Source: Candidatus Omnitrophota bacterium (GTDB lineage Bacteria > Omnitrophota > Gorgyraeia > Zapsychrales > JANLHA01). Taken from it: DNA of 64,000 nt. How positions within the stretch are numbered: position 1 is the first letter of the stretch; the number at the start of each line of letters is the position of its first letter. Positions 1 to 64,000 of the stretch are shown here, piece after piece. Below the pieces are notes generated by a model, which searched no databases, was not told where the DNA came from, and saw only the letters and a list, made by a program, of their open reading frames with translations. The stretch spans positions 120,245 to 184,244 of the forward strand of contig JACKFJ010000002.1 of NCBI GenBank assembly GCA_020632535.1. The letters run 5' to 3'. The translations under genes were made by a program, and so were the position numbers.

Positions 1-1137
1 AATTTCATACTGCAAGAACTCATAAATTCCTAATTCGCGTTTCTTAATCGTAATATCATCGACATTATCGCCACTGCCTAAAATATCATTCGTATGATCA
101 TAATAGTCTATTCCCGTAACAAAATTCACCTCTTTATTAAAAATGACACGATCAAAAACATATTTTCCGTCGATTCCGTACGTGTCTATGGCGCGCTTGG
201 TATGAAAAGGGCCAAACCGATTAAAGGAATCAAAAGTATCGCGATTGCGATAAAGAAAGTCGACAAAAATACTACCAAAATACACATCTTTAATCCATGG
301 CTTAGCGTTTAAACCCAGCTTAACGTAACGATCCTTGGTTGAAGAAAAGTCCCCCGGAAATGTTGTCGCGCGTCTGCCAAGATTCGCTAATTCAGAACCC
401 GAGAGGCCTCCCGGAAGACCAGAATCATCTTTGTGCCAGCCTAATTCCAAATCTGCTAAAAAGCTTGGTGAAAATTCATATCCTATGCGGCCATTAAAAT
501 CTCTTGCCAACCCACCGCTATTATCGCGATATCCATTTTGATCTAAATATTTAGAATATACAAAATATGTCAAATCACGATGCGATCCCGAAAGTTCTAA
601 ATGCTCTCCAAGTGTGTCATAACTACTATAAACTACTCCAACTTTTCCCTGCAAATCACCTTCACCCTTTTTGGTAATGATATTAACCACACCTCCGACG
701 GCATTATCACCATAAAGCACTGAGCCTGCGCCACGAATAATTTCAATTCTTTCAACAGCACCAAGAGGAATTTGTTCCAAATCCGGCCCAGAAATATCAA
801 TCGAATTGACTTTACGGCCATTGATCAAAATCAAAACATTACGCGCCGCGGTATCACCAAAACCACGAATATCAACGATCGCGGTCTTATTCGTATTGTT
901 ATCATAAACATTAACACCTTGCGCTGTTCTTAAAATATCCGGAACACTATGCACATTGGATGCCGCAATTTGCTCCTGCGTAATAACGGTAACATTGCTG
1001 GCAATTTTATAATCTTTCTGCGCGAAGCGCGAATTGGTCACAACGATCGTGTCAAGATCATAAGAAAGATTTGCCCACGCACTTGATAAATTACCCCAAA
1101 TAATCCATGCTAAAAATAAAATTAATACTCTTTTCAT
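1..1137 (-). CDS. btuB: TonB-dependent outer-membrane receptor (vitamin B12 transporter BtuB-like), 5' portion; 3' end runs off the left window edge
   Basis: Manual translation of the minus strand from ATG at 1137-1135, with RBS GGAG (plus 1143-1146) 5 nt upstream. It begins MKRVLILFLAWIIWGNLSSAWA (signal peptide), then ANLSYDLDTIVVTNSRFAQKDYKIASNVTVITQEQIAASNVHSVPDILRTAQGVNV...IRGFGDTAARNVLILINGRKVNSIDISGPDLEQIPLGAVERIEIIRGAGSVLYGDNAVGGVVNIITK, a classic TonB-box/plug domain. The frame stays open to position 1, which is why it is absent from the complete-ORF track. The B12 riboswitch upstream supports the btuB-like call. Confidence 0.85.
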   Translation of the reverse strand, partial: MKRVLILFLAWIIWGNLSSAWANLSYDLDTIVVTNSRFAQKDYKIASNVTVITQEQIAASNVHSVPDILRTAQGVNVYDNNTNKTAIVDIRGFGDTAARNVLILINGRKVNSIDISGPDLEQIPLGAVERIEIIRGAGSVLYGDNAVGGVVNIITKKGEGDLQGKVGVVYSSYDTLGEHLELSGSHRDLTYFVYSKYLDQNGYRDNSGGLARDFNGRIGYEFSPSFLADLELGWHKDDSGLPGGLSGSELANLGRRATTFPGDFSSTKDRYVKLGLNAKPWIKDVYFGSIFVDFLYRNRDTFDSFNRFGPFHTKRAIDTYGIDGKYVFDRVIFNKEVNFVTGIDYYDHTNDILGSGDNVDDITIKKRELGIYEFLQYEI

Positions 1138-1186
1138 ACTTTCTCCTATTAATAATCCTATTCTTCAAACCATACTTCACTTGGGA

Positions 1187-1243
1187 TTAAAAAACAAAAT
1201 CCCAATCGAAAATGAATTCAATTGGGATTGCACCCTTTATGTC
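1187..1243 (-). terminator. Intrinsic terminator hairpin forming the riboswitch expression platform (attenuator) before btuB
   Basis: On the minus-strand RNA, AAUCCCAAU-(14 nt loop)-AUUGGGAUU (plus 1198-1206 and 1221-1229) is followed by UUGUUUUUUAA (plus 1186-1197). A third copy, AAUCCCAA (plus 1181-1188), downstream offers an alternative pairing partner. Confidence 0.6.
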
Positions 1244-1445
1244 TATGTTCCCAAGGTGTAAGCATCTCTCCTCTGTCTTCGCAGAGAAAACTGCTTTTGT
1301 ACCAGCGAGGCGACCTGACTTTCCTAAAAAACAGGATTCACAGTGGCGGGACCGCTCCCGATTTTCACGGGATTCTCCTTCCCACATTATTGCTGTGGGA
1401 TCATCCATAATGGATAAAACTGATACAACGATATCGTGAAGAGCA
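1244..1445 (-). promoter_or_regulatory. Cobalamin (AdoCbl) riboswitch in the 5' leader of the TonB-dependent receptor gene
   Basis: The reverse complement of 1325-1385 reads AAUGUGGGAAGGAGAAUCCCGUGAAAAUCGGGAGCGGUCCCGCCACUGUGAAUCCUG. This carries the conserved GGGAA...GUGAAAAUC...GCGGUCCCGCCACUGU core with the B12 box GCCACUG. Downstream lies AGUCAGGUCGCCUCGCUGG (compare the consensus CAGGA.ACCUGCC). It sits directly upstream of a BtuB-like receptor and ends in a terminator hairpin. Confidence 0.75.
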
Positions 1446-1458
1446 AAACAACTTTACT

Positions 1459-2022
1459 TTAAGCCGATAACAAAACTTTCGACCAACGGGTCTTTTGAAT
1501 CCATGAAGCCAAAAGCTCATACCCGCCAAACAAAACCGCGCTATAGACAAGAGTGCTAACCAATGTACTGCGGAAAAACGGCACAGCCGCCCAAAAACAC
1601 TCCTGTAATCCCAAAAATGATTTAGGGTACATCGCAATCCAAGCACCCAAATTTGTAATAACAAAAAACAAAACCGCTGAGGTCACCGCTCCCAATGCAA
1701 TATTTAACGATGTTTTATGAGAACGAAGATACATGCCCAAAACCGAAATAAGAATAATGCTGCTCCACGTAAAAAGAATCGTGTCATGCAAACCTATTAG
1801 CAAATCTGAGATAATCATTAAAAGAATAGGCATCACTAAAGCACGGCGAGTACTTAAATAAACACCGCCGAATAAAGCGAGAGCTAATACCGGAGTAAAA
1901 TTCGGCACATGGATAACTACACGCGACATAATTCCCAAAACCAATAACCCTATTACTAGCATTGACTTTCCTCCCAAATAAAATCTATGAAAGAATATAA
2001 TACGATACGAATTCTTTATCAA
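1459..2022 (-). CDS. Small polytopic membrane protein (187 aa, 5-6 TM helices; possibly ECF-type S-component/BioY/BtuM-like vitamin transporter)
   Basis: ORF-track ORF whose start codon lies 1 nt after the stop of the upstream gene. The sequence is hydrophobic throughout (LVIGLLVLGIMSRVVIHVPNFTPVLALALFGGVYL..., LGAVTSAVLFFVITNLGAWIAMY...). The family assignment is a guess. Confidence 0.7.
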   Translation of the reverse strand: MIKNSYRIIFFHRFYLGGKSMLVIGLLVLGIMSRVVIHVPNFTPVLALALFGGVYLSTRRALVMPILLMIISDLLIGLHDTILFTWSSIILISVLGMYLRSHKTSLNIALGAVTSAVLFFVITNLGAWIAMYPKSFLGLQECFWAAVPFFRSTLVSTLVYSAVLFGGYELLASWIQKTRWSKVLLSA

Positions 2023-2023
2023 C

Positions 2024-2812
2024 TTATTTTTTTATTTCTCTGACAGTTTGTGGAGCTTGACTAAACCAACGATTGAGCATTGTTAGAAACATAAGCGTTG
2101 GCGGTAGAGTAATAATAGGCAGAAGCGGAATCAATAAAATCAATGACCATCCATTTTTCAATATGAAATCTGTGGCGGAGTACCAATAAAAAAACATTCC
2201 CCATGTCGCAATAAAAAAAAGAAGATAAAAAACCACCCTCGGGACTGTTACAAGAATCGCGATCAACATGGCTGCACCATAAAACAAATGCGGCAAAGCC
2301 TCTCGCAACATTATTAAACGAGTCGGAACAATTTCATCAGCCGAAACAAGAAAGTCAGGTTTTAAAAGCCCGAAAATGTTTAGCAATATTGAACAAAACA
2401 AGAAAATCAATATATACATTTTATTTATCGCTGGAAGAATCCCTTGTAGAGCAGATGGCTTTTTTTCACTAACTGATTTTGTGTTTTGGCTTTCTGGGGA
2501 CGTCAATGTTGGTTTAGGTAGCTTGTCTTCCAGAAGGGAATTGAAATAAGCGGGATCAAATACTTTCTTGCCTTCAAGACATTCTAGAAAATATTGCAGA
2601 ATTATTTTAATGGAAGCGGAAGAATTGCGGGGTTTGTTAATTTCAATGAGAAATTGAAATATCTTTTCATTAAGCGGATTATTATTGATCAGCTCTTCGT
2701 AATCACGAGAAACCGCGACAAAGAGCGACCACTCATAAATTTCTGTTTTAGAAATCTCGCCGGTCAAAAATCCCACAAGTTTGGAAATGATTAATTCTCG
2801 TTCAACCGACAT
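2024..2812 (-). CDS. Hypothetical protein: N-terminal soluble domain plus C-terminal 3-4 TM helices (262 aa)
   Basis: ORF track. It is translationally coupled to its neighbours (27 nt after the upstream stop; 1 nt before the downstream start). The C-terminal half is hydrophobic (MYILIFLFCSILLNIFGLL..., LFYGAAMLIAILVTVPRVVFYLLFFIATWGMFFYWY). Confidence 0.7.
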   Translation of the reverse strand: MSVERELIISKLVGFLTGEISKTEIYEWSLFVAVSRDYEELINNNPLNEKIFQFLIEINKPRNSSASIKIILQYFLECLEGKKVFDPAYFNSLLEDKLPKPTLTSPESQNTKSVSEKKPSALQGILPAINKMYILIFLFCSILLNIFGLLKPDFLVSADEIVPTRLIMLREALPHLFYGAAMLIAILVTVPRVVFYLLFFIATWGMFFYWYSATDFILKNGWSLILLIPLLPIITLPPTLMFLTMLNRWFSQAPQTVREIKK

Positions 2813-2839
2813 AATTTTTAACGCAGATCAAAGATAATA

Positions 2840-5404
2840 TTAAAATGCTGACAATACACTGTTAAGTTGTTTCTCAAGTTCCTTAATCTGATCATCCTTT
2901 TCACGCAAAATCTTTTCTACCATTTCAAGGCGCTCTTGCGAATCTTTAAAACGCGCTTCCATCAACGCATAATCTTCAGGTTTTCCACCTGCAATGGCGT
3001 TCTTTTCACTCAATTGCTTTTTAACCATAGCCAATTGTTCCTTCAAAGCCGCCATTTTTTGATCACTAAGCTTGATATCATAACGACCCAAATATTCAAT
3101 TTGCTCACCAGCCCAAAGCAGTTTTTCCTTAAGACGAGTCACTAACTTATCATGACGCTGTATCCATTGTTGATACATCTCTTCATCTTTATTGCGGGGA
3201 GCTGGTAAATTTTGCGGGTCGATCTCAACCAAAAGCGCGGTATCAGTTTTATCACCACCGCTACTCTGCATGCCAGACAAACGACTTTCTAAATCAGCTA
3301 AAGTCTTTTTAACTTCTTCATATTGATTAATCTTGGCAGTGTAAAGCTCCTCGCTCTTATGCAATTTATTCTCAGTGAAAAGAAGCTGAGCCTGAGCATC
3401 ATTGAGCTCTTTAATTTTCTTCGCCAAAGCTTCTTTCAAAGTCCGCAATTGATCCTGAAGCTCTTCTTCATTTTGAGCTTTTTGAGATTTATAATTGCCG
3501 AACTCTTCTTCAATAGCTTGGATTTTCTTTTCATACTCAAGCTGTCTATCTTTAAAATTATATTGCTTAGAGTGAACATCCGTTTCCATCGCATCAATGC
3601 GAGCCTGTAAATTCATCAATTTTTGGCCTTGTTCCTTAAGTTTAGTACGACGCACTTCCAAATCAGTTTTGGCTTCAACTAAATCCGTTTCTAATACAGC
3701 AACCTTCTGATCCTTCTGCTTACTGCTCTTCTCTAAATCCTGAATCAGAACTTGATCTTTCTGCGACATATCAACAATCTCTGCTAACTTTTTCTTTAAA
3801 ACAATATTTTGTTTTTGAACTGCCTTAACCGCAGGAGAAACAGCTTCTTGCGCCACAAGCATATCCAATGATTCCTCGCTGCCGACATCATCATCTTCAA
3901 TAGCATCAAGCGGCATCTTTTCCACGCGCGAAGCATTTACTTTATAATTTTTACGCACCTGCTTTATTTTTTCTGCTTTTTTCTGCGCAAAACTTTGACG
4001 AAGTTCCTTTTCCTTTAACGCTTGATCTGCTTCAAGCTTTGCTAGCACATCCTCTTCGTCATCATCCGCGTCAATAACGACAGCACTATCTTGCGAATGC
4101 TCATCGACAATATCTTCATATTCCGAATCATCTAACTCAAAATCATCATCATGACTTGCAACTGGCATAACCTTATCCACCACAGATTTTTTAGCAGGAA
4201 TGTCTTTATCAATCTTTTGCATCTTTGGCGCTAATTTTTTATTCTTGGAGGATTCAATGGAAATTTTTCTTAAAGCAATTCTTTGCTTTTGCTCAGCTTT
4301 TTTCTCAATAACTTTTAAACCCGCCTGTTCCTGTTTATCAGCCTGTTTCTTGATATTTTCAATGGCTGCGTTTTCTTTAAGCGTTATAACTTCCTTAATT
4401 CCGTCTCCATCAATATCGACCGGAACCATCTTTTCATTTGGAGCTACTTTTCTTGCACTGAACTTTTTATGAGTGGCCGCAATCTTATCAGCAGTCTGAG
4501 CAGCAATCTCATCCTGTAATCGTGTTTTCGCACCGCGCGCTTCAGTTTGTATTTTAAAAATTGCGGCTTTTTCTTTATCTTGAGCGACTGTATTACTGAC
4601 TTGCGCAACATCTACGGCCGTCGCTGGAGATTGCGTCTTCTTTGATGTTTGTATCTTTTTACTCTTGTCTATTTTTTCTTCTATTTTGGTACTTTTGGGG
4701 GGAGTAACTGCGGATTGCTTTTCCTTATCATAAACTGCCGCGGCTGCTGTGATCTGATTTTCAAAATCATCCATCGATGAATCAAGGGACAAATGGACAT
4801 CGTTATCCTTGTCCATATTTTCGTCGGAAACAACGACTTTACGGTCAATAACTTTCTTAGAATCTTTTGCCTGAGAAGATTTTGCTTTCTTTATCGCAGG
4901 TTTATTTTTAACTGACTTTTCTTTCTTGCTTTGAGCACGAACTTCCTTTAAAGCCGCTTTTTTGTCTTCATCAGCCTGCAATCGCAAAGCTTTCAAAGCT
5001 GCCATTTCTTCCTTCGCAGTTTGCTCTTCTATCGCTTTAATCTTTTGCGCTTCTTCTTTTTTACTGCTTTTGCCAACATCATTTTTAGTTGTTTCAGAGA
5101 CCTCTTTAACTTTTTCTAACACAGGCGTAGGGGTAGCGGCCACCTTCTTATATTGCTCTGTCTTTTGTGTACCACCAAAACCAAGCATGCGTAAATACAT
5201 CAAGGCTTCCTCGTTATTGGGATCAGCTAAGAGTGCCTTGTTAAATTCTCGAATGGCAAGATCGTAATCTTTAACTTTAAAATGTTTTTTACCTGCTTCA
5301 ATATAAAAATTCGCGACGAGATTAGGCTCAGCGGCGTGGCTGCTAGAAGAAAATGTCAGCAGATAAACAATCGAAAGCAATAAAAAGAATGATTTTTTAT
5401 TCAT
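2840..5404 (-). CDS. Secreted/periplasmic TPR-containing, K/E-rich coiled-coil protein (~854 aa from the MNKK start; the ORF track gives an alternative start at 5458)
   Basis: The preferred start is ATG at 5404-5402 with RBS GGGGA 5 nt upstream, giving MNKKSFFLLLSIVYLLTFSSSSHAAEP (signal peptide). A TPR-like motif follows (NFYIEAGKKHFKVKDYDLAIREFNKALLADPNNEEALMYL). Then comes a long K/E/A-rich low-complexity tract and a C-terminal heptad-rich coiled coil (LEKSSKQKDQKVAVLETDLVEAKTDLEVRRTKLKEQGQKLMNLQARIDAMETD...). Confidence 0.8.
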   Translation of the reverse strand: MNKKSFFLLLSIVYLLTFSSSSHAAEPNLVANFYIEAGKKHFKVKDYDLAIREFNKALLADPNNEEALMYLRMLGFGGTQKTEQYKKVAATPTPVLEKVKEVSETTKNDVGKSSKKEEAQKIKAIEEQTAKEEMAALKALRLQADEDKKAALKEVRAQSKKEKSVKNKPAIKKAKSSQAKDSKKVIDRKVVVSDENMDKDNDVHLSLDSSMDDFENQITAAAAVYDKEKQSAVTPPKSTKIEEKIDKSKKIQTSKKTQSPATAVDVAQVSNTVAQDKEKAAIFKIQTEARGAKTRLQDEIAAQTADKIAATHKKFSARKVAPNEKMVPVDIDGDGIKEVITLKENAAIENIKKQADKQEQAGLKVIEKKAEQKQRIALRKISIESSKNKKLAPKMQKIDKDIPAKKSVVDKVMPVASHDDDFELDDSEYEDIVDEHSQDSAVVIDADDDEEDVLAKLEADQALKEKELRQSFAQKKAEKIKQVRKNYKVNASRVEKMPLDAIEDDDVGSEESLDMLVAQEAVSPAVKAVQKQNIVLKKKLAEIVDMSQKDQVLIQDLEKSSKQKDQKVAVLETDLVEAKTDLEVRRTKLKEQGQKLMNLQARIDAMETDVHSKQYNFKDRQLEYEKKIQAIEEEFGNYKSQKAQNEEELQDQLRTLKEALAKKIKELNDAQAQLLFTENKLHKSEELYTAKINQYEEVKKTLADLESRLSGMQSSGGDKTDTALLVEIDPQNLPAPRNKDEEMYQQWIQRHDKLVTRLKEKLLWAGEQIEYLGRYDIKLSDQKMAALKEQLAMVKKQLSEKNAIAGGKPEDYALMEARFKDSQERLEMVEKILREKDDQIKELEKQLNSVLSAF

Positions 5405-5570
5405 AATTTCCCCAATGATGTTTTGGATTATAACATTGTTAAAATGCCACTGCAACAAAGGTTAAAAGTATTTATTGATATAGGTAAAAACTTTTATCCA
5501 CCAAATTTAACTTTTATGTTATAAATATCCATAATTTAAAAACACCCTTATTTCTCTATATATAGCCCTG
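5405..5570. promoter_or_regulatory. Divergent intergenic region likely carrying promoters for mutS (+) and the coiled-coil operon (-)
   Basis: A 166-bp AT-rich spacer between divergent starts. Candidate sigma70-like hexamers on the plus strand: TTGATA at 5476-5481 and a TATAAAT-type -10 at ~5521-5527. Not verified. Confidence 0.3.
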
Positions 5571-8129
5571 ATGACTACTCAAGCATCCACCCCAATGCTC
5601 GCGCAGTACCAAAAAATCAAATCACAATATCAAGACTGCATTCTTTTTTTCCGCCTCGGTGATTTTTATGAAATGTTCTACGATGACGCCAAAAGTGCGG
5701 CCAAAACCCTTGATTTGGTTTTGACAGCCCGCGGTCGCGGGACAATCAACGAAGCACCCATGTGCGGCATACCCTATCATACGGCCAATAGCTATATCGA
5801 CCGTCTTATTAAAGCAGGGCACAAAGTCGCTGTCTGCGAACAGGTTGAGGATCCCGCGGTCGCGGTTGGCATTGTCCGGCGCGATGTCATTCGAGTCATT
5901 TCATCCGGCACTTATCTTGATGAAAATTCTCCTGACTCTCGCTATCTTTGCGCTTTAAGTCCAAATGGAAATACCATTGGCATAGCCTTTACCGATCCGG
6001 TCAGCGGCTCAATTCAGACCAATCAATTCGAAAACACTCATAAAATTATTGAGTTATTAGCACGTCTGCCTATCTACGAATGTGTTTTTCCTGCTAGCGA
6101 AGAAGATAAAATTAAAGAATTGCTCAAACATCCACTTCTCAAAACAAAAATTCTGACGTTAAGTCCGCAGGAAAACTGGTCTTTTAATAGTGATATCGCG
6201 TCCAAAAATCTATGTGAACATTTTGCTGTTTTGAATTTACATGGTTTCGGTCTGGATGGATTGTCAATGGCAGTATCAAGCAGTAATGCGCTCCTTGAGT
6301 ATCTCAAAATCATGAATCGCCAACCGCTTCGTCATATTAATCGTCTCAGTCTCTATACCGACGAGGATTACGTTTATCTTTCACCGGCCGCGCATTATGG
6401 CCTTGAAATCGAAACATTTTTTAAAACCATCAATTGCACATTGACATCCATGGGCAAGCGCCAATTGCGTTCATGGCTTAGCCATCCTTTACGAAAAGTA
6501 GACGCCATCCTTGAACGCCAAAATGCAGTCACGCTTTTACGCAATCATTCCGAAAACTTACGCACACTCAGAGAATGCTTAAGTCCATTGCCTGATTTAG
6601 AAAAGTCCATTTCCAAATTAAGTTCGGGATATACGCAACCCAAGGATTTGCTTTCAGCACGCAACAGCTTGGCTCTTTTGCCAAAAATTCTTGATGCCGT
6701 AGCTCCGCTTGTTACTCAAAATCGACTTTTTTCTGTTGATGACATTCCTTCATTACGAAAGCTTTTAGAAAACGCGATCAATCCCGACATGCCTCTTGCA
6801 AATAATGAAGGCAAGGTGATCAAGCGGGGATTTAATACAGACCTCGATGCTTTGCGAGATATTCAAGAAAATGGACAAGAATGGCTGCGCCGTTATCAAG
6901 CGCAAGAAATCACCCGCTCAAAAATCAATTCTCTTAAAGTCGGTTTTAATAAAGTCTTTGGATATTACATTGAAGTAACAAAGGCTAACGCCAATCTCGT
7001 GCCGGATCACTTTATTCGTAAGCAAACCTTGGTCAATGGCGAACGGTTTATCACGCCGGAATTAAAAGAATATGAAGAAAAGATTTTAACCGCCGAAGAC
7101 AAAATCCGCAAAATTGAAAATGATTTGATTGAGGAATTAAAAAAAACTATCCTTGATCACGCGCCTGCCTTACACAAATTTAGCCAAAGCGCGGCAACAT
7201 TGGATGCATTGTATTCTCTCGCTGTTCTTTCGCAAGAACCCGGTTATGTCGCACCGGAAATTAGTTCTGACAATGTCTTGGATATTCAAGAGGGTCGTCA
7301 TCCTGTCGTCGAAAAAACATCAAACCAGAATTTTATTCCTAACGACACGCACTTGAATTGCCAAGACCAACATTTAATTATCTTAACCGGACCGAACATG
7401 GCCGGAAAATCGACATATATCCGACAAATTGCTTTATTGGTAATGTTGAGTCAAATGGGCAGCTATGTTCCAGCCAAAAGCATGCACGTCGGCGTCGTGG
7501 ATAAAATTTTTACCCGCATAGGCGCGCACGATGACATCACCAAAGGCCAAAGTACGTTTATGGTTGAAATGAGCGAAACTGCGGATATTCTCAATAATTT
7601 AACCCCGCGCAGTTTGGTCATCTTAGATGAAATCGGCCGCGGAACCAGCACGTATGATGGTTTAAGTTTAGCGTGGGCATTGGCCGAGCATTTTCAAAAA
7701 GCAAAAAGCCGCACCCTTTTTGCTACGCATTTTCACGAACTCACAGCATTGGCGAATGAACACAGTGGAGTCAAGAATTACAATGTCGCGGTCAAGGAAT
7801 GGAAAGACGAAATTATCTTTTTACACAAAATTGTCGAAGGCAGTACCGATGACAGTTATGGTATTTATGTCGCAAAACTTGCGGGGGTGCCGCAAAAGGT
7901 TATCGGACGGGCGAAACAAATCCTAGTCGAACTCGAAACGCAAGGAACTTCACAAAAACATCTTATTTCCAAGTCAGCTAACAATGATCAGCTTTCATTA
8001 TTTACCACTAAAATTGATCCGACCTTAGAAGAACTTAAGAATTCGATTGAGAAAATTGATGTGAATCATTTGACTCCGCTCGAAGCTTTGAATAAGATTC
8101 AAGAATTAAAACAGTTGATCAAGGAGTGA
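5571..8129 (+). CDS. mutS: DNA mismatch repair protein MutS
   Basis: 852 aa. The N-terminal mismatch-binding motif matches MutS (TPMLAQYQKIKSQYQDCILFFRLGDFYEMFYDDAKSAAKTLDLVLTARG). Walker A GPNMAGKST at ~7390-7420, then DEIGRGTSTYDG and FATHFHEL. Confidence 0.95.
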   Translation: MTTQASTPMLAQYQKIKSQYQDCILFFRLGDFYEMFYDDAKSAAKTLDLVLTARGRGTINEAPMCGIPYHTANSYIDRLIKAGHKVAVCEQVEDPAVAVGIVRRDVIRVISSGTYLDENSPDSRYLCALSPNGNTIGIAFTDPVSGSIQTNQFENTHKIIELLARLPIYECVFPASEEDKIKELLKHPLLKTKILTLSPQENWSFNSDIASKNLCEHFAVLNLHGFGLDGLSMAVSSSNALLEYLKIMNRQPLRHINRLSLYTDEDYVYLSPAAHYGLEIETFFKTINCTLTSMGKRQLRSWLSHPLRKVDAILERQNAVTLLRNHSENLRTLRECLSPLPDLEKSISKLSSGYTQPKDLLSARNSLALLPKILDAVAPLVTQNRLFSVDDIPSLRKLLENAINPDMPLANNEGKVIKRGFNTDLDALRDIQENGQEWLRRYQAQEITRSKINSLKVGFNKVFGYYIEVTKANANLVPDHFIRKQTLVNGERFITPELKEYEEKILTAEDKIRKIENDLIEELKKTILDHAPALHKFSQSAATLDALYSLAVLSQEPGYVAPEISSDNVLDIQEGRHPVVEKTSNQNFIPNDTHLNCQDQHLIILTGPNMAGKSTYIRQIALLVMLSQMGSYVPAKSMHVGVVDKIFTRIGAHDDITKGQSTFMVEMSETADILNNLTPRSLVILDEIGRGTSTYDGLSLAWALAEHFQKAKSRTLFATHFHELTALANEHSGVKNYNVAVKEWKDEIIFLHKIVEGSTDDSYGIYVAKLAGVPQKVIGRAKQILVELETQGTSQKHLISKSANNDQLSLFTTKIDPTLEELKNSIEKIDVNHLTPLEALNKIQELKQLIKE

Positions 8130-8200
8130 TAATTAATTTTTACGGCTCAAAGTTCCTTCGGAACTGATTCGCCTTAAAAAATTAATTATCACTCCTTGAT
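8118..8200. terminator. Perfect 24-bp palindromic stem (8118-8141 / 8177-8200) with a 35-nt loop holding an inner hairpin; a putative bidirectional terminator or RNA processing site overlapping the mutS stop codon
   Basis: ATCAAGGAGTGATAATTAATTTTT pairs perfectly with AAAAATTAATTATCACTCCTTGAT. The inner hairpin is AGTTC-CTTCG-GAACT (8151-8165). The mutS stop TGA (8127-8129) lies inside the left arm. No U-tract follows, so the terminator call is tentative. Confidence 0.4.
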
Positions 8201-8216
8201 ATAACAATTTAAATTT

Positions 8217-8341
8217 AAGAAGTAAGAACAAGTCCGAAAGCGAATTGAACGCAGCCCCGATTCTGGCCTCCTTAGGCAAATGCCTAAGGAGACATCCACC
8301 GGGGATCGTTCATTGAGATTGAGGACTTGTTCTTACTTCTT
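8217..8341. repeat. Nested inverted-repeat element between mutS and mutL; a structured RNA, regulatory leader of mutL, or MITE-like insertion
   Basis: The outer arms are a perfect 19-bp inverted repeat: AAGAAGTAAGAACAAGTCC (8217-8235) and GGACTTGTTCTTACTTCTT (8323-8341), with an 87-nt spacer. Inside is CCCCG (8255-8259) paired with CGGGG (8300-8304). Inside that is a 10-bp stem CTCCTTAGGC/GCCTAAGGAG (8268-8277 / 8282-8291) with loop AAAT. It ends 14 nt before the mutL RBS. Confidence 0.6.
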
Positions 8342-8365
8342 AGCATAACTACTAAAAGGAAATTT

Positions 8366-10153
8366 ATGTCGCGCGTTCATATTCTTTCTTCTGATGTTAT
8401 CAGTAAAATCGCCGCCGGCGAAGTCATTGAACGTCCAGCTTCCGTCATCAAAGAACTCGTCGAAAACAGCCTCGACGCCGGCAGCAATCTTATCGAACTA
8501 CACCTCAAAGATGCCGGCAAAAGTCTCATTCATCTAAAAGACAGCGGATACGGCATCGACCACGATGATCTCGAAACAGTTTTTGAGCGCCATTCAACAA
8601 GCAAAATCAAAACTGCCGACGACCTCTTCGACATTCACTCGCTCGGATTTCGTGGCGAAGCACTTTACAGCATCGCAGCCGTTTCAGATATCACATTGCG
8701 CAGTAAGACCAAAAAGCAAGATTCCGGCTGGGAAATTCATATGCGCGGTGGTAAAAAAGTAAATCTCAAACCCGCGGCAACACACAATGGAACAGAGATC
8801 GAAATCAAAGAACTTTTCTTTAACACTCCCGCCCGCCGAAAATTCTTAAAAAGCAACACCACTGAACTTAATCAAATTCTAAGCACCCTGATTCCCTACT
8901 GTCTTTTTTATCCGCAATGCCGTTTTCTTGTCACACACGAAAAACGAACTCTTTTAGATTTGGCACCGACCGAGAATCACATTCAGCGTGTGGCTGAAAC
9001 TCTTAATCTGGAAAACACGCATTTACTTGAACTCTCTGAAAACTTTAGCGAACAACGATTTTCTGCGCGTATGATTATTGGCGATATCAATATCAGCCGC
9101 TCACGCCGCGACATGCAATTTATTTTTATCAATGGCCGACCCGTACAAAGCAAAGCAATAAGCTTTCATCTTAATGATATTTATCGACTGATTCTGCCAC
9201 CCAACTCTTATCCATTTTTTACACTCTTTTTAACGATTCCCGCCGGACACGTGGATGTTAATATTCATCCCACCAAACGCGAAGTCAAAATCCATGACGA
9301 GCATAATCTTATGCCGCTTTTACGGCATATGGTTGAACAAACATTAATGACCAAAGGAAAACCCAAAGAAATCAAAGAAAAAGTCTCTTTGGATGAAAAA
9401 GCCATAGCTTTAAGACGGGCTTTAGAAAAAAGCACACCTCATGATTCGACATTTCCACAATCTTCTGAACGTGAAGTCCCGATCACTGGTATTTCCGAAA
9501 ACACATCAGTAACAGAACAATATACTTTTCCAAAACAAGATAACTTTATTCCGGACGGGTCTTCAAGTATTCAAAATGCCGGACAAAACCTCATCAATAA
9601 ATTTTCGCGCAGCCGTTATTTGGGCGCGTTTATCAATAAATTCTTGCTTTTTGAGGCGGATCGTTCACTTTTGATCGTCGATCAACACGCGGCGCAGGAA
9701 AGAATTGTTTTTGAAGCTTTAATTAGACAAATGGAACGCGGAAAAGTAGAAGTACAAAATCTTTTAACACCTGATCTTTTGAAAGTTTCTATGACGGAAA
9801 TGCTCGCATGGGAAGAAAGCAAAGAGACTCTTGAAAAATTAGGTTTAACATCAACACAATTTGATAAAGACACCATCGCGATACACAGCTGTCCGGCACT
9901 TCTGAGTGATCCAATGCGAGCAGTACGGGAACTTTTAACAGGTGGGAATATTTCACGCGCAGACCACGCGACTTTAGCACGTCGGGCGTGTCGCGCGTCC
10001 ATCCGTGCCGGCGATCCACTTAAGGCAAGCCAAGCTGAATTTCAAAAAGATCAACTTCTTAAATGTCGTGACCCTTTCACATGCCCGCATGGCCGACCAA
10101 CAGTCATCGAAATCAAGGAAAACTTTCTCGACCGACAATTCTTCCGAACTTAA
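8366..10153 (+). CDS. mutL: DNA mismatch repair protein MutL (endonuclease-type; DQHA(X)2E(X)4E and CPHGRP motifs present)
   Basis: The ORF track gives 8327..10153. The preferred start is ATG 8366 (MSRVHIL...) with RBS AAAGGA at 8355-8360. GHKL ATPase N-terminus (ISKIAAGEVIERPASVIKELVENSLDAGSNLIELHLKDAG). C-terminal endonuclease motifs LIVDQHAAQERIVFEAL, ACRASIRAGD and CPHGRPT. Confidence 0.93.
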   Translation: MSRVHILSSDVISKIAAGEVIERPASVIKELVENSLDAGSNLIELHLKDAGKSLIHLKDSGYGIDHDDLETVFERHSTSKIKTADDLFDIHSLGFRGEALYSIAAVSDITLRSKTKKQDSGWEIHMRGGKKVNLKPAATHNGTEIEIKELFFNTPARRKFLKSNTTELNQILSTLIPYCLFYPQCRFLVTHEKRTLLDLAPTENHIQRVAETLNLENTHLLELSENFSEQRFSARMIIGDINISRSRRDMQFIFINGRPVQSKAISFHLNDIYRLILPPNSYPFFTLFLTIPAGHVDVNIHPTKREVKIHDEHNLMPLLRHMVEQTLMTKGKPKEIKEKVSLDEKAIALRRALEKSTPHDSTFPQSSEREVPITGISENTSVTEQYTFPKQDNFIPDGSSSIQNAGQNLINKFSRSRYLGAFINKFLLFEADRSLLIVDQHAAQERIVFEALIRQMERGKVEVQNLLTPDLLKVSMTEMLAWEESKETLEKLGLTSTQFDKDTIAIHSCPALLSDPMRAVRELLTGGNISRADHATLARRACRASIRAGDPLKASQAEFQKDQLLKCRDPFTCPHGRPTVIEIKENFLDRQFFRT

Positions 10154-10155
10154 TA

Positions 10156-13100
10156 TTATCCTTCCCGAACTGTTACCAAAAAAGCCACAATAATCAAAGC
10201 GACAAAATTATCAGTATAATCCCCTTCGGGACTCGAATGAATATTGGAAAACGAAGTTGATCCGACACGGCCAAGATTCTCTCGAAAACTTAATAACCAC
10301 GCTCGCAATTGTGCCCCCATCGCATTAAATGGTCTAATTTTCCAATACCGAATAATAATATAAACAATATATTGAATTTTAATATACGAAATAATCTTTA
10401 TTCGTCTTGGATCTTTAGCGCCTTGCATAGCACTGATTTGAGGAACATTGCTCAAACTCAAAACATACGTAATCAATGACCGCGCCGATAAAATCAAGCG
10501 TGAATAATATTCACGAATACGCGCGCTCAACAATAATAAAGAATTCCCTAACCACCCTCCAAAGTTTGATGTTGCGACACCTTGTATTTTTTCTGATCCT
10601 CCTGACGAAAAATGAGCAAAATCAAATGCTTGCTCACCAGCAACTTGCTGCGAAAGTTTCTGAACAGCCAATGTCAAAATAGAAAAACTTCTTAAACCAA
10701 CTCCATCAACAATCACATTCATTTTATAAACCAAATCACCGACCACGAAAAAGACATTGCCTTGACTCAAAACAAATCGAATTGGCACATAATATCGTCT
10801 CTCTTTATCCAGCTTGACTTCACGACCACGCGGCAGAACCGGCCAACGACTCCAATACAACCTTTCTGAAATTTGCTGACGTTTAACCCTAGTCATTACC
10901 ATTACTAAAGTACTTTGATCAAATGCTTTGTTTATATTATTTCTTGCTTGATCACCAATAACCGTCGAACTAGCCGAGTTATTATCTTGCCCATTCTTAC
11001 CATTGCCGTTCTTTCCATGCCCATTCTTACCATTACGGATCATATCCATCAAACCATTGCGCTTGCCGTTCTTAACGAATTCCATCGCATCATAAAAATC
11101 ATCCGTATGAACTTTGATCTCAAGATCATCAGTCATTCTGCGGCTTAACTTTAGATAAACAACCGCATAAAGAATCGCCAATTGACTGATGTCATCTAAT
11201 TTAGAAAAACTATCGTGCATTAAAATATCACCTGAGTCAGACAATACAATGACTTGTCCTCGAGTTGGATAAGGTGTTTGTGTTATTAAAATATTAAGAC
11301 GTTGCGGCAATGTCCCGTTGAATAAAAACGAATGATTAACAATTTTAGATACCTGATTAAGCTGTTTGGTGATGCCAAGCAAATCGAATTCTACGCTTAC
11401 CCACTGTCCATCGCGACGCTCGAGTGTCAGTTGCTCACTCGAATTCACAAAAACGCTACGCTGTGGCAATCGATTAGCCTTAAACTCCGTATTATTCGGC
11501 TCTCGATTTTCTTTATACCAACCATACAAAACATCCATGAAATCAATTTCGTCAATTGCTTCCATATTCTTACGACCATAAATGATATCGTGGTCTCCAT
11601 CAATTTCGACAAATAACGATCCAGTCAAATCCGCAAATCTTCTATTCGTCCGCGATGGTGTCGTTGGATCATCTTTGCCGACGACAACCCAAGAATTCAC
11701 TTTTCTTACATTCCCCACAATTTCGGCCAACTCCTCCTGCGAAAATCGAATTGAAGTAAAAAGCCAAGCTGTTTCAAGCTGTTGCGTAATATCATTTTCT
11801 TCGGTTGATGAAGCTTGAATCAATTTGTTGTAATAATTATTTGATAATCCGCTTGCCAACAATATTCTCTTCATCGAATGATTATGTGTAGCCATCTGAA
11901 AGATAAGCAAAGCGCCCCAACGTAAATTTGCTGAAAACACTGTTGCGACACGAAACAGCCAATTGATAAATGGTGGAACTGTTAGTAAATCCTCATAAGT
12001 CATCGACGTGAATAATATCGCTTGAACGTGTTCATCAACAGCTCCCCAAACCGCAGGATAACCATGAACTTGTAAAATACGATCCGTCTCTGTCCTTAAA
12101 AAGCTACGCAAAACAATCATTGTCGCAAGTGAATGCGGGACAAGATAAACTTTTTTTGCGGTCACGGTACTGTAAAACTGTATTAGCCACAACAAGAAGA
12201 ACTGCCGACGAAGAATTGGATCCGTTTGCCCAGCAAATTTTTTCAGAAATTCAATATCTTCCACGCTAAGTTTACGTTGACCGATTCTAGGCTCTTGCCC
12301 TTTCGTTAAGCTTAGAATTGTTTCTGCGGTAAACCATTGTTGCGGGATAACAATCGTATCGTTTGGATGCGCCTGTTTTAATTCGGCAAGACTAAAACTT
12401 TGATTTGCAGAAAGACCATGCAAGAAAATCAGAACATTGCCATTATGATCTCCTTCGCTAACTTCAACGACATGTTCAGGAACAATTTCCGCGTCTTGAT
12501 AATGCCGATGCAGTGATGCTCCAGCTTTTTCAACCATAAACTCCATTCGCTGCAAGAATAAATTAATCCATGTCAAGATCGCGATAAGGATGCTTCCCGC
12601 GATGACAAATGAAATAATACCATGCGTAAAATGAGCCAATAAAGGAAACATAACAACAATGGCAATTGTAATATTTACGGTTGTGATCAATGACAATAAC
12701 GATGCGGAATAAATACCACGCTCCTCATTAATGTCCAACGCAATCCATCCCAAAAGAACGGCCGTCAATACCGTCCCAACAAAGGATATGAGTCCACCGA
12801 ACAACGGCCATAACAAACCACCAACGAAAAATGGTATACCACGATAAAACAATTCCTGACGAAAAGCGGCTGGAGTTTGTGCCACAAACCACTCCACAGT
12901 ACGCGAAATCGCCTTATAAAGTTTCTTTTCTTTATTTAGTGATGATTCTCGAATTTCTTTCCAGAATGACAAACCCGAAATAATTTTACCGTAATTTTGC
13001 AAAATCATAACAGGAACAAACGTGATAAATAAAAACACAGAAACACCTGCCAAAATCAAAACAGACCGCCAGCGAGGAGTACGATTGGATACAGAATCTG

Positions 13101-16100
13101 TTGATAAATTAACAGCGGCTTCTTTTTTAGTTTGTGATTTTATTTTAGATAGCTTTCGAATCGCAGGAATATACTGCAAAGCATTGAAAATCGCGTGACT
13201 AAAAGCATTAGGGAGAATTAGTAAATAAACGGGAGAATAAATCACCTTTTGCAGCAGAGTAATGGGCTCTTGAGATATTTTGGACAATGAAATTTTCCAA
13301 CCCGACCAGAGCGCATAGGCACCAATCATATGCACTTCTAAAAGATAATTGCCATGCAGCCATATCCACGAAGAGATCAGCGGAGACAACATCATTCCCG
13401 CCCACACAAACCCAATACCAAATCCTTGACGGACTTTTTGACGCTTAAGTTCTGGAGTAAAATCCGTGACTCTTTCAAAATGACGATTCAAAAAGCGATT
13501 CGGACGAAACGTCTCAAAGAATTCAATAACCGGCGCGTAAAAAACTTCAATCATCCAATTTTGAGGTACGTAAATTAAAAACGTCTCGCGTAAATATTTG
13601 CGGCCAGCTTCATACGTCGCAGGCAAAATTAATGCCGACGAGGCGCGAAAATTATTCTTTTCTCTTAACCATTGCGAGTAAGCTGGCCAAACTCCTTTGA
13701 GCGATTCATCAGACGTGACCAAAGCAAAATGATTCGCTTTCGCCGCTAAGAAAACTTTGACTTCCTTTCCTGCGATACGCTCAAGACCCATGGTCGAAAC
13801 TGGCGGAACCACAACATCATCACCACCCATAAAAACGGCAAGACGAATATCTTTTAATTTTTCGGCAAGAACCTTTGCGCCATCTCTCATCAAATAATTT
13901 TGCTTAAAAATACGTCTGGCAAATTGTGCAATCGCATCCGTCGCCAAATTCGGCGTAATCCACACCCACTGTCTAAACTTGACTCCAATAATAAATTTCG
14001 TTAATTCATCTCTAAATTGCTTAACCCCTGCCCTCAATGCTTCATCTTTTAATCCTTTTGATAAATCCAAGTTCTTATAAACAAACAGTCTCACCTGCAA
14101 CGATTCCCTCGCAGATAAATATCGTTTTACCGTTTTTTTCCCATTAATAACATCGTTTAAAATCTTTATTTGCGCAGGCAAATCATTCATGCTTTGTCTG
14201 ATAAATTCATGAATTTCTGGATTTTGCATCATCGCGTCCATGATCTGCGCGAAGGGACCCGCCGTCATACTTTCAAAATCTTTAATGCCATTAGCAATTA
14301 ATAAAAACTCCTCAAATTCACGACCACCAATGAGTCCTCCCGGATTCGTGGAAGCAATTGCTTCCACCATACCAATCATCAATTCATTCATCGCTAAAGG
14401 TCGCGCGTCAGCATTTAAGAAATCTGCTAAATCTGAATGAACATTTTTATAAGCCACAAGCTTTGGCGCAATATTCTCAAGATGTGTATCCACCGGAGCC
14501 GCTAACATTGTGATTGACGCAATCACTTCCGGGTTTAAATCCGTCATAGCTAATGCCAATAAGAACAAAGCGCCACCCTGCGAATAACCAATAACATTGA
14601 CTGGTCCTAACTGCGCAGCAGCTTCAATTTCTTCTTTAATCCAACGTGAATAATCTACCAAAGAATAATTACGTCGAGCTTCTTGCCAATACATGACATC
14701 TAATGAATTACCTTCAGCAATTAAAACTTTTATAACACTCATGTCTAAATAAGGAATGAGATCAATGATATGCGGCGCCTTCCAGAAAAACGGAATAAAG
14801 AATACCCGAGACTGCGATACACCCTTTGCCTCATAATGACGCATTTCATAAGGCCGATCCTGTCTTTCTGATTTCTGACTCGGAGCCGTTTCCACTTGCG
14901 GAAAACTGTCTAATCCCTGACCAAAACTATAAGCCGCCGCCCATTGAATAATATTATCAATCGTGTTATCTAACGTCATTCCACGACGAAATGCTTCTCG
15001 CAAAATATTATCAATTGCCGATTTAAACTTATCTTCCACTTGCGCAATCGTCACTTGCAATTGCTCCGTTCCAGATTGATTCAAATTATCCATAATATCT
15101 CTCGCGTTCGAGAATGGATCACGAAACGCCATACCCAACAAAGCCTGCGATAAAATCTGAGCTTTTTTAAGAGCACTTTGCAATGTATTCTCTTTTCGCA
15201 TCAGAACAGGAATAATCTGTGTCATAAATGTAGCAACCAAGTCTTTGATTTTGTCTTCAGATTGCGCGACCAAGAATTCGGTTCTACGATTCTCATTCTT
15301 AGCCTGTGATCGTCCCGCCAATGCGCCAAGAATATAAACCAAATTGGCAGCTAAATCACTTTGATCTTCAGCATATTCTTCAGACAACACAATATATTCT
15401 GACTCCCCATCTTTAATTTGATAAATTGTTGGCACTATCAAAAAGTCATTGAAAGTTCCCATGCGAATATGATCGGAATATATAATTTTTCTAAAAACTT
15501 TGGCTAATTCAGAATCGTGATGCTCCAGCCAATACAACGCCACATCAATAGCCTTATGTGTTATCTGACTCTTAACGCGGCCAAGTCCCCCCTGACTCTC
15601 AATCACAAAACGCAAAGCATACATTGCGCGCGCGTACTGTTCGCTATGTTTTTGCGCAAACTTCAAAACACTTAGGACAATATCAATAACCAGTTGATTT
15701 GCCTCTCGACTTTGCGAATGTGTAAGAAAATAAACCAAATTTCCACCCGCTTCTTGTTCTTCTTCAATCATTTTCAAAACATCAAATGCAATAAATTCTG
15801 GATGTGACAAGATCCACGAAACACCTAAACTGTTATCTTTATTACCCAAAGACAAGATTTTTCTCAAAACCTGAACGACAACAGCGCGGTCATTAATTTT
15901 ATGCAATTTATAAAAATTACCAGCCCAATCAAGGCCATCATGGTCAATCATATTACGCGCGACACGGTAAAGTTCTTCAACCGCTTGTGAATCCGCAATC
16001 GACGATGAAGCAGATAAGCGACGTTCTTGCGGATACGGATGAATGTCCATAATCTTGCCTACTTTAATAGCATCAATGACCCTTTGCCAATATTGTGCAT

Positions 16101-19100
16101 GAAACAATTCACCATGTGCTCGCTTAAATTCAGAAACATGCTCCTGCGAAACATACCAAGAGGTCAAAATAATGTTTTCAAACTGCTCAGGAAAGAAATC
16201 GTACGGCCTAACCGTTACTCTCTCGCCAAGAGGTTTCATTTCATCATCATCATTACGCGCAGGTGGAATCTTTCGTGGATTCCAGAGAGCGATAGGGTCT
16301 AAATCATCGTAATCATATAAAACAACCCGACCAGTAGATGTAACACCATAATTTTTAGGAAAGAAATCACCTGCAAATAATCCAATACCAATAATTTCCT
16401 TAAGAGCTTGACCATAGTCATCAACTGTCCTGCGAAGTAATTCCGTGTCTATCGTTTCTTTTAAAAAAGTATCTAGCGGTGTAATCTTTAATTGAATAAA
16501 AAGATCTTTAATAATAATCGTCTCTCCATCGATAATTATAGAATCTGGAGCTCTTTGCTTTAATTCTTCAAGCACTTCTGGTGTAAAATCGGCCGTCGCA
16601 AATCGAACATTGGCATAAATCATCGCATCAAGAAGCCTTCCCGCACGATCCATTTCATGGACTAATTGATACTTTGTTTTAACCATTGCCTTCCCGCCTC
16701 GTATATCATAATCTTCTTTCTCAGAATGATCAGCGGCAACTTTTAGAACATATGGAAAATCATTGTTAAGAGTAAACGTGACCATCACCTTCCCCTTGGT
16801 TCCCTTTGCGAAGACAAATTTGCGCTCTGGATGAGTTAATTCCTCTGCCATAGATATTGTAATTTCAACCTTAGCCGGATAAACAAGCCCAATAGCGGCC
16901 AAGAGAAAAGCTCTATCCTTACCACCGGCGATCGTTTCAATAAACTGAATGATCTCTCGATAGTGCTGAATATCAACCATAAAATTCGCGCGTGTTGAAG
17001 CAAATAAAATACCACTGACATCATTATGGTTCATGAGTAAAGCATCAACGACAATACCAGTTTTGCCTTCTGGATGCGTTAGCGCAAAAACAAGTGGTAT
17101 CGTTTGTCCTTGAGAAATGATTCGACCCATCAGATAAGCTCTTTTGTTACGATAAAAAATTGGATTTAACATCTCAATCATATCGTATCGACGAATATTA
17201 TATTTAGCCATTTCTTGCTCAATGCGCTCTTGACTAAGTCGAATATCGCGATCTAAATCTTCAAACGGAACATTAAAATGAACCCTCATAAAGATTTGGC
17301 GAAGGACACTTTCTACCGAGATTTGATCATGATCACCCGAACTTAACAGGTACGATGTATATGGCTGATTTTGCAATGTGTATTGGATAGGAGTATCTTT
17401 ATGAAGACGTTCATCTTGATATTCGACGGGAATTCCCTTGTGAAGAAAAACACGACGAAAAGCCGAATCAAAGAATTGCATTCCAATATCATCGTCGTAA
17501 TCTTGCCGCAAGCGCTTTTCATAACGAATACGAAGATCTGCCCAAACTGCTGGGTCATCCATCTGTTTACCAAAAATCTTACCAATCTTCTGAACAACAA
17601 TCGTTACGGCTTGCGAACGAGATTTATTTCGATTTCTTTGTTCTCTCTGCATACGATTCCAATCACGAGTTTCAAAAGCCTTCTTGGCAACACGATGAGC
17701 ATTCTTGAAAGCACGAAATGAAGAACGAAATTCCTTATGAATGATACGGGCACTGCGATTCACCATTTCTTCATACATCCGTTCTTTAAAAACTGCCGAT
17801 GAGGAACTCAACACAGCTGTAATTAAGAATCCGCTCTTTCCTTCCAAAATTCTAATATCATCGAAAGCATACTCTCGTAACATATCATTAAAAGTCCAAC
17901 CCAAAAGATGAGCTCTTCCCGCATAAACAACCCCTGCCAATTTCGGCAAAACAATAATTATCCGACCAGAATTCTTTAAAATCCATGAAGCCTGCTTAAT
18001 AACTTGCGCTAAAATGTCAACATAGAAAATTATACCGTTATCGTCAGGCCCTGCTCCACGAGAGATTAAAGTCTTCCCAAAATCTGTCTGCATTGTGTTT
18101 TTATCAACAACTATATGATGCAATGACCTATTAAAAACAACTAAATCCATGGAGTGTTCCTCTAGCACTTTGCTTAAAGCGGTTGCATCGCCATACACAT
18201 GTGTTATTTTCTCTACGACTACTATCTGGTCACTTGCAAATAAATCCAACATTGTCATCCTATGCATGCCGCCAAGAAGTAAACCTTGTGCTGGAGCCGA
18301 ATTAGAAGCTGAACCCACATCAACCCCATTTCCTTGAAGCGAATAAAAAGCCGCTAATGTCTCAAACAACAATACGTCTTTATCATGATCCAAATAATCG
18401 ACAATTCTTTCCTCAATTGCTGACGAGGCCAAATTTCCTTTTCGTATTGCCTCGATACGTGCGTATAACTCAAATGCCGCCGCATTATCAGTAACTTCAT
18501 GAATCTTTACTTTGCCGTCGGGCATTATCACAACAATATACTCGTATGGCTCAACACTAATGCGGGGGAAAAGAAGATACGTAGTCTCTTTATTATCACG
18601 ATCCAGCCCCATACTTCTTCCCAGTTTCAAGAAAAAGAACCGTGGCAGAGAGGAGCCTTTAATCACAATCGTTAAAATATTTCTCTTAATCTGTGTTGTA
18701 AAGTTTTCAACGGCTTCCACAGCTTCATAATCAAAAATCTGAATCGGATTTGTTTCCTTAGGCTCAGCGAGATTGGTGTCGCGCAAATCGATATTACTTT
18801 CAAAACGCACTTTAATGCGCAATTCATTAGCCTTACGTCTGACAAAACGTTCAATCAATGTTGAACGCACTACAAAATCTTTAAGCCCGCCGGGTAAAAG
18901 CAATGGCGCGTTCTCAAGAATGACAATCTTCCCACCAATTTGTCGAGCAAATTTAATTAATAATGGGGCGTCATATGCTTGACGCAACTCTGCGGCTAAT
19001 CGCACAAAAAGGTCTTGGTTATTATCATTATAAAAAGCAATCCCCACGCCATCACCTTGGCGTGTCTCAACAATCTCGCCTGTTTTTTGATCAATAACCA

Positions 19101-22100
19101 AAAGATCAGTATTAATTCTGGGATCATCCAAAGTATTTTGCTCTTTCGAAGATCGATCAACACTGAGCGTCATTTGCTTTTCATTACCTGTCTGAGGATT
19201 AACAGTCGCGAGATATCCAAAATAATCATCATTAATAAATTCACGAACAATAATCGAAGGATAAAATCGACTGGCATCAAATTGATGCCGCTGAGCGCTA
19301 TGCGCCCAATCTTTAATTCTCACCATCAAGTCCACCCACTCATCGTCAAAGTGGCGTATCCATGCTTTTTGAACCATTTCAATAATATTATCGGCGGTAG
19401 CAATTTCCGGCAGCGTTCTTTCACCAAATAAGCGCTGATCCGCCATAGAAGATAATTTCACGATCGCTGTTTTATTACCTAAGGTTTCACGATAAGCCTG
19501 TTTGATCTTTGCTTTAAATTTATCAGACAGTGTAAGCCGTCGAACTTCATCCTGAACACGACTAAACTTATTAGGAAGCTTGTCATTAAGAATATCCCCG
19601 ATAGCTTGATCAAACTCAGCAAATCTTTCCCTCCTGAAAATATTTCTTAAGACAACAAAACCAGCAGGAATTGCAACATCATAACCTTGTTCACGAAGCC
19701 TGAGAGCAACTCGATGGATCATCGCTAACCCATAGGCATTTACACCCGCAATATGTGGATCTTTAATACTTAACTCATCGAGACGAACCACATCCGCGGA
19801 CGTATCCAAACTCCGTACAAGTTTTGAATAATATTCAATCAAAACACGATCATCATCTAATCGAAATCTGCGACTTGCCGAAATTATCGATTCAATAACA
19901 AATCCGATATTCTCCTCTTCAAATGTCGAAAGTTTTAATCGTTTACGGATGACTTCTAGTCGTTCAATAATTCTTTGTGTTGTTTGAAAACGTTTTTTAG
20001 ATTTAATGACTTCAGTAAATTGCAATTCTTTCAAATCAAGCGTCGTAAGATCATAAGCGAATCCCGTGAAGTATCTTCTCTCCGCAGGAGTCGCCCTTTC
20101 AATAATTCGACGTTGTGTTATTTGCAGCCAGACAATAAAGTCTTGATATGCTTTCTGTACCTCGTCCTTCTTTCGCGTCGCCCTAATAGCCCTAAGGGCA
20201 TTATGAAGACGAATAGTTGCTACCACTTCTAGACGCTTATGAACTGTCTGCTTGCGATGCGCAATAAGATCTTCGTCGCTCTCTTGATAAAAATGCCCTA
20301 ACTCCTCAATATAATCTTCCATAGACTTTTCATATTGCACAGCCATATGCTTAATCATGTCAAGCTCATGAGATAACCAATACCGGATAAAACGAATCTG
20401 CCACCATGAATCTTGCGCCTCTTCATCAAGTCTTTCGTAAGCTTCATCAAATCGCTCTGCGACAGCAGCATTAATATCAAAATTTTTCGGTGAATAAATA
20501 CCCTTTAAGCGAGTGTCGATAATTATCTCTTGTCCATCATTCAAAAGACCGTAACCTTCTTCCGTAACCGTCGCCCAAGCAAGTCCCAAAAACGCGCTGC
20601 GACTGACCGTATTACCAGTTTGCGTAATCAATCCGCGAATTCCTGTCTTAAACAAATTACGAAACTCATTGATCGAAAGCTCTTTAGCAACAACAACTTT
20701 ATCTTTGTATGCCGCCACATCACCATTACCATTTGTCCAAACCTTAATCGGACCATAAGCAAAACCATGCGATAAAGTTTCAACAGAAACAATAGCCGAC
20801 GAAGCAGACGTGCCGTTTTGTGTAATCTCATCGACAAGATGGGTGACAATCATATTGCTATCAGCCTTCTTAGAAAAATTCACAATACATTCATGAATCG
20901 CCGCTGCTTCTTGAGTCGTGAGTAAATTTTCTTCGCTAAAAAGATCCCAAATCTTACGAACTTCGTCCCATTTCCAATGACGTGACTGCGCTCTATTCCC
21001 GGTAGGTTGAAAAACAATCGCTTCCGCAATCGGTCGCGCGATAAAGTTGGACTTGCGTAATAAATCCCCTTCCATCCGTGTTTTAAAACCAAACATGAAT
21101 AAATACATCAAGCGGGATAAATCATCGCGACGCTTTAATAATTCATCAATCAATTTTTTATCCAAACTATTTTCCATACTCAAATCAACGATCGCCGCGT
21201 AAATAAGCTTACCAAACCATCCTTTGGACAATTGATCACGTAATTGCTGGCTAAGTTCCTTATTTTCGTCATGAAGTTGTTTTTGTGCTGCAACCATACG
21301 CTCTTGCATGACATGCAAATCAAACAATAGCGGCAACCCAACGACAAGAGCCTGTTCTTCGGTAAACCAATCTAAATAATCTTCTACTTTAGTAACAAGT
21401 GCTGCGATCAACTCTTGCTCGACTTTGATCGAAGCAAAATCACTCTTCTCTAAAGTAATACTTTCTAATTCGGCAATTTCTCTTTGCAAACCTGCCAAGA
21501 TTTCGGCCTGCAATTGATCAACACGCGCTTGAAGCATGACTTCTAAACGATCACCACGACTGTCTTGATTGCCATATTCCTCTAACTGAGCGAATTGGAC
21601 TTCCAACTGTTTAATCAATACATACAAAGCGTCCAAACTTGCAACAGCGGTTATTTGGCCGACGAGTTGATCAAATTCATTTTCTAAAGCGATGATGTGC
21701 GAACGATCTTGTACATTTGATAATTGTTCTAATAAAATCTTTCCTTGTGCTAAATCATCAGCGGTCAATCCTAATTGAGCGCGCTTCTTATCCGCCTTTT
21801 GTGCATCTTGAATTGACAAAATATCGTCTAAAAGCTCATGACCACGTTTAGCATCACTTTGTCCAGCCAACCACGCCTGAACACGACCACGATATTCTTC
21901 TTGAATCACCTTTCTTAAAGAAGCCTTTTTATAAATTCGCTCATCCTGCACTAACTTCACTAAAAATGCTGTTTCAACTTTTTCAAATCTTCCTGCTAAA
22001 GCCTCCGCAGCCGCAACAAACAAGTCATTATCCTGAGCGGCTAATAAAGATTCGAGTCTTTGCGTAATTTGAGCTGATTGACTATTAGCCACCATTAACT

Positions 22101-25100
22101 GAGTCAATATTTCAATTTCATTCTTAATTCCGCGTCGTGCTTGTTGCTGCTCTTCTAATTCCTTTTTACCTGCTTTTTTATTTGTACCATTCATAATGAC
22201 CTGTAAATCACTCCATCGCTGTTGCGCTTGATCAAGATCACTTTGAATTCCCATGAGAATATTTGCCGGAAGTTCTCGCTTAATAAAGAATGACATTTGT
22301 AGCGCGATTGATCGAAAAGCCGCGTGTTCTTTTTCCGTGATCAATGCCAATAGAGCATCCCATCTTTGATCTTCAGTCCCAGCAAGCATAAAAGCCACGG
22401 TCGCACGATCAAGTCGGTTAAGATCTTCATGATTTAATAAACGAACAAAACCTTGTTTTAATTGCCCGATTTGAGCCATTTTCTTTAACCAAATCACGCG
22501 AACATAATCTACCTTAGAATTCTTTTCTAACGTTTGTGCCAAAACAGCTTCCGCTTCGTCAAGTTTTTCTGTTTCCAACAACAATGAAAGCAAATTCTCA
22601 TAAAGCTCTTCCCACATTCCATTGAAAGTTGCGGCGGTTTGCAAGTATTGCATTCCCGCAGTATGCATATCTTCATCTTGTAAAGACCCTGCTTCGCTAA
22701 CCAAAATCAATCCGTATAAGCGGTGTGCTTGAGCGGCATCTTTCAAATTGTGTTTTAATACCGTTTCGGCGTATTGCTGACCTTGCTCAACTTGTCCTAA
22801 TTTCATCATGGCTCGCGCTTTATTTAAACCATATTTGAAATCTGAATTCCCACTCGTATTCTCTGCAAGTTCCAAATGTTTCAATGCTTCTGTATTTTGA
22901 TCAAGCGTTAAGTAACGAAGTCCCATTTGATAATAAGTATCGGCAATATATTTAGCATAACGTTGTTGTAGACCCGCAGACTCGATAAATGCCAGCCCCT
23001 TATTTACGACTTCAAAGAATAGATTTGTCGATTGAACGCCGGAAATCACAATGGCTAAATTGCTGTAAAGTTTAGCGATTAAATCATACGGCAAAAACTC
23101 ATTTCTAACTTTCTTCCCACGGCCTTGTTCAATAATCCAAAGAATGCCTTTTTCATATTGAGCTAAATGTTCCATAAAGCCATCAAAGCGGCCAAGTGTT
23201 GCTAAGAATTGGATTTGATTTCCGGTTAATACCGTAAATTCGATAGGCCATTGTTCATAGGATGTTTTCTTGAGTTGCTCTTCAATAACCCAAAGACCTA
23301 AATCCAAAGCTTCGACACCACCAACACCATTAAGTTCTTGAACAGTTTTCTCAAAAATTCCAAAATTAGAACTTTTTGTACCTAAAACGTCCATTGCGGC
23401 AACGCGTTTAGCACGCTCAAATAATTCAAGGGTTATTTTACTTTCGGCAATATTGATCGACTCAATACCTGATGAGGCAAGAATACTTTGTGATTTCTTT
23501 TGCCAAATATCCAAATAATAACCATACCGGCGAACATTCTCAGCCTCTAGTTTCTCATCCAAAAGTCTTAAGCTTGGGCTGTTAAGATTGTAGTAATCTT
23601 CTTGAAGATATTTTCCTAAATCAAAATATCCTCGATATTCACTATAAGGCGTCACGACAATCATTCCGTTGCGCTTTAACCATTCTCGTATCGAAGAAAG
23701 ATTAGTAACAAAATGCTCCATTAAATTCATCCCAGACTTTTGATACAAAACATCGAACCGACCGGCAAACTCCAAATCAAGACTTTGGTCATGACGAACT
23801 ATTGATTTATGAATAAAGATAATATTTCTTATCGTGGATTCTCCCGGCAAACGAAAAGCTAAATTAACTCTTCCCTGTTTTAACTGAGAAATCGCGATAT
23901 CTTCTAAACGCACGCCCATTTGCAACAATTCATGAATTAGGAAAATTTCAATGCCACCGTTCACAAAATAAGGAATAGCACCAAATCCGCTTTTTCTTTT
24001 GTCAGCAAAATATTCGCCCAGTCTTTGCTGCCGAACTTCACCTTCATCTAAATCATTAACCCGAGCACTCATTAAGGCGTCATATAGTTTTTCTCCCGAT
24101 ACAGGAACACGATCAACAACAACCATTGTTGAAAAATCTGTAACCAAAAGAGCCGTGATAATATCCGGGCCATTGCCTAATCCAACAACCCTAACAGGTC
24201 TTCTGTTTGGATTAACCAATTTGCGCACTTCTTGAAAATAAGCTGCTAAATTGGAAGATAAAAGTTGCCCTTGACCCAATAGAGCCGATGAGGCAGATTG
24301 CATGGCATCAAGTTTTCTTTGCCGAACTTGCGCAATGATTTCATACGCTTCTTCCTGCATATCGACAATGTGATAAAGATTTAGATCTTTAGCACTGATC
24401 ATTTTCTTTGCCAAAAGAACTGGGCGGAATAACTTTTCCTGCCACGGTAACCAAAAATCAGAACCCATGAGAATCAAAGGCATAACCTTATCCCCCTTGA
24501 GCTTCTGCGTCTGAATAAGCGTTATCGTTTGAAAGAAAACATCGAGAGCCGCATTGCCGCTTGGAAAGAAAACTATGCCTTGATCGCTAAAATTAATAAT
24601 GGCAGTCTTACGAATAAATTGATGCGTAACCTTAAGATAAATATCAGCTGATCCATTCTTAACACCGTTCTCATCACCAACATAAATGAGCTTTACATTA
24701 TTTTTCTTTGACGCGGCCCTAAATCCTTCTTCAACTGCTTTACCAATTCCCGTATGACTCATGTAAATAATCGAAACACCACGTGTTGCATAGTGTCGCG
24801 CCATTGCCTTAGCCTGTTGATAAGCATTTTGATACTCCGCGTTGAAATCAGCATCGTCGCCATGATAAGGAATATCCGTCCCCAGAATTGTTATTGCTGG
24901 ACCAATTCCACTCAATAATCCTTGCACAGAAAATAACTCACGAATAATATCATCAATCCTTAAAGCCTGCTTGAAGTGCGGATTCGCTTCAATTTGTTGA
25001 TCAATCAACCGAACGATACCATCAGCATCACGAATATCATTAAGCTGGATAAGGTCATCGACGCGATGCTTTAAATAACCTCTATTGTGCAAGTCACGCA

Positions 25101-28100
25101 TTAATTTCACAAAAGACGCGTAAAATGATTGATCAAAGATTAACGGTGTTTGAAGACTGATTACGCCTAAATCTTTAAGGACAAAAAACTCAAATGCTTC
25201 ATTAAGACTACCGAATCCACCCGGCATATAAATCGCGGCCTGACTTAACTCAGCAAAAGCTACCAAACGACTTAAGAAATATTTAAATTGAAGCAATGTT
25301 GAAATGTATGGATTTGCTTCTTTTTCATGCGCAAATTGTTCTAAAATAATTTTTAACCCAATTGAAATACCGTTTGCCTCCACAGCTCCTTTATTCGCAG
25401 ATAACATCGTCCCCGGTCCACCACCCGTGATAACAGCATATGAATGTTGTGCTAACAATGCGGCGATACGCTCAGCTGCCGGAGATTCAACACGCGCAGA
25501 ACCAAAAATATTGACACCACCCTTACCCGTAAAAACATAGTTCTCCAAATGTAAAAGCAGTTCTTTAACCGCCAAAGCAACAAAATCAGGACTCATACCG
25601 ATACGCGGCAAAGTAACTTGCTGTATGTCAGAACTTGCTCTTTTGATCGGTAATGTAAGAATTTTTGCGCTTTTGCCAGTAGAAACATCAGACAAAATCC
25701 GCAATTGAACATCAAAACGGTATTGATCATCGCGATTGGATAAAGAATTTACCTTCAAATGCGTCATATATCTTCGAAGCAAATCTTCGTTTCCAGCTAC
25801 GAATTTAGCATCAAATCCTAAAATCAAAATATATTGACTTGGCAATCCTTCACGAGCTTGTTCTTGAAACTCAATCATTTTTAATGCGTCACCATTTATT
25901 CCTATATGCACCGGATCGTGCTTATATTTCTCAATAGTCAACATGTTCCCTTCCCAGCCAAGAAAGAAACGATGCATCAAATCTCTTTCATACCTCACAA
26001 ACCAAAATGGGCGTTGTAATTCAGACGCTTCAATCGAGAATTCTTCATCTGTTGTTCTTGATGCAAATGTCGCAAAAACAAAACCTTTTCCTTGTTCAAT
26101 TTGCCAGCCTTCATATCTTTTTAAATTGATAATTTGCCGCATCAAAGGTGAATAATGATAGGCAACAGATTTGATATCATCGCCATGTAATAAAGCATTA
26201 CCCAACTCTTTATGTAACCAGCGATAAATCAAATATCCAATACTGCCGACGAAAAGCAATATCCCAATCGCCCAAAGACCCATTGTCGCGTTAATCAGCA
26301 GGGTTGTTCCAGCTATTGCATTCATCGAGAGAAGAAGAACACCCAAACCGATAAGCAGTTGCATAAAATATTTTGCTTTACTTAATCGTGGGAATCCAGA
26401 CATGTCAACACCGGCAGCCTCAAAAACTTGTGCAAAAACCCCAATAAACCGCGGCGTTCTCAAACCATCAGTTAAATTTTTTGATCCTCGATCTAGTACC
26501 AGCTTAAGTCCATTAATTTCATCAATATTCTGACCTCCTAGAATCATCAAAGATAAAACACTCTCCGGACTTAAAACTTGGAAATCTTTGAGAAACTTCC
26601 AGTCAATCAATTGAACATCGATGAGAAGCCCTTGCGATGAAAACCTCACAAGAATATTATGCAAATTAATATGACCGTGTAAAAACCAATCGCCATCCTG
26701 ATACCGCAAAACATGCTCAATCCGATGAAGAATCATATCTTTTTCGTTTTGTGTCAGCTTTTTCTTCTGATTCTCGACAATATCACCCAAAACTTGATAC
26801 CCATAAACACGCAAATCTAACTCATAATAATGAGTGGTATCATTAATTGCGAAGAATGTGGGAACAGCTCCGAAAAGATCTTGATCAATTAACTTTTGAA
26901 TTGTGGCGATTGTGGTGCGGGGTCCAATGAGTTTTTGAATAATGCGCCATTTTTGCTTAGGATGTTCAAAAACAGCCTGCTTCCGATCAAAAGATAAACT
27001 ATTCAAATCCATATTCTTATCGTGCCTTAATCCAGTAATACCTTTGACGGCTAAGTATTCACGAATCGCGGCCATTTGCTGATTCGTCCAAGGTGCTGTC
27101 ATAACCGGCGAGCTGACTTTTTGTCCTTCGACAATACTCAAAGACGTGCGATCTTTCTTGTGAACAAAAACTTTCGAAGGAACATTAAACAATTTTGCTA
27201 ACACACCCCGATACATAGCGGCGGGTCGATAAGCGCCATTTTCCCACTGTTCAATTATTCTGGCTAATGATTCACTTAAAATACGCTTTTGCTGCTCGCT
27301 TATTTGGTCGAACAGTGGACCTTGAATTATGTTAATCATCTGTCGTGCCATTTCATTCGGAGTCAAACCACGACCCATTCTTAACAATCGAATCTTATCT
27401 TTAATCGTGCCTTCCTTTATCAAGTGTTCTTTGGTCATGCCAGCTAAAAGCACATAAGCATCCACTCCGAGGGCAGCTGCTAAACGTGGCCAAATTGCAC
27501 CAGAATCATCAACAGGCTCACCTTTGCTCAATTTTAATATTCGCTTGAATGTTACTCCGGAAATTTCGGCCAACTGTAGAAGACTTAAGCCAGCAATATC
27601 GCGCAACTCTTGCAAACGAACTGGAAGCAATCGCTCTCTTTCTTGCAAACGTCGAATTACTGCTTGTTCTTTAATACTTTCAATAAATTCCCATTTTACT
27701 TGTTCTCGTTTTTTACCCTTACGCAAATACATTGGTTCGACACCCATCATTATGCTCCAGTCACGCAAAGACGATACATAACTTTCATCAATCGGCTGTG
27801 TGACAACCTTACTCCACTTAGCAAGTTGATTAACAAGAACTACGTCGGATCTACCCAGTGGCTGACCGATTTGATCCCATGTTAACGAACCATAAATGAT
27901 ATTATAAAGATCTTTCAAATATCGAATTCTTTGCGCGGCAGCAGCCATTGTTTCTATACCTTCGAGACCTGATAATCTGATAAGAACATGAACAATCTTT
28001 TTTTGTTTTTTAACTTCAAATTGTCCAATAAAATTTACAAGTGACTGCGGATGAATCATCTGAGTTCTTAATGGCATTGTTCCGCTGATTGCCCATTGAT

Positions 28101-31100
28101 ATTGTGTCGTCCAACGACCATCAACCTGAACAATTGCCGCGTGACTTATCAGTGGAAATCCTAACATTTCAAGCCATGCCAAAACTCGATTCACCTTTTG
28201 CGGTGAATTGATTGTGCCCTTTTCCTGCAGCCTTACCAAAATCTCTGTAGCAGTGATAGGTTTGTTTACAAAATATTCCATGCTTAATAGAAGTTTATAT
28301 ATTTTAAAGCCATCTTCTAAAATAAATTCTGAAAGAAATTCATCATCGACAATTGAGTTCCCTTCCATCACCGATTCATAACCAAATTTAACGAATTCCG
28401 CTAAATCAACATTTCCTGCTCTAGTCAAAGGAGTCAAATTTGGCAAATCGCGCAAATTGTGATCTCCGATACCATTCCAATTAAAAGTTTCAAACACTGA
28501 CGAAGAGGCTAAAGCAACGTGGAATATTTCGTCTTCGGTAGCTTCTAATAATTCTGCTAATCGTTGACGTCGTTTCATCGGAACATTTTGTGTTCCTCTG
28601 ATCCAATTTCCAAATTGTGTCGCAGTCACACCAAGATCGGTCGCCATAACATCTTTAATTCTCCCAATGTTTAATCGCAACAGGTCGATCCGCTCACCAT
28701 CCGTTGCTTGACGATCTAAAGCAGCTTTTCTGCTTAATCCGTCTGTGAGAAGACTTATAACAGCATCTTTCCCTTTGTGTCCGCGAGCTCTGGCAATTAA
28801 CGCTAACACTTTAGGATCTTTAATATTTCTAACATCGTCTTGTTTTGCATGAACAGTTGGAAATGGCTCAACAAATGCAACTTGATTAGAAATCGATGTT
28901 TCAGAAACTTTTTGTTTAGCAAGCCACTCAACAAGAATTCTTGCCTTTAATTCGTTATTCCCTCTTGCAAAAACATAAGCCATCGCATCGATATATTTTG
29001 CCGACGGGACCAGAAGATCTTCGCTCCATTTGATAACAATCTTTCTGGAAACTTTAAGCGCAGGATCTAATGCTATGTTGTTATAAGTTAAGCCTTCAAC
29101 CGTTCGATACAAATCTAAACGCTGACCGAATGTGCGCATAGCCAAAGCTTCTGTCCGCGATAATCCGGTCAACAGAACATAAACATCCTGCTCAAGAATT
29201 TTTGCAAGTTTTTGCCATAACATCGTGTCTTCGATAAAATAAATCTTGTCCGCGGTCTCTAATCGATAAATAATATCTTCATCCACATCCACCATCTTTG
29301 CCAAATCTTGACGAGTTAAATTACGGCTTCGTCGGAAGAACGCGAGACGCTGACCACGGCTCTCTTCTTGCTCTTGAACCGACACTATTTTAACTGGCAA
29401 CTTCGCGATCTCGTCACCAGCCCATAGCATAAATGACCCAACCCCTAAAAATGTTCCAATCTCTTTAATGGTACTTTCTTCGGGGAAGCTCACACCCCTT
29501 AACCATGTAGCAACACGCTGATTGATTGTTCTGCGAATTGCTGGACTCATAGCATCACCTTTATATAATTTCTTTACTCGCCATATAATCCTGATTCTCT
29601 GAGCAACAGCCTTGGCGACTTGCTGTAAAAACAATGAATTCGTACGCATCTTTTCCCAGTTATAAATAATCTCTTGATTGACAAAAATCCTCCTCCAGCT
29701 CTTCTGCATTTCTACTGGCCACGTTTCAAATCCATCAATATCCCATTGCGACTTCTCTAAACTTGGAACAAACCATTGCCCGTTCTCACTTACAAGAGTC
29801 AATCCAGCTATTTGCAACCATTCCAACCCTGCCTGAAGAGTGACTTTTGAATAAATAACGCTTGTGCGATATGGCAATTTAATCGCCTCATGTATTAACG
29901 CAATCATCCGCAATTTGATTTTGTCATTAAGCCAATTGGGCTGATAATCTTCAATCATTTTGTAAAACATAAGTAAAAAGTCATTGAGACTATTTGGTCG
30001 AATATATGTCATTTTCTTAATCTCGCTTAAAAGATGACGGAAAAGATCGTCCTGCTTTTGTTCGGCAAGAAAGATAAGAATTTTAGCTTCGGCTAATTTG
30101 ATCGATTGCCCACCGACCCCATTAGCGATCAAGCGAGGAATTTCAATCATAATCTGTTGCGATGTCCAGCGGCTCTTGCTAACAGCTAATTCACGATAAA
30201 CATAAAGTAATTCAGTAATAAACTTTAATAAGTACATTTCTTCATCAAACAACTGACCATTCAAAGTCGATTGATAAGCTCTCATCGTACTTCTATATTC
30301 TTTTCTCGCCTTCGCGTATAAATAATCCTTCAAAGCAATAGGGTCTCGAAGTTCTAATAAATCCTCAGCAATCTTTGTCAGCCGACCATTACCCTGTAGC
30401 ACAATTTCATCAATCGCTGAAGATGCGCTAACAACATCATCCGATGACTCCGCGCTAAGAACAAACCACTGTTCATTTTCTCTCACGAGAGCAAATCCAG
30501 TTCTTCCCAACCAACCTAAACCTACTTCAAGCATCCCTTTTGAAGAAATAACACTCGTACGATATGGCATTTTGATCGCTTCATGTATCAAGGCAATCAT
30601 CTGAGATTTGATTTTGCTATTGAGCCAATTTGGCTGATAGTCTTCAATCATTCCAAAAAACATAAGTAAAAAGTCATTAAGACTATTAGGCCGAGAATAT
30701 GTTATTTTTTTAATCTCGTTTAGAAGATGACGAAAAAGATCTCGCTGTTCTTGTTCCGCAAGAAAGATGAGGATTTTAGCTTCAGCTAATTGAATCGACT
30801 GCCCGCCGGTTCCGTTGATAATTAAGCGAGGAATCTCAATCATAATCTGTTGGGACGTCCAGCGACTCTTGTTCTCAGATAATTCACGATAAATATTAAG
30901 TAATTCCGTAACAAATTTTAATAAAAACGTCTCTTCGTCGATTGGTTGGCCATTTAAAGCAGACCGATAAGCTTTCTTTGCATTTTTATAAACTTTAGCG
31001 GCTTCTCTATTTAAATAATCCTTTAAAGCAACTAAATCCCTAACATCTTCTGGTTCCAACGCGTCAATGATAGCCTGTGGATATGGTTTACGCATTGGCG

Positions 31101-34100
31101 CGGCACTGATCACCCAATGTCTAATCTGTGCTTTGCTAACGTTTCCGATCGCAGCAAGCTCTTCAAATGTAAATCCTTTTTCTTTGCGCAAAAGATTAAA
31201 CCGTTCATTTTGTGAGCTTGCTTCTAATGCGACTACTCTCGGTTGATTCGTCAATAATGTAATGACATTGGTATCACGTCCCCGAGCAATAAACGCCAAA
31301 ACTTTTATATATTGTAATAAATTTAAGTCATAATTATGTTCGGCCAGTGATGGAAACGGCTCAATGCTGCTTAACTCCCCAGAAGGCAAAAGAACTTCTT
31401 GTTTACTAAATAGATCCTTGTCAGATGCGCCCAACTTTTTCTTTAAGCGTTGAATCATTTCCGGTGATGGGAGATTCTGATCCGAAATCCACATCCCAAC
31501 AATAGAAGGAGACACGTCAATGGCTTTGGCTAATTGACCTCTTGTTAATCCGCCAATTAACCGCAACAAATCAAGACGTTGGCCAAAAGTCCTCCGCACA
31601 AGAGCCTGCTCCAATGGCAATCCGGTAAGAATTTCACTAACCGAACGATGAAGAACTTTAGCTATTTTTCCCCACATCCATGGATTATCTAAAAAGTGCT
31701 GTGCTGATCTTTTTTCTAAACGATACAGCTGCATTTCGCCTAGTTCAGGAATAAGCGCTTCAACTTGTGGTCTTGTAAACCCAAGCAATTTACGATAATA
31801 TTCAACTCTCTGACCAATACTTGTTAAATTCTCATTCTCCTTCTCAATTGCCGAAGAACCAACTGAATGCTTTTGTGTGAAAGGAATAATTTTTCCGGAA
31901 TGATTATTCTTTTCCCATGCAAAGAATTCATCTTCACTCATAAATAATAATGCCAGCTTCTTTGTTGCTGTACGTTCAAAAACTCCTTTAATATTCTGCA
32001 TATAGGCATGCTGATCAGCTAATTTCAAATTACGATTAACAAAATCCGCAACTTCACTGCTCAATACAACAACCAATGTCATAAGATCAGCATTAAATTC
32101 TAAAGAAACAAGCGGATCTCTGCGATGATTGATGCGCATAATAAAATGAACTTTGTGCCCATATCTATGTCTCGGATATTCAACATATAAAGAAACTTCA
32201 CCTTCCGTATACCACTGCAACTCAATAATTCTCTTGACCGAATTAGTAAACTTACTAATACTCCAATCCCCAACATCAAAAGCCGTAACCCTAATACTAT
32301 TATTCGCGTATACTATTGTTCTTTGCCGAGCATTACGTGACTTACTTTCATTTTGCCATTTTTGCGATAAATTATGAAGCGCTAACCGCGCGTTGGATAT
32401 AGGTATCCCCGGAGTAAAATCTACGACTTCATCTACTTTCAAACTGCGAAGCTGCAAAACTGCGACATGACTGTTGATAGACATTTTATGTTGCATTTCA
32501 ATATAAACTTTTCGCAATAACCGCGCGTAATCAGAATAAAGAGCAATACCAAATCTTTCAAAAGCTACAAATAAATTCTCAATTTCCGCCAACTTATCTG
32601 TTAATCGTTTAGACGTGCGTAAACGATATGGCTGTGCTAAATTCTCAAACGCTTCCTCCGAAAGCACACCGGCGCCATAAGCAAAGAGAGCATATTCCAA
32701 AATATGTGTAAGAACTTTTAAATAAACAACCGCGGCTCTAACATTTTGGTCAAACAATGGCGCGCGCGATAATAACAATGTATTAATATACAATTGATCA
32801 TCTAATTCATCGTAAACAACAAGATTTCTTCCTAACTGCGCAAATTTAAAAAGTTTTAAGTCGCTAACAGAATTGCCTTGTTTAAGATGCAAAGCTCTCA
32901 TCGCTCGGGTGAGGAATTCCATCTGCCCTTGTTCATTGCTCTTCTGATATTTACGACCAAATGGCATTACCAATTCCCCGGGGAAAAGAACACGCGTATA
33001 AAGCGCGGATGAGGCGACTTGCGACACCTGTTTAAGAATTTTACGAACATCATTCTCTGAAATATCTGTAGAAAATTCCAACATTAACACAACTTTGACA
33101 AATTTCTTGTGCTGATTAATCGACACGACCTTAATTTCTTTAATATTAATCCGAGAATCAAGCTCCCACAGAGAACGTAAAAGCGCGTTCAAAGATCCAA
33201 CTCGATTTGATATCTTAACTTCAAAATCCATCAAAAGATTATTACTAGTGGATTCACCCACGCGAACATCGGGAATACGTCCGATTGCTTCTATCACCGT
33301 TGCTAAAACAGTATGATCCAGATCACCATCGAGAAAGAATCGCACTTTAAAACCGTCTTCGTAACTTGCTTCAAAAGCATGAATATCTAATTGATTGGCA
33401 GATAAAATAGACGTAATCGGCATCAAGATGCCCGGTCGGTCATAGGAACCACTTACCGTCAAAACCCATTCCTGAACATCTACAAACGGAGCTGTCGCAT
33501 TTGCTTGACGACGGGTCCATTGCCTAGAAAATTTACTCCGTAAACCTGAAACACTCAACTTTTCATGAATAACTTTCGCTTCAACAAGGCCTCTCCCAAC
33601 AGCTTCAAAGAAAAGTTTTAAATTTCTGTTATATTTAAACGGCAACTCCGGAAAGATTCCTAAAATGGATTCGAGGCGTAAATCTTTGCTTCGATCTCCA
33701 ACCCAACTAATAACTTTTTGTTCAACCAAAAGCATGCGTCCAGCAAACTCCAATATTTCACCTAAATCCTCAAGATTGATAAGGCCCAAAGCAAAAGCCA
33801 GATAAAGTTCTTCTAAAGTCTCATCTGTTTTAAGCATCAAGGTATCGCTCCACTCCTTGAGAACTCTAATTTTTTGTCCATTACGGAATCGATCAGCAGC
33901 TAGCTCTAAAGCAGCTTTACCGCTATCGCTTTGTCTTTTTCTTTTTTCATTATCCCAAAACACAATACGAGCCATGAGCTTCGCTCGAAGCGTTGTCGAA
34001 TTATGCATAATCTTTGACCAATTGATTACACCGAACTTGCGTGGGAAGTAAAGCGTATTTCCTGTTTTTAAAAATTTATTATCCCCAAAACGTTGCAAAG

Positions 34101-37100
34101 CCCCGGAAGCATGAACGCGACCTTCCTCAACAGACAATTCAACAAAATACGCACCGCTATATTCACCATTTAATCGATCAATACGCCAATATGCAGCCGC
34201 ATCCGCGGGAATCGCGCCATAATCAAGAATAAGAGGATAAATAAATTTTTCATTTTCACTAATCACGTTGCTTAAGCCAAATCCATAACGCGGCGAGTAT
34301 GAATGTACGGTTGGGTTGTAAATAAGTACCACAATTTTGCCATCAAAATACTGTCTCAAATGGACAAAATCATGCGCCAGATCATCAGTCGGAATAGAGT
34401 GCGGAAATTTATCAAATCTCTGATTTTTTAACGCGGGATCTTTATGTGCCGAAAATTCAAAATGCGCAATCCCCTGACCCATAATATAAATTTCATAGCT
34501 AAAACTGTTCATAACAATAATATCAAATGGCCGATTTTCATCATCACGCATGGGGAATTGCCAACCTTCATATCCAAACCGTCTTTGAAAATCAAGATCA
34601 TGATAGTACAAGCCCGGGGCGCTGCGCACTTGCTTGCGGCCAACATTATTCTTCGTCAAATTAGATAGTAAACTATTGATCTGTTCTAACACTTGCTCAT
34701 CTTCAACAACAATCATGATCCCAAATAAATCTTTAATTTCAGATAAAGTTAAATGACGGCGAGTTAATTTATTGGCTAAAGACGCATGAGTTTTTAAGCG
34801 GTTATGATAACTGACGCTCTCCTGAGAAACACCATTGTCTTTTAAATACTTGCGCATCTTACGCATAATATGCTCGATATATCTTTCCTGTTGCTTTTGC
34901 GTAAATCCATGTGTTAACTCACGAATAGCCGCGACAGTACGATGATATTCTTCGGGAGCAACTACTGCAAAAGCCGTATCTTGCAAAATACGCGCAATAC
35001 TGGGAATTCTAAAATAATTCGCTAAAGTTACATAAATATGAGTAGCTTTTCTGGCGTAATATTGCCTTTCTGTAATCGTCATAGCCACAGAACTTTCAAG
35101 TGTCGCCAACATTTCAGCGAAGCCAAATAATAATCCTTGCGAATCATTAATATTCATTACAAACCATGTCATCCATGTTGCCAAAGCCCGGCTATGCAAT
35201 AAGTTGCCATCCTTATCCATTCTCGGGAAATATATAAGTTTACGAATTTTATCAAAATGTTGGGCTTGCTCTGATAGATGATGTAACGAATAAGGGAATT
35301 TGATCACACTGTGAATATCAAATAACCACGCTGCGGCAAGAGTTTCTTCACGCACGGCAGTTGCTTTACTCGCACCCCATTCGTTTAATAAATCGACAAC
35401 CCTTTGCGTATATACAAACTTGCTCGCGGCAAGGTGCTGGCGCGCGAATTCTTTTGCTTCTTCGACAATAACGGAACTCGACGATTGATTTCGACGATCA
35501 ACTTCCTTATTAAGAATATTCTGTAAAGCAGTTAAATAATCTGCCCAATCTCTAGGATTTATCGTTCGTGAAAATTCTGGATATTCTTCATTATCACTTG
35601 CAACTTCATAAAGTGCGGCCGACATTCTAAAATCCGAAGAAACCCAATCTTGTCTTGTTGTAAATTCCGCCCAACGATTAAGAACAGGTTGATCCAAGTT
35701 TTGGAAAAATCCTGCCCAAAATAACTTAACCATATCAAACTGGCTTGGAAGTTTGATTTGCGGTGCATAATAACTCAACTTTTTGTTCGCTTGATTTATT
35801 GCTAAAAGCGCTAACTTAATCTGGGTTATTAGGCTTGAATTATTTGTTCTAAATCCACCTAATTCATTTTCAGCTTCCCGCGTTTCTTCCCGATCAGATA
35901 TCAATCCGCTGACCGTCAAATCCTGACCATGAAATGTCTCAAGATATAAGGCGTGATTATGCATAAGCGCGATTTGACGCGCCACCTGCGCCCCGAAGTA
36001 TAAAAATAATTCCTGCGTAGTACGAATAACAGGCTCGCCAATTGACTGCAGCGCGCGCGACAAATAATGAATCAATACTTCTAAATACGGATCGTTTTCT
36101 GCAATTTGTAAAATCTTGGATAAACGATACGGCGTGTGAGTTAAATTAAAAACTAATACAGGAGGATTATCACTATCCCATCCTTGCTCGCGAATCGAAT
36201 CAAAGCGACCATTAGCATGATTTGGCAAAGTTTTTAAATCCCGATAACCAAGATTACGCATAAACGCCCGACGTTCTTTTTGGGTAAGCATATTCCAAGA
36301 ACGCCCAGATAAACGTTCATTTCTTAAAACTAAACCTTCATAATCACGTCCCCCCAAGCTCTTTTTATATGACAAATCTTCCTCATATTCATTTTGACCA
36401 GAACCCTTGACGCCAACCCAGAATAATTTATTACCAATTAAATGCAAATAATATGCCTGACGACCATTAGCCACAAATCGATACATATTATTAATAAATT
36501 CTTGACGAGCCCGATAATCAACAAACATCACCTGAACAGGAATTCCAGCCTTCAATTTCTTTGCCGCCATCGCAACAGTTGCAATCTTAAAGGAAGTTAT
36601 ATTGTCTATAAATTGCGTTCCACCTATCAACTCTAATGCTTCACGATCAACACCAACAAGCGGACCAACCTGCTCATTTTTTTCTGTCAAAATTTGATGA
36701 AATACTGGCCGTAAGGAACGATCCCAATACAAAAGCATCTTTAATTCTTTATTAAACAATTTTTCTAAAACAATGTACTCTTTTACACCTATATAAGCTG
36801 CTAGATATGAATTAGCTTTATTTAACAAATTATTCCGGAAATGAATTTGCGGGGTAATATGATCCGTAACTTCATCTGGCACGAGTAAAGCAATAAGATT
36901 TTGCGCGAGATCTTCAAGGGCGATAAGGTAAGAATTAAAATTGGATTGTTTATTTGTTGCGAGGAGGATCCAAGGCTGACCATCAACTTCGGTCAAAACT
37001 GCAAAACCGCTTGTCAACGGACCCGCACGCAAATGTCCTGCGGCAATTGTTTCCTGTAACAATTGCAATCTTTGTCTTTGACCAATTCTCGTCAAAAATT

Positions 37101-40100
37101 CATAAACTTCTTTCATGGCAACACTATCCTCATATCTCATGACCCACGGCGAAGCATCCAATTTACCACCATGAATCAATTGCTTGGCTTCATTCACAAC
37201 GGCCGCGATAGCAAAACCTGCACGCGGCAAGGCATGTTCTTTAATCGGGCTAGAACTTTGATTCTGACTCATATCATCATCCTGACCCATTTGTTTTTGT
37301 ACCGCTTCAATTGTGTTATTTAACTGCCACTTTGTCTCAACTTGTTGCGGCGAAACTAATGAATAAAAACCACTCCCATTCCATCGTTTTTGCTTATATG
37401 TGCTTTGTAAAATATGATTCAATACCGGTCGCGCGTCGCGACCATTAGAACCCATAAGTCCAATCACCTTAACAAGCCGTTCTTGCGCCTGATAGGAATG
37501 TTCATTCTGTAATTCAGCAATAATAAGAGATAAAGCAATCGAGCCGTTGAGAGCAAGAGCACGGCTTAACCAAGCGCGTTCAATTTCGGAAGATTCCGCA
37601 CGAAGGAAGAATGCTAACACTGCTTTTTGTACATCCTCATTACCTGATGCTAAAACTTTAGAAACATTGCGCAAGAGATCTTCTTGCCACAAAATATCTT
37701 GTGTTTCTTTTAATGTGTTAACTGAATAATTAGTATCTTGAATCTCGCTCCTAATTGAATCTATTTCCTTCATGAATTGAATTTGTTCTCTGACTTCAAT
37801 AATTCTGCTGTAATGTTGTAAAGTTTTTAGCAAAAATTCTGTCTGGTTCTGTAGCGCAACACTCTCTAGAGATTTAGCCCCTAATATACTCGCGATAATT
37901 GCAAAAAGTTCTTGTCCCGGATGCAAGTAAGATTCACTAACACTTGTAGACGCGACAGTGTCAATACTCAGATTCTTATTTGCGGCAAAAATGCCAGTAG
38001 CGTTTGGTTTTATTTCTGGCGCAGGTTGTGGATGAGGCTGTTGATCAAACTGTGGCTTAGGCTGCTTTGGTTGTGGAACAGGTTGATTCTCCAGCTTTTC
38101 GAGTTCATTTTCAAAATGCTTAATCCAGAGAGGAAGATCTTTCTTAATTTGAGGATATTTCACGGCAAGTCCTACACTATTTAAAATAGTACCCAAAACA
38201 CGCAATGTTTCAATAACTATAATCTGGAGCCTTTGATTTTGTTCCTGAGTTTCAAATTGAAGCTGCGCGCTAAAATAATCATAAAAGAACTGCTCAAGCG
38301 CGAAAACTATGTCTGCCATCAAATGCGCGTCACTTCTCACGGCTTCACTATGAATGAAAATAACGCCACGCGGCTGACCAAGAAATCCATCTGAAACATA
38401 CAATGAATGATTCAACACCGAAGGATGCTCAAGCGGCAAATTAAATAATAGTCGCAAGTTATTGCGTATAGCAACTTGAAATCTTGAACTCAACACAATC
38501 TCACGTTCAACAGGGTTAAGATTTACAACGATAATTTGAAATAATTTGACAAGTCTTCTTGGATCAACAACAACTGTTTTATTTTCATCGATCGTGGAAT
38601 CTTTCGCGGCAAAACCAATAATAGCACCAAGAAAATCTCGTCGCGTAATCGCGCTGGAAGCGACAGGATATTGTGCAATAGCAGAATTCGCGTCAATTGT
38701 AATTTTGCTGACTTCAACCTGACCCGAGACAAATACCTGATAACGCAAAGGCTCTGTCTTTGTTGCATCGCGCCAAAAGACAAGAACCCGATCTCCGTCG
38801 ACTTGAATATTAATTTTATTGGACAAAGTAACAGCACTAGGTTCATCCCAACGATGATTTCTTAAAACCGCAGCCGGCCTAATAAGGCGCACCGTACTAT
38901 CCACTTTATTAATTTCAAATTCGGCGGACCACAATCCATCTTCTTCCCAAATACGAATATCAAACGCTCCATGCCGCAACCAATCAAATTGTGTAAACAA
39001 ACCACTTTGCTGGTCATTCTTGTATCTGGAATCGATGCTATATACTGCATTTGGAGCAATATATTTATAAACCATCCGCATCAAACCATAATTTCTTGTA
39101 TTGTGTATTTCAACCATCGAAAATGAATTTTGCCGTGCAAAATTAACTAAATATGCAAATATCGTACGACCCATGCCCTGTAAATTATAACTATAAGAAG
39201 TCGCACTAAAAGCAATATAAAGTACGTCAATTTGATCTTCTACAAGACTCAACACCAGATTGCTGTCTGTAATCACGTTCCCATTAAGCCAGAGGCCAAA
39301 ACTTACTTCCTGTGAATCATCCTTTTTATAAACAGCATCCAGATTCTGTTTAAGAGTAAATGGCTGGCCATTAACAATGTTAACCAATTTAATTTTTTGC
39401 GGTAGAATGTCTTCGTGCCAATTTCGCTGAATCGGAGATGAAGCACGAGTCTTACCTTGTTTGTCTTCAACCACCTTAATCATGATACGTTCAAAATTTG
39501 AACGAATTAATCCACGAGCCGCAATTTTATTAGCATTAATATCACCCTCGTAAGAAATATACGAAACACCGACTCTCTCAGCTAACCCCTTGAGTAACCA
39601 TTGCGCTACGACCAACCGACCCGTCGACTTCCAAGTTTCACCCCCCAATAGACGCTCAACCCGGCCTAAAATCATTTCATGAGATGGAAAAGCCGTAGCA
39701 TAATTTACTGCCTGCCCCCAGATTGAAATTCCACTGCCAAAAAGCATATAAAAATTTGTATTAGTTTCTCCCTCATGATTAAACCAGACGTCAAAGGTGC
39801 GAACGCCATAAACTCCAAATTCATTTAATTTTTCGCTTAAAAATTGACCCTCAGAAGTCTGTTCAAGATTAAGTTCAACTGAACTCATTAAAGGATTCTT
39901 TGTAATTACAAAAATATCGATATCTTCGCCATAAGGCATTTGCGTCTCAGCTGGATAACTTGACCAAAATTCAACTAAACTGCCACCAATCGTGATATTT
40001 TGAATTTCAATATCTTGGAAATGCCGCTGCAAAATAATTGGTAAATATTCTTGTAAAATGATAAGAACGTGTAGCAAATGATTTCTTTTAATCTCATGAA

Positions 40101-43100
40101 CTGACTGCCAAACATAATGACCAGTTTTTAAATGTCTTACCAAATCTTCAGAAGATAAAATTTTCTCATCTGATAATTGTGCTGTCATCAAATTTATGGC
40201 TTGATAAATATCTGGCACCATTATCATTTTTGCTTCTTCAAAAGTAATAGAAAAACCCTTACCCGCAGCCGCGCTGGAAGCGACAGGATATTGTGAAATC
40301 GCTGTCGGCACATAAATCACGATTTCCTGAACATTATCCTCCGAAAGATAAACCTGATAATTAAGGGGCTTTTTACCACGAGGATTACGCCAATCCACAA
40401 GAAGAACGTCACCCTTAATCTGAATAATAATGCGTTTTAAAAGACGATCCGCAATCGAATTTGTCTCCCAACGATTATTGGCGTAGATTGCACTCGGCCG
40501 AGCAAGCACCACCTGATTATCTTCTTTATTAATATAAAAATTACCAGACCATACTCCATGCACGTCGTCAATAATACGAACATCAAGAATTCCTTGTCGC
40601 AACCAATCCTTCTCGGCAAATAAATATTGACGAACTTGGGATTTACGCTGCCTTACATGATATTTAGCATCCGGAGCAATATGCTTATAAACCATATGCA
40701 TCAATCCATAATTTTTTGTATTGTATATCGAAAGGTGTAAAACTCCGTGCTGACGGGCAAAATCAACAAGATAGGCAAGTATGGTACGACCCATGCCTTG
40801 CAAGTTATGCTGATAGGATACTCTTCCAAGATAAATCTCCGTCACGGCAATGAGCTCTGGCTTAAGCTGTATGACCAAGAGGCTTCCCATAATCTCTTTC
40901 CCATTTACGACAATACGATAATGGACCTCCTGTAAATTTTCCCGACTAAATAAATCAAATTGCTTCAGTGTAAATAGCTTTTGATTTGCGACATTGGTCA
41001 GAACAATTTCGTGTGGCAAAATAGATTCATGCCAGCTTCTTGGAACTAGTGCGGAAGAGGCAGTTATGATTGAAGATGAGCTTCTCGCCAAGTTGGCAAT
41101 CGCAGGAAGAATAATATAATGCCCACCTTTGCCCATATCGCCTAATATCAAAGCCTTCTCTGTAAAATACCCGTCAGAATAACTTTTGACTCTGGTCGCG
41201 CCTGTAGCATTTTTTACAACACGATAAAGATGAATATCACTTTCTGATCCCACCGCATAATAAACACCCACTAATTTAAGATAGACATTTAATCCTTGTT
41301 GGCCAAATACCAAAAGATCTCTCTTTGCTACTTCCGCCTTAACCGCTTGATATCGCTGCGCATCCTGCCACTGGCCAATATTAAAGACCATCAAGTCATG
41401 CCACTTTAATTTCATGAGAAAAACGCGAGCCTGAGCGTGAGTAATATTAAATATCTCGGACAATTGTGTGATGCTATAAAATGGAATAACTTTTGCGGTT
41501 GTCTTGCCGGCTGTCTGCGCAACTTTTGAAATCCTGTTAAAATGTGCGAACGGTTCTTGAATATAAAAGCGCCCATCTCGTCTTAATTCTGTTATCTTTT
41601 TAACTAAGCGTTCACGAGAAGCAAGCGGAAGCTCAACCATCAGTTGACCCAAACGCAATTCAGTGGCAATAGCCGCTAAATATGGTTCGGCAACCTGTTC
41701 AACCATAACATGAAGATCATTGTCAAGAATTGTGCGCATCCATTCACGAAATTCATAAAATTCTTGAACTAAAACCGCAAATTCTTCAATTTGATTCGCC
41801 GCGAGCAATTCGAGCACCTGCTTGCCATAAATAATTCTTTGCTCAAGATCAATTAATTTGTCTTCAACATAAGCCAACAAATGCTGCACTTGTTGCTGCG
41901 TCATAGCATCGGTCAACGCGCTGGAAGCAGTCTTTCTTCCCATCAAACTATGTAATTCGCGAGGAAGCAATTTACCAAACGCGGCATCTCCGGGAAGAAC
42001 AATTTTCACACTCGGCAAGAAAGGTTGTTGTCTACCTTGAAAGATTGCGGTAATCTTTAAAATTTCTTCAACCGTTGGCGTTTGAATAACTTCAATCTTG
42101 TAACTTTCGCCTATATCATTACGAAACTCAAATGGCATGAAGCCTCTTCTAAACGGCATACGGCTTTCAACATACTTTTGCAATGGTAAATACTGAGGCG
42201 CTGTTACTTCACCGCGTCCGCCACTATTTTCCACATTGACAGCTTCGCGAATCGCCTGAACAAAAATCTGCAAAGCCTGTTGATCAGCATACAATTGACG
42301 CGTGACATTATCTTCTAATTCAATTTCAATCGAAGCAAATATGCCAACAATGTCCCTTTCACTAAGTCCGCTTATAACAGCGCCATATGTTAATGCATAA
42401 GCAATTTCCATTTGTGTTGCAACAAACAAATAATTTGATTGTTCCGATGCTTTAGGATCAAAATCAATCACATGCTTGCCATCAAACAAGCCAGCAAAGC
42501 GAGCATTAGTGTGCCCCATAAAATTATTCAAATCTCTAACCGGACTATAATCATCGGTCAAATCTGATAATTTTGCCTGAAAGACACGATTATCCCATCC
42601 GCTATTCGCATGCATCAAAAGCGTAATTGCAGAATGAATTTTATTTTGTGCCAAAAGGCCGTAGTACTGAGTCTGTATGAGAAGCAATGCCGACTTATAT
42701 TTGCGAACCATTTCATCTTGGCTCATCATTCCCTGCAAATTATCAGTCAGATAAGCGAAGACTTCGATATCTGTTTCATATCTGACCTCGCCGGTCTGTT
42801 CATTAGCCTGCACATTGGTTATGCGCCCAAAAGAATACTTTGCAATGGCTTTGATTCCTGAATATTCGGCATCAAATCCGTCACGGCCCGTAATTCCCCT
42901 GCTAGATCGATCAAAATATTTACTAATAACAAATCGTGGACGATACGTCGCATCCGCATTGGTTGGCTTAGGTAATAAATGAACAAACTTATACGTTCCA
43001 AATTGAAAATCCATAGATTGTAGGAACAAATCAATTCCATTTTGTAACGACGATTCAGTAAAGAATTGATTCACGAAAGCGTCAATCAATCTTTTCGCGT

Positions 43101-46100
43101 TTACTTCCGATTGATGCGCTCCAACATATGCCGCCAAACGTATCGCCATATTAAAGGCCATCCCTTGACCACGTAACCGTTGTCTCACATCAATAAGCCA
43201 TATATAAGGCATTGCTAAATTACGCGCTTTTTGAGCATATGCCGGATTTTCCATATTAGACAAAAGCAAATTTAAGGCCTTTTCCAAAACAACATGTGAA
43301 CCAAGTTCAACAGAATTCAAAGGCGATATTTGTGTTATCCTAAAATTGCTCAAATTAATATATTCTGGTCGTGTCTCGGCAATCATTCTCCGCACACCTA
43401 ATTCTGAATTGTCTAAAACCATAATCTTAGAAACTAAGTCAAGAATTTCATCAGAAACATCGTAATTATTGCGCTTCTTAATCCTTTGCAAAACAAGTTT
43501 AACAATAAAGCGTGGATCTTTTTTGTTTAAGATATATGTTAAAAGTCCTATGACTAAACTTTCGGCGTCTGCTTGATAATTCACAAGAGCACTTTCTAAA
43601 GAAAGGTATTCATAAGGGTTGCTTACGTTGTAGGGTATCCCGTGTATCTTGTCCGCCGGTTTATAATGTTGCTGTGTGTACATATATTCTTCCCACAAAT
43701 CTTTGATTTCAGAATCATTAGCTTTTAATCGCATTAAAGCAATCTTTGCGTGACCGACAACATAATTGTAACTAGCAAGAAGAATGCCTAATTTAGGACC
43801 AAATCTTCCTTCGTGAAGCATATAAATAATCGTCAGCGCGACATTGATGCCCACAAGCAAAGCCCCCAAAACAACCACATATGCTGCTCCATTACTAATA
43901 CTAATAAGCAAAATAGGTAGGACAATAAAAACAGATGCACTATATGCAACTCGCACCCAAGAAAACACCGATGTCAATGTTGCTGAAAAGACCGCTTTGC
44001 TTCTTAATGTGTTTTGAATCACTCCTTGACCAAATTGATCGCGGTAAATTCGCTTGATTGAATTAATATCAATTTTAATTATTTTTCCCTCATCTGTCTG
44101 AATCATAACCCCGCTGGAGGCGGATGAATTTTCTTTATTTTGTAAATCAAGCGCGTCTTGAACACGCCAAAGGGCTGCGCTCAACCGGAGATTAAACCAC
44201 TTTCTTTGTAATAAAGTTTGCTCTGGATTTTCTTGAGCATATTGCTTAATTAATTCTGCGGATTGATGCTTAATGGCAAAACCATTTTCTTCAATAACTT
44301 TTGCTATTAAAATCGCCGCGGCATAGCTAATCTTTGAATAATTACGATGCGCGACAAAACTATCATTACTAAGAACCAAGCCGCGAACGGCAACGTCAAT
44401 AATACTTTGATAATATTCCGGTGAACCGACTTTTATACCCAAGATTTGCCATGCACGCTCAATCGAATTCTCTTGCGTCGCGAATATTAATGCATTCTCA
44501 ACCGCGAGCATAATTAATGCTTGCTTTATACTTCTTGTCTGTTGCAACTGATCTCTAGAGATGCTGGTTTCTGGTCGATAATTTAGATTAATTATTTTAT
44601 AGTCAATTTCGCCTACAATATCTAAATTGACTGCAAAGCGAGTATCTTCCGAGTGAATAAAAACAATAACATCGATATCATGCGGTGTCGTTCCTGCCGC
44701 CACAGAACCCAAGGCACTGCCAAACAAATATGCCGATTCAATGCCTTTTAAGCGATACCCTTTTGCTTTTGAGGTGATATTTGTATTAATGATGCCTGCC
44801 AGATCAGCCAAAGATATGCGGCGACCAGAAGGTGTATTGATTTCCTCAATGTGTTTAAGCGCGCTAGAAGCAAATGACGAATCAAGAACTTTAAGTTGTT
44901 GATAGAGTGATTCTTCAGCTGCCTCAAAAACTTCCCTTGCCGAAAGATATCCATAAACTTCCACCACAAAAGTCGGATCGATACGCTTAACAGTTCTAAC
45001 AGCCTCGACAACCGACATGTTCTCAACCGCTGAAATTTTTTCCCATGTTCGGTTAACAGAGTAGAAAAGCGCCCAGAGAAAATATATTTTCACACCTTGG
45101 TTTTCTTTAGATAAAACATTAACAAAGCTTAAATCATACGGAATAATCTTTGTTTCGAGATAGTCATGGATCACTCCACCGACTTGACGTCCACCTTCGA
45201 TTTCTCTTCCAAAAATATGACGACTTACAAAAGCAGTATCTCTTGATAAAACATTGCTGATCATATTATGGATGACGTCGCTAACCTTAACCACGACTCC
45301 CGTTTGTCCAAGCTCAATTAAACCAGCTTTATACGCCAACAAATTGCTTTGGCGGCTTGCTTCAGCCAGTGTAGATAATCGCGTCTTGATAGCACGCGGG
45401 AATACTGGCAAATTAAAATCATTTTCAACACGAACCCAGAATAAATCACGATCTTTAATTCTTGTCAGAACTTGGACATACTGCATAACCAAATCGATAT
45501 CCAAAGGCATACCAATGCTACTTCTTAAATCCACCAATTGACGACGCAACTCTGCCGTAACAGCACGACGCATGCGTTTTGTAATGTGCAACTTAGAAGA
45601 ATAGTCAAGGCGCAGTTGATGCATATCTTGATAAGCCAAAAATCCAGATTTTAAATATAAAAAGTATAAAATCGAATCTTCTCGAACATCATGCAAGAAT
45701 GCAGCTGCAATAATTTCAGGATTCTTAATACCAAACCAATTACCAACAATCAAAACAACCCCAAGAATATGTACCAAATAATCGGACTTCACTTCATCCT
45801 TGCGAATTTGACCAATATGATGAATTCGAGCAATATTAAATAAACCCTGTATAAATTTAACTTGCTGATTTGAATCTAAGCCAATCAAAGAACCTTGTAA
45901 CCCAAATAAATCATACGGACCAACCGGGAATTCACCTTCCACATTGGCCATCAATTCTTGAATTTGTTCCTCAAATGTCATACCGGCAGATAATGCAAAT
46001 TCTTTATTTTGTCGTTCAGCGATATGGACAAATGAATCTAAAGCGGATCGTTTTTCTTGCATAATTGAGTAGATTTTATATAAAACCGCACCCGCAATTA

Positions 46101-49100
46101 CGAACAAGAAAATACCAATGTCAATCAGCCCAGCATATGTTAATAATCCAACAGCTACCAAACCCAAAAGCTGCGCAACACGAACAACTCGCGGCATAAG
46201 CACAAACACAAGCATTGAGCCGGCAACAAAACGCTTACCAAGTGATACCTTTTGATCACTAAAGACACTGTATAACGCTTTTACTTTCCACGAGCGACTG
46301 TCATCTTTGATGGACGAGGAAGCAGACAAAACCTGTGTTTGATTTACCAACATCGTTTCTTTAACAATTGCAGAAGAGCTTTCATCTTCACCTGCGTCAA
46401 CTACTGTTTCGATTGGTTGCATCGTTTTCTGAAGTACTTCCCAGAAATGTTGAATTTCTTTTATCATCGTGATACTGTTTCCCTCCATAGCACGTCTCAT
46501 CCCTATGGCGGCTAACATAAGCTCTGTTTGCTCTTCGGATGTAGCGGGAATCGTGTAATAAATCAAGCGCTTCATGTTGCCCTGATCATCCCATGTGAAT
46601 ATCCCCTCAAGATCTTGGAAAACATTTTGATGCCAAAGTTTCCATTTTGCAAAATGCTGATGAGCTAGAAGCTGTGAAAAAACATCTTTCCAACTCGGCC
46701 ATCGATAAGGGTCAAGCGGATTTTGATCAATACCTAATTTAACTGCAAAATCTTGAGTAGCTGCTAACTTCAAAATCTTTTCCAAATCACTTTCTTCTTC
46801 CTTCTTGTTTTTAATTTTATGAACATGGACCATCCCAATACGATTATCTTCAAAAGAAGTTCCATCTTTATTAACACCGCGAACAATATATTGGTTGCGC
46901 TGCAACACTTCGCGATACACATCAGCGGAAACTATGGTTTGCCCCGGCAAAAAGAGCGCGCTAATTTCAAGAGGTAAGGCTTTATAAGACATGTTTACTT
47001 CCACACCTTTTTCATCAACAATAAAATCGTCTCCTGTGCTAAAGAGACCGCCAACATCGCCAGAATTCTTTACCAAATCCCGGATAATTTCTTCCGTAAT
47101 CACTTCTTGTCCAGCGGTGAAATTTGCAACAATCTTTTGACGATCGCGCAAATAAGGAATAATGCCAAACAATCCCAGACCATGCCATGAGGAGATATCA
47201 TTAATCGGCACACTGTAAGTGCGATAAGAGATAATATTGTCCCCTTCAGGTAATTCGCGTAATTTGAATGTGATATAAATCGCCCCATTATCATAAAATC
47301 TTAAGGTTGCCTCAGCTAATCCACTGAAAACACCGGGGAAGCTTCTGCTGTCTGCCGCATTAAATCCTATCCAGTGCTTTGGAATTGCGATTCGATCAAA
47401 TGACGCGTTTTCCGACTGTGGTTGGCTGGCATACATTATTGCTAACGGTTCCAAGATCGTTCTTTCTTCCTGCTGCATCACTCCAGCATAAAGAACTGGA
47501 TTAATATCATCTTCATCCCACTGCGCGTTTTCTTTAAGAGCTTTGATTTCTAAATATCTCTTATGGATATCTTCAGCTTTTTTATAGTTCTCATTGGCAC
47601 TGCCACGACTGTCGAGTTTATTGTGACTTTCCCAAATAGCGGAAGCAATGCGCAATAGCAACATGTTGTGATTACTCCCATAGTATTCATCCCATTCTTC
47701 AACGTCGTGATATGTGATTTGTCCAAATCGATTCATATGTCTTAGAAGCCAAGTAAAAACATCACCGATTTGTTCTGTTTCATAAATTTCAACAAGATTT
47801 GTGCTTTCAATCGGCGTTGGCTTAACGGATTCTTCGAGGGAACTCGAGGCAGTAGAATTCTTCTTTGCCGCAGCTTGAGCGGCATTATAAACACGATCGT
47901 ACGCAGTAATCTTCTCATCACTCCAGCCGCCTGGAAATTCCATGGCTTTTCGAACTTCAGAAATCCACCATTCTGTGTCATTAAGATAACGGTCGAATGC
48001 TAAAGCAAAAGCTCCTGCTAATTCACGAGCGGTATTCTGCATACTTTCTTTAGAGTTATAATTAAATGGTGAAACTCCAAATTCTTCCGGTGTTCCCCCT
48101 AATTTCACAAAGTCATATAAGCCACCCGTCTTGGTTAAAATTGTGACCAATCCAATAAGTGCGGCTTGAATATTAGAAATTCCACCCGGCTCCCATGCTG
48201 ACGGCATAAAGAACACATCCATACCAGAGCGAATTTGATTAGCCAAAGCTTTGTCAAAAAGTTCAACAAGCATCACTTGGCCGAAGTATTTCTCACTTCT
48301 TGCCAATTGACGCAATTGTTTAGCAGTATTCTCGCCATCCGTGTCACCCGGAGACGCCATGAAAACCAAACGAATCTTTTCGCCATTTTCGCCACGCATA
48401 GCCAAAATACTTTCGATCAATGTCGTACCTTGTCCATCAACAGTTTCAAAAAGAATCGAGTATCCTTTTTGCATAACTAATCGAGAAACCGCGACAACGA
48501 ACATATCTTTTTCCATACCTTCTTGATTCAATGAACCAAAGATTTTTTCTTTATTCTTAGGATCATGACTTAAAGCTTCGAGCAACGCTAAAGTCGCGCG
48601 GAGATTTTGAAATCTCTTTTCAACCAAATCCGCATCTTGAGAGGTAAATCGCGTGAAGCTCAAATCCCCAACAGTCACATCTAAATCCTGCATATAGTCT
48701 GGTCTGTTCGTGTCTAAGTTAATACCATTTGGTACATACGTTAACGCGCCCTGTTTAAATCGATCAGCCATCAAGCCATGTAAACCAACACCTAAGTTTT
48801 CTGTCATAACTTCATGCATATAACCTTCGCTTACCGAAACAATCTGCTTCGCAAATCCTAAACCACCCTTAAGTAAATTATGACGTCCCCAGAATTCTAA
48901 ACCTTCATGACTCTTTAATAATGCAGAAGGAATATTGCTTAACGTCTGTCCACGTCTATTTTCAGTAACGAGATCGACATAAGCCAAATTGTTGCGATAA
49001 CGAATCTGATCAACCGTCAATATTCCAAAATTTAATAAACGAACCAACAACGGATCATTCGTTGTCACTGATTCTTGATTAGCAAATACACCTTGATACG

Positions 49101-52100
49101 ATAAATTGTGAGTAATGATAACGGTACCGGTCTCACCTAAGAACAAATTAAATTGTCCATCATGGCGATAAAGTTTTTCCATATAAACAGGTCCAAAACC
49201 GGTTTGCCAATCATTAAAGTGCAAGATGTCAACCTTAATCCCTAAAGCAACCGCAATATAAAATGGTGCCTTTGCTAATAAAATGGCTTCAATATATCCA
49301 TAAAGACTGTCGGTATATCGGCTACGAACAACTTGCGAGTACCGATTCGCATCAAGATCTTTTTCCGCCGGATACAATGATGGTTGAAGCAATGTCTGTA
49401 AAATCTTATCGGTCGGATAAAAGCGTAAATATCGAACACCGTTGACATCATTTTGTGTCACATTCATTGTCAACTGACCACTTCCCATCGGAACGGTAAT
49501 CGACGTTAGGACAATCCCTTGTGGCATCACAGGTTTTACGACCGGTGAATATTCAGCCTGATAACCCGGATTAATGACAAAGACCATATATCCAGCTTTT
49601 TCGAGAGCTTCAGCATATTCACGAATATAATCACCTTGACCACCCTTCATCGAAACACCCTCAGCAGCGACTAAAAACACAACTTTCTTACCGGCCGCCC
49701 GAACAGCGACAACCTGATTTTGTATATCCTCAATCAAAATCTTTGACTGTTCATCATGGCCTAATTGACGAACATAAACATGACCATTACCATATGGCAG
49801 TTCTGCCCAAACTTGACGATTTCCAAATCCTTCAAAAGCCACTGTAAATTCAAAATCATCACGAGCTTCAACACGAATCGCATAAACCGCGCGACCATTT
49901 TCAGTGTTTCTAACCCAGTTCATCGGTTCATCTCGCCATTGACCTGTACGATTCGAACGCAAAATCACATGACGTTGTTCACCCATACCACGCGCGGCTT
50001 TATCATCAGTCGCGTAAGCGACTCCCTCAATATTAACCTGTTGACCTGCAGCAACGTGATGAACGCGTTCGGCCAAAAACCCACCATTTTGAACCATTTT
50101 CTTGAAATTAAATTCCGAATAAGATTCTTCCTGAATGCGGATATTAGCCAAAGCCCAATCTTGAGCATGCTGACCCGTCGAACTCATACTTTCAACATGT
50201 CTAATATTTACAGTGCTATCAAAAATATTTTTGGATAAATTAAATCGATGATCCCATTCATCCACAGCGCACATACCGGCAACACTAACACTATTATTCA
50301 AAACAAATTGTTTAATCGCTTCTAAATCCCAATCTTGAACTTTCTGCGCGACTGGTTTATGCACAAATCGACTTTGATAATGAATTGTTTGAACGCGAAC
50401 ATTTAAGTCATTTAAAACATCCATCATTTCATTTAATATTTCAGCAAATGTCCGCACCTGCATCGCGTTGCGATAAACGTAGGCACCCACCAACGTACCG
50501 TCAGCCATAAACCCGCGCAACGCGAGAAATTCACTATCATTGTTATTTGCACTCATTCGTAACATATATACGTCCGCCTGAGTTTGTTCTACCATAACGA
50601 TCACCCATCCCGCTTTAATGACAAAACTATTAGCTGGATATTGAGCTTGCATGGAGTAGTTGTTATCCCAAACATATTGTTTTGTGAAAGCATCCTTGTA
50701 ATAATCCGGACGGGCAGATTGAACTGCAGGGATATACGTATACTTCTCTTCTGAATCAATTACACGATAAGAAGCGATTTGACCAATTTCGAGTTCATCT
50801 AAAGCCGTCATGGTTTCAAACCATTGATTGACCTGAAGAACATAGTTTAAGGATGCGTTCGGAAGACGGCTGACAAGACGGCTATGAACAGCGGCGCTTT
50901 GTCCAACATGAAGAAGATGATCGATTTCGTCGGTAATAATTAATTTGAGGGATTCATAAAGGTGCGGTAAATATGCTGCGCTTTCTTGTTCTTCAATGAA
51001 TTCTGGTGGCGCGCGTAAAGCACGATACGAAAGGTAAATCTCGCCATGACGAACATAAGCGATTTCGCCAGCGTCACCGTGTAAAATCAACTTGATAATT
51101 TTGTGAGTCGATTCGCCAAACCAGACCAATTTATCATTTTGTGTTTGCTGAACAAAAGCATAATTGATAGCATCCGCAAATTCTTTCGCAGGAAAATCTT
51201 TCAAATCAGCCGGCAACTTACCCAACTTACTCATGGTCACTTTACCAGTGCTCGGATAAATGCGAACCTTAACATTTAGTTCAACACGCGGCAATCCACG
51301 AAGCGCGGCAACATAAAGCGGGAAGCCATCTTGATTAATCGCGCTGGAGGCGGCATTGCTATGACCAGAACCAACAGACTTAATTTGTGTAGCGTAATTA
51401 TCTAATTGCTTACGGAAAGAATCCACATCCATCGCATTAACGCCGATCGCAGCAATGACATTTGCAGAATGTTGTAGAACTTCTTTAACCGTTCCTTCAA
51501 AAATACCGCCGGCAACAATAATCGGCAATTGGGCATTAGCTTGTCTGACCGCTGTGAGGAAGTTTTCTGCAGCATCCGCAGAACTTTTCTTTAATTGACC
51601 AAACGGCTTAAATAACACGACATCGACGTCTTTGGCCACAGTATTGGCAACTTCACTTTGAACCATTGTCATATCAAGCGGCAAGTTCAACGTCAATTCA
51701 GAGATAATCACGACATTCGCATTATTGCGGCGAATATTAGCAACGATTTCTTTAGTCCAGTTAGAACCGATAAGAATGTTAGCACCTTTGCGATTAGCTT
51801 CTAAGGCGCTGACTTCATCATTGACGAAGAACGCGACGATTGCCGTTGCATAATTTACATCTTGACGTAATGATTCCAAAACATCCATACGATCTAACGA
51901 AGGAATAATTTGACGATCAAGAAGTTCTTTTGCAAAATTCACAAGAAGCGTGGAATCAAGTGCCGCATAACCTTTACCGCCGGTAGTTGTGTGTAACCCA
52001 GCTTCAGCGCGGAAAGATTGTAATACTTCAATCACCTGTTGACGATTATAAACACTAGAAGATACACGATTCTTGACTTGCTCGACACGCTGATCATTTT

Positions 52101-55100
52101 CCAAAGCCCATTTGACAGTTTCAAGTTCATCACCATTGTTGACCGCAGAGCTGGCAGATGTCGAATTTTTGGTTTGAATATATAACGGTTCATAGCTGCC
52201 ACGTTTTAGAAGCACCGACGTTTCATGCACTTGTTCCACATCGCCCCACATATCATGATCTTGTGTGCTATAAACAACAACATTAACTGTCTCAACGATA
52301 CGATCAACTCTGATCATGTCCGGTGTATATGAACCTTGTTGCAAGTTTTGAACATAAGCAATCTCACGCTGCATAATCGCGCCAATTTCATACTTAGAAA
52401 CAGACTGTAAAGCTTTTTGAAGTTCTTCAGCGCGGATCAAATGAATACCTTTTTCCTCTAAGATTTTACGATATTCGACGGCGTATGGTCGAAAGACCGA
52501 TTCAGTCGTTTCGTAATATAATGGGTCTTTGCTCGCCATCTCACGTTCACGTGCTGCATCTCTCCTCGCACGGATGTACATGATAAATCCAGCAACCACA
52601 CCAATAGCAACAAGCACAATTAAAACCATTTGACCGATTGTTAAATAAGCCGCGATAGCGGTGATTGCAGAAGATGATTTGATATCGGTCAAATTCTTAA
52701 CTTTGCTATCCGTACTTGCGCTAGAAGAATTTTCTTCACCCTTCTTATTTAAGGCTTTGATCTTTTCTTCTTCCTTTTTGATCTTTTCTGCGGCAACCCA
52801 CTGATTAATTTGTTCCATTTCCTTTTCTGCAGATTTTGAATCTTTTCCAAATGCGGCAAAGAAGAGAAGGCCGGCAATAAGTACAGGAGATAAAATACTC
52901 AAAAAGATCAACACTGAAACATTTAAAATCGTCGCTAAAAATACTGCTGGCAAAATCCATGCGGCAATAATACCGCCTGTTACAGCCAAAGTGTATTTCG
53001 TATTCTTAACATAACCATTTTCATTTGGACGATTAACACGAGTCTTAGCACCCAAATAAGCGATCTTAATAAAGATGCGGCTGCCCCAAACGCGTTCTTC
53101 AACCAATGTGCTATACAAGAAATCACGGAACCCTGTCAATGTCCATTTATTCACAGTCAAAACATTAGTAGCCCCGCTAGTAACCAAGGCAAAAATTGCA
53201 ACGACCATCAAAACGAAATTGATCAACTGCACTAAAGGATTGTTCCAATTGACAATACCAGTCACCACCATAAAGATGATTGAAGCAAAGAAGACTAAAA
53301 GACCTTTCCACCAACCAAACATAGCAAACAAATCCATACCCTTTAAGTGACGACGGGATTCGCCATTTATCGTCCCTGCTTTAATGCCAAACAGACGAGC
53401 GAGACCATCAAGCTTAAAGAATGCTAACCAACCATTAAATTTCGAAACAAACGTATTATATGCAAATGTACCCGTCAAGAATGACGTTGACGCAAGCATA
53501 TAGACTAAGGTAATTGCTGGACCAAACGGTGTCGTACTTAATAAAGCAAAGAACCAGCCGAGTTGACCAAGCATACCGACAAAGCCGTCGAATGGAAATG
53601 CTTTCTTAAACTTTGACAACATGATAAAGCCGAAGAGCATCACAATCGGAGCAATAATTAATAATGCTGTCGAAATCCAAAGCGAAGCAAATATATGCAA
53701 AATAACAGCGAATATTTCTAAGCCCACCCCAATTCCAAAAACAACTTTACCTGCATTCTCAGTACGATTAACATTCAAACTCAACACCTTGGTATTTTCA
53801 TAACGGGTCTCAACACTCCATTTACTTAAGTTTGGCTCTTTGGCGGTACGAATAAAGCTAAAACTTTCATTCGATGCATAAAAGACACCCTTAACGAAAC
53901 TGGCAATAAGATTGACATAGAATGGGAAGCCGGCCATCGTTTCAATCAGAGCCATCCAAATCGCCTTCAAGAAGCTACCCGTCAATCGTAATTGACGTAA
54001 GAAGTTATGCAAATTGATCGCTTGCATCAAGAATGTACTGACGCCGGCGAATAAGAGAATCGGCGTTAAAAACGCGAAAGAACTAAATGTCGCGCCAACC
54101 GGCAAGAAGATCAAGAGTAAGACAGCATTAATCGCAGTAAAGTAATGAGCAAAGAACCCTAAGTGAGCAAGCTTCACATCGTAACCAATATCTTTATTAG
54201 TGAAGACTTCAAATTGCCCACGATCCATCATAAAGCGAGTAACGTTAAAAGCGTAACGGGTTTCAGTAGCGTACAAGGATTCAGCCAAGAGTGAAGGACG
54301 GCCCCATTCAAACGTAAGCCAATCTACCTGTGTCGAAAGAACATTCGGATAAGAACGCTGCATAACTAAGAACGCGCCAGAGTCTTCACCCGGAGGTGTT
54401 AATAATGTATCGCCAGCCGCCGGTGTGATCAAAGCCTTACCGTAGAACGTTGTCATACCACGACGTGCTCTTTGAACATCAGACGTAAACGTTTCTTGAG
54501 AAACTTTGTATAAACGGGTAACAGGGAAAGCCCAATTGCTAGATGCCCAAATGCGCATGTTCGGGTTAACAACAACAATTTCCGGATTGCGGCCAACTAA
54601 AGAAGCCCATGATGTTGTATAAATGTTTTGCCCCGGATACACACGCACATGTGCGTCTAAGTTCATGCTACGTCCGTATGTTGCCCAGAGATTGATAACA
54701 ATATTACTGTTCTTCACACCCAAAACTGGATTATCTTTCGAGCGATCGTAGAACGGTAAGTAGATATCGTTCTTGATCGTTTCACGAATAACATATGTCA
54801 CGTGCATGGCTTGTTGCCAAGCGGCGATCCAAGCCGTCGGAAGCGTGCCAGTATTACGAGTACGAATGAAATCAACAATATTTTCACGACGGAACTGATC
54901 AAAAGTATCCGCAAGCGTAACCAAATCTTTAGCGCTAATCGTTTTTCCTTCACCACTCCAGAGTCCTTGTTCTTTTAAGAACGCAAGAAGGTTGGCAACT
55001 AAAGGAACTTGTGATTCGGCAAAGAAACCGGCAAATGGTCCTTCTTCTAATTTATATTGTCCATCATTTGTTTTACCCATCAATTGACCCCAGAGTAAAC

Positions 55101-58100
55101 CTTCACTGAATATGCCACGAACTTTTTCATTGGCTAATGCGCGATACATTTCATATCCTTGCATAAAGACTTCGCGAACGGCGACATCACGAACTTGTAC
55201 GGCACCTTCCGCATAAGCAGCGGTCAATGTCCGATACTTAGCTAAAACGTCATTTAATGCTCTAGCGTATTCGAAATCCGCATTTTCGTTAGCAAGATAA
55301 ATATGCATTTCATTGATGTTCTTAGCTTGACTACGGGCAACAGAAATGTTAGCCGGACGAACTTCATTCATCAATTCTTCAAGAGCCGTGATGACCATCA
55401 TAATTTCTTCCTGTGACAACCCTTGCTCAAATAAACGAATCAATTTTTGATTCATATTAGAAAATTCATCAGAGCCCTTGAATTCCTTGATAATCAATTG
55501 CAATTTGTCAGCGGATATTCTGCCGGCCAAAAGATTGATTTGATTATTGAATTCTTCCTTAAAACTACGAATCAAATAACCCAAGAGCGTGGTGTTGCTG
55601 ATATGACGCAAATCTTCACGATTCTTAATCAAATAATCTCTATCGCTTTTATTTAAATCCTTTATACCTGCGACAATTTCAACAACATCCAAATCTGTTT
55701 GTTTAGTTCCTTCGATAGATTGATAAGCAGCGGCAACGCGAGCAGCAGCAATAATGAATGCTTTTTCTTCAAGGCTTAAATTGACAGCCTTATTTACTAA
55801 AGCATTAAGATCTTCAACGCGGACTATCGATTCCACAATGGTAGTAATATCAGCTTGCTTCTTCTTATACTCAGCCAAAGTAATTCTCATGTTTTTCTTA
55901 TTACGAGCCAAAATCATACCCATCACAAGATTGATGAGTTTAAACTTATCTGGAATATCAAATGAACCGGATTGCATATCATTTTCAAAAATATGCGCGA
56001 AAAGTTCACCGTATGCGGCAACGTGACTGGATGTCGGCTGTAAATGTTCCACAACATCGGTGGCCGGTTTCATCTGGCTTAATGAGAAGAATTGCTGATA
56101 AAAGACTTCATAACCTTTTTCGGTATCAGGAAGCATAAACGTAAAGGCATTCGGATTAAGAATGACTTTGACATTCGCATCATAAACTTGCTTGCTGATA
56201 CGGCCTTCTTCTTTTTCGATTAAAAGCATGCGTAAGAAATAGTTCTCGATGGTTTCACCATTAGGCGTGATCGCGCCATAGCGGGCTTCGATTTCGAGAA
56301 ATTCTTGATACCATTTCGTATAGAATGCGCCATTCTTAATACCATTCATATCTCTATTTAATGCCTTCAATAACCAGATCGAACGGGCCGTTTTGCTCCA
56401 TGTCGTAGTATTCAAAAGCAAGTAACTCTTCACAACAGTAAATATATGCATAAAAGTAATTAAGGTCGGAACAAACATAAGCACGAATAATCCAGCTGTG
56501 ATCGCAAACCCTAATGTGCCAAAATGGATAACAGCAAATTTCCAGAAGACAAAATGGGTAATCCAACCTAAGTACAATGTTGTTGCAGTAAATGTTGCAA
56601 CCCATAACCATTTTTCAGATGAGAAACGAACCTTACCAGCCAAAAGCGTAGGTAATCCAGCCAAGAACATCATAAAGATATACCCTAAAGCCGCATAACG
56701 GGTAGCAACAATAATATATCCGCCGCCCAAAATACCAACCAAAGCTAAAGCGATCACTAACATACGCAAAGCTTTTGAATGAATGGCCCAGAAGTTTTCC
56801 AAGCTTCTAAATTTGCCCGGAATCTTCATGACAAAGCGAGCAATCAAAGCACCGAAGAACATCGGACCCAAGATACGGATACCAAACAGATGAATAATGC
56901 CGCGCTTATTATTTGTCATTTCATCTGCTTTAGCTGCATATGGAGACTTTTCTGCGCTTAACTTCATCGTTTCTTGTTTAAGCAAGCTTGTAAACGGGAT
57001 CACTGTTTTTCTAGCGTGATCCAAAATGTCAGAATATCCCAACTTTGTTTTTAAGAAAGCACCGTACAGCTCTTTATGCTTGGCAAGAATTTCTTCTAAA
57101 CGAACTGTAATCGCTTCGAATTTCTTTTCATTGGAAGCTTTATTGTCGGCACCAAATTCATGATCAAACATCGCAGTAATGACACCATTAAATTGAACCA
57201 AACCTTGCTCACCCTTGTTTGCCAAACGGTCAAAAAGATCATGCACGTCAGTATCAACAAGGATCTCATACAAATGAAATTCAGCTTGGGCTTGTTCGAG
57301 CGGCGGCTGTGTAACTAATTTCCATAAACCAGCACCAAAATGAAGCGGCGCATACCAATTATTCAAATGGAATAAAGCCTTCCAAAAACGAGCATAAGTG
57401 TGAATATGCTCCATAACAAAAGCGGCGTCCTTACCTATAGAAAGATTTTTAGCCGCTTCGCGAACAATAAACAGCGTTAATGGATAGTTGAATGTTGTCC
57501 CACCCAATGAATATTCATTGGTTTCGCTCGGAGGAGATTGTAACAATTTCACAAAGATATGTTCAAAAACCGTTGTTGCTTCAACATTCGGAGTTGTCGG
57601 ATACGGATTATACTTTGCGGTTAAAACTTCGCCAGCTTTAGCGATGCGAGACGGATACAAGGTGAAGAATCTCTTTAATTCGCCAACAACGCTAACAAAG
57701 AGCTCATTGATAAATGCAGCATTTTTAATTGTGCTCTTTGAATAAGCATTAAATGTCTTATTAAGAACCTCATCAAAAAGTGTTCTGGCGATGCGAGTCT
57801 TAACACTTTCGACAAAGAGTCTCATGCTCGCTCTTTGGCCGTGACGTGCAACATACGCCTGAGCTTGACCAGCAAACACAGCATCGGTTTCATCACCAAA
57901 GTATTGTGTATCAATTAAATGCGCCAAAACACGGACAGCTGGTGTTGGCAAGAGCGTGTTTAAATCTTCGCGGATATCTTGACCTGCCGCCAATGCCTGA
58001 AGCGTACGATTTTCGACTTCGATAACAAGTGCTTTCAATAACTGTGCCCAACGCAAACTGTCATTATTAATATTGATCTGCAAACGACCATTAATACTTT

Positions 58101-61100
58101 GCAATTCTTTTTCACTGATTAAATTACGAGTAATAAGTTCCTTTAAGACAATCGCCGGAGAATAACCCTTAGCGGCCGCAACAAAAATTTGAGCTTTCAA
58201 GGATTTCTTAAGATTAAACTTCACAGCAACCTCACGTAAGCGCGGATCAATTTCTTTAATATCTTTGAAACTTAAGCGGCCACTAATAACCATTCTAATG
58301 ACAGCTTTTAATTCTGTGACTGTTAAAATACGCGCCGATCCTAAATATCTAATCAATTCCTTCCGAACTTTATATTTGCTGTCGATATTGATCGTCAAAT
58401 TAAAGACTGAATTCATCTGACGAATGATGATCAATGCCGTCGCGATGCTGTGTGTCATACCCTTGATCTTCATCAACTGAGCATACGTAGCAAAGTTCGC
58501 ATTCTTGCGGAAACTAGACTGACGAACGAATTTCATCACCCAAACAACAGCGTACGGCGCGGTAAAGAAGATCGCGATAAGTGCTAAAATTCCAAAGCCC
58601 CAAACTGTGCCAGTATTGTATTGACGAGCGCCTTCGTTAAAGATTTCTTTCGGAATCGGTAACCCTTGGCTAACGTAAAGTGTTAAGATTTCGCTACCTT
58701 TAGCTTCAAATGCTAAACGAATATCCTTAACGTTGTCGCCGTCTTTCATAAAGCTAAACGGATTATGGATTCCGCCGATCGTGATGGCTCCGATACCGGC
58801 ACGTTCCAATAACCACGTTGTCGGAGCATTACGAATTTTATCTCCCAGCGTATTGTCATAAACATCCAAATTCGTCGAAGTTCCATCAATACGGGCAAAT
58901 AAACGACCATTTTTCAAAATACGGATATCCGGAGAAGCCACCGGAGTTGGCGATTGGATATTCTCCTGCAACATCACAAAAATATTCCCGCGAATCTTAT
59001 CTGGCCAAGCACGAATCGTATACAAGCTATACAATTCTTCTTTAAGCGGGTCACCTTGATTAATACCGAAGAAGTTCTCAAATCCTCGGACCACTTTGTC
59101 TTCCAAAGTTAACGGTGTGTTTTCATTAAATAAAGCACGATAAATATCCTTAGCATTGCGCGGTAAGCGAGTTGTCCACATCGGCAAACCGTCACGAGAA
59201 GAAATCTTATATTCTTCATCAACACGGAACTCATCAACAACGCCAGTCTTGTAGTTAAAGAGAATCAAGATGTTTTCATTCTTATATTCAAGACCGTCAC
59301 GATAATCTTCCGTAACATCATAGATATATTGATAAATATTTTTGTCCTGAACAATGCGATGCGTGCGATATACGGTCGCACGAACGATGCGCCCTAACTC
59401 TTCGTTGTACGAAGTTTCACCCGAAGCAATACCCGGCGGGACATCAAGAGACTTGCCGTTACGATCAATCGTCGGTTCATATTTCATGAAGCGCCAATCG
59501 CCGCTATCAAACTTGACAAAGTCGCGTGATAAAGGATCGCGAGCACCTAAGTAACGGGTAAGAACCGGTGCTAGAATCTGTTCAGTCGCTGGATCAATAA
59601 TCAAATTACGCTTGATCTTAATTAATTTTTCTTGAGTAAAGACACCCGCATTCTCGCTGCGCAATCTATTCATAGTTGCAGAGGAAAGGTTAATTTCATT
59701 CTTGAAGAAATCTTGGACAGTCATTTCGCCATCTTGGTCTGTTTCTTGTTTGAAGATCTGACCAAGATAAGAATACTCATAAGCAACCGTTGAGTTTTGA
59801 CCAGCCCACACTGTGTTAATGATCGTATTCGGATTCTGATCGCTCGTGATAAAGACGAGAACACGAGCCAAAGGATCTTCTTTAATGCGGAAGAAGAAGC
59901 GAGTTCCATCTTCATTGAAAGTAACGCGACCCTTCACGAAGCTGAATTTATCAGCATTAGCTTTATCTCCGGTCAATTCAAGAGCAACCAATTCAAGAGC
60001 ACCGCGCAATTTTGCGCGAGCATTGGCTTTAAGATTGTCCGCAAAAACCAAATCTTGCATAAGCGCGTCTAAGGCAACGTCTAAATTGCCTGTGGCTTTA
60101 AATTCCTTAACGCTATAACCGCGAATGACTTCTTTATCAAGTTTAAAGCTATCGCCTTCTTTAAACGCTAAGTACGTTTGGCGGGTCGTCTTTTTATCAT
60201 CGATCGTATTTTCATGTTCGATACGGAATTCGATCAGATACCCTTCGCGCTTGACATATTCCGGTAAACGGTCAATTTGAGCGACAACAGTATCTTTGCT
60301 TTCATTAACAAGGAAGGAGCGAACAAACTTGTTTTCATGATCACGTTCTTCGGAAATAACGAACTGATCATTATTCATAAATTGCAATTCTTGTGACAAT
60401 TGATTCAACGTCTGCTTCGTGCGAGATGTTTTTCCAACCACATCATTCGCGTTAACCACGGCTAAAACTTCTCCATTGCGAGTGATGATTTCATAATCGC
60501 CTAAAACATTCGTTTGATAATAATAAATCGGACGAACTTCATCTTTGTTGTAACCGATTACGATTTTACCGTAAATCTTCTGATCGCCGGCGTTGACCTT
60601 AATCGTCTCATTGGTGTAATACGATTCAAGATATGTTTCACCCTTGGTATCGACACCAAACACACGCTGAATAATACCAATATGATCTTTACGTTCTGTC
60701 ATCGTGATTTCTTTATTATCAATCGTCACAGCGCCCTGTTGAGTCGTGTAAGCAATCGGCTTAATTACAGCCTGGCTGCCTAATAATTTCTTATTGAATT
60801 CTGCTAAGCGATAAATTTCACCACGTTTTTCGTTAAGGACAACTTCGGCTTCCGCGTTTTGTGTTTCATATGGAAGGTAAACACGAACCATCTTGCGATC
60901 ACCACCATTACCTAAGAGCGTGATCGATTTAGCGGTTTGGCGAATCGCAGCGAAGTTTTCTGTCTTTTCAAATTCTGCGATTGGAACATAGTAAGATGTC
61001 TTTTTCTCATCTTTTCCGATGACCAAATAATGTGTCGCTTGTAAAAGATCTAATGTCGCATCTCCAACCGTGTTGTAATCCAAAAGGCCAAGCAATGTTG

Positions 61101-63954: not shown

Positions 63955-64000
63955 AACAGCCGCATTGATTCCTTCAACAGAACCCGCGTTTAAGAAATTA

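Follow-up and report, generated by a model that had tools for sequence, protein, structure and literature searches.

How did the mismatch-repair genes mutS and mutL of an uncultured Omnitrophota bacterium come to be separated by a spacer that consists mostly of palindromic DNA? In the window, by which we mean the whole stretch of 64,000 nucleotides that was analysed and which belongs to an Omnitrophota MAG, mutS (5571-8129, + strand, from the list of open reading frames) encodes a protein of 852 aa with all five Pfam domains MutS_I-V (E down to 6e-84). The gene mutL (8366-10153, + strand) encodes a protein of 595 aa with the Pfam domains HATPase_c_3, DNA_mis_repair and MutL_C; NCBI has the same protein, at 100% identity, under the name MutL from a 'Candidatus Omnitrophica bacterium' MAG. 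A Shine-Dalgarno (SD)-like region (AAAAGGAAA, 8354-8362, + strand) ends 3 nt before the mutL ATG at 8366. Two palindromes, here called E1 and E2, cover 198 of the 236 spacer bases. An earlier inspection of the letters, the sequence-only reading, had described a pair of perfect inverted repeats filling this spacer, and the computed arms of E1 and E2 bear this out; its treatment of both elements as one phenomenon is given up here, as their histories differ, E1 having homologues in relatives and E2 none.

E1 spans 8118-8200 (83 bp) and is non-coding beyond the end of mutS. Its left arm (ATCAAGGAGTGATAATTAATTTTT, 8118-8141) is complementary to its right arm (AAAAATTAATTATCACTCCTTGAT, 8177-8200) at 24 of 24 positions, and the outer part of the left arm (8118-8129) is made up of the last three mutS codons and the stop, ATC AAG GAG TGA. 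The 35-nt interior (8142-8176) is a degenerate quasi-palindromic core, which contains an inner hairpin, AGTTCC-TTC-GGAACT, at 8151-8165 and a GGC/GCC pair at 8144-8146 / 8171-8173. The 24-bp perfect palindrome with an inner hairpin, beginning in the last mutS codons, is thus present as first described. E1 is followed by an AT-rich linker (ATAACAATTTAAATT, 8201-8215, + strand) and then by E2, a 127-bp quasi-palindromic insertion (8216-8342) delimited by arm search, folds and absence from relatives. The terminal repeats of E2 are indeed perfect, but they measure 20 bp (8216-8235 / 8323-8342) and not the 19 bp first given; the TA at 8216-8217 and 8341-8342 can equally be a target duplication or two more palindrome bases, and in the former case the repeats measure 18 bp (8218-8235 / 8323-8340). 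The arms reach 36 nt at 83% complementarity, and they enclose nested stems as noticed before, three in number instead of two: TGAACG/CGTTCA (8246-8251 / 8307-8312), CCCCG/CGGGG (8255-8259 / 8300-8304) and the innermost CTCCTTAGGC-AAAT-GCCTAAGGAG at 8268-8291 (8268-8277 / 8282-8291, loop AAAT). The sole open reading frame touching E2, of 48 aa on the minus strand (8133-8279), overlaps its left half and has no Pfam match.

A chance origin of this symmetry is excluded, the expectation for such arm matches in the window being 0.01-0.02, and an assembly artefact is ruled out by an independent Logan contig from the reads of SRR12358675, which is identical to the window across 8083-8400. The region 8100-8370 folds at -114 kcal/mol (z = -14.6; none of 200 shuffles as good), and E1 or E2 folded singly gives z of about -10 to -11 each. 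This very stable fold and the location upstream of mutL speak for E2, or E1 and E2 together, as an independent small RNA gene or a riboswitch-like mutL leader, and a small structured RNA had been among the roles first proposed. Against this, the predicted energies of the two strands are close (-42.1 vs -42.9 kcal/mol for E1, -68.1 vs -72.6 kcal/mol for E2) and clearly favour neither as RNA, which is what a DNA palindrome is expected to show; both strands yield generic long hairpins, E2 is in none of the relatives examined, no terminator was called, and promoter-like matches are at shuffle level. No Rfam family reaches its gathering threshold for E1 or E2. The best match, of E1 to the plastid psbA 3' UTR inverted repeat (RF04343; 42 bits, E = 1e-6), is to a stabiliser of mRNA 3' ends which is likewise a long AU-rich hairpin with AAGGAG/CUCCUU at an mRNA 3' end; it was rejected as a sign of membership, falling below the gathering score of 55.8, equal on both strands and due to generic stem pairing only. 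We regard a small RNA or leader as scarcely credible, and this earlier proposal is not upheld. Across the whole window, the Rfam scan reports only an AdoCbl riboswitch (1259-1398), and a scan for tRNA and tmRNA genes finds none.

Separate transcription units, with E1 as the mutS terminator and E2 carrying or creating a mutL promoter, are very unlikely. These genomes have frequent hairpins at gene 3' ends, many of them terminator-like, and Correia elements can create promoters (PMC2649163). The sequences after E1 (GATATAACAATTT) and E2 (GCATAACTAC) are however not U-runs, the + strand has no T-run after either stem, and the terminator scan is silent there. An intrinsic terminator has a short G+C-rich stem, a small loop and a U-run directly after it; the stems of E1 (24 bp) and E2 (20 bp) are long and AT-rich with interiors of 35 and 87 nt, and a Rho-independent terminator was therefore rejected for both, in agreement with the initial impression that these are no simple terminators. 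Promoter-like matches in the region number 15, within the shuffle expectation of 10.8 +/- 3.4, and the promoter scan finds none in E2 that faces mutL.

Both genes were detected in 37 loci, and mutS adjoins mutL in every one of them. In the majority of relatives the two genes overlap by 4-14 nt (in one by 29 nt), which makes the 236-nt spacer of the window a derived state; spacers of at least 40 nt occur in 14 of the 37 loci (13 of 40-308 nt, one of 1342 nt). On balance, and with a confidence only a little above even, we favour an opening of the junction by two unrelated palindromes, E2 as a lineage-specific insertion and E1 as a conserved element kept by arm copying. In this reading, mutS and mutL would have been ancestrally overlapping and translationally coupled in this Omnitrophota group. 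E2 would have entered the AT-rich linker that precedes the mutL ribosome-binding site, as an insertion of the MITE, Correia or ERIC type. E1 would belong to a conserved palindromic element that no fewer than three further species-level lineages carry at the same position, and it supplies the last mutS codons and the stop. Replication template switching, in which one arm is copied from its partner at the level of DNA, would keep the arms of E1 perfectly complementary; this process would also account for an inverted interior in one homologue (L068; labels of this form are our own) and for arm growth outward into mutS coding sequence.

The case for E2 as an insertion lies in the linker. The segment 8201-8215 is homologous to the post-hairpin linker of L068 and L072 (ATAAAC...), and E2 is inserted at its 3' end. 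E2 is absent from the homologous linkers of L004, L006, L068, L069 and L072, in which the flanking linker and the SD-like region, kept as (A)AAAGGAAA in relatives with a spacer, can be aligned; all three other E1-bearing loci lack it, and the distance from hairpin to ATG is about 20-45 nt in these five loci vs 165 nt in the window. For E2, a MITE-like insertion, one of the original suggestions, is hence supported by this absence and by terminal repeats of 18-20 bp flanked by TA: the element is small and non-coding (127 bp, under about 500 bp), it has terminal inverted repeats, and filled and empty orthologous sites are both seen. The ambiguity of the TA flanks, indistinguishable from two extra palindrome bases, counts against the favoured reading.

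E1 and E2 are real, and they fall into a well-known class, the small palindromic repeats of bacteria. E2 resembles the Correia elements (CREE/NEMIS) of Neisseria in size (about 100-155 bp vs 127 bp), in its long perfect terminal inverted repeats with TA at both ends, in sitting between genes that are presumably co-transcribed and in folding as a whole into a long hairpin. It has no sequence similarity to them and no identified IHF site or promoter motif, and they exceed 100 copies per genome, whereas E2 is single in the collections searched, the source genome not being among them. Correia elements are transcribed together with their neighbour genes, and RNase III binds or cuts them, with the terminal duplex as substrate (PMC2649163, PMC2229807). 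The ERIC/IRU and REP/BIME/REPIN sequences of Proteobacteria are also imperfect palindromes in transcribed intergenic regions just past stop codons, and ERIC, like E2, is about 127 bp long. Repeats of the ERIC/REP type alter the stability of the upstream mRNA segment, and those near a stop codon reportedly alter translation of the upstream gene. As a 3'-end extragenic palindrome, starting 11 nt before the end of mutS, E1 is comparable to REP/REPIN sequences, but these are defined by high copy number and a RAYT transposase, while E1 is known from junction copies alone and overlaps the stop codon itself; the arms of E1 and E2 are also longer than those of ERIC and REP elements, and perfect. An integron attC site was rejected by eye for E2, whose ends (…GTAAGAAC / GTTCTTAC…) misfit the R''/R' cores RYYYAAC ... 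GTTRRRY, and no integrase-like open reading frame was seen among the scanned neighbour genes.

A second copy of E1 or E2 was found neither in the 64-kb window nor in about 600 kb of relatives' loci. In GTDB species representatives, which do not include the source genome, the E2 18-mer gives 12 single matches and no true copy, against about 17 chance matches by our own estimate; a double match, L013, was dismissed as the fold-back contig end of an unrelated Synergistaceae MAG. The E2 20-mer has zero matches in JGI metagenomes (the source genome again not among them). In IMG/VR the E2 16-mer has 14 single chance matches (L025 was checked, as was the comparable GTDB match L015), the E1 core pattern has zero, and blastn of the spacer against plasmids and phages returns nothing. 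Assuming that Logan contigs are built from 31-mers, the unbroken course of the Logan contig through E1 and E2 argues against identical extra copies at similar coverage. The E1 family is represented by junction copies only, in four genomes from which a few kb of intergenic DNA were examined. That no collection searched holds a second copy of either element weighs against the favoured reading.

For E1, homologues occur at the same site in three other genomes, L072, L068 and L004. They were compared by script (arms and interiors) and with a covariance model; MAFFT/RNAalifold is not structure-aware, and its consensus is meaningless here. The L072 element has 21-bp perfect arms (CAAGAGTGATGATTAATTTTT), the covariance model of E1 matches L068 on the opposite strand (51 bits, E = 8e-10), and blastn aligns L004 with L068 over 41 nt at 85% identity (E = 1e-7). 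In the window, in L072 and in L068, every arm base pairs with the opposite arm (100% complementarity). Placed in register from the inner end, the arms of the window and L072 differ at three positions, two of them in the penultimate mutS codon, and each of these differences therefore has its mirror image in the opposite arm. The sequence-only reading had named a lack of covariation in relatives as grounds for abandoning its proposal; in E1 covariation was found, the differences being mirrored between arms across three genomes. The interior is identical at 29 of 33 positions between the window and L072, and that of L068 matches L072 at 36 of 41 positions without gaps when reverse-complemented, as opposed to 25 of 35 with gaps when left unflipped; the L068 interior is thus inverted relative to L072. 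Homogenised arms, an inverted spacer and expanded arms are the published signatures of quasi-palindrome mutagenesis, in which the template switches between the arms of an inverted repeat (PMC8604942, PMC13100816, PMC7202029), and all three are seen among the four E1 copies. The pattern fits arm homogenisation by template switching in an element that would be either mobile or strongly constrained. Template switching is a mutational process and no element family, and it explains the symmetry of E1, not its origin or conservation.

This conservation is considerable. The window and L072 share 69 of 74 aligned positions of E1 (93%), whereas flanking coding DNA is 62-75% identical and the four-fold degenerate sites of mutL, at 36-41% identity, have reached saturation between these lineages. 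A fairly unlikely alternative takes E1 as a cis-acting RNA hairpin at the 3' end of mutS that is immobile, under selection and vertically inherited, with losses in several lineages, and E2 as an incidental neighbour; an RNase III site, a partial terminator or attenuator and an mRNA stabiliser were considered as its role. Conservation far above neutral would follow, as would the mirrored arm substitutions and the constant position, linker and SD region, with the mutS stop inside the left arm in both the window and L072. Unrelated hairpins moreover start at or span the mutS stop in L006, L035, L041, L048, L039, L055 and L069, and in the 'overlap' of L070/L071 the mutS frame continues across the linker with its SD, as though a hairpin had been lost. 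The perfect arms of the E1 family are nonetheless strictly Watson-Crick, with zero G-T pairs, which points to copying at the DNA level; the L068 inversion would swap the RNA for its complement, yet 88% of the sequence is kept; and 9 nt of the loop are lost in the window. In E1, the divergence between L068 and L004, close relatives with 73% identity at four-fold sites, exceeds that between the window and L072, whose split is deep. E1 is also patchy across the MutL tree, on which at least 4 or 5 independent losses would be required: the hairpin is missing from L071, which is sister to L072 with an identity of 95% in the matrix and 96% when the first 900 nt are compared. In L004 mutS reads through the E1-homologous sequence, and L068 shares the E1 position and linker, but its upstream gene is not mutS.

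If E1 is instead the conserved, arm-copied element of the favoured reading, it may have arrived repeatedly, as one of a mobile or dispersed family, or once with repeated loss. We lean slightly towards repeated arrival, although the presence of one family at an identical site in three or four lineages sits uneasily with random transposition. The mutS-mutL junction is a hotspot for palindromic elements, and some of those in other lineages belong to dispersed repeat families: the arms of the L041 junction palindrome are repeated 3 kb away, and the L069 element has two further occurrences in L054. A total of 40 perfect inverted repeats were counted over 415 kb of these genomes, where shuffles give 2-7; of the 40, 22 begin no more than 25 nt from a stop codon (1.8 expected), and 15 extend across one (1.3 expected). 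Many 3'-end hairpins of these genomes resemble bidirectional intrinsic terminators (A-run, GGGGAC stem, T-run); the GGGGAC motif is not in E1 or E2. A more far-reaching version, which we hold to be quite improbable, sees in E1 and its linker an 'intercistronic cassette', mobile and site-specific, which enters junctions where genes overlap, has self-templated arms and a flippable interior, and has repeatedly opened the Omnitrophota mutS-mutL junction. Such a cassette would bring an in-frame stop (GAG TGA in the arm), a hairpin and an SD (AAAGGAAA) for the downstream gene, and it could possibly tune the supply of MutL and hence the mutation rate.

Both palindromes could also have grown in place by fold-back (template-switch) copying from a small seed hairpin, never mobile and without function. 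Arm expansion of this kind has been described (PMC13100816), E1, E2 and L068 all combine perfect outer arms with a degenerate interior, the E1 right arm is an inverted copy of mutS coding sequence, and the L035 palindrome, centred on the mutS stop, has no loop. E2, on the other hand, resembles neither neighbouring sequence nor the relatives' linker, and its 127 nt would have to be new; a neutral local process also leaves unexplained the conservation of E1 across saturated divergence. We therefore give in-place growth a poor chance.

As parts of the presumed mutS-mutL mRNA, E1 and E2 would be transcribed as perfect duplexes of 24 and 20 bp without a U-tract. We infer that these duplexes would abolish the translational coupling of the two genes, in which case mutL would rely on its own SD. 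They are candidate substrates of RNase III size or barriers to 3' exonucleases, either of which would let the levels of MutS and MutL differ. There is a larger precedent in Streptococcus pyogenes, in which the mobile element SpyCIM1 lies between mutS and mutL, interrupts the operon and changes mutL expression (PMC4689407, PMC3430984). SpyCIM1 is a 13-kb phage-like island with an integrase and reversible excision, whereas E1 and E2 are non-coding, of 83 and 127 bp.

With E1 and E2, small palindromic repeat elements are documented in Omnitrophota, a phylum known almost only from MAGs; a literature search of narrow scope found no mention of such elements there. The E1 family is a clean natural case of a bacterial palindrome with homogenised arms and an inverted spacer, in which changes in mutS coding sequence are mirrored in non-coding DNA. 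For annotation, it means that the C-terminal residues and stop of mutS are repeat-element sequence in the window and L072, and that in L041 the mutS end is encoded by a different, dispersed element. On the favoured reading, an ancestrally overlapping, coupled mismatch-repair pair has been repeatedly pried apart by different hairpin elements. If such insertions lower or uncouple MutL expression, they could, speculatively, modulate the mutation rate in the manner of the larger mobile elements of Streptococcus.

The genes mutS and mutL, both identified by Pfam matches on the plus strand, are separated by a spacer of 236 nt, with mutS ending at 8129 (...CAG TTG ATC AAG GAG TGA) and the ATG start of mutL at 8366. 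The MutL protein shares 100% identity with one encoded by an NCBI 'Candidatus Omnitrophica bacterium' MAG. An inverted-repeat search, folding and a Logan contig confirmed that this spacer holds two inverted-repeat elements, E1 and E2, as a sequence-only reading had claimed; the coordinates of its 24-bp and 19-bp arms were correct overall, apart from one base of E2, whose nested stems had also been miscounted. E1 (8118-8200) has 24-bp arms of 100% complementarity around a 35-nt interior with a small hairpin, and its left arm includes the final three codons and the stop of mutS. E2 (8216-8342) is quasi-palindromic about a centre at 8279/8280 and has 20-bp perfect arms, which reach 36 nt at 83% complementarity, and three nested stems. 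The whole region folds at -114 kcal/mol, compared with -52 +/- 4 for shuffled sequences (z = -14.6), and its reverse strand is equally stable, as expected for DNA palindromes. The Logan contig, derived from SRR12358675 reads, is identical to the window over 8083-8400, which rules out an assembler artefact as the origin of E1 and E2. Logan contigs from the window's own population break within mutS, at 7808 and 8083. In both window elements an SD-like AAGGAG pairs with CUCCUU (8121-8126 with 8192-8197, and 8267-8274 with 8284-8291), a motif not kept in the E1 copies of L072, L068 or L004, and the centre of E2 includes CCUCCUUA, which corresponds to the 3' end of 16S rRNA.

An Rfam scan of the E1/E2 region returned sub-threshold matches alone, to generic long hairpins on both strands. 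No terminator was called at E1 or E2 in a consensus scan, no T-run follows either stem on inspection, and promoter-like matches in the region (15 vs 10.8 +/- 3.4 by chance) are not in excess. Neither tRNA nor tmRNA genes were found in a scan of the window. On its minus strand, 1259-1398 match the AdoCbl (cobalamin) riboswitch (RF01482), at 51.5 bits barely over the gathering score of 50.

Junctions of relatives were gathered via MutL homologues and one metagenome scan, and mutS and mutL proved to be neighbours in 37/37 loci in which both genes were detected. In the majority they overlap, typically by 4, 8 or 14 nt and once by 29 nt; this commonest state is probably ancestral, which makes the spacer of the window a derived one. 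A spacer of at least 40 nt occurs in 14 loci (40-308 nt in 13, 1342 nt in one), and in most spacer-bearing loci it opens with a strong hairpin: the mutS stop lies within or next to the left arm, and the right arm is the inverted copy. The hairpin sequences vary among lineages (L006, L035, L041, L048, L039, L004, L055, L069), and at least two belong to dispersed, species-specific repeat families: the arms of L041:3119-3188 occur again 3 kb away (6016-6130), and the element of L069:2915-2990 has two further occurrences in the distant locus L054 (4033-4061, 8439-8471). A different, 87-bp palindrome is present twice in L052 (7324-7410, 11752-11836). The mutS-mutL junction is a hotspot for palindromic elements. 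In L041 the dispersed element encodes the last mutS codons and the stop. The L069/L054 type (GTCATCCTGAGCGAAGCGAAGGATC...) looks like a repeat of many uncultured bacteria. Short direct repeats, with CCCTACACAAAC two or three times, occur in the spacer of L039 (830-875), and arms rich in GTCACA/TGTGAC are found in those of L037 (1470-1555), L057 (9700-9950) and L048. In two overlap-type loci (L070:2990-3004 and L071:2990-3004), mutS runs through SD-containing sequence (…CAAAAGGAAAACACATGA), so that the mutL ribosome-binding site is there mutS coding sequence, unlike in L002 and L007, whose overlap is of a shorter type (…CTTYTATGA).

E2 was found in none of the relatives examined, and nothing similar to it occurs elsewhere in the 64-kb window or in any fetched locus. 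The linker (ATAAAC...) and SD region ((A)AAAGGAAA) beside it align with those of relatives, and removal of 8216-8342 leaves a linker of the relatives' kind; the distance from hairpin to mutL ATG is ~20-45 nt in L068, L072, L004 and L006 vs 165 nt in the window. These comparisons identify E2 as what is evidently a lineage-specific insertion. It resembles Correia/ERIC-type MITEs (PMC2649163, PMC2229807, PMC10969869) in its size and hairpin shape, in being bounded by perfect terminal repeats with TA at either end, and in having an AT-rich target. It would fit a MITE-like element, known here from the single copy in the window; searches of the GTDB representatives, the JGI metagenomes and IMG/VR, which do not include the source genome, yielded no second copy. 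The earlier interpretation was partly right: a MITE-like insertion suits E2, E1 is covarying and conserved, and a regulatory role is a possibility. In a Synergistaceae MAG contig (L013:1440-1589) the contig end is a long fold-back: past a hairpin loop, the 90 nt that came before return as their reverse complement. The fold-back, which carries an E2 18-mer by chance, is likely an assembly artefact.

Besides the window copy (W), E1 has a nearly identical counterpart in the junction locus L072 (Z), and its covariance model matches the hairpin of L068 (X) on the opposite strand (51 bits, E = 8e-10), which blastn joins to the element of L004 (Y). Perfect arms extend over 24 bp in W, 21 bp in Z and X, and 12 bp in Y, where only the inner stem is perfect, the outer stem is degenerate and mutS continues through the homologue of the W left arm. 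Reading by eye in register from the inner end gives three differences between the left arms of W and Z, of which two fall in the penultimate mutS codon (AAG vs CAA); because the arms are perfectly complementary within each copy, these coding changes have their mirror image in the right arm, which is non-coding. The X interior matches that of Z (36/41 ungapped) only when reverse-complemented, and the segment between the arms is therefore inverted. Template switching between inverted-repeat arms leaves such signatures, namely Watson-Crick-perfect arms without G-T, spacer inversion and arm extension into flanking coding DNA (PMC8604942, PMC13100816, PMC7202029). E1 is evidently a conserved element whose arms are self-copied. 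In L068 (1-58), what lies upstream of the hairpin is not mutS and the contig terminates there, reflecting either a further insertion or rearrangement abutting the hairpin or a chimeric contig end.

W and Z are identical at 69/74 aligned E1 positions (75% with a 9-nt loop deletion and end gaps counted), their flanking coding DNA is 62-75% identical, and four-fold degenerate mutL sites are saturated among W, Z and X/Y (36-41% identity). E1 could be an old element, strongly constrained in sequence and lost at least four times, a reading to which we give slightly less than an even chance; it is favoured by recurrence at exactly one site and by the passage of mutS through the SD-containing linker in L070/L071, as after hairpin deletion. 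E1 carriers are not grouped on the MutL tree: Z is sister to L071 (95%, identity matrix), which has the overlap and no hairpin; X and Y are sisters, yet their E1 divergence exceeds that of W and Z; L006 is sister to overlapping L002; and L069, with its different, dispersed element, is sister to overlapping L070. Since sequence is kept after inversion, the element is labile between close relatives and neighbouring families are dispersed, we lean, if narrowly, towards E1 as a mobile or dispersed family that reached, or was re-converted at, a hotspot.

Downstream, a giant minus-strand ORF takes up the remainder of the window (10156-64000; at least 17,947 codons) and converges on mutL, the stops lying 2 nt apart (10153/10156). 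On the Logan contig it is called as a gene of 20,590 aa, itself incomplete. All close relatives share the order mutS-mutL-giant gene, and the calls there reach 30,695 aa (L005). Giant genes are already known in Omnitrophota (bioRxiv 10.1101/2023.11.21.568195); neither that paper nor a 2026 Omnitrophota genome survey mentions mutS/mutL or palindromic repeats.

A census of perfect inverted repeats (arms of at least 12 nt) in 415 kb of these loci found 40, compared with 2-7 in shuffles; 22 start no more than 25 nt from the stop of an ORF of at least 150 aa (1.8 expected) and 15 lie across a stop codon (1.3 expected), so that these genomes regularly carry long perfect hairpins where genes end. Many 3'-end hairpins have one layout across different Omnitrophota genomes (A-run, GGGGAC(A/G)..., loop, ...GTCCCC, T-run; perfect arms 13-30 bp), at L049:3618-3660, L050:3986-4061 and 7939-8101, L054:4083-4140 and 7845-7874, L063:1064-1101 and 6475-6504, and L007:7913-8026. 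These hairpins, with their recurrent GGGGAC motif, look like bidirectional intrinsic terminators.

Given the overlap in relatives and no evident terminator, mutS and mutL are probably carried on one transcript with both hairpins. The mutS stop occupies E1 stem positions 10-12, and a ribosome terminating there would have to melt the stem; translational coupling through an ATGA overlap would have been lost, with mutL relying on its own SD (8354-8362). Perfect duplexes of 24 and 20 bp have lengths usual for RNase III substrates; those of E1 and E2 may be cleaved by this enzyme and could also stop 3' exonucleases. Such RNase III and 3' exonuclease effects are how REP, ERIC and Correia elements alter the relative expression of neighbouring cistrons. 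With E1 and E2, a known kind of element gains new members in a phylum that has been little studied, and E1 is an instructive example of the template-switch signature.

What the first reader, a model, noticed from the sequence alone, without database searches (positions are those of the whole stretch)
10156..64000. A >53.8-kb single gene (at least 17,932 codons), still open at the window edge
One uninterrupted minus-strand reading frame fills 84% of the window. The first in-window ATG (63954) has no RBS and no signal peptide. The 15 codons upstream of it (to position 64000) continue in frame without a stop. The annotated start is therefore almost certainly internal, and the gene is even larger. 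Bacterial proteins of this size are extremely rare; known examples are mostly Ig-like repeat adhesins or a few candidate-phylum giants.
Basis: seen in the sequence. Interest (0 to 1): 0.95.

Follow-up and report, generated by a model that had tools for sequence, protein, structure and literature searches.

The report
Giant multi-enzyme gene of Omnitrophota
The window holds a real, uninterrupted gene of at least 61.8 kb (≥20,590 codons, start still not reached) from an uncultured Omnitrophota bacterium; it encodes a membrane-anchored chain of unrelated enzymes and regulators, a kind of giant gene already documented as common in that phylum, so it is a new member of a known class with a few unusual details.

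Summary
The minus-strand frame 10156–63999 has 17,947 sense codons plus TAA and is open at the window edge. A second assembly (Logan SRR12358675, 100% identical over 12 kb) calls the same gene at 20,590 residues, still 5′-truncated.

MutS/MutL neighbours and synteny place the window in Candidatus Omnitrophota, where ≥10,000-aa proteins are already catalogued in thousands. It is not a repeat adhesin:
- It is almost non-repetitive and about 80% has no detectable family.
- Whole enzymes are embedded in it: a GlgA-like glycosyltransferase, a degenerate long RSH (RelA/SpoT) unit with ACT, three XRE HTH modules, LOG, a complete AceK with catalytic residues intact, and two α/β-hydrolases.
- About 22 hydrophobic helices, seven pairs of them hairpins, interrupt the chain.

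This matches the published "multi-enzyme" class of Omnitrophota giants.

Syntenic relatives share only three landmark blocks in the same order. One relative splits the locus into 27,475-aa and 3,183-aa genes.

Two features are not discussed in the two Omnitrophota giant-protein preprints I text-searched: near-total cysteine exclusion (2 of 17,947) and an intact AceK.

Verdict: new member of a known kind. Function is inferred, not shown.

The parts
10156..63999 (-). In-window part of the giant ORF. 17,947 sense codons plus TAA stop at 10156-10158. The 5' end is beyond the window.
   Evidence: extension to >=20,590 codons
58534..58590 (-). First strong hydrophobic (TM-like) segment, aa 1804-1822. 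aa 1-1803 have none.
   Evidence: Kyte-Doolittle scans
56458..56898 (-). TM cluster, aa 2368-2514 (about 4 helices, including hairpin 2413/2436).
52573..54123 (-). TM cluster, aa 3293-3809 (about 8 helices, including hairpins 3419/3442, 3566/3589 and 3671/3696).
51358..52086 (-). Landmark block A, aa 3972-4214. It is the best-conserved piece shared with the 27,475-aa ORF of the syntenic relative L026 (E 2e-86). The fold is unassigned; there are only sub-threshold TIM-barrel/TMP-TENI hints.
47860..49683 (-). Complete GlgA-like glycosyltransferase (GT5 + GT1), aa 4773-5380. The WEPGG and KTGGL motifs are kept. The N-terminal K-x-GGL motif is shifted to MKGGQGD.
   Evidence: Pfam; NCBIfam (end-to-end coverage but far below cutoffs); PDB; motifs
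46063..46230 (-). Hydrophobic segment(s), aa 5924-5979 (1-3 helices, number ambiguous).
44587..44748 (-). Weak Pol-beta-type nucleotidyltransferase hit, aa 6418-6471, below the Pfam cutoff.
43822..43950 (-). TM hairpin, aa 6684-6726.
38632..41064 (-). Internal duplication of an unannotated ~270-aa unit: aa 7646-7916 and 8184-8456, 46% identical.
   Evidence: self-BLASTP; DNA repeats D2/D3
33004..35505 (-). Landmark block B, aa 9499-10332: a whole long-RSH (RelA/SpoT-like) unit ending in ACT-type domains. Catalytic motifs are degenerate (HD->FD, E-x-Q-I-R-T->DIIVMN). Shared with L001, L002 and P0075.
   Evidence: Pfam; NCBIfam; PDB; motifs; relatives; AF2 + Foldseek (low-confidence model)
27439..31587 (-). 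Array of three XRE-type HTH modules (aa 10805-10861, 11549-11612, 12128-12187) inside diverged ~560-830-aa repeats. It also holds a recent 200-aa duplication (aa 10985-11184 and 11216-11415, 72% identical).
   Evidence: Pfam; self-BLASTP; DNA repeat D1; PADLOC hits only these HTH parts
26227..26367 (-). TM hairpin, aa 12545-12591.
25012..25518 (-). LOG / SLOG (TIGR00730) module, aa 12828-12996, with motifs PGGFGSLNE and GGGPGTM.
   Evidence: Pfam; NCBIfam (102 bits, above the 96.35 cutoff); PDB; motifs
22675..22950 (-). TPR repeats, aa 13684-13775 (weak).
16006..17775 (-). Complete AceK (isocitrate dehydrogenase kinase/phosphatase) unit, aa 15409-15998, with regulatory and kinase domains. Residues equivalent to E. 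coli K336, D457, K461, N462, D475 and D477 are conserved. It has 0 Cys.
   Evidence: Pfam (E 2e-70 and 5e-60); NCBIfam (466 bits against a 488 cutoff, profile positions 5-577 of 582); PDB alignment; homologues; Cys count
13651..14841 (-). First alpha/beta-hydrolase module, aa 16387-16783, weakly PhaC-like. Nucleophile elbow GYSQG.
   Evidence: Pfam; NCBIfam; motif
12565..13056 (-). C-terminal TM cluster, aa 16982-17145 (about 4-5 helices, including hairpin 17104/17127).
11500..12492 (-). Second alpha/beta-hydrolase module, aa ~17170-17500. The HG, HSxA, G..D..TP and H[DN] motifs are invariant in P0073, P0074 and P0077.
   Evidence: exhaustive HMMER; alignment; motif positions
10159..10947 (-). 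Landmark block C, the conserved C-terminal tail, aa 17685-17947. It carries the motif ISYxKIQY..IRxWKLxPFN..ARLREWL and a hydrophobic extreme C-terminus. Shared with L001, L002, P0075 and the stand-alone 257-aa P0076. The fold is unknown.
   Evidence: AF2 model unusable (pLDDT 33.5)
8366..10153 (+). MutL, the convergent neighbour. It is the synteny anchor used to identify the taxon and the second assembly.
5571..8129 (+). MutS, a synteny anchor.

Best explanation
SHOWN. This is one genuine protein-coding gene of an uncultured Candidatus Omnitrophota bacterium.
- It is at least 61.8 kb long, and only its 3' 53.8 kb lie in the window.
- It belongs to the documented class of Omnitrophota giant proteins of the 'multi-enzyme' type.
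- The chain is essentially non-repetitive. Complete, unrelated enzymes and regulators are strung in one frame between long stretches with no detectable family.
- These modules are: a GlgA-like glycosyltransferase, a degenerate long-RSH unit with ACT, three XRE HTH modules, LOG, an intact-looking AceK, and two alpha/beta-hydrolases with Ser-Asp-His motifs.
- About 22 hydrophobic helices interrupt the chain.

INFERRED.
- The helices, seven pairs of which form hairpins with 4-9-residue loops, staple the polypeptide to the inner membrane.
- Most of the mass, including the nucleotide-dependent modules, lies on the cytoplasmic face.
- The protein would then act as a membrane-tethered scaffold that co-localises carbon-storage and carbon-flux enzymes with regulatory activities in a very small cell.
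- The gene grows and changes by insertion, duplication and in-frame fusion of whole modules between three conserved landmarks (block A, the RSH-like block, the C-terminal tail).
- Module-to-module chemistry, actual topology and possible proteolytic processing are not established.
For: The ORF is real:
- P(no stop) about 1e-322, uniform codon-position GC, thousands of off-frame stops.
- no collapsible repeats.
- a second assembly is 100% identical over 12,071 nt and,590 aa.

Taxon and locus:
- MutL is 77-79% and MutS 81% identical to Omnitrophota MAGs.
- The TonB-receptor/DUF6580/MutS/MutL synteny is conserved in L002 and L026.

Architecture:
- Pfam, NCBIfam and PDB hits.
- The protein is non-repetitive.
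- TM segments at 1.2 per kAA. This agrees with a mean of 22 helices reported for >=10-kAA Omnitrophota proteins.
- PF08323 and PF00534 are the commonest 'sugar module' domains of such giants.

Modules look functional:
- AceK catalytic and ATP-binding residues are conserved.
- LOG motif present and TIGR00730 cutoff passed.
- GlgA C-terminal motifs present.
- Hydrolase triads present.

Selection: dN/dS is 0.29-0.48 between the L001 and L002 orthologues.

Modular evolution:
- Only three landmark blocks are shared with relatives. They keep the same order but lie 5,285 vs ~2,457 aa and 7,353 vs 1,364 aa apart.
- Relatives carry other enzymes: acyltransferase, 2H phosphodiesterase and HAD.
- The window's gene has internal duplications.

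Cytoplasmic-face hint:
- The 36 hairpin-loop residues hold 1 K/R and 0 D/E.
- The outer flanks hold 32 K/R against 24 expected.
- All recognisable modules use cytoplasmic substrates or DNA (established knowledge of AceK, GlgA, LOG, RSH and XRE HTH proteins).
Against: - Topology rests on a hydropathy scan and a marginal charge bias (P about 0.06-0.07 each). Several single helices would flip sides, and the number of helices at aa 5924-5979 is ambiguous.
- Near-total cysteine exclusion looks like an exported-protein signature. The counts are 2 of 17,947 overall and 0 in the AceK unit, against a median of 5 in 72 stand-alone AceKs. In this genome MutS and MutL have about 1% Cys, while the TonB-receptor fragment has 0.
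- The N-terminus is unseen, so a signal peptide or an N-terminal peptidase cannot be excluded.
- About 80% of the chain has no assignable function.
- The RSH unit has lost its catalytic motifs.
- GlgA scores far below family cutoffs.
- No expression or peptide data exist for this gene.
- In relative L026 the locus is split into two genes, so a single continuous chain is not obligatory for the family.
Confidence: 0.7

Rival explanations
1. Exported surface or 'coat' effector. Most of the chain is translocated and displayed outside the cell, or delivered into an attached host or prey cell. The enzyme modules act on host or prey molecules during episymbiosis or predation.
For: - Cysteine exclusion is a family trait. 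It is typical of exported proteins in bacteria without disulfide machinery (own knowledge).
- The literature proposes extracellular coat or cell-wall attack roles for Omnitrophota giants.
- It even places multi-Pfam metabolic content on the outer face for SP+TM giants.
- The glyoxylate shunt is reported absent from 176 complete Omnitrophota genomes, so AceK has no obvious native role.
Against: - No signal peptide is visible, though the N-terminus is missing.
- AceK, GlgA-like, LOG and RSH-like modules need ATP, GTP or sugar nucleotides, and HTH modules need DNA.
- Hairpins with 4-9-residue loops leave both flanks on the same side.
- No secretion or pilus genes lie in the 10 kb of flank visible here.
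- No adhesion, glycoside hydrolase or peptidase domains were detected in the window.
Confidence: 0.2
2. Polyprotein. The giant ORF is translated once and then cut into separate enzymes. It would be a protein-level operon rather than one working megaprotein.
For: - Complete enzymes are embedded end to end: AceK covers residues 12-571 of 578, and GlgA is covered across the whole profile.
- In L026 the homologous chain exists as two separate genes.
- The C-tail also exists as a stand-alone 257-aa protein, P0076.
- West-Roberts et al. suggest that N-terminal C39 or S8 peptidases may cleave giants.
Against: - No peptidase domain was found in the 17,947 in-window residues.
- No recurring linker or cleavage motif was noticed.
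- The TM staples between modules would be pointless for soluble products.
- This reading is not exclusive of the main explanation.
Confidence: 0.12
3. Artefact or non-gene. The frame results from a chimeric or collapsed assembly, or the region is a string of separate genes or pseudogenes.
For: - Both available assemblies are probably short-read and may derive from the same library.
- Relative L001 shows a frame break inside its orthologue.
Against: - A 53.8-kb stop-free frame cannot arise by chance or by chimerism.
- Composition and codon usage are uniform.
- There are no long repeats.
- A second assembler gives the identical sequence and a longer open frame.
- Relatives have >=3,330-aa and 27,475-aa ORFs at the same locus.
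- dN/dS is below 0.5 in the family.
- Shine-Dalgarno motifs are not enriched before internal ATGs: 3.6% against 4.8% background.
Confidence: 0.02
4. Ig-like or RTX-type repeat adhesin, the usual kind of bacterial giant protein.
For: Only its size and its low cysteine content.
Against: - Self-BLASTP finds only three local duplications.
- TRF finds two trivial arrays.
- There are no Ig, cadherin, RTX, dockerin or TSP3 hits.
- The composition is rich in L, A, I and E.
Confidence: 0.01

Closest known systems
Omnitrophota 'multi-enzyme metabolic cluster' giant proteins (class 1 of Nielsen & Lui 2026, bioRxiv 10.64898/2026.06.07.730766)
   Same: - Omnitrophota host and length over 10 kAA.
- Many distinct Pfam families tile one polypeptide, and none dominates.
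- The starch-synthase (PF08323) plus GT1 (PF00534) pair is present.
- TM helices occur at about 1 per kAA.
- The sequence is essentially unique; in that study 80% of clusters are singletons.
- Most of the chain is unannotated.
   Different: - A text search of that paper found no mention of AceK (term or 'isocitrate'), of the LOG Pfam accession PF03641, or of 'cysteine'. The term 'RelA' gave only word-start matches such as 'relaxed'.
- The flanks here are MutS/MutL and a B12-riboswitch TonB receptor, not the T2SS/pilus and GH2 genes reported around the largest giants.
- I could not check their 916-protein catalogue for these domains.
Archaeovorins, type sequence the 39,678-aa protein of Velamenicoccus archaeovorus LiM (West-Roberts et al. 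2023, bioRxiv 10.1101/2023.11.21.568195; Seymour et al. 2023, PMC10066038)
   Same: - Giant, TM-studded and poorly conserved Omnitrophota protein.
- GT5 glycogen-synthase-like, GT1 and TPR domains.
- Embedded central-metabolism enzymes are also reported for that group.
   Different: - No HEAT, SecA_DEAD, methyltransferase, NUDIX, glycoside hydrolase, SLT or peptidase hits were found in the 17,947 in-window residues.
- Length over 30 kAA is not established here.
- The N-terminal features cannot be tested.
Stand-alone AceK (E. coli isocitrate dehydrogenase kinase/phosphatase; PDB 3LC6/3EPS)
   Same: The embedded unit aligns over residues 12-571 of 578 and keeps the Gly-rich loop, K336, D457, K461, N462, D475 and D477.
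   Different: - It is at most 35% identical to any of the 72 homologues found, all of which are 570-630-aa stand-alone proteins.
- It scores 466 bits, under the 488-bit NCBIfam equivalog cutoff.
- It has no Cys.
- It is embedded in a giant chain, not in an aceBAK cluster as the best hit P0001 is.
Repeat-type giant adhesins (Chlorobium chlorochromatii large ORFs, RTX/BIg adhesins such as SiiE and LapA)
   Same: Size class and low cysteine content.
   Different: Those are built of tens to hundreds of tandem Ig-like or RTX repeats. This protein is non-repetitive and enzyme-bearing.
Long RSH enzymes (RelA/SpoT/Rel)
   Same: - Block aa 9499-10332 has the overall order: helical HD-like region, synthetase-like region, then C-terminal ACT-type domains.
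- All 24 significant Foldseek PDB matches are RelA, Rel or SpoT.
   Different: - The HD motif and the synthetase E-x-Q-I-R-T motif are lost.
- The Pfam hit covers only half of the profile and lies just under the cutoff.
- It is probably a pseudo-enzyme or sensor module.

Membership tests
Omnitrophota long-protein (>=10 kAA) class | Single predicted protein of at least 10,000 aa | tested here: met
   17,947 aa in the window. A gene call of 20,590 aa on identical sequence.
Omnitrophota long-protein (>=10 kAA) class | Encoded on an Omnitrophota chromosome | tested here: met
   MutL is 77-79% and MutS 81% identical to Omnitrophota MAGs. Gene order is conserved. No marker-gene phylogeny was made.
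Omnitrophota long-protein (>=10 kAA) class | Transmembrane helices and/or a signal peptide (94% of the catalogue) | tested here: met
   22 strong hydrophobic segments by hydropathy scan. A signal peptide cannot be tested because the N-terminus lies outside the window. No dedicated TM predictor was available.
Class 1 'multi-enzyme metabolic cluster' (Nielsen & Lui 2026) | Many distinct Pfam families tile the polypeptide, with none dominating by copy number | tested here: met
   At least 10 distinct families. The highest copy number is three, for the XRE HTH modules.
Archaeovorin (West-Roberts 2023) | GT5 / GT1 glycosyltransferase and TPR domains | tested here: met
Archaeovorin (West-Roberts 2023) | HEAT repeats, SecA_DEAD, methyltransferase, NUDIX, glycoside hydrolase or peptidase domains | tested here: not met
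   None at Pfam E<=0.05 in 1,000-aa tiles over all in-window residues, and none in NCBIfam. The unseen N-terminal part (at least 2,643 aa) could still hold some.
Archaeovorin (West-Roberts 2023) | Gene over 90 kb, with an N-terminal region carrying a C39/S8 peptidase near a signal peptide | not testable with these tools
   The 5' end is missing. Only >=61.8 kb is established.
Dockerin-type giant proteins | Multiple dockerin and TSP3 repeats | tested here: not met
   No such Pfam hits.
Ig-like / RTX repeat adhesins | Long tandem arrays of homologous repeats | tested here: not met
AceK (module aa 15409-15998) | Regulatory plus kinase domains over the full length, with conserved catalytic residues | tested here: met
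   Pfam E 2e-70 and 5e-60. PDB alignment covers residues 12-571 of 578 with K336, D457, K461, N462, D475 and D477 conserved. The roles of these residues are from my own knowledge of the AceK structure papers.
AceK (module aa 15409-15998) | Score at or above the NCBIfam equivalog cutoff; glyoxylate-shunt context | tested here: not met
   466 bits against a 488 cutoff. No aceA or aceB in the window. The shunt is reported absent from 176 Omnitrophota genomes.
Long RSH (RelA/SpoT) (module aa 9499-10332) | HD hydrolase and synthetase catalytic motifs | tested here: not met
   HD->FD and E-x-Q-I-R-T->DIIVMN. Pfam 26.6 bits against a 27 cutoff, covering half of the profile.
Long RSH (RelA/SpoT) (module aa 9499-10332) | Overall domain order and fold | tested here: inconclusive
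   TIGR00691 E 7e-16. An ACT hit lies ~450 aa downstream. The top 24 Foldseek matches are all RSH, but the model has pLDDT 49 and TM-scores are at most 0.46.
LOG / TIGR00730 (module aa 12828-12996) | PGGxGTxxE motif and family score cutoff | tested here: met
   PGGFGSLNE (T->S). 102 bits against a 96.35 cutoff. PDB E 4e-27.
GlgA glycogen synthase (module aa 4773-5380) | Family score cutoff and the K-x-G-G-L donor-binding motif | tested here: not met
   The profile is covered end to end but scores 50 + 113 bits against a 328 cutoff. The N-terminal motif is shifted to MKGGQGD. The C-terminal WEPGG and KTGGL motifs are kept. It is GlgA-like, not an equivalog.

The most novel reading that the evidence does not exclude
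The chain may be a cysteine-free 'mega-effector'. Cysteine has been purged even from conserved catalytic-motif positions: FEPCG->WEPGG in the GlgA unit, the PhaC-type lipase-box Cys->Ser, and 0 Cys in AceK. The phylum is reported to lack the glyoxylate shunt that AceK normally controls. Together these could mean that the chain, or pieces of it, is threaded unfolded out of the tiny episymbiont into an attached host or prey cell. There an intact isocitrate-dehydrogenase kinase/phosphatase, a nucleotide hydrolase (LOG), a glucan synthase and hydrolases would rewire the host's central carbon flux. That would be a new mode of metabolic hijacking by a single giant polypeptide.
Probability: 0.08. Interest if true: 0.85.

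Novelty: new member of a known kind. Interest (0 to 1): 0.38.

Why it matters
Giant genes of Omnitrophota are among the largest known in any organism, and their function remains an open question. This example does not change the picture. It does offer unusually clean handles for experiments:
- A complete AceK that looks active, a LOG unit and two hydrolases, each of which can be expressed and assayed separately.
- Three conserved landmark blocks that define a small gene family at a fixed chromosomal locus next to mutS-mutL. One member is fused and another is split, which is a natural experiment on whether continuity of the chain matters.
- An extreme cysteine exclusion that could be used across the thousands of catalogued giants to predict which face of the membrane they occupy.

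Tried and rejected
- **Word-indexed homologue searches.** Searches with aa 1-1200 and with the RSH-like block found nothing. Relatives of the latter demonstrably exist (L001, L002, P0075), so that index is insensitive for these proteins and its negatives carry little weight.
- **Exact look-ups.** MutL from the TTG start and MutS both failed. MutL from ATG 8366 succeeded.
- **Metagenome scans.** Both JGI scans (N-terminal 700 aa, and the RSH-block alignment) returned no relatives. Yet L026, a JGI contig, was later reached through P0075, so those scans miss divergent members.
- **Reading the extra sequence.** The extra 7.9 kb of the Logan contig and the rest of the 27,475-aa ORF could not be read. 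Flanks are limited to 10 kb, and proteins over 5,000 aa cannot be looked up.
- **Structure prediction.** The C-terminal tail model was unusable (pLDDT 33.5). The RSH-block model was poor (pLDDT 49) and is used only as supporting evidence.
- **Defence-system reading.** Considered because HTH, SLOG, NTase and RSH-like modules co-occur. Rejected because PADLOC matches only the generic HTH parts.
- **Avoidance of stop-adjacent codons as the cause of Cys loss.** Rejected because Trp (1.4%) and Tyr (3.7%) are at ordinary levels.
- **Internal translation starts.** Shine-Dalgarno motifs are not enriched before in-frame ATGs. The genome seems SD-poor, so this test is weak.
- **Junction with MutL.** Promoter and terminator scans gave nothing above shuffled expectation.
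- **Block A.** Only sub-threshold TIM-barrel hints, so it is left unassigned.
- **Sample origin.** SRR12358675 is not mentioned in the searchable literature.

Full report
**1. The observation**

A six-frame scan shows one stop-free stretch on the minus strand from 10156 to 63999, 53,844 nt long. It translates to 17,947 residues followed by a single stop.

- The stop is TAA at 10156-10158. It lies two bases from the TAA of the convergent MutL gene at 10151-10153.
- The first in-window ATG is at 63954, and 15 sense codons precede it up to the window edge.
- Chance cannot produce this. From base composition the probability of no stop in 17,947 codons is about 1e-322. The two other frames of the same strand carry 49-121 stops per 1,000 codons in every block.
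- The codon-position GC pattern is the same in all 18 blocks and matches MutS and MutL. Codon frequencies correlate with the neighbours at 0.84.
- G+C is flat at 0.38-0.43.
- There are no long near-identical DNA repeats that could mislead an assembler. The best is 300 nt at 79%.

**2. The gene is larger than the window**

An exact look-up of MutL, using ATG 8366 as its start, found a Logan contig from run SRR12358675. The contig is 63,846 bp long. Next to MutL it carries a minus-strand gene called at 20,590 residues that runs to the contig end.

- The 12,071 nt that I could read are 100% identical to window 8083-20153. The arithmetic (61,773 nt = 20,591 codons) shows the call fills the contig.
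- The frame therefore stays open at least 7,928 nt beyond the window and is still 5'-truncated.
- I could not read that extra sequence.
The conclusion it supported is nevertheless right.

**3. Whose gene it is**

The left flank encodes, in order:
- a TonB-dependent receptor behind an AdoCbl riboswitch;
- a DUF6580 protein;
- two unannotated ORFs;
- MutS and MutL.

This is ordinary chromosomal content of a diderm bacterium.

A scan of one genome per GTDB species with MutL returned 22 loci. Those whose records name a phylum are labelled Candidatus Omnitrophota. Others, including the two closest, are labelled 'uncultured Planctomycetales', 'uncultured bacterium' or simply 'bacterium'. The best matches are 79% and 77% identical. 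MutS is 81% identical to the same genomes. The source genome itself is not among those representatives.

**4. What is known about such genes**

- Giant ORFs over 20 kb were reported in 77 of 116 Velamenicoccia genomes and in other Omnitrophota classes. Peptides of the 39,678-aa protein of V. archaeovorus increased in attached cells (PMC10066038).
- West-Roberts et al. describe Omnitrophota proteins of up to 85,804 aa. They have many TM helices, divergent SecA_DEAD domains and N-terminal C39/S8 peptidases. The authors define 'Archaeovorins' and 'Dockerin-type' giants.
- Nielsen & Lui report 3,650 proteins of >=10 kAA, the longest 147,155 aa, and 94% have TM helices or a signal peptide. 80% of sequence clusters are singletons. 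One of their classes is 'multi-enzyme metabolic clusters', in which starch-synthase (PF08323) and GT1 (PF00534) domains are among the commonest.

The phenomenon is therefore documented and, within this phylum, common.

**5. Anatomy of this protein**

It is not a repeat protein. Self-BLASTP finds only three local duplications:
- aa 7646-7916 and 8184-8456, 46% identical;
- aa 10985-11184 and 11216-11415, 72% identical;
- a diverged threefold HTH-containing unit between aa ~10,670 and 12,220.

Pfam, NCBIfam and PDB sequence searches over the whole chain, including 1,000-aa tiles, recognise the following:

| Module | Residues (aa) | Note |
|---|---|---|
| GlgA-like GT5+GT1 unit | 4773-5380 | complete |
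| Pol-beta nucleotidyltransferase | ~6418 | weak hit |
| Long-RSH-like unit with ACT | 9499-10332 | |
| XRE HTH modules | ~10805, ~11549, ~12128 | three copies |
| LOG/SLOG unit | 12828-12996 | |
| TPR repeats | ~13700 | weak |
| AceK | 15409-15998 | complete |
| alpha/beta-hydrolase, PhaC-like | 16387-16783 | |

Alignment with the few relatives reveals a second alpha/beta-hydrolase at aa ~17170-17500. Together these modules cover under 20% of the residues. The rest matches nothing.

A hydropathy scan gives 22 strong TM-like segments in about seven clusters, or 1.2 per kAA. This fits the published density.

**6. Are the embedded enzymes alive?**

- **AceK.** It aligns with E. coli AceK over residues 12-571 of 578. 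It keeps the Gly-rich loop, K336, D457, K461, N462, D475 and D477 (the roles of these residues are from my own knowledge of the AceK structures). It scores 466 bits, just under the 488-bit equivalog cutoff.
- **LOG.** It has PGGFGSLNE and passes the TIGR00730 cutoff.
- **Hydrolases.** Both have nucleophile-elbow, Asp and His motifs.
- **GlgA-like unit.** It keeps the C-terminal WEPGG and KTGGL motifs, but its N-terminal K-x-GGL motif is shifted and it scores far below family cutoffs.
- **RSH-like unit.** It has lost both the HD motif and the synthetase E-x-Q-I-R-T motif. A low-confidence AF2 model (pLDDT 49) still retrieves only RelA, Rel and SpoT structures as its 24 significant PDB matches, followed by tandem-ACT proteins. 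I read it as a pseudo-enzyme or sensor module.

**7. Relatives and evolution**

All 72 detectable AceK homologues are stand-alone proteins of 570-630 aa, at most 35% identical. The best sits in a malate synthase/isocitrate lyase cluster.

An exhaustive HMMER search of 1.84 billion representatives with the C-terminal 1,047 aa found only six proteins. One of them, P0075 (3,183 aa), led to a 206,687-bp JGI contig (L026) with full synteny:
- The shared order is TonB receptor, DUF6580, two ORFs, MutS, MutL.
- Convergent to MutL is P0075. It is preceded, after a 109-nt gap and in another frame, by an ORF of 27,475 aa.

L001 and L002, the closest GTDB genomes, also have a long ORF convergent to MutL. 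In L002 the frame continues across the point where L026 is split.

Only three landmark blocks are shared with the window's gene, in the same order:
- block A, aa 3972-4214, E 2e-86;
- the RSH-like block, about 27-35% identical;
- the C-terminal tail of ~260 aa.

The spacing between them differs greatly:

| Interval | Window | L026 |
|---|---|---|
| Block A to RSH-like block | 5,285 aa | ~2,457 aa |
| RSH-like block to C-tail | 7,353 aa | 1,364 aa |

The GlgA-like unit lies in the window-specific stretch between block A and the RSH-like block. The HTH array, LOG, AceK and hydrolase units lie in the stretch between the RSH-like block and the C-tail. Relatives instead carry acyltransferase, 2H-phosphodiesterase or HAD modules.

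The genomes are roughly equidistant by MutS and MutL (77-86% identity). The RSH block, however, is 82% identical between L001 and L002 but about 35% identical between the window and L001 or L002. dN/dS between L001 and L002 is 0.29-0.48. That indicates purifying but relaxed selection.

The picture is of a gene at a fixed locus that evolves fast by insertion, duplication, fusion and fission of whole modules.

**8. How it most likely works**

*Shown:* one frame, whole enzymes embedded in it, hydrophobic helices between them, and a family with conserved landmarks.

*Inferred:* the helices staple the chain to the inner membrane.
- Seven helix pairs are hairpins with loops of 4-9 residues. These loops hold 1 K/R and 0 D/E in 36 residues.
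- Their outer flanks hold 32 K/R against 24 expected.
- By the positive-inside rule this puts the long soluble stretches on the cytoplasmic face. That is where AceK, LOG and the GlgA-like and RSH-like units would find ATP, nucleotides and sugar nucleotides, and where the HTH modules would find DNA.
- This corresponds to hypothesis (iii) of Nielsen & Lui.
- The statistics are marginal (P about 0.06-0.07) and several single helices could flip sides, so the topology is a hypothesis.

**9. The main unexplained feature**

The chain has 2 cysteines in 17,947 residues.
- At the 0.64% frequency of the neighbouring proteins, P is about 1e-47.
- The AceK unit has none, whereas 72 stand-alone AceKs have a median of 5 and a minimum of 1.
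- The GlgA motif FEPCG reads WEPGG, and the PhaC-type lipase box has Ser at the nucleophile position (the canonical Cys-containing forms of both motifs are from my own knowledge).
- Family relatives are equally Cys-poor, at 0-0.2%.
- Non-homologous large ORFs at the same position in other Omnitrophota are not, at 0.4-1.5%.
- In this genome MutS and MutL have about 1% Cys. The exported TonB-receptor fragment and the 872-aa neighbour have none.

Cysteine exclusion is a known trait of exported proteins in bacteria without disulfide machinery (own knowledge). It therefore pulls toward the rival in which the chain is displayed outside or delivered to a host.

Neither preprint mentions cysteine. The reported absence of the glyoxylate shunt from 176 complete Omnitrophota genomes also leaves AceK without its usual role. 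I keep the exported or effector reading as the main rival (0.2) and its boldest version as the novel case.

**10. Rejected readings**

- Repeat adhesin: there are no repeats.
- Defence system: PADLOC hits only the HTH parts.
- Assembly artefact or string of genes: two assemblies agree, the coding signal is uniform, relatives have long ORFs at the same locus, and SD motifs are not enriched before internal ATGs.
- Polyprotein processing: this remains possible and is not exclusive. No peptidase was seen in the window, but the N-terminus is missing, and one relative has the chain as two genes.

**11. Verdict**

The ORF is real and even larger than reported. It belongs to the described class of Omnitrophota giant multi-enzyme, membrane-associated proteins, so it is a new member of a known kind.

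It fails most domain criteria of 'Archaeovorins' in the part visible here, and all criteria of dockerin-type giants and repeat adhesins.

Its particular content (intact AceK, LOG, a degenerate RSH unit, an HTH array) and its cysteine exclusion are leads worth a survey. They do not by themselves overturn anything. Interest is moderate at 0.38.

Noticed in passing
window 1259-1398 (-) and 2-1164 (-): An AdoCbl (B12) riboswitch (Rfam RF01482, 51.5 bits, just above the gathering score of 50) lies directly upstream of a TonB-dependent receptor (Plug domain) that runs off the left edge. This is a BtuB-like B12 uptake unit.
   Followed up: partly
window 1459-2022 (-); L026 28393-28896: A DUF6580 ORF sits immediately upstream of the B12 riboswitch and receptor. 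The same adjacency (DUF6580 next to the Plug receptor) is conserved in the syntenic JGI contig. This hints at a B12-related role for this family of unknown function.
   Followed up: no
window 2840-5458 (-): The 872-aa neighbour has no cysteine at all and only one weak TPR hit. Its counterpart in L002 is 1,076 aa with 10 Cys and aligns only in parts (60% over the last ~400 aa, 41% over the first ~165). It is another fast-evolving, Cys-free protein at this locus.
   Followed up: partly
window 10151-10158: MutL and the giant gene converge with only 2 nt between their TAA stops. No terminator-like hairpin above shuffled expectation is found nearby, so each transcript would have to end inside the other gene.
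   Followed up: partly
window 8327 vs 8366 (+): The mechanical ORF list starts MutL at TTG 8327. The protein starting at ATG 8366 is the one found verbatim in a public assembly, and relatives align only from residue ~9-14 onward. ATG 8366 is therefore the likely start.
   Followed up: yes
L001 13646-13826 (-): In the closest GTDB relative the orthologous giant gene is broken. Two ORFs in different frames overlap by ~180 nt, and together they match the single L002 ORF. This is either a sequencing frameshift in a short-read MAG or a real disruption.
   Followed up: partly
L026 1-9891 (+) and 10001-19552 (+): The syntenic JGI contig (3300056831 Ga0558120_00651, 206,687 bp) has a 27,475-aa ORF. 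It is followed after 109 nt, in another frame, by the 3,183-aa P0075. This is a natural split version of the chain. Only the last 3,296 aa of the large ORF could be read.
   Followed up: partly
L003, L010, L013, L019 (about 11,700-21,800 in each locus): More distant Omnitrophota (MutL 52-58% identical) also have ORFs of 1,000 to over 2,800 aa convergent to mutL. These show no detectable similarity to the window's gene and have normal Cys content. The position next to mutS-mutL seems to be a recurrent home for large, fast-changing genes.
   Followed up: partly
window ~55,000-64,000 (aa 1-3000 of the in-window ORF): GC3 is higher in the 5'-most 3,000 in-window codons (0.37-0.43) than in the rest (0.32-0.35), and window G+C rises from ~0.39 to 0.43 toward the right edge. 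This could be a compositional gradient or a different origin for that part.
   Followed up: no
window 10990-11034 (-), aa ~17,655-17,670: A short 15-nt tandem repeat encodes a GKNG(H/N)GKNG low-complexity stretch just before the conserved C-terminal tail. It may be a flexible linker.
   Followed up: no
P0076 (257 aa): The conserved C-terminal tail of the giant also exists as a stand-alone 257-aa protein in public data. It is therefore an autonomous domain of unknown fold. Its genomic context was not examined.
   Followed up: no

Follow-up and report, generated by a model that had tools for sequence, protein, structure and literature searches.

A 53.8-kb open reading frame of an Omnitrophota bacterium encodes a non-repetitive giant protein with full-length AceK and GlgA-like modules and predicted membrane anchors

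The 64,000-nucleotide stretch of DNA analysed here (the window) includes a giant gene whose product is a non-repetitive mosaic of enzyme-like and regulatory modules interspersed with predicted membrane segments. This protein very likely belongs to a class of giants already known in Omnitrophota, to which it adds a further example but no new category. The reading that we favour, with moderate confidence, combines membership of that class with a membrane-tethered array of modules facing the cytoplasm. The locus is organized as follows.

10156-63954, minus strand: giant open reading frame (ORF), 53.8 kb, 17,932 codons plus a stop codon in a single frame
5571-10153, plus strand: mutS and mutL, convergent with the giant gene

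The giant ORF is a real gene on the chromosome of an Omnitrophota bacterium. It has no in-frame stop codons (the remaining two frames have 1,047 and 1,739), and its codon usage correlates with that of mutS and mutL at r = 0.69-0.79 as compared to 0.25 when read out of frame. Its stop codon lies 2 nt from that of mutL, and this convergent arrangement is a chromosomal, syntenic anchor. The adjacent MutS shows 83% identity to that of the MAG 'Candidatus Omnitrophota bacterium SJ432', and the following 17 best matches (53-67% identity) are nearly all from Omnitrophota MAGs. An assembly or annotation artefact, either a chimeric contig or a fusion of neighbouring genes, was rejected as scarcely credible on account of these frame statistics, the uniform composition, GC skew and codon usage over the entire gene, and the independent occurrence of giant ORFs convergent with mutL in related loci. 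No stop codon interrupts the frame between the ATG at 63954 and the edge of the window at 64000; the annotated start is therefore unconfirmed, and 17,932 residues is a minimum length. Inspection of the start for a Shine-Dalgarno sequence was uninformative because the flanking genes likewise have no obvious motifs of this kind. The N-terminal 700 amino acids had no match among JGI metagenome contigs.

The protein shares with the repeat adhesins (RTX/Bap-like proteins and the Chlorobium chlorochromatii giants) its size class and the association with symbiotic or epibiotic bacteria. A repeat adhesin was nevertheless ruled out: TRF analysis of the gene gave no meaningful nucleotide tandem repeats, self-comparison of the protein revealed four local duplications only, none of them forming tandem repeats, and no adhesin-type domains were found. 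The original prediction of a non-repetitive mosaic therefore stands. At least 10 distinct families are found on the chain, and the only recurring ones are HTH (about seven copies) and LOG (two). At least two modules are full-length homologues of free-standing enzymes, as follows.

47875-49683, minus strand: GlgA-like glycogen/starch synthase (GT5 plus GT1), aa 4758-5360
16006-17775, minus strand: full-length AceK module with regulatory and kinase/phosphatase domains, aa 15394-15983

The GlgA-like module was identified with Pfam (1e-29; PF08323 at 103 bits and PF00534 at 33 bits) and with NCBIfam glgA (3e-48), aligning to positions 3-476 of the 477 in TIGR02095, that is, to the GT5 N-domain and the GT1 C-domain at full length, and scoring 165 bits where the family cut-off is 328. 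Its closest relatives form a separate subfamily of 612-640 amino acids, and the alignment spans 96-100% of these free-standing homologues at 38-41% identity, with 116 of the 147 subfamily invariants retained. P0054, one of these homologues, stands alone as an isolated 619-aa gene; the same subfamily also occupies an open-ended Omnitrophica contig. The R300/K305-like (SRLVMQKG), WEPGG and C-terminal KTGGL motifs are present, while the N-terminal KTGGL is shifted and reads MKGGQG and DWH reads DWQ. The canonical motifs of GlgA are the N-terminal KTGGL, R300/K305 and E377.

The AceK module matched both Pfam domains (3e-70 and 7e-60; 203 and 237 bits; profile positions 1-300 of 302 and 2-256 of 256) and the NCBIfam profile (3e-139), where its 465.1 bits fall just under the NF002804 equivalog cut-off of 488, and it could be aligned to residues 12-571 of the 578 in PDB 3lc6. 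As in the E. coli enzyme (3lc6/3eps), the two Pfam domains occur in the same order. The module of the giant differs from it in being embedded in a long chain, in its 29-35% identity, in being cysteine-free and in having lost the conserved block that ends the regulatory domain (aa 15652-15700). The equivalents of K336, D457, K461, N462, D475 and D477 are identical in the HMMER alignment; K336, D457, N462 and D475 are presumably the catalytic and ATP-binding residues. When the columns that are at least 90% conserved in 48 free-standing AceKs were considered, 76 of 114 were retained and 38 changed. The 49 homologues are 430-602 amino acids long, all but one of them 570-602, and their alignments span 69-94% of the module, or 90-94% in all but one case. 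Judged from these alignments, the AceK and GlgA-like modules are full-length copies of enzymes that are elsewhere encoded by independent genes. [quoted passage not shown]

The remaining soluble portions of the chain with a candidate assignment, and the C-terminal tail, are listed below.

51415-51837, minus strand: possible alpha/beta or TIM-barrel-like segment, aa 4040-4180, sub-threshold
45649-45861, minus strand: Mesh1/SpoT-type HD, alarmone-hydrolase-like, aa 6032-6102, weak
44587-44748, minus strand: Pol-beta-type nucleotidyltransferase (NTase) core, aa 6403-6456
34405-35166, minus strand: RelA/SpoT-homologue (RSH)-like region, aa 9597-9850
33265-33444, minus strand: ACT domain, aa 10171-10230, borderline (27.0 bits, cut-off 27)
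27436-31821, minus strand: array of about seven XRE-type HTH, interleaved with a repeated all-alpha module (Y)
25012-25533, minus strand: LOG1 (TIGR00730/Lysine_decarbox), aa 12808-12981
24340-24837, minus strand: LOG2, aa 13040-13205, 31 bits
22675-22950, minus strand: TPR stretch, aa 13669-13760, below threshold
18472-19797, minus strand: PPDK_N-like ATP-grasp, aa 14720-15161, transitive support
13645-14817, minus strand: PhaC-like alpha/beta hydrolase, aa 16380-16770
10159-12546, minus strand: C-terminal tail, 796 aa, with no detectable family

Profile searches for the domain inventory that had been proposed from the sequence gave a mixed outcome: part of it has strong, moderate or weak support and several assignments have none. 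Support was strong for the GlgA-like, AceK and two LOG modules, for the XRE HTH copies and for the seven TM clusters described below. LOG1 scored 102 bits (NCBIfam cut-off 96.35) with an intact PGGFGSLNE (family motif PGGxGTxxE), and LOG2 reads PSGNAALDV at this place, a degenerate version that fails the motif test. The HTH array is present with about seven copies (starting at aa 10712, 10789, 10917, 11532, 11608, 11752 and 12111) where about eight had been proposed. The HD hydrolase, Pol-beta NTase, PPDK_N and TPR assignments obtained weak-to-moderate or homologue-based support only: the HD region carries H...YLVH...FLHDVREDS, in which the HDxxED motif is present (PDB E = 0.0023); the NTase has an intact GS-x12-DID motif with Pfam scores of 17-21 bits, under the cut-off; and PPDK_N is based on homologues (P0139, P0141 and P0145) that bear the Pfam domain across the aligned region. 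What had been called an RSH synthetase with ACT is an RSH-like region of weak-to-moderate support (NCBIfam 2e-12; PDB RelA 3.5e-6; Pfam RelA_SpoT 26.0 bits against a gathering threshold of 27, with only profile positions 2-58 of 113 aligned) followed by the borderline ACT. It retains RxKxxxSxxxK and Asp, but the catalytic EVQIRT (ExQIRT-type) is degenerate and reads DIIVMN. The PhaC-like module is likewise a weakly to moderately supported alpha/beta hydrolase (TIGR01836, 55.7 bits with a cut-off of 365), and its nucleophile elbow GYSQGG places Ser16458 at the position of the catalytic Cys of PHA synthases (G-x-C-x-G). Catalytic residues are kept in AceK, LOG1, NTase and HD and altered in the RSH synthetase, LOG2 and the PhaC-like module, and because of these changes the naming of PHA and alarmone synthesis as pathways of this protein overreaches.

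Three further assignments, the GNAT-like modules, a kinase-like fold and a second alpha/beta hydrolase, found no support in profile or PDB searches; for the kinase-like fold a PDB search of its likely place (aa 10231-10711) had no match. A methyltransferase-like fold has a sole profile score of 15 bits. The TIM-barrel candidate reached 14-17 bits with TMP-TENI, Pantoate_transf and thiE, and AlphaFold2 models computed without an alignment were unusable both for it (aa 3940-4240, pLDDT 42.4) and for the HD/NTase stretch (aa 5967-6662, pLDDT 34.5). Supported modules total about 3,300 amino acids or about 18% of the chain, so the description as a mosaic of full-length homologues of free-standing enzymes, which holds for at least AceK and the GlgA-like module, fits only a minority of the protein; the rest is dark, and about 75% of the protein has no assignable function. 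One dark portion is the following.

35275-43806, minus strand: dark region, 2,844 aa, aa 6717-9560

This region had no match in Pfam or PDB and no homologue in a word-seeded search of 5.8 billion proteins. It includes a duplicated module, X (aa 7631-7901 and 8169-8441, 46% identical), that recurs in the giant ORF of a related locus, L085. The module Y is also repeated (aa 10970-11171 and 11201-11402), its copies being up to 77% identical (aa 11021-11171 and 11252-11402). Profile searches of the orphan modules X and Y against PDB sequences produced nothing meaningful; both are conserved at 27-50% identity in other loci. The extent of dark sequence, the lack of homologues for the 2,844-aa region, the degenerate catalytic motifs and the unrelated C-termini of the syntenic giant ORFs of relatives could all be expected if the ORF were a largely non-functional, fast-evolving accretion of captured and decaying genes, its frame being kept mainly by selection against stops. 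We consider this very improbable, since the stop-free 53.8-kb frame and the native codon usage throughout indicate strong selection on the frame, AceK has all its catalytic residues and the GlgA-like module most of its invariants, X and Y are conserved elsewhere, and the exclusion of cysteine described below is evidence of selection on the protein itself.

At least six clusters of transmembrane (TM) segments had been predicted, and hydropathy located seven hydrophobic clusters. They comprise about 25-30 helices according to a home-made hydropathy scan, in which the helix counts of A, B and G are uncertain.

58522-58620, minus strand: TM cluster A, the first hydrophobic segment, aa 1779-1811
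56425-56901, minus strand: TM cluster B, about 5 helices, aa 2352-2510
52561-54165, minus strand: TM cluster C, about 10 helices as 5 hairpin pairs, aa 3264-3798
46063-46194, minus strand: TM hairpin D, aa 5921-5964
43813-43950, minus strand: TM hairpin E, aa 6669-6714
26215-26370, minus strand: TM hairpin F, aa 12529-12580
12547-13074, minus strand: TM cluster G, 4-5 helices, aa 16961-17136

The predicted anchors are mostly helical hairpins: from the GlgA-like module through the C-terminal cluster the hydrophobic segments form tight hairpins with uncharged turns, and their flanks show a weak enrichment in K/R (about 3.1 per 20 amino acids, 2.3 expected). Anchors of this kind would fasten the chain to the cytoplasmic membrane at several points along its length. 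Every large soluble module would then be on one face, most simply the cytoplasmic one, where the ATP, GTP, ADP-glucose, and DNA or protein partners required by the modules are available. The giant would then be a membrane-tethered array that co-expresses and co-localises carbon-storage, carbon-flux and nucleotide-signalling enzymes and also holds many lineage-specific modules with no assigned role. This mechanism, which predicts active modules and an intact chain, is put forward tentatively as one that may well apply.

The amino acid composition fits a cytoplasmic location poorly. There are 2 cysteines among the 17,932 residues, the exclusion being uniform along the chain, whereas cysteine makes up about 1% of MutS and MutL and 0.75-1.2% of those AceK and GlgA proteins that are free-standing; giant proteins of related loci contain 0.02-0.23% as compared to 1.0% in the adjacent MutL. 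Cysteine exclusion is a classic mark of exported proteins (PMC2823432). Since it is common to the loci that share modules and reaches even the normally catalytic Cys of the PhaC-type module, it may mean that most or all of the chain lies outside the cytoplasm of the producer, either as a surface coat or inserted or injected into a host or prey cell, where the ATP-dependent modules (AceK, NTase, RSH/HD, LOG and GlgA-like) would act on host metabolism. The host-associated or predatory nature of Omnitrophota is in line with export, and so is the statement, in West-Roberts 2023 (bioRxiv 10.1101/2023.11.21.568195), that most domains of comparable giants are predicted to be extracellular, a prediction flagged there as unreliable. 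The annotated N-terminus has no signal peptide; the true one may lie beyond the window, and a signal peptide further upstream is therefore possible. Export or delivery is nonetheless unlikely: a Pfam search of overlapping 1,250-aa chunks at E<=0.5 detected no SecA_DEAD or C39 peptidase, nor RTX repeats, a cysteine-protease autoprocessing domain (CPD) or other secretion-related domains, PADLOC returned generic HTH matches only, which also led us to reject a conflict-system reading of the locus, and no secretion genes occur in the 10 kb downstream of the giant gene. In addition, hairpin anchors alone would not translocate soluble segments of 600-5,800 amino acids, and the enzymes require cytoplasmic cofactors. 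The more specific proposal that the whole chain acts outside the producer cytoplasm, being threaded or passed into the cell of a host or prey as one molecule that carries a whole cocktail of effectors, is improbable. Were it true, the intact AceK would switch off the host isocitrate dehydrogenase, the HD, RSH, LOG and NTase modules would rewire host nucleotide signalling, and the helical hairpins would be membrane-insertion devices and not anchors.

Comparison of loci bears on whether the chain remains continuous. The locus L084 has blocks in common with the giant (25-60% identity) that are arranged differently, and AceK is absent from it; the giant ORF of L085, also mutL-convergent, has PPDK_N, PRK and GNAT instead. 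Six others (L003-L006, L011 and L018) have long convergent ORFs adjoining mutS/mutL with unrelated C-termini. When the giant was compared with the long mutS/mutL-adjacent ORFs of 80 GTDB loci by tblastn, phmmer and blastp there was essentially no similarity, the exception being L005 (26% identity over 175 aa). As module content and order differ among related loci, the alignments indicate that the chain grows and changes by module fusion and shuffling. The homologous sequence in L084 is collinear and split into four consecutive ORFs (9648+435+2357+3761 aa), which suggests that covalent continuity is dispensable, as would be the case for a polyprotein cleaved into separate enzymes and regulators and fused only for co-expression. 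The match of modules to complete free-standing enzymes is in agreement with this possibility, and West-Roberts 2023 proposes proteolytic processing for such giants. We regard a polyprotein as a rather poor prospect here, however, because the searches of this protein revealed neither a protease domain (C39, S8 or other) nor a recognizable repeated linker or cleavage motif, the frame switches in L084 could be assembly errors or decay, and the regularly spaced TM hairpins favour a function as an anchored chain.

The combination of enzymes on a membrane-threaded chain was originally thought to have no textbook precedent, a view that did not survive comparison with the literature, since multi-enzyme, TM-anchored giants have already been described in Omnitrophota. 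Giant Omnitrophota ORFs were reported in Seymour 2023 (PMC10066038). The 'Archaeovorins' of West-Roberts 2023 are rich in TM segments and combine GT5 glycogen-synthase-like, GT1, TPR and PPDK domains with those of glycolytic enzymes, and Nielsen & Lui 2026 (bioRxiv 10.64898/2026.06.07.730766) defines class 1 'multi-enzyme metabolic cluster' giants, PF08323 being found in 153 proteins, as well as a TM-only 'membrane-anchored cytoplasmic-domain' class. Our giant resembles class 1 in being one ORF of more than 10,000 aa from an Omnitrophota genome in which many enzyme families are tiled and none is dominant by copy number; it resembles the published giants in general in its predicted number of TM helices (their mean is 22 at >=10 kAA) and in its mostly unannotated, poorly conserved sequence; and like the Archaeovorins, 'most' of which have a divergent SecA_DEAD, it carries GT5, GT1, TPR and PPDK-type domains along a chain rich in TM segments. 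It differs from them in that the Pfam search of overlapping chunks detected neither SecA_DEAD nor HEAT repeats nor C39/S8 peptidase domains. The 39,678-aa protein of Velamenicoccus archaeovorus LiM, as summarised in PMC10066038, is the sole such relative with proteomic evidence of expression; an extracellular coat that degrades polysaccharides is the role proposed for it. By that description it is likewise the product of a giant Omnitrophota ORF, with TM helices numbering in the tens and mixed enzyme-like domains; glycoside hydrolase and peptidase domains were not detected in our protein, nor were dockerin domains. The alternatives of polyprotein, scaffold and effector cocktail are the same options already debated in the giant-protein literature.

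Phages and conjugative elements encode 'polyvalent proteins' which, like MARTX toxins, are very large chains of variable content that join unrelated effector or enzyme modules. By description, the giant resembles them in the concatenation of unrelated modules and in content that varies between relatives. It differs from them in that Pfam detected neither RTX repeats nor a cysteine-protease processing domain, in its housekeeping mutS/mutL neighbourhood as opposed to a mobile-element context, in its multiple internal TM hairpins and in being three- to four-fold larger.

Omnitrophota giants are among the largest proteins known, and as a category this example adds little. It is a clean, fully open 53.8-kb case in which the AceK, GlgA-like, LOG and Ser-nucleophile PhaC-like modules are individually testable, and its AceK has kept the active site intact although the phylum reportedly has no glyoxylate shunt. 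The main texts of West-Roberts 2023 and Nielsen & Lui 2026 mention neither AceK, RSH/HD, LOG, an XRE-HTH array nor a PhaC-like module, and they do not discuss cysteine exclusion or anchoring by hairpins only. The cysteine exclusion, the hairpin anchoring and the mutL-convergent position with shuffling are possibly new details and, if general across the published catalogues, they could discriminate between a scaffold, a polyprotein and an effector.

The giant gene occupies nucleotides 10156..63954 of the minus strand as a single open frame of 17,932 codons that begins with ATG. Reading this stretch in frame encounters no stops, versus 1,047 and 1,739 in the other two frames. When the gene is divided into sixths, codon usage in every part correlates with that of the neighbouring mutS and mutL genes (r = 0.69-0.79, versus 0.25 for out-of-frame reading), and GC skew and GC content are even along its length. 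Tandem Repeats Finder identified only two trivial arrays in the gene, and self-comparison of the protein only four local duplications. The absence of stops, the native codon usage, the uniform composition and the near-absence of repeats demonstrate that the ORF is real and that, as the original prediction stated, the product is not a repeat adhesin. Between the annotated ATG and the edge of the window (63955-64000) there are 15 sense codons and no stops, and the flanking genes lack a Shine-Dalgarno motif, so this signal does not discriminate the true start. The annotated start is therefore provisional and the length of 17,932 aa a lower limit: the true start may lie beyond the window edge, in which case the protein would be longer. 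A 157-aa antisense ORF (49765-50238, plus strand) within the GlgA-like region is probably a chance ORF.

The protein was scanned against Pfam in 5,000-aa chunks and in overlapping 1,250-aa chunks, and also against NCBIfam, PDB sequences and PADLOC. The PADLOC scan gave no support to an origin in a conflict system. The modules identified were the following.

Modules of the giant protein and the matches obtained
aa 4758-5360, GlgA-like GT5+GT1: strong; NCBIfam glgA positions 3-476/477 matched
aa 15394-15983, AceK: strong; both Pfam domains end to end, NCBIfam 465 bits, E. coli AceK residues 12-571 align
aa 12808-12981, LOG1: strong; above the TIGR00730 cut-off, PGGFGSLNE intact
aa 13040-13205, LOG2: 31 bits, motif degenerate
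aa 10712-12173, XRE HTH, about seven copies: strong, local HMM
aa 9597-9850, RSH-like region: NCBIfam spoT_relA E = 2e-12, RelA structures E = 3.5e-6, Pfam 26 bits (cut-off 27)
ACT: 27.0 bits (cut-off 27)
Pol-beta NTase: 17-21 bits, GS-x12-DID motif intact
aa 6032-6102, Mesh1/SpoT-type HD: E = 0.0023 to Drosophila Mesh1, H...YLVH...FLHDVREDS
PhaC-like alpha/beta hydrolase: Abhydrolase_1 33-38 bits, PHA_synth_III_C 55.7 bits
TPR: below threshold
aa 14720-15161, PPDK_N-like: only direct match PEP synthase, E = 0.023

When the PPDK_N-like module was searched exhaustively by HMMER against 1.84 billion representatives, 11 homologues emerged, and in three of them Pfam PPDK_N coincides exactly with the aligned region. 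The mosaic of enzymes and regulators proposed from the sequence was thus borne out in part: the GlgA-like, AceK, two LOG and XRE HTH assignments are strong, and those of the RSH-like, ACT, NTase, HD, PhaC-like, TPR and PPDK_N modules are moderate or weak. A TIM barrel had also been listed, and the region around aa 4040-4180 gave weak matches of only 14-17 bits to three TIM-barrel families; the methyltransferase match was likewise weak (15 bits). The profile and PDB scans provided no support for the GNAT modules or the kinase-like fold, nor for a second alpha/beta hydrolase, the protein having a single GxSxG elbow. Together the supported modules account for 18% of the chain (about 3,300 aa), and the greater part of the protein is dark: the module scans produced no matches for aa 1-4000, and a search with aa 6717-9560 returned no homologue among 5.8 billion proteins. 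Two duplicated segments, named modules X and Y, have no Pfam or PDB relative that we could find. Module X (38632-41064 region, minus strand) is about 270 aa long with two copies that are 46% identical, and module Y (29749-31047, minus strand) is all-alpha, about 200 aa long, with two copies that reach 77% identity. The two modules also occur in L084 and L085, two other Omnitrophota giant loci.

The original prediction also held that the modules are full-length homologues of normally free-standing enzymes, and homologue lengths and coverage bear this out directly for two of them, AceK and the GlgA-like module. The 49 homologues of the AceK module, all named AceK and 28-35% identical to it, are 430-602 aa long (48 at 570-602 aa) and cover 69-94% of the module (48 of 49 cover 90-94%). 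The nearest relatives of the GlgA-like module are "starch synthases" of 612-640 aa with 38-41% identity and 96-100% coverage. One such relative, P0054, is an isolated gene with unrelated neighbours; another, P0051, spans the whole of a 3-kb Omnitrophica contig that is open-ended, and is thus a fragment of another long ORF. The AceK module retains K336, D457, K461, N462, D475 and D477, which we take to be catalytic. Of 114 columns conserved across the family it keeps 76, and a conserved stretch closing the regulatory domain has been lost. In the GlgA-like module 116 of 147 subfamily invariants are unchanged; the motifs SRLVMQKG, WEPGG and the C-terminal KTGGL are present, and the N-terminal KTGGL has become MKGGQG. 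The RSH region has kept RxKxxxSxxxK and the Asp, with EVQIRT replaced by DIIVMN. The elbow of the PhaC-like module is G-Y-S-Q-G-G, with Ser in place of the catalytic Cys of PHA synthases, so the name "PHA synthase" is unwarranted. Module by module, the state of the catalytic residues indicates that the chain is a mixture of apparently competent enzymes and degenerate or repurposed ones.

Downstream of the giant gene are two genes:

5571-8129, plus strand, mutS
8327-10153, plus strand, mutL

The genes mutL and the giant gene are convergent, their stops being 2 nt apart (10151-10158); the intergenic space is too short for terminators. The best match of MutS is from "Candidatus Omnitrophota bacterium SJ432" (83% identity), followed by matches of 53-67%, nearly all from Omnitrophota MAGs. 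Seven of these MutS-match loci have a long ORF on the minus strand that converges on mutS/mutL from downstream. This ORF exceeds 1,600 aa in six of them (L003-L006, L011 and L018), with 1,628-2,735 aa visible before it runs off the locus, and is shorter (928 aa) in L008. At their C-termini these ORFs show no relation to the giant protein or to one another, and their domains differ by locus: one has LpxR, Fic and NUDIX, another an Rce1-like domain and a third a methyltransferase. In L004, from another Omnitrophota MAG, the mutL-convergent giant ORF (14517-22553, minus strand) shows a C-terminal 2,679 aa with LpxR (220 bits), Fic and NUDIX, another module set at the same locus.

A representative search retrieved L084 and L085, which are more distant relatives. 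L085 contains the C-terminal 4,134 aa of a giant ORF that converges with a mutL whose product is 49% identical to the window MutL; this fragment includes PPDK_N, PRK and GNAT, and shares the module Y and PPDK_N blocks with the giant protein. Beside mutL in L085 (12565-22502; JGI 3300007484, Ga0100465_10249) mutS is represented by no more than a MutS_V fragment of 225 aa, which shares 70% identity with the C-terminus of the window MutS and is overlapped by the end of another same-strand ORF of more than 3,792 aa with a copy of module X, possibly a giant ORF that abuts or replaces most of mutS. In L084, blocks matching giant aa 10314-13215 are collinear (29-60% identity), directly followed by the counterpart of aa 14384-15185, with those of aa 13507-14388 and 9060-9518 further downstream; AceK is absent and Glucosamine_iso and 2-Hacid_dh modules are found instead. 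Judging from the convergent long ORFs beside mutS/mutL, their unrelated C-termini, the rearranged module order of L084 and the module set of L085, the locus is conserved and the giant gene in it evolves fast, with modules being shuffled, gained and lost. The approximately 16,200 aa of L084 (1-27074; JGI 3300056624, Ga0558117_03137) are split between four ORFs that follow one another on the same strand (9648+435+2357+3761 aa), the frame switches lying inside homology collinear with the single giant ORF. This split lends some support to the idea that the giant gene encodes a polyprotein, although a protease domain was not detected in the giant protein.

Two other features were observed near the left end of the window. 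An AdoCbl (cobalamin) riboswitch (1259-1398, minus strand; Rfam RF01482, 51.5 bits versus a gathering score of 50) lies just downstream of a DUF6580 gene (1459-2022, minus strand) and upstream of a minus-strand gene toward the window edge. An 872-aa ORF (2840-5458, minus strand) has only a weak TPR match and no Cys.

Hydropathy analysis showed seven TM clusters, in agreement with the at least six expected. From aa 3264 on, most hydrophobic segments are units of 44-55 aa, each best interpreted as a pair of helices linked through an uncharged turn and flanked by K/R at either end. Three of these hairpins (aa 5921-5964, 6669-6714 and 12529-12580) each lie between very large soluble stretches, and an even number of helices per anchor would place all large modules on one side of the membrane. 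We infer that the hairpins would pin the chain to the cytoplasmic membrane, leaving the modules on one face, which in the simplest reading would be cytoplasmic since AceK, NTase, RSH/HD, PPDK_N and GlgA-like modules depend on nucleotides or nucleotide sugars and the HTH modules on DNA or partners in the cytoplasm, and since hairpins insert without translocating large domains. The main evidence against a cytoplasmic face is the exclusion of cysteine, a known hallmark of exported proteins (PMC2823432). The giant protein has 2 Cys in 17,932 residues (4562 and 14356), compared with about 1% in MutS/MutL and 0.75-1.2% in homologues of AceK and GlgA that stand alone; the L084 and L085 giant ORFs have 0.02-0.23%, and a MutL beside them 1.0%. 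The PhaC-type catalytic position is also Ser in this Cys-poor chain. Cysteine exclusion keeps alive the reading of a surface or delivered-effector protein, which also fits a one-sided arrangement of all modules and a signal peptide encoded beyond the window edge. The membrane-anchored cytoplasmic reading agrees with the "TM-only, membrane-anchored cytoplasmic-domain" class, which according to Nielsen & Lui 2026 (bioRxiv 10.64898/2026.06.07.730766) accounts for 46% of Omnitrophota long proteins.

That such a chain has no textbook precedent, as originally proposed, does not hold, because the giant protein has the defining features of a published class. West-Roberts 2023 (bioRxiv 10.1101/2023.11.21.568195) reports "Archaeovorins", TM-rich proteins whose domains include GT5 glycogen-synthase-like, GT1, TPR, PPDK and glycolytic enzymes. 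Nielsen & Lui 2026 catalogue 916 proteins ≥10 kAA, define "multi-enzyme metabolic clusters", whose features the giant protein shares, and find PF08323 in 153 proteins, together with modules of the GNAT, HD and methyltransferase types; both papers already describe such Omnitrophota giants. SecA_DEAD, HEAT and C39/S8, frequent in Archaeovorins, did not turn up in the Pfam scans of the giant protein. Neither main text mentions AceK, LOG, RSH/HD, the HTH array, PhaC-like modules or cysteine; as the comparison covers the main texts, we do not claim novelty for these modules. The analysis shows that a single membrane-associated chain arose by fusion and shuffling of complete enzyme genes with lineage-specific modules, with its reading frame under strong selection. 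Such giants are a remarkable phenomenon that has already been described, to which this locus adds intact modules that can be tested and the regularities of cysteine exclusion, hairpin anchoring and locus organization.

Follow-up and report, generated by a model that had tools for sequence, protein, structure and literature searches.

Hairpin transmembrane clusters and a recurrent junction peptide in an Omnitrophota giant protein suggest a polyprotein-like chain

Omnitrophota are already known for giant proteins that combine multiple enzymes with many transmembrane (TM) helices (West-Roberts et al. 2023, bioRxiv 10.1101/2023.11.21.568195; Nielsen & Lui 2026, bioRxiv 10.64898/2026.06.07.730766). 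That literature gives total helix counts, calls the topology ambiguous, and states that cleavage points are unknown. A "TM-only" class makes up 46% of 916 giants (Nielsen & Lui 2026), and the archaeovorin- and dockerin-type giants have been proposed to be cut into separate products (West-Roberts et al. 2023). Outside the phylum, cuts in the inter-domain linkers of MARTX toxins release enzymes, and a role at a membrane has been proposed for the end regions of these toxins (PMC2900308, PMC6315884, PMC4453568).

The window (the whole 64,000-nucleotide stretch of DNA that was analyzed) contains one such gene:
10156..63954, minus strand, giant ORF of 17,932 amino acids (aa) with 2 Cys (ORF and sequence analysis)

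The ORF is a single unbroken frame with an ATG start. Over these 53.8 kb the other two minus-strand frames contain 1,047 and 1,739 stop codons, compared with none in the giant's frame, and GC content is even throughout. Neither an N-terminal signal peptide nor internal repeats were found in the ORF. The visible flanks hold MutS, MutL, and a membrane/coiled-coil set, with no secretion-system genes, including type I secretion genes, among them. The adjoining MutS, which places the organism in Omnitrophota, is 83% identical to that of an Omnitrophota MAG, with subsequent matches also mostly from Omnitrophota, and six other Omnitrophota genomes have long ORFs in synteny after MutS and MutL. Cysteine accounts for 2 of the 17,932 residues, compared with ∼1% in MutS and MutL; the neighboring ORF at 2840-5458, which has a signal peptide, has no Cys in 872 aa.

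The giant is thus a further case of the described multi-enzyme, TM-rich Omnitrophota giants. It shares with the "multi-enzyme metabolic cluster" giants (Nielsen & Lui 2026; West-Roberts et al. 2023; Seymour et al. 2023, PMC10066038) the phylum, TM helices without a signal peptide, one ORF of >10,000 aa in which many Pfam families occur and no single one prevails, a starch-synthase/GT1 module (the Pfam that recurs most often in that catalogue), and an essentially unique sequence. TM-helix residues make up ∼3% of it (∼2% reported for that group), and its 26 to 31 helices in all, called from hydropathy scales and low-confidence AlphaFold2 secondary structure (pLDDT, 37.6 and 49.5), compare with the 22 reported on average for giants of at least 10,000 aa. 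Its flanks differ, with MutS and MutL in place of the reported secretion or pilus genes. Like the archaeovorin- and dockerin-type giants, it is a giant, TM-bearing Omnitrophota protein, but it is less than half their length, and domain scans turned up no dockerin, SecA_DEAD, carbohydrate-binding, or C39 or S8 peptidase domain in it. The hairpin organization, junction motif, and cysteine depletion reported here are not described in Nielsen & Lui 2026 or West-Roberts et al. 2023, going by term searches of the two texts.

The original prediction placed TM clusters at seven places along the chain, and strongly hydrophobic, charge-free segments were observed directly at all seven. They lie outside every recognized domain and so are not buried cores of globular domains; they are genuine membrane-spanning segments.
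58534..58605, minus strand, T1, single unpaired TM helix, aa 1784-1807, with 4 K/R on its C-flank (hydropathy)
56461..56898, minus strand, cluster 2, aa 2353-2498, tight hairpins 2398/2421 and 2449/2476 plus a borderline helix at aa 2353 (hydropathy)
52849..54165, minus strand, cluster 3, tight hairpins at aa 3264/3291, 3404/3427, 3457/3479, 3551/3575, and 3656/3681 plus a borderline helix at aa 3331 (hydropathy)
52573..52641, minus strand, helix 3l, single TM helix, aa 3772-3794 (helix spacing, motif position); counted together with cluster 3, aa 3264-3794 (nt 52573-54165)
46078..46233, minus strand, cluster 4, aa 5908-5959, probable hairpin 25 aa past the junction at aa 5879 (hydropathy, low-confidence model)
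43813..43950, minus strand, cluster 5, aa 6669-6714, tight hairpin in a charge-free run of 46 aa (hydropathy, AlphaFold2 secondary structure)
26224..26370, minus strand, cluster 6, aa 12529-12577, tight hairpin in a charge-free run of 49 aa (hydropathy)
12559..13425, minus strand, cluster 7, aa 16844-17132, 5 confident and 2 borderline helices (hydropathy)

Kyte-Doolittle windows of 19 residues scoring at least 2.2 numbered 17, against 3.7 ± 1.9 expected (200 shuffles; maximum, 9). Runs of at least 25 residues free of D, E, K, and R numbered 22 (6.0 expected; maximum, 16), and 7 of the 22 are 46 to 58 residues long. At the usual cutoff of 1.6, the 29 windows seen, against 36.5 by chance, are no excess in so long a protein. 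Weak segments at aa 4809, 4888, 8578, 11924, 15682, and 16451 were discarded as TM segments, several of them lying inside recognized globular domains (aa 4809 in the glycogen synthase and aa 16451 in the PhaC-like hydrolase). They were also absent from the list of clusters in the original prediction.

Ten to 11 helix pairs form tight hairpins with turns of 1 to 9 residues. The ten clear turns contain 2 K/R in total, and the 15-residue outer flanks contain 46 in 300 residues, a modest excess over the ∼34 expected from background frequency. In cluster 4, the low-confidence AlphaFold2 model shows two helices, interrupted at aa 5941-5943. When helices were counted per cluster, as had been suggested as a check, clusters 5 and 6 each came out as one hairpin, as cluster 4 probably does too, and side changes are open only to the unpaired helices at aa 1784, 3772, and possibly 5944 and to cluster 7. 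Because a hairpin brings the chain back to its starting side, clusters 5, 6, and probably 4 move no enzyme blocks across; with these clusters as hairpins, the NTase, RelA/SpoT, HTH, LOG, AceK, and PhaC-like blocks would all share one side.

A short peptide, [A/S/G/V]-S-S-[A/P/S]-[V/I/L] (consensus, A-S-S-(A/P/S)-(I/L/V)), occurs at 26 sites, against 0.74 expected (300 shuffles; maximum, 5). SS[APS][VIL] alone, without the preceding small residue, also gives 26 sites (2.8 expected).
13630..52677, minus strand, 26 junction motifs (motif search)
Junctions 1 to 13, first Ser at aa 3761, 3935, 3965, 4203, 5370, 5860, 5879, 6363, 7344, 7626, 7633, 8172, and 8433
Junctions 14 to 26, first Ser at aa 8901, 9492, 10315, 10700, 11178, 11817, 12281, 13222, 14385, 15177, 15385, 15983, and 16772
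Junction near-variants at aa 6613, 7893, 12774, 13494, and 17662

Five different codons are used for the motif Ser residues, which points to selection on the peptide rather than the DNA. None of the 26 junctions falls inside a recognized domain. Hydrophobic segments follow 5 of them, no excess over the 4.1 expected by chance, and the modules after aa 7633 and aa 8172 start with closely similar sequence. Some motif-delimited segments hold several domains, and three are only 3 to 26 aa long. Read in this way, the giant appears to be a head-to-tail, in-frame series of about 27 protein-sized modules with junction peptides between them, of which the following were characterized.
52675..63954, minus strand, F0, aa 1-3760, large polytopic block carrying T1 and clusters 2 and 3 (motif and domain scans)
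47854..49692, minus strand, glycogen/starch synthase, aa 4755-5367 (homology)
33013..35469, minus strand, RelA/SpoT-type module with a C-terminal ACT domain, aa 9496-10314, junction-bounded (profile match, collinear with long RelA)
29164..31587, minus strand, XRE-type helix-turn-helix, aa 10790-10846, 11534-11597, and 11769-11795 (domain search)
24340..25512, minus strand, two LOG/SLOG domains, aa 12815-12973 and 13102-13205, sharing a module with hairpin 6 (domain search)
16009..17790, minus strand, AceK, full-length isocitrate dehydrogenase kinase/phosphatase, aa 15389-15982, 594 aa (profile match)
13660..14841, minus strand, PhaC-like alpha/beta hydrolase, aa 16372-16765 (profile match)
13159..13563, minus strand, M1, conserved membrane module of ∼135 aa, aa 16798-16932, with invariant P, H, W, P, Y, N (homologue comparison)
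11077..12507, minus strand, M2, membrane-anchored alpha/beta hydrolase, aa 17150-17626, with an invariant HG motif, H-S-x-A, Asp, and His (homologue comparison)
10159..10968, minus strand, M3, basic C-terminal domain, aa 17663-17932 (homologue comparison)

Several junctions sit at the ends of domains. The synthase module matches stand-alone enzymes of ∼612 aa over their full length (37 to 39% identity), and homology to a 610-aa glycogen synthase stops at aa 5367, with a junction next (aa 5369-5373); in another protein, P0001, a junction lies ∼13 aa past the end of the synthase homology. The first RelA/SpoT profile position falls at about aa 9501, and the preceding junction ends at aa 9495. AceK homology (profile 13-577/582) covers aa 15402-15983, with junctions at both ends (aa 15385 and 15983), and the module keeps the catalytic Lys, Asp, Asn, and DxD. 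Position 349/350 of the PhaC profile is aa 16765, 6 aa before a junction at aa 16771; the box of this hydrolase, G-Y-S-Q-G, has Ser in place of the PHA-synthase Cys.

TM segments are confined to six modules: F0, aa 3765-3934 (with one anchor at its N terminus), aa 5883-6362, 6367-7343, and 12285-13221 (each with one hairpin), and the C-terminal module, aa 16776-17932. The modules lacking them are predicted to be soluble, and several appear to be whole cytoplasmic-type enzymes (glycogen synthase, RelA/SpoT, LOG, AceK), alongside XRE-type regulators and the PhaC-like hydrolase. Neither a junction motif nor a database domain occurs in F0, and no homologues of aa 2338-3817 were found. At the other end, cluster 7 overlaps M1 and runs on into M2, a serine hydrolase whose weak matches are mostly esterases. 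The variant junction ASSTV (aa 17662) precedes M3, a domain also found at the extreme C terminus of other large proteins. M1 looked similar to CPBP intramembrane proteases, but a check did not bear this out.

We give about an even chance to the reading that the chain is polyprotein-like and its TM clusters are parts of its membrane modules, an operon written, as it were, as a single ORF. A protease would cut the chain at or near the junctions; the TM clusters would become anchors or bodies of membrane-bound products, the tight hairpins dipping into the bilayer and re-emerging on the same side, and the remaining modules would be set free as soluble proteins. We infer not only this cleavage but also the side that the modules would face and the time of insertion. 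Helix 3l begins 7 residues past the first junction (SSAI, aa 3761-3764) and has the C-flank RARRDAAREREMASK (6 K/R); a cut at aa 3761 would make it an ordinary N-terminal anchor. T1, unpaired and preceded by 1,783 residues without a signal peptide, counts against the reading. Signal peptidase I is disfavored by the Pro allowed at motif position 4. Pfam and NCBIfam searches of the giant returned no peptidase domain, and with only 2 Cys it is unlikely to carry a cysteine protease of its own.

The motif is also enriched in other large, Cys-poor proteins. Sites of SS[AP][VIL] number 10 in L004 (0.43 expected), 5 in L006 (0.18), 8 in P0011 (0.49), 5 in P0013 (0.38), and 4 in P0016 (0.29); under the wider SS[APS][VIL], P0021 (7,861 aa) has 19 sites against 2.2 expected. 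The syntenic giant ORF of L004 carries a NUDIX and a Fic module and, between them, LpxR, a beta-barrel enzyme of the outer membrane (E = 4e-65). A junction, SSPL at aa 697, is followed there by a complete, textbook-like Sec signal peptide, with an n-region that ends in KR, a hydrophobic core of 16 residues, and the cleavage site SSA|A, and then by LpxR. The suggestion that TM segments anchor fragments released after processing thus gains indirect support from the junction motif, found 26 times and bracketing whole enzymes, and from this signal peptide and LpxR, although no protease was found.

Alternatively, the chain may stay intact, and the junction motif could be no more than a flexible linker of a standard kind or a site of modification, which we regard as possible but doubtful. 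Nielsen & Lui read their "TM-only" class in this way, and the lack of an N-terminal signal peptide and of a recognized protease, the modestly K/R-rich hairpin flanks on one side, and domains that work on ATP, GTP, ADP-glucose, or DNA are all consistent with it, as is the rather polar sequence just before the junctions (0.59 versus an average of 0.53; p = 0.013). However, the unpaired helices at aa 1784, 3772, and possibly 5944 leave an intact chain with a frustrated topology. When topologies of the intact chain were enumerated by K/R bias, the best ones placed the block at aa 3795-5943, which includes the ADP-glucose-type glycogen synthase, opposite the later blocks and the other nucleotide-dependent enzymes, an implausible arrangement, and left helix 3l wrong-sided; helix 3l and T1 either flip this 2,150-aa block or breach the positive-inside rule. 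Moreover, the scarcity of Cys relative to MutS and MutL is left unexplained, a plain linker need not hold a fixed five-residue sequence in otherwise unalignable proteins, and an intact chain cannot apply to the L004 giant, where LpxR with its own signal peptide lies between NUDIX and Fic.

It is unlikely that the giant is an exported, MARTX-like multi-effector toxin made by a predatory or parasitic cell, with F0 and the C-terminal module inserting into a membrane and the junction-delimited enzymes delivered to, and released in, a host. Cysteine exclusion is a known signature of exported proteins (PMC2823432), and Cys is nearly excluded from the giant and absent from the adjacent signal-peptide ORF but present in stand-alone homologues of the giant's modules; still, this argument is correlative. 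Omnitrophota have been proposed as predators or parasites, with one giant protein up 3-fold on prey attachment, and RelA/SpoT, LOG/SLOG, GNAT, NTase, Fic, NUDIX, LpxR, and hydrolases, found across the giant and its relatives, resemble the repertoires of toxins and effectors in our judgment; glycogen synthase and AceK would be odd effectors. MARTX toxins are likewise very large bacterial proteins with arrays of unrelated enzyme domains freed by inter-domain cuts (PMC2900308, PMC6315884). The giant, in contrast, is about four times longer, and no secretion signal, RTX repeat, protease domain (a cysteine protease being hard to fit with 2 Cys), or secretion-system gene was found in it or its visible flanks. 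Further, its hairpins are true TM-grade helices with the hydrophobicity of ordinary inner-membrane helices, so that the producer's own membrane should capture them.

Weaving of the chain, in which it crosses at each cluster and successive enzyme blocks alternate sides, was one of the two options originally put forward and is mostly unsupported; we consider it quite improbable. The K/R enumeration does set aa 3795-5943 apart from later blocks, and published topology predictions often put giants' enzyme domains outside the cell, but the same authors call these placements "highly unlikely" (West-Roberts et al. 2023), nucleotide- or DNA-dependent enzymes would be of no use there, and the single tight hairpins of clusters 5 and 6 and the hairpins that build clusters 2 and 3 allow no side change. 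That the clusters are globular cores, or the giant ORF an assembly or annotation artifact, is already largely refuted and has only the slightest probability, since, although windows of at least 1.6 are as common in shuffled sequence and some weak ones lie in recognized domains, the named clusters are 46- to 58-residue charge-free runs beyond all domains, in a stop-free frame of even GC with syntenic long ORFs in six genomes.

A polyprotein-like chain would resemble the nidovirus and flavivirus replicases, in which one translation product holds many enzymes, hydrophobic anchors occur on some products, and a short conserved site lies exactly between mature proteins; the junction peptide would be the counterpart of that site, with cleavage there inferred. 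It would differ in being a bacterial chromosomal gene with modules that are ordinary bacterial enzymes and with no protease found in cis. The junction motif provides the first concrete candidate cut sites at which such giants may be split into separate proteins.

Besides MutS and MutL, the only large features in the window are the giant open reading frame (ORF) and three smaller minus-strand ORFs:

10156-63954 (-), giant ORF of 17,932 residues
8327-10153, MutL
5571-8129, MutS
2840-5458 (-), secreted TPR/coiled-coil protein of 872 aa with a clear N-terminal signal peptide and one weak TPR match
2024-2812 (-), small polytopic membrane protein
1459-2022 (-), small polytopic membrane protein

Read from 63954 to 10156, the giant ORF has zero in-frame stops, against 1,047 and 1,739 stop codons in the remaining two same-strand frames. 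GC content is steady (0.38 to 0.43), and a tRNA scan of the window found none. The secreted protein contains a long K/E-rich, coiled-coil-like region and no Cys in its 872 residues. The membrane protein at 2024-2812 had a weak Pfam match to coronavirus NS3b (E = 1e-4, under the family cut-off), which is probably spurious. MutS shared 83% identity with a Candidatus Omnitrophota MAG (JADLGJ010000072), and seven of the eight matches after the best (58 to 67% identity) were titled Omnitrophota or Omnitrophica.

Giant ORFs are common and poorly conserved in Omnitrophota (Seymour et al., PMC10066038). Among 916 giants classified by Nielsen & Lui (2026; bioRxiv 10.64898/2026.06.07.730766), 94% had transmembrane (TM) helices or signal peptides, and 46% were assigned to a "TM-only" class interpreted as membrane-anchored cytoplasmic domains; the mean helix number for giants of at least 10,000 aa was 22. 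The same authors described a "multi-enzyme metabolic cluster" class, whose most recurrent family is starch synthase. Our giant is a single ORF of 17,932 aa (the TM-only class starts at 10,000 aa), comprises many distinct domain families with none dominant by copy number, and has multiple TM helices and an N terminus without a hydrophobic core or signal peptide, as judged here by hydropathy scans and shuffles where the class was defined by DeepTMHMM. The visible 10-kb flank (MutL, MutS, the secreted TPR/coiled-coil protein, and the two small membrane proteins; the other side is 46 nt) contained no type II/IV secretion, pilus, or glycoside hydrolase genes. Such flanks accompany 13 of the 14 largest giants, as a frequent class trait and not a strict requirement. 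The giant thus fits as a further, sequence-unique member of the multi-enzyme class in a phylum where many-TM giants are already known, so the TM-rich giant phenomenon as such is known. A BLAST comparison of the giant against itself returned no internal repeats at E<1e-3, and it is therefore not a repetitive adhesin. Dockerin, SecA_DEAD-like, and C39/S8 peptidase domains had no Pfam match in the giant down to E = 0.5; the domains that define archaeovorin/dockerin-type giants are absent here by sequence profiles, whereas the authors who described those giants used structure-based detection.

Pfam, NCBIfam, and PDB sequence searches recognized only about one-fifth of the chain (GT5/GT1, NTase, GNAT, RelA_SpoT, ACT, three HTH, two LOG, TPR, AceK, and alpha/beta hydrolases), with the following modules:

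aa 4755-5367, glycogen/starch synthase, 37 to 39% identical, end to end, to stand-alone enzymes of ~612 aa
NTase and GNAT domains, weak matches both
RelA/SpoT synthetase with ACT domain, from domain searches
three XRE-type HTH domains, from domain searches
two LOG/SLOG domains, from domain searches
TPR repeats, from domain searches
aa 15402-15983, full-length AceK, profile positions 13-577 of 582, 467 bits
aa 16372-16765 (13660-14841, minus strand), PhaC-like alpha/beta hydrolase with lipase box G-Y-S-Q-G

The AceK module retains the catalytic Lys, Asp, and Asn and the DxD motif. The recognized domains are cytoplasmic-type activities that require nucleotides, nucleotide sugars, or DNA. Two further regions (aa 2338-3817 and aa 7344-8905, together ~3,000 residues) had no detectable homologue among 5.8 billion proteins; aa 15300-17300 had zero matches in genome contigs, and the AceK module had zero in metagenome contigs.

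The original prediction held that TM clusters at seven places, which we number 1 to 7 from the N terminus, separate blocks of enzyme-like domains, either because the chain crosses the membrane many times with successive blocks on alternating sides or because the TM segments anchor fragments released after processing. We found hydrophobic segments at all seven places, strong by Kyte-Doolittle, Hessa-type, and GES/TopPred-like scans; helix counts here are hydropathy based. Given the length of the giant, chance had to be controlled for with shuffled sequences. At the usual threshold of 1.6, windows were not in excess (29 observed, 36.5 in shuffled sequence), but 17 windows reached at least 2.2, compared with 3.7 ± 1.9 in shuffles (shuffle maximum, 9). 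Runs of at least 25 residues free of D, E, K, and R numbered 22 (6.0 expected), and seven of them span 46 to 58 residues. The clusters, which these counts confirm as real, lie outside all recognized domains and are not buried cores of globular domains, the reading that would have told against them as TM helices; weak hydropathy windows within the synthase or hydrolase should be discarded. Most helices are paired, with a turn of 1 to 9 residues:

aa 2398/2421 and 2449/2476, hairpins of cluster 2
aa 3264/3291, 3404/3427, 3457/3479, 3551/3575, and 3656/3681, hairpins of cluster 3
aa 6669/6693, hairpin of cluster 5
aa 12529/12556, hairpin of cluster 6
aa 17086/17111, hairpin in cluster 7

Cluster 4 (aa 5908/5944) is probably a hairpin as well. 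A single-sequence AlphaFold2 model of aa 5880-6740 had a pLDDT of 37.6, so only its helix breaks are usable; it showed two helices in cluster 4, interrupted at aa 5941-5943, and likewise two in cluster 5. The turns of the ten clear hairpins contain 2 K/R altogether, and the twenty 15-residue outer flanks contain 46 (~34 expected from background frequency), a modest but consistent bias toward the flanks.

Because a hairpin brings the chain back to the side on which it started, clusters 5, 6, and probably 4 cannot split their flanking blocks between sides, which removes most of the case for enzyme blocks on alternating sides. The unpaired helices still stand out as odd: T1 (aa 1784) is preceded by 1,783 residues without a signal peptide, and helix 3l (aa 3772) is flanked by six K/R on the C-terminal side. 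Cluster 7 comprises 5 to 7 helices. In a TopPred-style enumeration of the intact chain, the best charge-bias solutions require aa 5944 as a single helix and put the stretch with the synthase (aa 3795-5943) on the other side from the RelA/SpoT, HTH, LOG, and AceK blocks. This placement is implausible and resembles those criticized in the literature. The hairpin arrangement also explains implausible placements from whole-chain topology predictors, as one miscounted helix flips everything downstream. Further, the TM segments are confined to 6 of the 27 segments delimited by the sequence motif that we describe below. The topological puzzle is thus largely solved by mostly side-preserving hairpins and a modular chain.

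The sequence SS[AP][VIL] occurs 19 times in the giant (1.9 expected), and the wider pattern [A/S/G/V]-S-S-[A/P/S]-[V/I/L], which we call the junction motif, occurs 26 times (0.74 expected; maximum over 300 shuffles, 5). All 26 junctions lie between aa 3761 and 16772, and there are five near variants, including ASSTV at aa 17662. The resulting 27 segments comprise 24 of protein size (170 to 3,760 aa) and 3 spacers of 3 to 26 aa. The ten residues N-terminal to the junctions are of above-average polarity. The serine codons are mixed (TCT, TCG, AGC, TCA, and TCC); therefore, the peptide and not the DNA is conserved, and a DNA-level signal is ruled out. Internal translation starts were also rejected, as a Shine-Dalgarno sequence plus start lay near 1 of the 26 junctions (random rate, 0.116; ~3 expected) and Met was depleted nearby (9 of 26; random rate, 0.57). 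TM segments do not generally follow junctions (5 observed, 4.1 by chance).

None of the 26 junctions falls inside a recognized domain, and several sit within ~10 aa of a module end, namely those of AceK, the synthase C terminus, the RelA/SpoT N terminus, the C terminus of the PhaC-like hydrolase, and the N terminus of the last module, M3. AceK is bracketed exactly by junctions at aa 15385-15388 and 15983-15986, with 594 aa between them compared with 578 in Escherichia coli. Homology to stand-alone synthases stops at aa 5367, and an ASSSL junction begins at 5369. The RelA/SpoT profile start projects ~5 residues past the junction at aa 9492, and the PhaC profile ends 6 residues ahead of the one at aa 16771. 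M3 starts just past the variant junction at aa 17662, and P0014, a 257-aa protein that aligns to M3 only, maps ~10 residues past it. Directly ahead of this ASSTV is a low-complexity linker, NGKNGHGKNGNGKNGQDNN (~10970-11030, minus strand; aa ~17640-17662). The two consecutive modules that follow aa 7633 and 8172 (39430-41061, minus strand; aa 7633-8200) have near-alike openings directly behind their junctions, VPRSWHESILPHEIVLTNV and QRNWHEDILPQKIKLVNIV, which yielded no repeat in the BLAST self-comparison.

The junction motif recurs in other proteins. Searched exhaustively with HMMER, the C-terminal 1,163 residues had no more than ten relatives; several are large proteins in which the motif is the most over-represented 4-mer:

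P0011, 8 junction sites, 0.49 expected
P0013, 5 junction sites, 0.38 expected
P0016, 4 junction sites, 0.29 expected
P0021, 7,861 aa, cluster mate of P0013, 19 sites of the wider pattern, 2.2 expected

The order of MutS, MutL, and a long minus-strand ORF is kept in six other Omnitrophota genomes (right-hand ends of loci L003, L004, L005, L006, L011, and L018). The giant had zero tblastn matches at 1e-5 to 80 MutS loci, and blastp gave a single weak match (26% identity, to the L005 ORF); the syntenic giants are thus not alignable to ours, and the six have near-zero detectable similarity among themselves as well. The motif is abundant in the ORFs of L004 (10 sites, 0.43 expected) and L006 (5 sites, 0.18 expected) and has no site in the remaining four; the motif-rich proteins are also cysteine poor. 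The C-terminal 1,628 aa of the L018 ORF contain LEQYLPPEPV 7 to 8 times and no Cys, a repeat style unlike that of our giant.

The L004 ORF (14517-22553, minus strand, MAG JACROV010000083) lies behind MutS/MutL and encodes NUDIX, LpxR, and Fic modules. The enzyme LpxR, a lipid A deacylase, is a beta-barrel of the outer membrane. Ten residues past an SSPL junction (aa 697) is a complete Sec signal peptide, …SGLKR-AFVIFLVAVLPAFFFA-QSSSA/AQP…, and the LpxR domain comes next. A barrel that belongs in the outer membrane, carries its own signal peptide, and lies between cytoplasmic-type modules would hardly be functional unless freed near the junction, and this arrangement is the only indirect support for the formation of cleavage products.

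Short conserved sites exactly between whole-protein units, as expected of a polyprotein, are what the 26 junctions (against 0.74 expected) represent in the giant, and we infer cleavage at them. The other alternative of the original prediction, TM segments as anchors of processed fragments, is accordingly the better supported of the two, through the junctions at enzyme ends and the L004 signal peptide, and stands to the extent that this cleavage does. If the chain were cut at aa 3761, helix 3l would become a normal N-terminal anchor whose positive flank lies inside; after a cut at aa 5879, just 25 residues would separate hairpin 4 from the new N terminus.

Pfam and NCBIfam searches found no peptidase family in the giant, and a junction protease could act in trans, encoded elsewhere in the genome. 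Signal peptidase I is unlikely in this role: Pro is tolerated in the motif, position -3 is variable, and no hydrophobic core precedes it. The C-terminal modules are as follows:

13159-13563 (-), aa 16798-16932, M1, with invariant Pro, His, Trp, Pro, Tyr, and Asn
aa 17150-17626, M2, with an intact Ser-Asp-His triad
10159-10968 (-), aa 17663-17932, M3, basic, ~270 aa, ending in an alternating hydrophobic pattern

M2 is common to the motif-bearing relatives, and its profile had one match among metagenome contigs, on a 2.6-kb contig. We considered this Ser-Asp-His hydrolase as a candidate processing protease, with only weak, general sequence-profile matches to alpha/beta hydrolases (to esterases); a Foldseek search (model pLDDT, 49.5) listed proline iminopeptidases and a thioesterase on top, all non-significant. 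M1, present in two copies each in the Ala/Arg-rich proteins P0018 and P0020, is a new conserved membrane-associated module. Its motif resemblance to CPBP/Rce1-type intramembrane proteases failed both tests: a profile from 7 M1 sequences matched neither Rce1 nor any protease in the PDB, and M1 members had zero Pfam matches. Moreover, only ~4 residues separate the E..R and F...H motifs of M1, neither of which falls in a hydrophobic segment, whereas CPBP/Rce1 has three motifs in separate TM helices. M3 also occurs at the extreme C terminus of the large proteins P0013 and P0016 and may be a sorting or secretion signal.

Cysteine is nearly absent from the giant, with 2 in 17,932 residues (aa 4562 and 14356). 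Its in-frame Cys codons are one TGT and one TGC, against hundreds in other frames; Cys content is ~1% in MutS and MutL, and stand-alone homologues of the giant's modules contain Cys. The catalytic residue of PHA synthases is a Cys, and the PhaC-like module has Ser at this position, matching the protein-wide avoidance. Cys exclusion is a known signature of exported proteins (PMC2823432) and fits poorly with modules that stay entirely in the cytoplasm. In a bolder, less likely reading, the giant would be an effector array like the MARTX toxins (PMC2900308, PMC6315884), delivered to a host cell, for which Cys exclusion is the main support. The features that define that family are, however, absent from the giant: MARTX proteins have RTX-type repeats, an inositol-phosphate-activated cysteine protease domain, and type I secretion, whereas the giant has no repeat or cysteine protease domain matches, a mere 2 Cys, and no secretion genes in view. 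Instead of a cleavage site, the junction motif could be a conserved hinge or modification site.

We propose tentatively, and with less than even confidence, that the giant ORF encodes a genuine bacterial polyprotein, a single product with at least 26 A-S-S-x-(I/L/V) junctions that a putative dedicated protease would cut into ~27 proteins destined for the cytoplasm and inner membrane (and, in a syntenic relative, the outer membrane); Cys exclusion hints at handling outside the producer's cytoplasm, possibly as host-delivered effectors. No pairing of Omnitrophota with "polyprotein" was found in the literature searched, and neither West-Roberts et al. (2023; bioRxiv 10.1101/2023.11.21.568195) nor Nielsen & Lui (2026) mentions a linker, junction, or cleavage motif, cysteine or its near-absence, or an internal signal peptide in a giant relative.

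Giant genes fill a large share of small Omnitrophota genomes, and the literature has left standing whether they yield one product or many and on which side of the membrane their enzyme domains lie; West-Roberts et al. stated that further analysis was blocked by the lack of known cleavage points. The junction motif has overwhelming statistical support, is under peptide-level selection, is common to unalignable giants, and lies exactly at the ends of whole enzymes; it provides concrete candidate cut sites that are directly testable in existing or new proteomic data. With the motif, structure and topology can be predicted on giants divided in silico into their modules, and phylogenetic profiling can be used to look for a partner protease. 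Together with Cys exclusion and the internal signal peptide of a relative, it makes a formerly open question testable. Should the junctions prove to be mere linkers, the giant would remain a regular representative of a known class; if the polyprotein reading is true, the giant genes of Omnitrophota would amount to "operons without stop codons" and follow a defined processing code.

Follow-up and report, generated by a model that had tools for sequence, protein, structure and literature searches.

Organization of the locus

The window, a 64,000-nucleotide stretch of contig JACKFJ010000002.1 from a Candidatus Omnitrophota bacterium (assembly GCA_020632535.1), carries on its minus strand one giant open reading frame of at least 17,932 codons, a minimum length given that no stop bounds the 5' end of the ORF inside the window (Table 1). 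This frame runs for 53.8 kb without any in-frame stop, whereas the other two minus-strand frames contain hundreds, and it is flanked by mutS, mutL and genes for envelope proteins, which are conserved in relatives. MutS shares 100% identity with the MutS of an Omnitrophica MAG, in agreement with an Omnitrophota MAG as the source. The product is a membrane-associated, almost cysteine-free protein, with about 28 TM-like hydrophobic segments by hydropathy and two cysteines among its 17,932 residues. Pfam matches reveal an enzyme-domain mosaic (GT5/GT1, RelA_SpoT, ACT, HTH, LOG, TPR, AceK and alpha/beta hydrolase), and starch synthase (PF08323), GT1, methyltransferase-like and HD-like units are among the divergent enzyme domains that tile the ORF, the bulk of which is without annotation.

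The source is a metagenome-assembled genome and the giant protein is missing from a library of 1.84 billion proteins, where the best match is 38% identical, as might be expected of an artefact produced by chimeric assembly or by several genes merged through a deviant genetic code. Such an origin is scarcely credible, however. A frame that stays open throughout requires no stop reassignment, the window contains no N and its base composition is even along its whole length, and two independent assemblies likewise have giant ORFs in the corresponding position following mutS-mutL (at least 11,205 aa and 18,727 aa), with a conserved C-terminus and the same short punctuation motif that is described below.

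Table 1. Coordinates of the giant ORF, its punctuation motif, and the AceK cassette with its neighbours.
Feature	Position (nt)	Strand	Residues (aa)	Basis or remarks
Giant ORF	10156..63954	minus	at least 17,932	ORF list and translation
Motif-punctuated part of ORF	13630..52728	minus		25 [AS]SS[ASP] sites, 23 with [ILV] next; about 24 cassettes
Motif sites, 15 nt each (first nt)	52714, 52663, 52141, 51337, 47836, 46366, 46309, 44857, 41914, 41068, 41047, 40267, 39430, 38647, 37243, 35470, 33001, 30412, 28495, 24280, 20791, 18415, 17791, 15997, 13630	minus
Cassette two upstream of AceK	18430..20805	minus	14384-15175	weak PEP-synthase/PPDK-like similarity
Cassette directly upstream of AceK	17806..18429	minus	15176-15383	208 aa; weak methyltransferase-like similarity
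AceK cassette, motif to motif	15997..17805	minus	15384-15986	motif sites
Upstream motif, S-S-S-A-V	17791..17805	minus	15384-15388	14 residues ahead of AceK Pfam start
AceK regulatory domain	16831..17751	minus	15402-15708	PF20423, E 1.4e-60, profile positions 1-300/302
FETRDW	17659..17676	minus	15427	N-terminal region, in ORF frame
FFDSAFRRVF	17446..17475	minus	15494	N-terminal region, in ORF frame
AceK kinase/phosphatase domain	16027..16821	minus	15712-15976	PF06315, E 1.1e-70, profile positions 2-256/256
ATP-binding loop, AKGTKGKVM	16783..16809	minus	15716-15724	E. coli A315-M323 equivalent; alignment
YVLKVAAD strand, invariant ATP-site lysine	16729..16752	minus		K15738 = K336 equivalent
Catalytic loop, GDFFPKN	16351..16371	minus		D15863, K15867, N15868 = D457, K461, N462 equivalents
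KNYGVTSTGRVVLYDYDDL	16300..16356	minus	15867	kinase core, in ORF frame
Metal-binding loop, YDYDD	16303..16317	minus		D475, Y476, D477 equivalents; D replaces E478
Substrate-recognition-loop equivalent	16204..16287	minus		E. coli 484-510 region, then FPEQF
FPEQF	16180..16194	minus	15921	kinase core, in ORF frame
Downstream motif, A-S-S-S-I	15997..16011	minus	15982-15986	6 residues past AceK Pfam end
Cassette directly downstream of AceK	13645..16011	minus	15982-16770	alpha/beta hydrolase, Abhydrolase_1 E 2e-8

A complete AceK module within the giant ORF

The first-pass annotation had proposed a full-length AceK-like domain at positions 16020-17720, citing four peptides from its N-terminal region and kinase core. 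All four lie in the frame of the ORF, and the interval covers nearly the whole module, leaving out only some 30 nt at its 5' side. Both AceK Pfam models are matched end to end, with scores far beyond chance, and a phmmer search of PDB sequences matches the module to E. coli AceK (E 5.4e-68, chain residues 12-571 aligned), to which the cassette is 27-30% identical. An AF2 model (pLDDT 72) aligns over some 595 columns with the 3LCB, 3EPS and 6K5L structures, at a target-normalised TM of 0.84-0.89 (Foldseek). Confident folding sets in just past the upstream motif, with pLDDT under 50 for model residues 1-25 and a first helix starting at residue 25 of the model, although low confidence outside the motifs is expected regardless from an input alignment spanning the AceK part only. 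At 598 aa, from the first residue of one motif to the first residue of the next, the cassette equals in size the free-standing AceKs (median 607 aa for 62 complete stand-alone genes), but contains no cysteine, where stand-alone AceKs average 4.5. By its profile matches and predicted fold, the segment is hence best described as a complete AceK-family kinase/phosphatase forming a self-contained cassette of the giant protein.

Alignment to E. coli AceK also bears out the conservation of the catalytic aspartate and of the ATP-binding loop, which retains the pattern A-x-G-x-x-G-x-V-M. Eleven of the 11 residues checked are as in E. coli: G317, G320, V322 and M323 in the ATP loop, the lysine K336 (PMC3747045; PMC9138534), the catalytic D457, K461 and N462, and D475, Y476 and D477 in the metal-binding loop. 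Roles for the catalytic and ATP-site residues of AceK (PMC3747045), and phosphatase roles for D477 and E478 (PMC6591243), have been described. The 474-520 region is of canonical length (48 vs 47 residues), the recognition loop keeps R488, I490, P491, P492, R494, D498, E499, V508 and P510, and flanking D512, F514, P515, E516 and F518 are also retained. Two highly conserved positions in the loop are changed, F487P and W505R, and these substitutions could indicate a different substrate.

Some embedded AceK copies elsewhere (P0146_e1, P0264_e1 and P0267_e1) are clearly degenerate and have lost catalytic residues, which makes it conceivable that the copy in the window is likewise in decay, an inactive relic or pseudo-enzyme riding in a mosaic ORF. 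The full set of checked active-site residues, the full-length fold and the frame that stays open over 53.8 kb all speak against decay, and render this possibility very improbable.

The PEP-synthase/PPDK-like similarity of the cassette two upstream is weak (PDB 8a8e, E 0.003; PEP-utilizers, E 0.15). The 208-aa cassette directly upstream is weakly similar to Methyltransf_11 (E 0.01) and returned no PDB sequence match.

A punctuation motif separates the cassettes

The five-residue motif [AS]SS[ASP][ILV] brackets the AceK unit exactly. It flanks the AceK domain edges within 6-18 residues, and all remaining cassettes of the ORF are set apart by it as well. Residue shuffles yield expected counts of 1.5 for the loose and 0.48 for the strict form of the motif, against 25 and 23 observed, and the probability of both AceK edges being flanked by chance is approximately 5e-4. 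The motif does not occur in the five neighbouring proteins, nor inside any Pfam envelope of the giant ORF. It is kept at the protein level, with codons that differ between sites and variable flanking sequence, and an internal duplicate cassette aligns from motif to motif over its full extent.

The same motif is found in syntenic giant genes of the relatives L002 and L004, with four sites in each against 0.1 expected, even though the sequence around it has diverged to 15-33% identity. The RelA/SpoT-ACT cassette is 33% identical and motif-bounded in both genomes, at different protein positions. AceK is absent from the final ~2,700 residues of the giant genes of these close relatives, and in L004 the homologue of the post-AceK cassette opens with an aligned ASSGL that no AceK precedes. 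Sharing of the motif by relatives that lack AceK at this place indicates that the cassette is gained or lost as a single unit.

AceK in other genomes

The description of AceK as rare in the first-pass annotation stands, with 1,176 cluster representatives among 1.84 billion, but its characterization as taxonomically restricted was overstated. A scan of species-representative genomes yielded 109 AceK relatives in MAGs labelled as Acidobacteriota, Chloroflexota, Zixibacteria, Ignavibacteria, Myxococcota, Bacteroidota, Verrucomicrobiota, Planctomycetota, Omnitrophota, Elusimicrobia and others. Furthermore, 18 of the 150 best library matches are at least 1,000 aa long, and AceK in a very long ORF is hence not unique to the window. 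In a neighbor-joining tree without support values, the embedded cassettes form a deeply branching clade, separate from AceK of the E. coli type.

Several of these long proteins, from other lineages, have punctuation of their own. GARL[AS] brackets AceK in P0142 and P0145, with looser flanking in L084; AKDGA[SG]R occurs in only two copies in L036, bracketing its AceK; and AMLA precedes AceK in P0133/L038, as RSELR does in P0135. The long AceK-carrying ORFs L006, L007, L044, L060 and P0171 display no obvious punctuation motif. P0171, a 4,875-aa metagenomic protein, is a single-ORF fusion of AceK with malate synthase and isocitrate lyase.

Proposed function and processing

Taken together, the evidence favors, with a probability of roughly 0.7, the reading that the mosaic giant protein contains a functional cassette of the AceK kinase/phosphatase family, possibly freed by cleavage. 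Supplied with ATP, the cassette would phosphorylate and dephosphorylate a serine on an isocitrate-dehydrogenase-like substrate and thereby gate isocitrate flux, a substrate that we infer because the active site is intact, because the recognition loop is largely canonical and because of the P0171 fusion. The motif may act as a processing site, or at a minimum as an exposed joint, where the cassettes could be freed by a protease particular to the lineage. The scarcity of cysteine suggests export of the whole chain or of its pieces, or a need to remain unfolded during translocation.

It is somewhat unlikely, although it merits consideration, that the cassettes stay joined for good. In that case the motif would be a short conserved linker or docking joint, and AceK would work while tethered to a multi-enzyme scaffold anchored in the membrane. 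The search for a protease domain in the giant ORF and its flanks was negative, multi-enzyme tiling and membrane anchoring have been proposed for such proteins (bioRxiv 10.64898/2026.06.07.730766), and for the giant protein of V. archaeovorus, peptides are reported from across its length, without evidence of fragments. Passive linkers, however, rarely hold five residues while their surroundings diverge as far as they do here, and the occurrence of lineage-own motifs is as expected if the site co-evolves with a protein that recognizes it.

Extreme cysteine depletion is typical of exported proteins, and both the whole ORF and the AceK cassette are extremely depleted. On this basis, AceK could instead be a repurposed AceK-fold kinase, not aimed at the isocitrate dehydrogenase of its own cell but exported or cut as an effector for a host or prey cell, with a host dehydrogenase or an unrelated protein as example targets. 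The F487P and W505R changes would fit such a role, as would the absence of the cassette at the matching place in close relatives, by which it appears dispensable, the nature of the neighboring cassettes, a set of units that regulate central metabolism (glycogen synthase, RelA/SpoT, LOG and the PEP-synthase-like unit), and the literature tying Omnitrophota giant ORFs to attachment and predation (PMC10066038; West-Roberts et al., 2023). We nevertheless consider an effector unlikely. AceK requires ATP and must therefore reach a cytoplasm, and a delivery mechanism is not evident; the recognition loop is canonical apart from the two substitutions; P0171 joins an embedded AceK to its canonical shunt partners; and nearly half of such proteins have been interpreted as anchored chains that lie mostly on the cytoplasmic side (bioRxiv 10.64898/2026.06.07.730766).

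Comparison with known systems

The window copy and E. coli AceK (PDB 3EPS, 3LCB, 3LC6, 6K5L and 4P69) both comprise full-length regulatory and kinase domains, and agree in the ATP loop, K336, D457, K461, N462, D475, D477, the DYD metal loop and recognition-loop length. They differ in the F487P, W505R and E478D substitutions and in cysteine content (none in the window copy, eight in E. coli residues 12-571), and the window copy belongs to the separate clade of embedded copies, being encoded within a giant ORF and not as a separate gene, with no adjoining aceB or aceA. The novelty of the AceK module lies in its context. AceK of the same family takes part in the aceBAK glyoxylate-shunt operon, which P0171 recalls in placing its embedded AceK directly beside malate synthase and isocitrate lyase. 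By contrast, neither of these enzymes, nor isocitrate dehydrogenase, is detectable in the giant ORF or the rest of the window, where AceK instead neighbors methyltransferase-like and alpha/beta hydrolase cassettes, and where the cassettes are punctuated by a motif that P0171 does not show.

In viral polyproteins, short protease sites lie at domain junctions, as exemplified by the Ala-X-Ala-Ala sites of birnavirus VP4. The motifs seen here are similarly rich in small residues, with an A-x-x-A shape (ASSA, ARLA, AMLA), recur where independently folding units meet, and are lineage-specific and kept while their flanks drift. The window, unlike viral polyproteins, derives from a cellular chromosome and is syntenic in relatives, and cleavage is here a proposal from sequence. 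The polyvalent proteins of phages and conjugative elements, which Iyer, Burroughs and Aravind are said to have described in 2017, reportedly combine unrelated enzymatic modules in one very long polypeptide. The giant ORF resembles them in its many unrelated modules in one chain and in their rapid shuffling between relatives, but its modules are metabolic and regulatory, not anti-restriction, and the window offers no phage or conjugation context.

Parallels also exist within the same phylum, in the 'Archaeovorin' giant ORFs (West-Roberts et al., 2023; bioRxiv 10.1101/2023.11.21.568195) and the 'multi-enzyme metabolic cluster' giant ORFs (bioRxiv 10.64898/2026.06.07.730766) of Omnitrophota. The window ORF shares with them a length far above 20 kb, many TM-like segments and a tiling of divergent enzyme domains in mostly unannotated sequence, and differs from their classes in that Pfam detects no SecA-DEAD, C39 or S8 peptidase, dockerin or TSP3 domain in it. 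The main texts of both studies leave AceK, cysteine depletion and a boundary motif unmentioned, and one supplement to the 2026 preprint contains no match to PF06315, PF20423 or AceK. According to West-Roberts et al. (2023), the cleavage points of giant proteins are unknown, and a shared five-residue fence motif provides a concrete idea of where such proteins might be cut.

The AceK module

AceK, the textbook case of bacterial protein phosphorylation, usually occurs as a small protein of its own that regulates the glyoxylate bypass. The first-pass annotation had proposed a full-length AceK-like domain inside the giant ORF, and both of its Pfam domains are indeed present end to end in a 700-aa slice that holds no further Pfam match: AceK_regulatory (PF20423; E = 1.4e-60, profile positions 1–300 of 302) and, C-terminal to it, AceK_kinase (PF06315; E = 1.1e-70, profile positions 2–256 of 256), both far above their gathering scores. 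The E. coli AceK chains align over residues 12–571 (E = 5e-68), and translation places the four peptides on which the proposal had drawn, FETRDW, FFDSAFRRVF, KNYGVTSTGRVVLYDYDDL and FPEQF, in the giant-ORF frame at aa 15427, 15494, 15867 and 15921, respectively.

Functional residues were read from an alignment in which the window module was set against E. coli AceK, 20 AceK modules from within long ORFs (hereafter embedded copies) and 64 stand-alone AceKs. Following published assignments of the kinase catalytic triad and of the ATP-binding and phosphotransfer roles (PMC3747045), the triad D457/N462/D475, K461 and the ATP-site K336 are all identical in the comparison with E. coli and the stand-alone AceKs, and G317, G320, V322, M323, Y476 and D477 are likewise kept, so that the catalytic Asp and the ATP-binding loop singled out for verification are both in place. 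The loop (A315-x-G317-x-x-G320-x-V322-M323) reads AKGTKGKVM, retaining the G, G, V and M that are invariant across stand-alone AceKs. At the metal ligands, which have documented phosphatase roles (PMC6591243), D477 is joined by a conservative E478 to D substitution (YDYDD). The substrate recognition loop, E. coli residues 484–510, docks into the isocitrate dehydrogenase dimer (PMC9138534); the 474–520 region is of canonical length in the window copy (48 versus 47 residues) and keeps most conserved loop positions, with F487 (98% conserved) changed to P and W505 (75% conserved) to R.

The AceK fold joins a regulatory domain peculiar to the family to a eukaryotic-like kinase domain, with an allosteric pocket for AMP between them. 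An AlphaFold2 model of aa 15360–16010 (mean pLDDT 72, pTM 0.72) retrieved E. coli AceK chains among its top 10 Foldseek matches in the PDB (E down to 1e-38), with a target-normalised TM of 0.84–0.89 over approximately 595 columns, the next matches being generic protein kinases at TM of 0.40 or less. With profile, alignment and fold in agreement, all the checks proposed in the first-pass annotation were passed; the observation is real, and sequence and predicted structure both support the AceK interpretation. Enzymatically, the module adds a new and divergent member to an established family, and the prediction that it is an AceK-type protein Ser kinase/phosphatase dependent on ATP is well supported.

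Extent and composition of the giant ORF

The giant ORF is a single minus-strand frame of 53.8 kb and 17,932 codons with no in-frame stop, against 1,047 and 1,739 stops in the other two frames of the same strand, and the window has no N and a uniform base composition. Upstream of its ATG, the 15 in-frame codons that remain in view include no stop and no start codon, so the true beginning of the ORF may lie outside the window and its length of 17,932 aa is a lower bound. The window MutS is 100% identical to one encoded on a 451-kb contig of a Candidatus Omnitrophica bacterium MAG, and the next-best MutS matches with a source name, at 83% identity or less, are all from Omnitrophota.

Pfam domains in the giant ORF comprise GT5 with GT1, RelA_SpoT with ACT, several HTH, LOG/SLOG, TPR, AceK and an alpha/beta hydrolase, with weak matches to a Pol-beta nucleotidyltransferase and a methyltransferase, leaving about 70% of the chain without annotation. 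A Kyte-Doolittle scan, a crude method, yields about 28 TM-like hydrophobic 19-residue segments, which cluster at aa 1781–3794, 5915–6714, 12530–12570 and 16967–17130. A glycine-rich stretch at approximately window 62500–63000 (-; aa ~330–480) alternates polar and hydrophobic residues (e.g., GVGFKYGELDLNVGLRRTPFGKNALTLGASKTLENGMTVGAGMG) and, by eye, is reminiscent of outer-membrane beta-barrel strands; it has no Pfam match.

A punctuation motif at cassette borders

The pattern [AS]SS[ASP] occurs at 25 sites of the giant ORF, 23 of which have I, L or V as the fifth residue. By residue shuffling, 1.5 occurrences of the loose four-residue pattern would be expected, and 0.48 of the strict form that includes the fifth residue. 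The sites are confined to one part of the protein (Table), the TM-rich N-terminal 3,742 residues and the last 1,157 being free of them; none falls within any Pfam envelope of the giant ORF, and the five neighbouring proteins have no site at all. An origin at the DNA level, as a recombination site or RNA signal, is unlikely, since Ser codons switch between TCN and AGY and Ala codons vary from site to site, and this variation indicates that the motif is conserved at the protein level.

The AceK module is bordered by the motif on both sides, an outcome with a probability of about 5e-4 under random placement, and the resulting motif-to-motif unit of 598 aa compares with a median of 607 aa for stand-alone AceK (62 complete genes). 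In the structural model the confident fold starts just past the first motif, and pLDDT is below 50 from the second residue of the downstream motif onward, although this is weak evidence because the underlying alignment spans the AceK part only. Elsewhere in the chain, two cassettes of nearly equal length (Table) align end to end, motif to motif, with 46% identity. A shorter repeat (aa 10970–11171 versus 11201–11402; 72% identity over 202 aa) lies within HTH-rich cassettes.

Table. Coordinates of the giant ORF, its motif-bounded cassettes and AceK-carrying proteins of other lineages. Numbers for P (proteins from the library search) and for L084 and L036 (loci in other genomes) are residue positions.
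Feature	Source	Position	Strand	Remarks
Giant ORF	window	10156..63954	-	
Motif-bearing part	window	13630-52728, aa 3743-16775	-	
AceK cassette	window	15997-17805, aa 15384-15986	-	
Upstream motif SSSAV	window	from aa 15384	-	18 residues before AceK Pfam start
Downstream motif ASSSI	window	from aa 15982	-	6 residues past AceK Pfam end
Duplicate cassette, copy 1	window	40282-41061, aa 7632-7891	-	260 aa
Duplicate cassette, copy 2	window	38662-39444, aa 8171-8431	-	261 aa
Conserved C-terminus	window	10159-10390	-	last ~75 aa
Conserved C-terminus	L002	14431-14660	-	
Conserved C-terminus	L004	9298-9520	-	
GARL[AS] x11	P0142	sites 796 and 1380		around AceK 799-1371
[GA]ARL[AS] x8	P0145	sites 81 and 689		around AceK 92-683
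[GA]ARL[AS] x8	P0276	site 4638		just after AceK 4057-4625
AMLA / D[KR]AM x9	P0133	site 396		just before AceK 399-959
RSELR x5	P0135	sites 421 and 433		before AceK 444-1015
GARL[AS] x5	L084, Planctomycetia MAG, 4,822-aa ORF	nearest sites 2018 and 2899		around AceK 2056-2632
AMLA motif	L038, Planctomycetales MAG			same contig as P0133
AKDGA[SG]R, only two	L036, Omnitrophota MAG, 2,121 aa, 0 Cys	sites 1330 and 1915		bracket AceK 1334-1903
Two tandem AceK modules	L006, CAZOXU010000003.1			ORF of at least 5,240 aa

Syntenic giant genes in relatives

Two relatives were located through their MutS orthologues, at about 82% identity, in the independent assemblies GCA_964474085.1 (locus L002) and GCA_031423615.1 (locus L004). 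Both carry a giant gene in the same orientation after mutS-mutL, of at least 11,205 aa in L002 and 18,727 aa in L004, with an overall identity to the window giant ORF of 15–25%. The last ~2,700 residues of each contain four sites of the same motif, versus 0.1 expected, and no AceK. L004 has a homologue of the cassette located after AceK in the window; its start lies at an 'ASSGL' that aligns with the window motif, and the unit that precedes it is not AceK; an L004 match to window aa 15935–16127 was rejected as AceK, since it corresponds to the next cassette. The RelA/SpoT-ACT cassette (window aa 9491–10313), 33% identical to its L002 copy, is bounded by the motif at both ends in both proteins; it occupies a mid-protein position in the window and directly precedes the C-terminal tail in L002. 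These moved, duplicated and AceK-less arrangements indicate that motif-to-motif units behave as evolutionary units. The AceK cassette, present in the window lineage, is missing from the closest available relatives at the corresponding place, and is gained or lost as a unit.

The three giant genes also have a C-terminal tail in common, in which 'KDPxRxxxISYxKIxY...RxWKxRP...SxPExDY' is followed by a hydrophobic helix and the end of the protein. This tail looks like a sorting or anchoring signal; a by-eye proposal of a PEP-CTERM/PEF-CTERM-like signal found no matching NCBIfam model at E <= 10.

AceK modules in other lineages

A HMMER search of 1.84 billion cluster representatives (E <= 0.001) returned 1,176 AceK relatives, of which none exceeds 38% identity to the window module, so that the window's giant protein must be missing from this library. 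Among the best 150 relatives, 18 are proteins of 1,000–6,037 aa with an internal AceK, and several of these, as well as ORFs from a species-representative genome scan, have short recurrent motifs of their own next to the AceK module (Table). The genome scan used a tight kinase-domain alignment as its query; the single window AceK module found no relative there. The best match to the window kinase domain (49% identity) is in a Planctomycetales MAG (L006), whose ORF has two AceK modules in tandem. Two library proteins (P0130 and P0146) are likewise tandem, and the first copy in P0146 is without catalytic residues. A punctuation motif is not obvious in L006, L007, L044, L060 or P0171, and the pattern is hence frequent, not universal. 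Catalytic residues have been lost in three embedded copies and are kept in the window copy.

In a neighbor-joining tree of 572 columns, without support values, the window module falls in a group that takes in almost every embedded copy along with a small number of stand-alone AceKs, separate from the E. coli-type clade. The first-pass annotation had also described AceK as taxonomically restricted, a wording that proved too strong, because the species-representative scan finds stand-alone AceKs in many phyla.

The partners of embedded AceK modules include acyl-CoA-synthetase-like, histidine phosphatase, HD, PGM and methyltransferase domains. In one 4,875-aa metagenomic protein from JGI (P0171), AceK (994–1627) is followed by malate synthase (1668–2305) and isocitrate lyase (2364–2892), placing the whole set of the aceBAK operon consecutively in a single polypeptide. 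P0171, annotated at source as 'isocitrate lyase', also contains an aldo-keto reductase. It is the only protein with isocitrate lyase and malate synthase modules among the giant ORF and the other long proteins searched, and in the giant ORF both are absent by Pfam and by phmmer with the P0171 modules.

Linkage of aceK to aceB and aceA is typical of enterobacteria and does not strictly define the AceK family. In E. coli, AceK adds phosphate to Ser113 of isocitrate dehydrogenase and removes it again. We infer that isocitrate dehydrogenase may be the substrate of the window cassette, given the largely canonical recognition loop and the consecutive AceK, malate synthase and isocitrate lyase of P0171; counted against this are the two altered loop positions and a search of the ORF and the 64-kb window that found no icd, aceA or aceB.

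Neighbouring cassettes and flanking genes

Two positions upstream of AceK, the cassette at aa 14384–15175 (window 18430–20805, -) shows weak likeness to PEP synthase (PDB 8a8e, E = 0.003) and to PEP-utilising enzymes (PF00391, E = 0.15), the former being the sole match in PDB sequence searches with the three cassettes around AceK. If this weak evidence holds, the cassette would be another central-carbon branch-point enzyme.

The DNA flanking the giant ORF encodes MutS and MutL. The mutL gene (+) ends at 10153 and the giant ORF (-) at 10156, a convergent arrangement with two bases between the stop codons that leaves no room for separate terminators; L002 and L004 show the same arrangement with gaps of 3–6 nt. 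At window 2840–5458 (-) lies an 872-aa protein devoid of Cys. It combines a hydrophobic segment at the N-terminus with a single TPR-like stretch and an extended coiled coil rich in Lys and Glu, the last with a weak SMC match. The relatives keep it upstream of mutS, alongside DUF6580 and a TonB-dependent receptor.

Cysteine depletion

Low cysteine content is a trait of exported proteins. The giant ORF has two Cys (aa 4562 and 14356) in its 17,932 residues, whereas Cys makes up about 1% of its neighbours MutS and MutL, and the AceK cassette has none, as against a mean of 4.5 in stand-alone AceK. The long AceK-carrying proteins of other lineages are Cys-poor as well (0–0.66%), and the giant-gene tails of L002 and L004 contain 4–6 Cys in ~2,700 aa. 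Depletion on this scale suggests that the protein is exported, or that it passes in an unfolded state. Since nucleotides are required by glycogen synthase, RelA/SpoT and AceK alike, these must nevertheless act in some cytoplasm, be it that of the producer or that of a host.

Discussion

Omnitrophota are ultra-small, probably host-dependent bacteria, and their giant genes, among the largest known, have no established function. ORFs above 20 kb are common in the phylum and obscure in their role (PMC10066038). Previous work has described the 'Archaeovorin' type, in which glycosyl transferases, methyltransferases and TM helices abound (West-Roberts et al., bioRxiv 10.1101/2023.11.21.568195), and the 'multi-enzyme metabolic cluster' class, whose chain is tiled with domains of the starch synthase (PF08323), GT1, PGM, GNAT, HD and methyltransferase kinds (bioRxiv 10.64898/2026.06.07.730766). 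The giant ORF fits the multi-enzyme metabolic cluster class. It shares with the giant ORFs of this phylum an Omnitrophota host, a length above 20 kb (10,000 aa or more), varied enzyme domains that tile the chain with none dominating, and many TM-like segments; unlike them, it has no Pfam match to a SecA-DEAD-like, C39 or S8 peptidase domain, nor to a dockerin, over its whole length (E <= 0.01). AceK, isocitrate, cysteine and a boundary motif go unmentioned in the main texts of both preprints, and PF06315, PF20423 and AceK have no match in one supplement of the 2026 preprint. The literature compared does not describe such an arrangement, in which an AceK cassette, gained or lost as a unit, lies between copies of a lineage-specific motif in a Cys-depleted giant ORF.

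An intact AceK is one cassette in a protein about 30 times its size. West-Roberts et al. (bioRxiv 10.1101/2023.11.21.568195) ask whether giant proteins are cut and state that the cleavage points are unknown; the motif around AceK and every other cassette provides explicit candidate processing sites for the giant proteins of Omnitrophota. In its behaviour the motif resembles a recognition site co-evolving with its reader, a likeness that rests on its protein-level, lineage-specific nature, its conservation amid divergence and its location at unit borders, and release of the AceK cassette by cleavage may be inferred from these same sequence features. No protease was recognised by Pfam or NCBIfam in the giant ORF, about 70% of which is unannotated, or in its flanks. 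A CPBP/CAAX-type intramembrane protease suggested by eye in the last cassette ('QELFYRG', 'SHAIFN') was set aside, with no Pfam match at E <= 1.

We would put at roughly one chance in three the proposition that Omnitrophota and related PVC bacteria encode bacterial polyproteins, cut at lineage-specific motifs, in their giant ORFs. Under such a model, the giant ORF would be the equivalent of an operon translated as one chain, which a co-evolving protease would cut at five-residue motifs specific to each lineage, ASSA[IL] here and GARLA, AMLA or others elsewhere. The products would be ordinary-sized, cysteine-free enzymes such as AceK, and the motif sites would be where cassettes are gained, lost, duplicated and shuffled.

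The main yield of the analysis is a set of candidate processing sites together with an assayable cassette for testing them. Since AceK has a known assay, its cassette lends itself to a first test for enzyme activity in the separate pieces, and the motif offers a rational way of splitting giant ORFs into units for structure prediction and expression.

The comparison with polyproteins that have defined processing sites rests on the motif. It is short and recurs at the borders of independently folding units along the giant ORF, and it is kept between the orthologues in L002 and L004 (15–33% identity) while the sequences on either side diverge. The motif also differs between lineages, with GARLA, AMLA, RSELR and AKDGA[SG]R taking its place in the long AceK-carrying proteins of other genomes.
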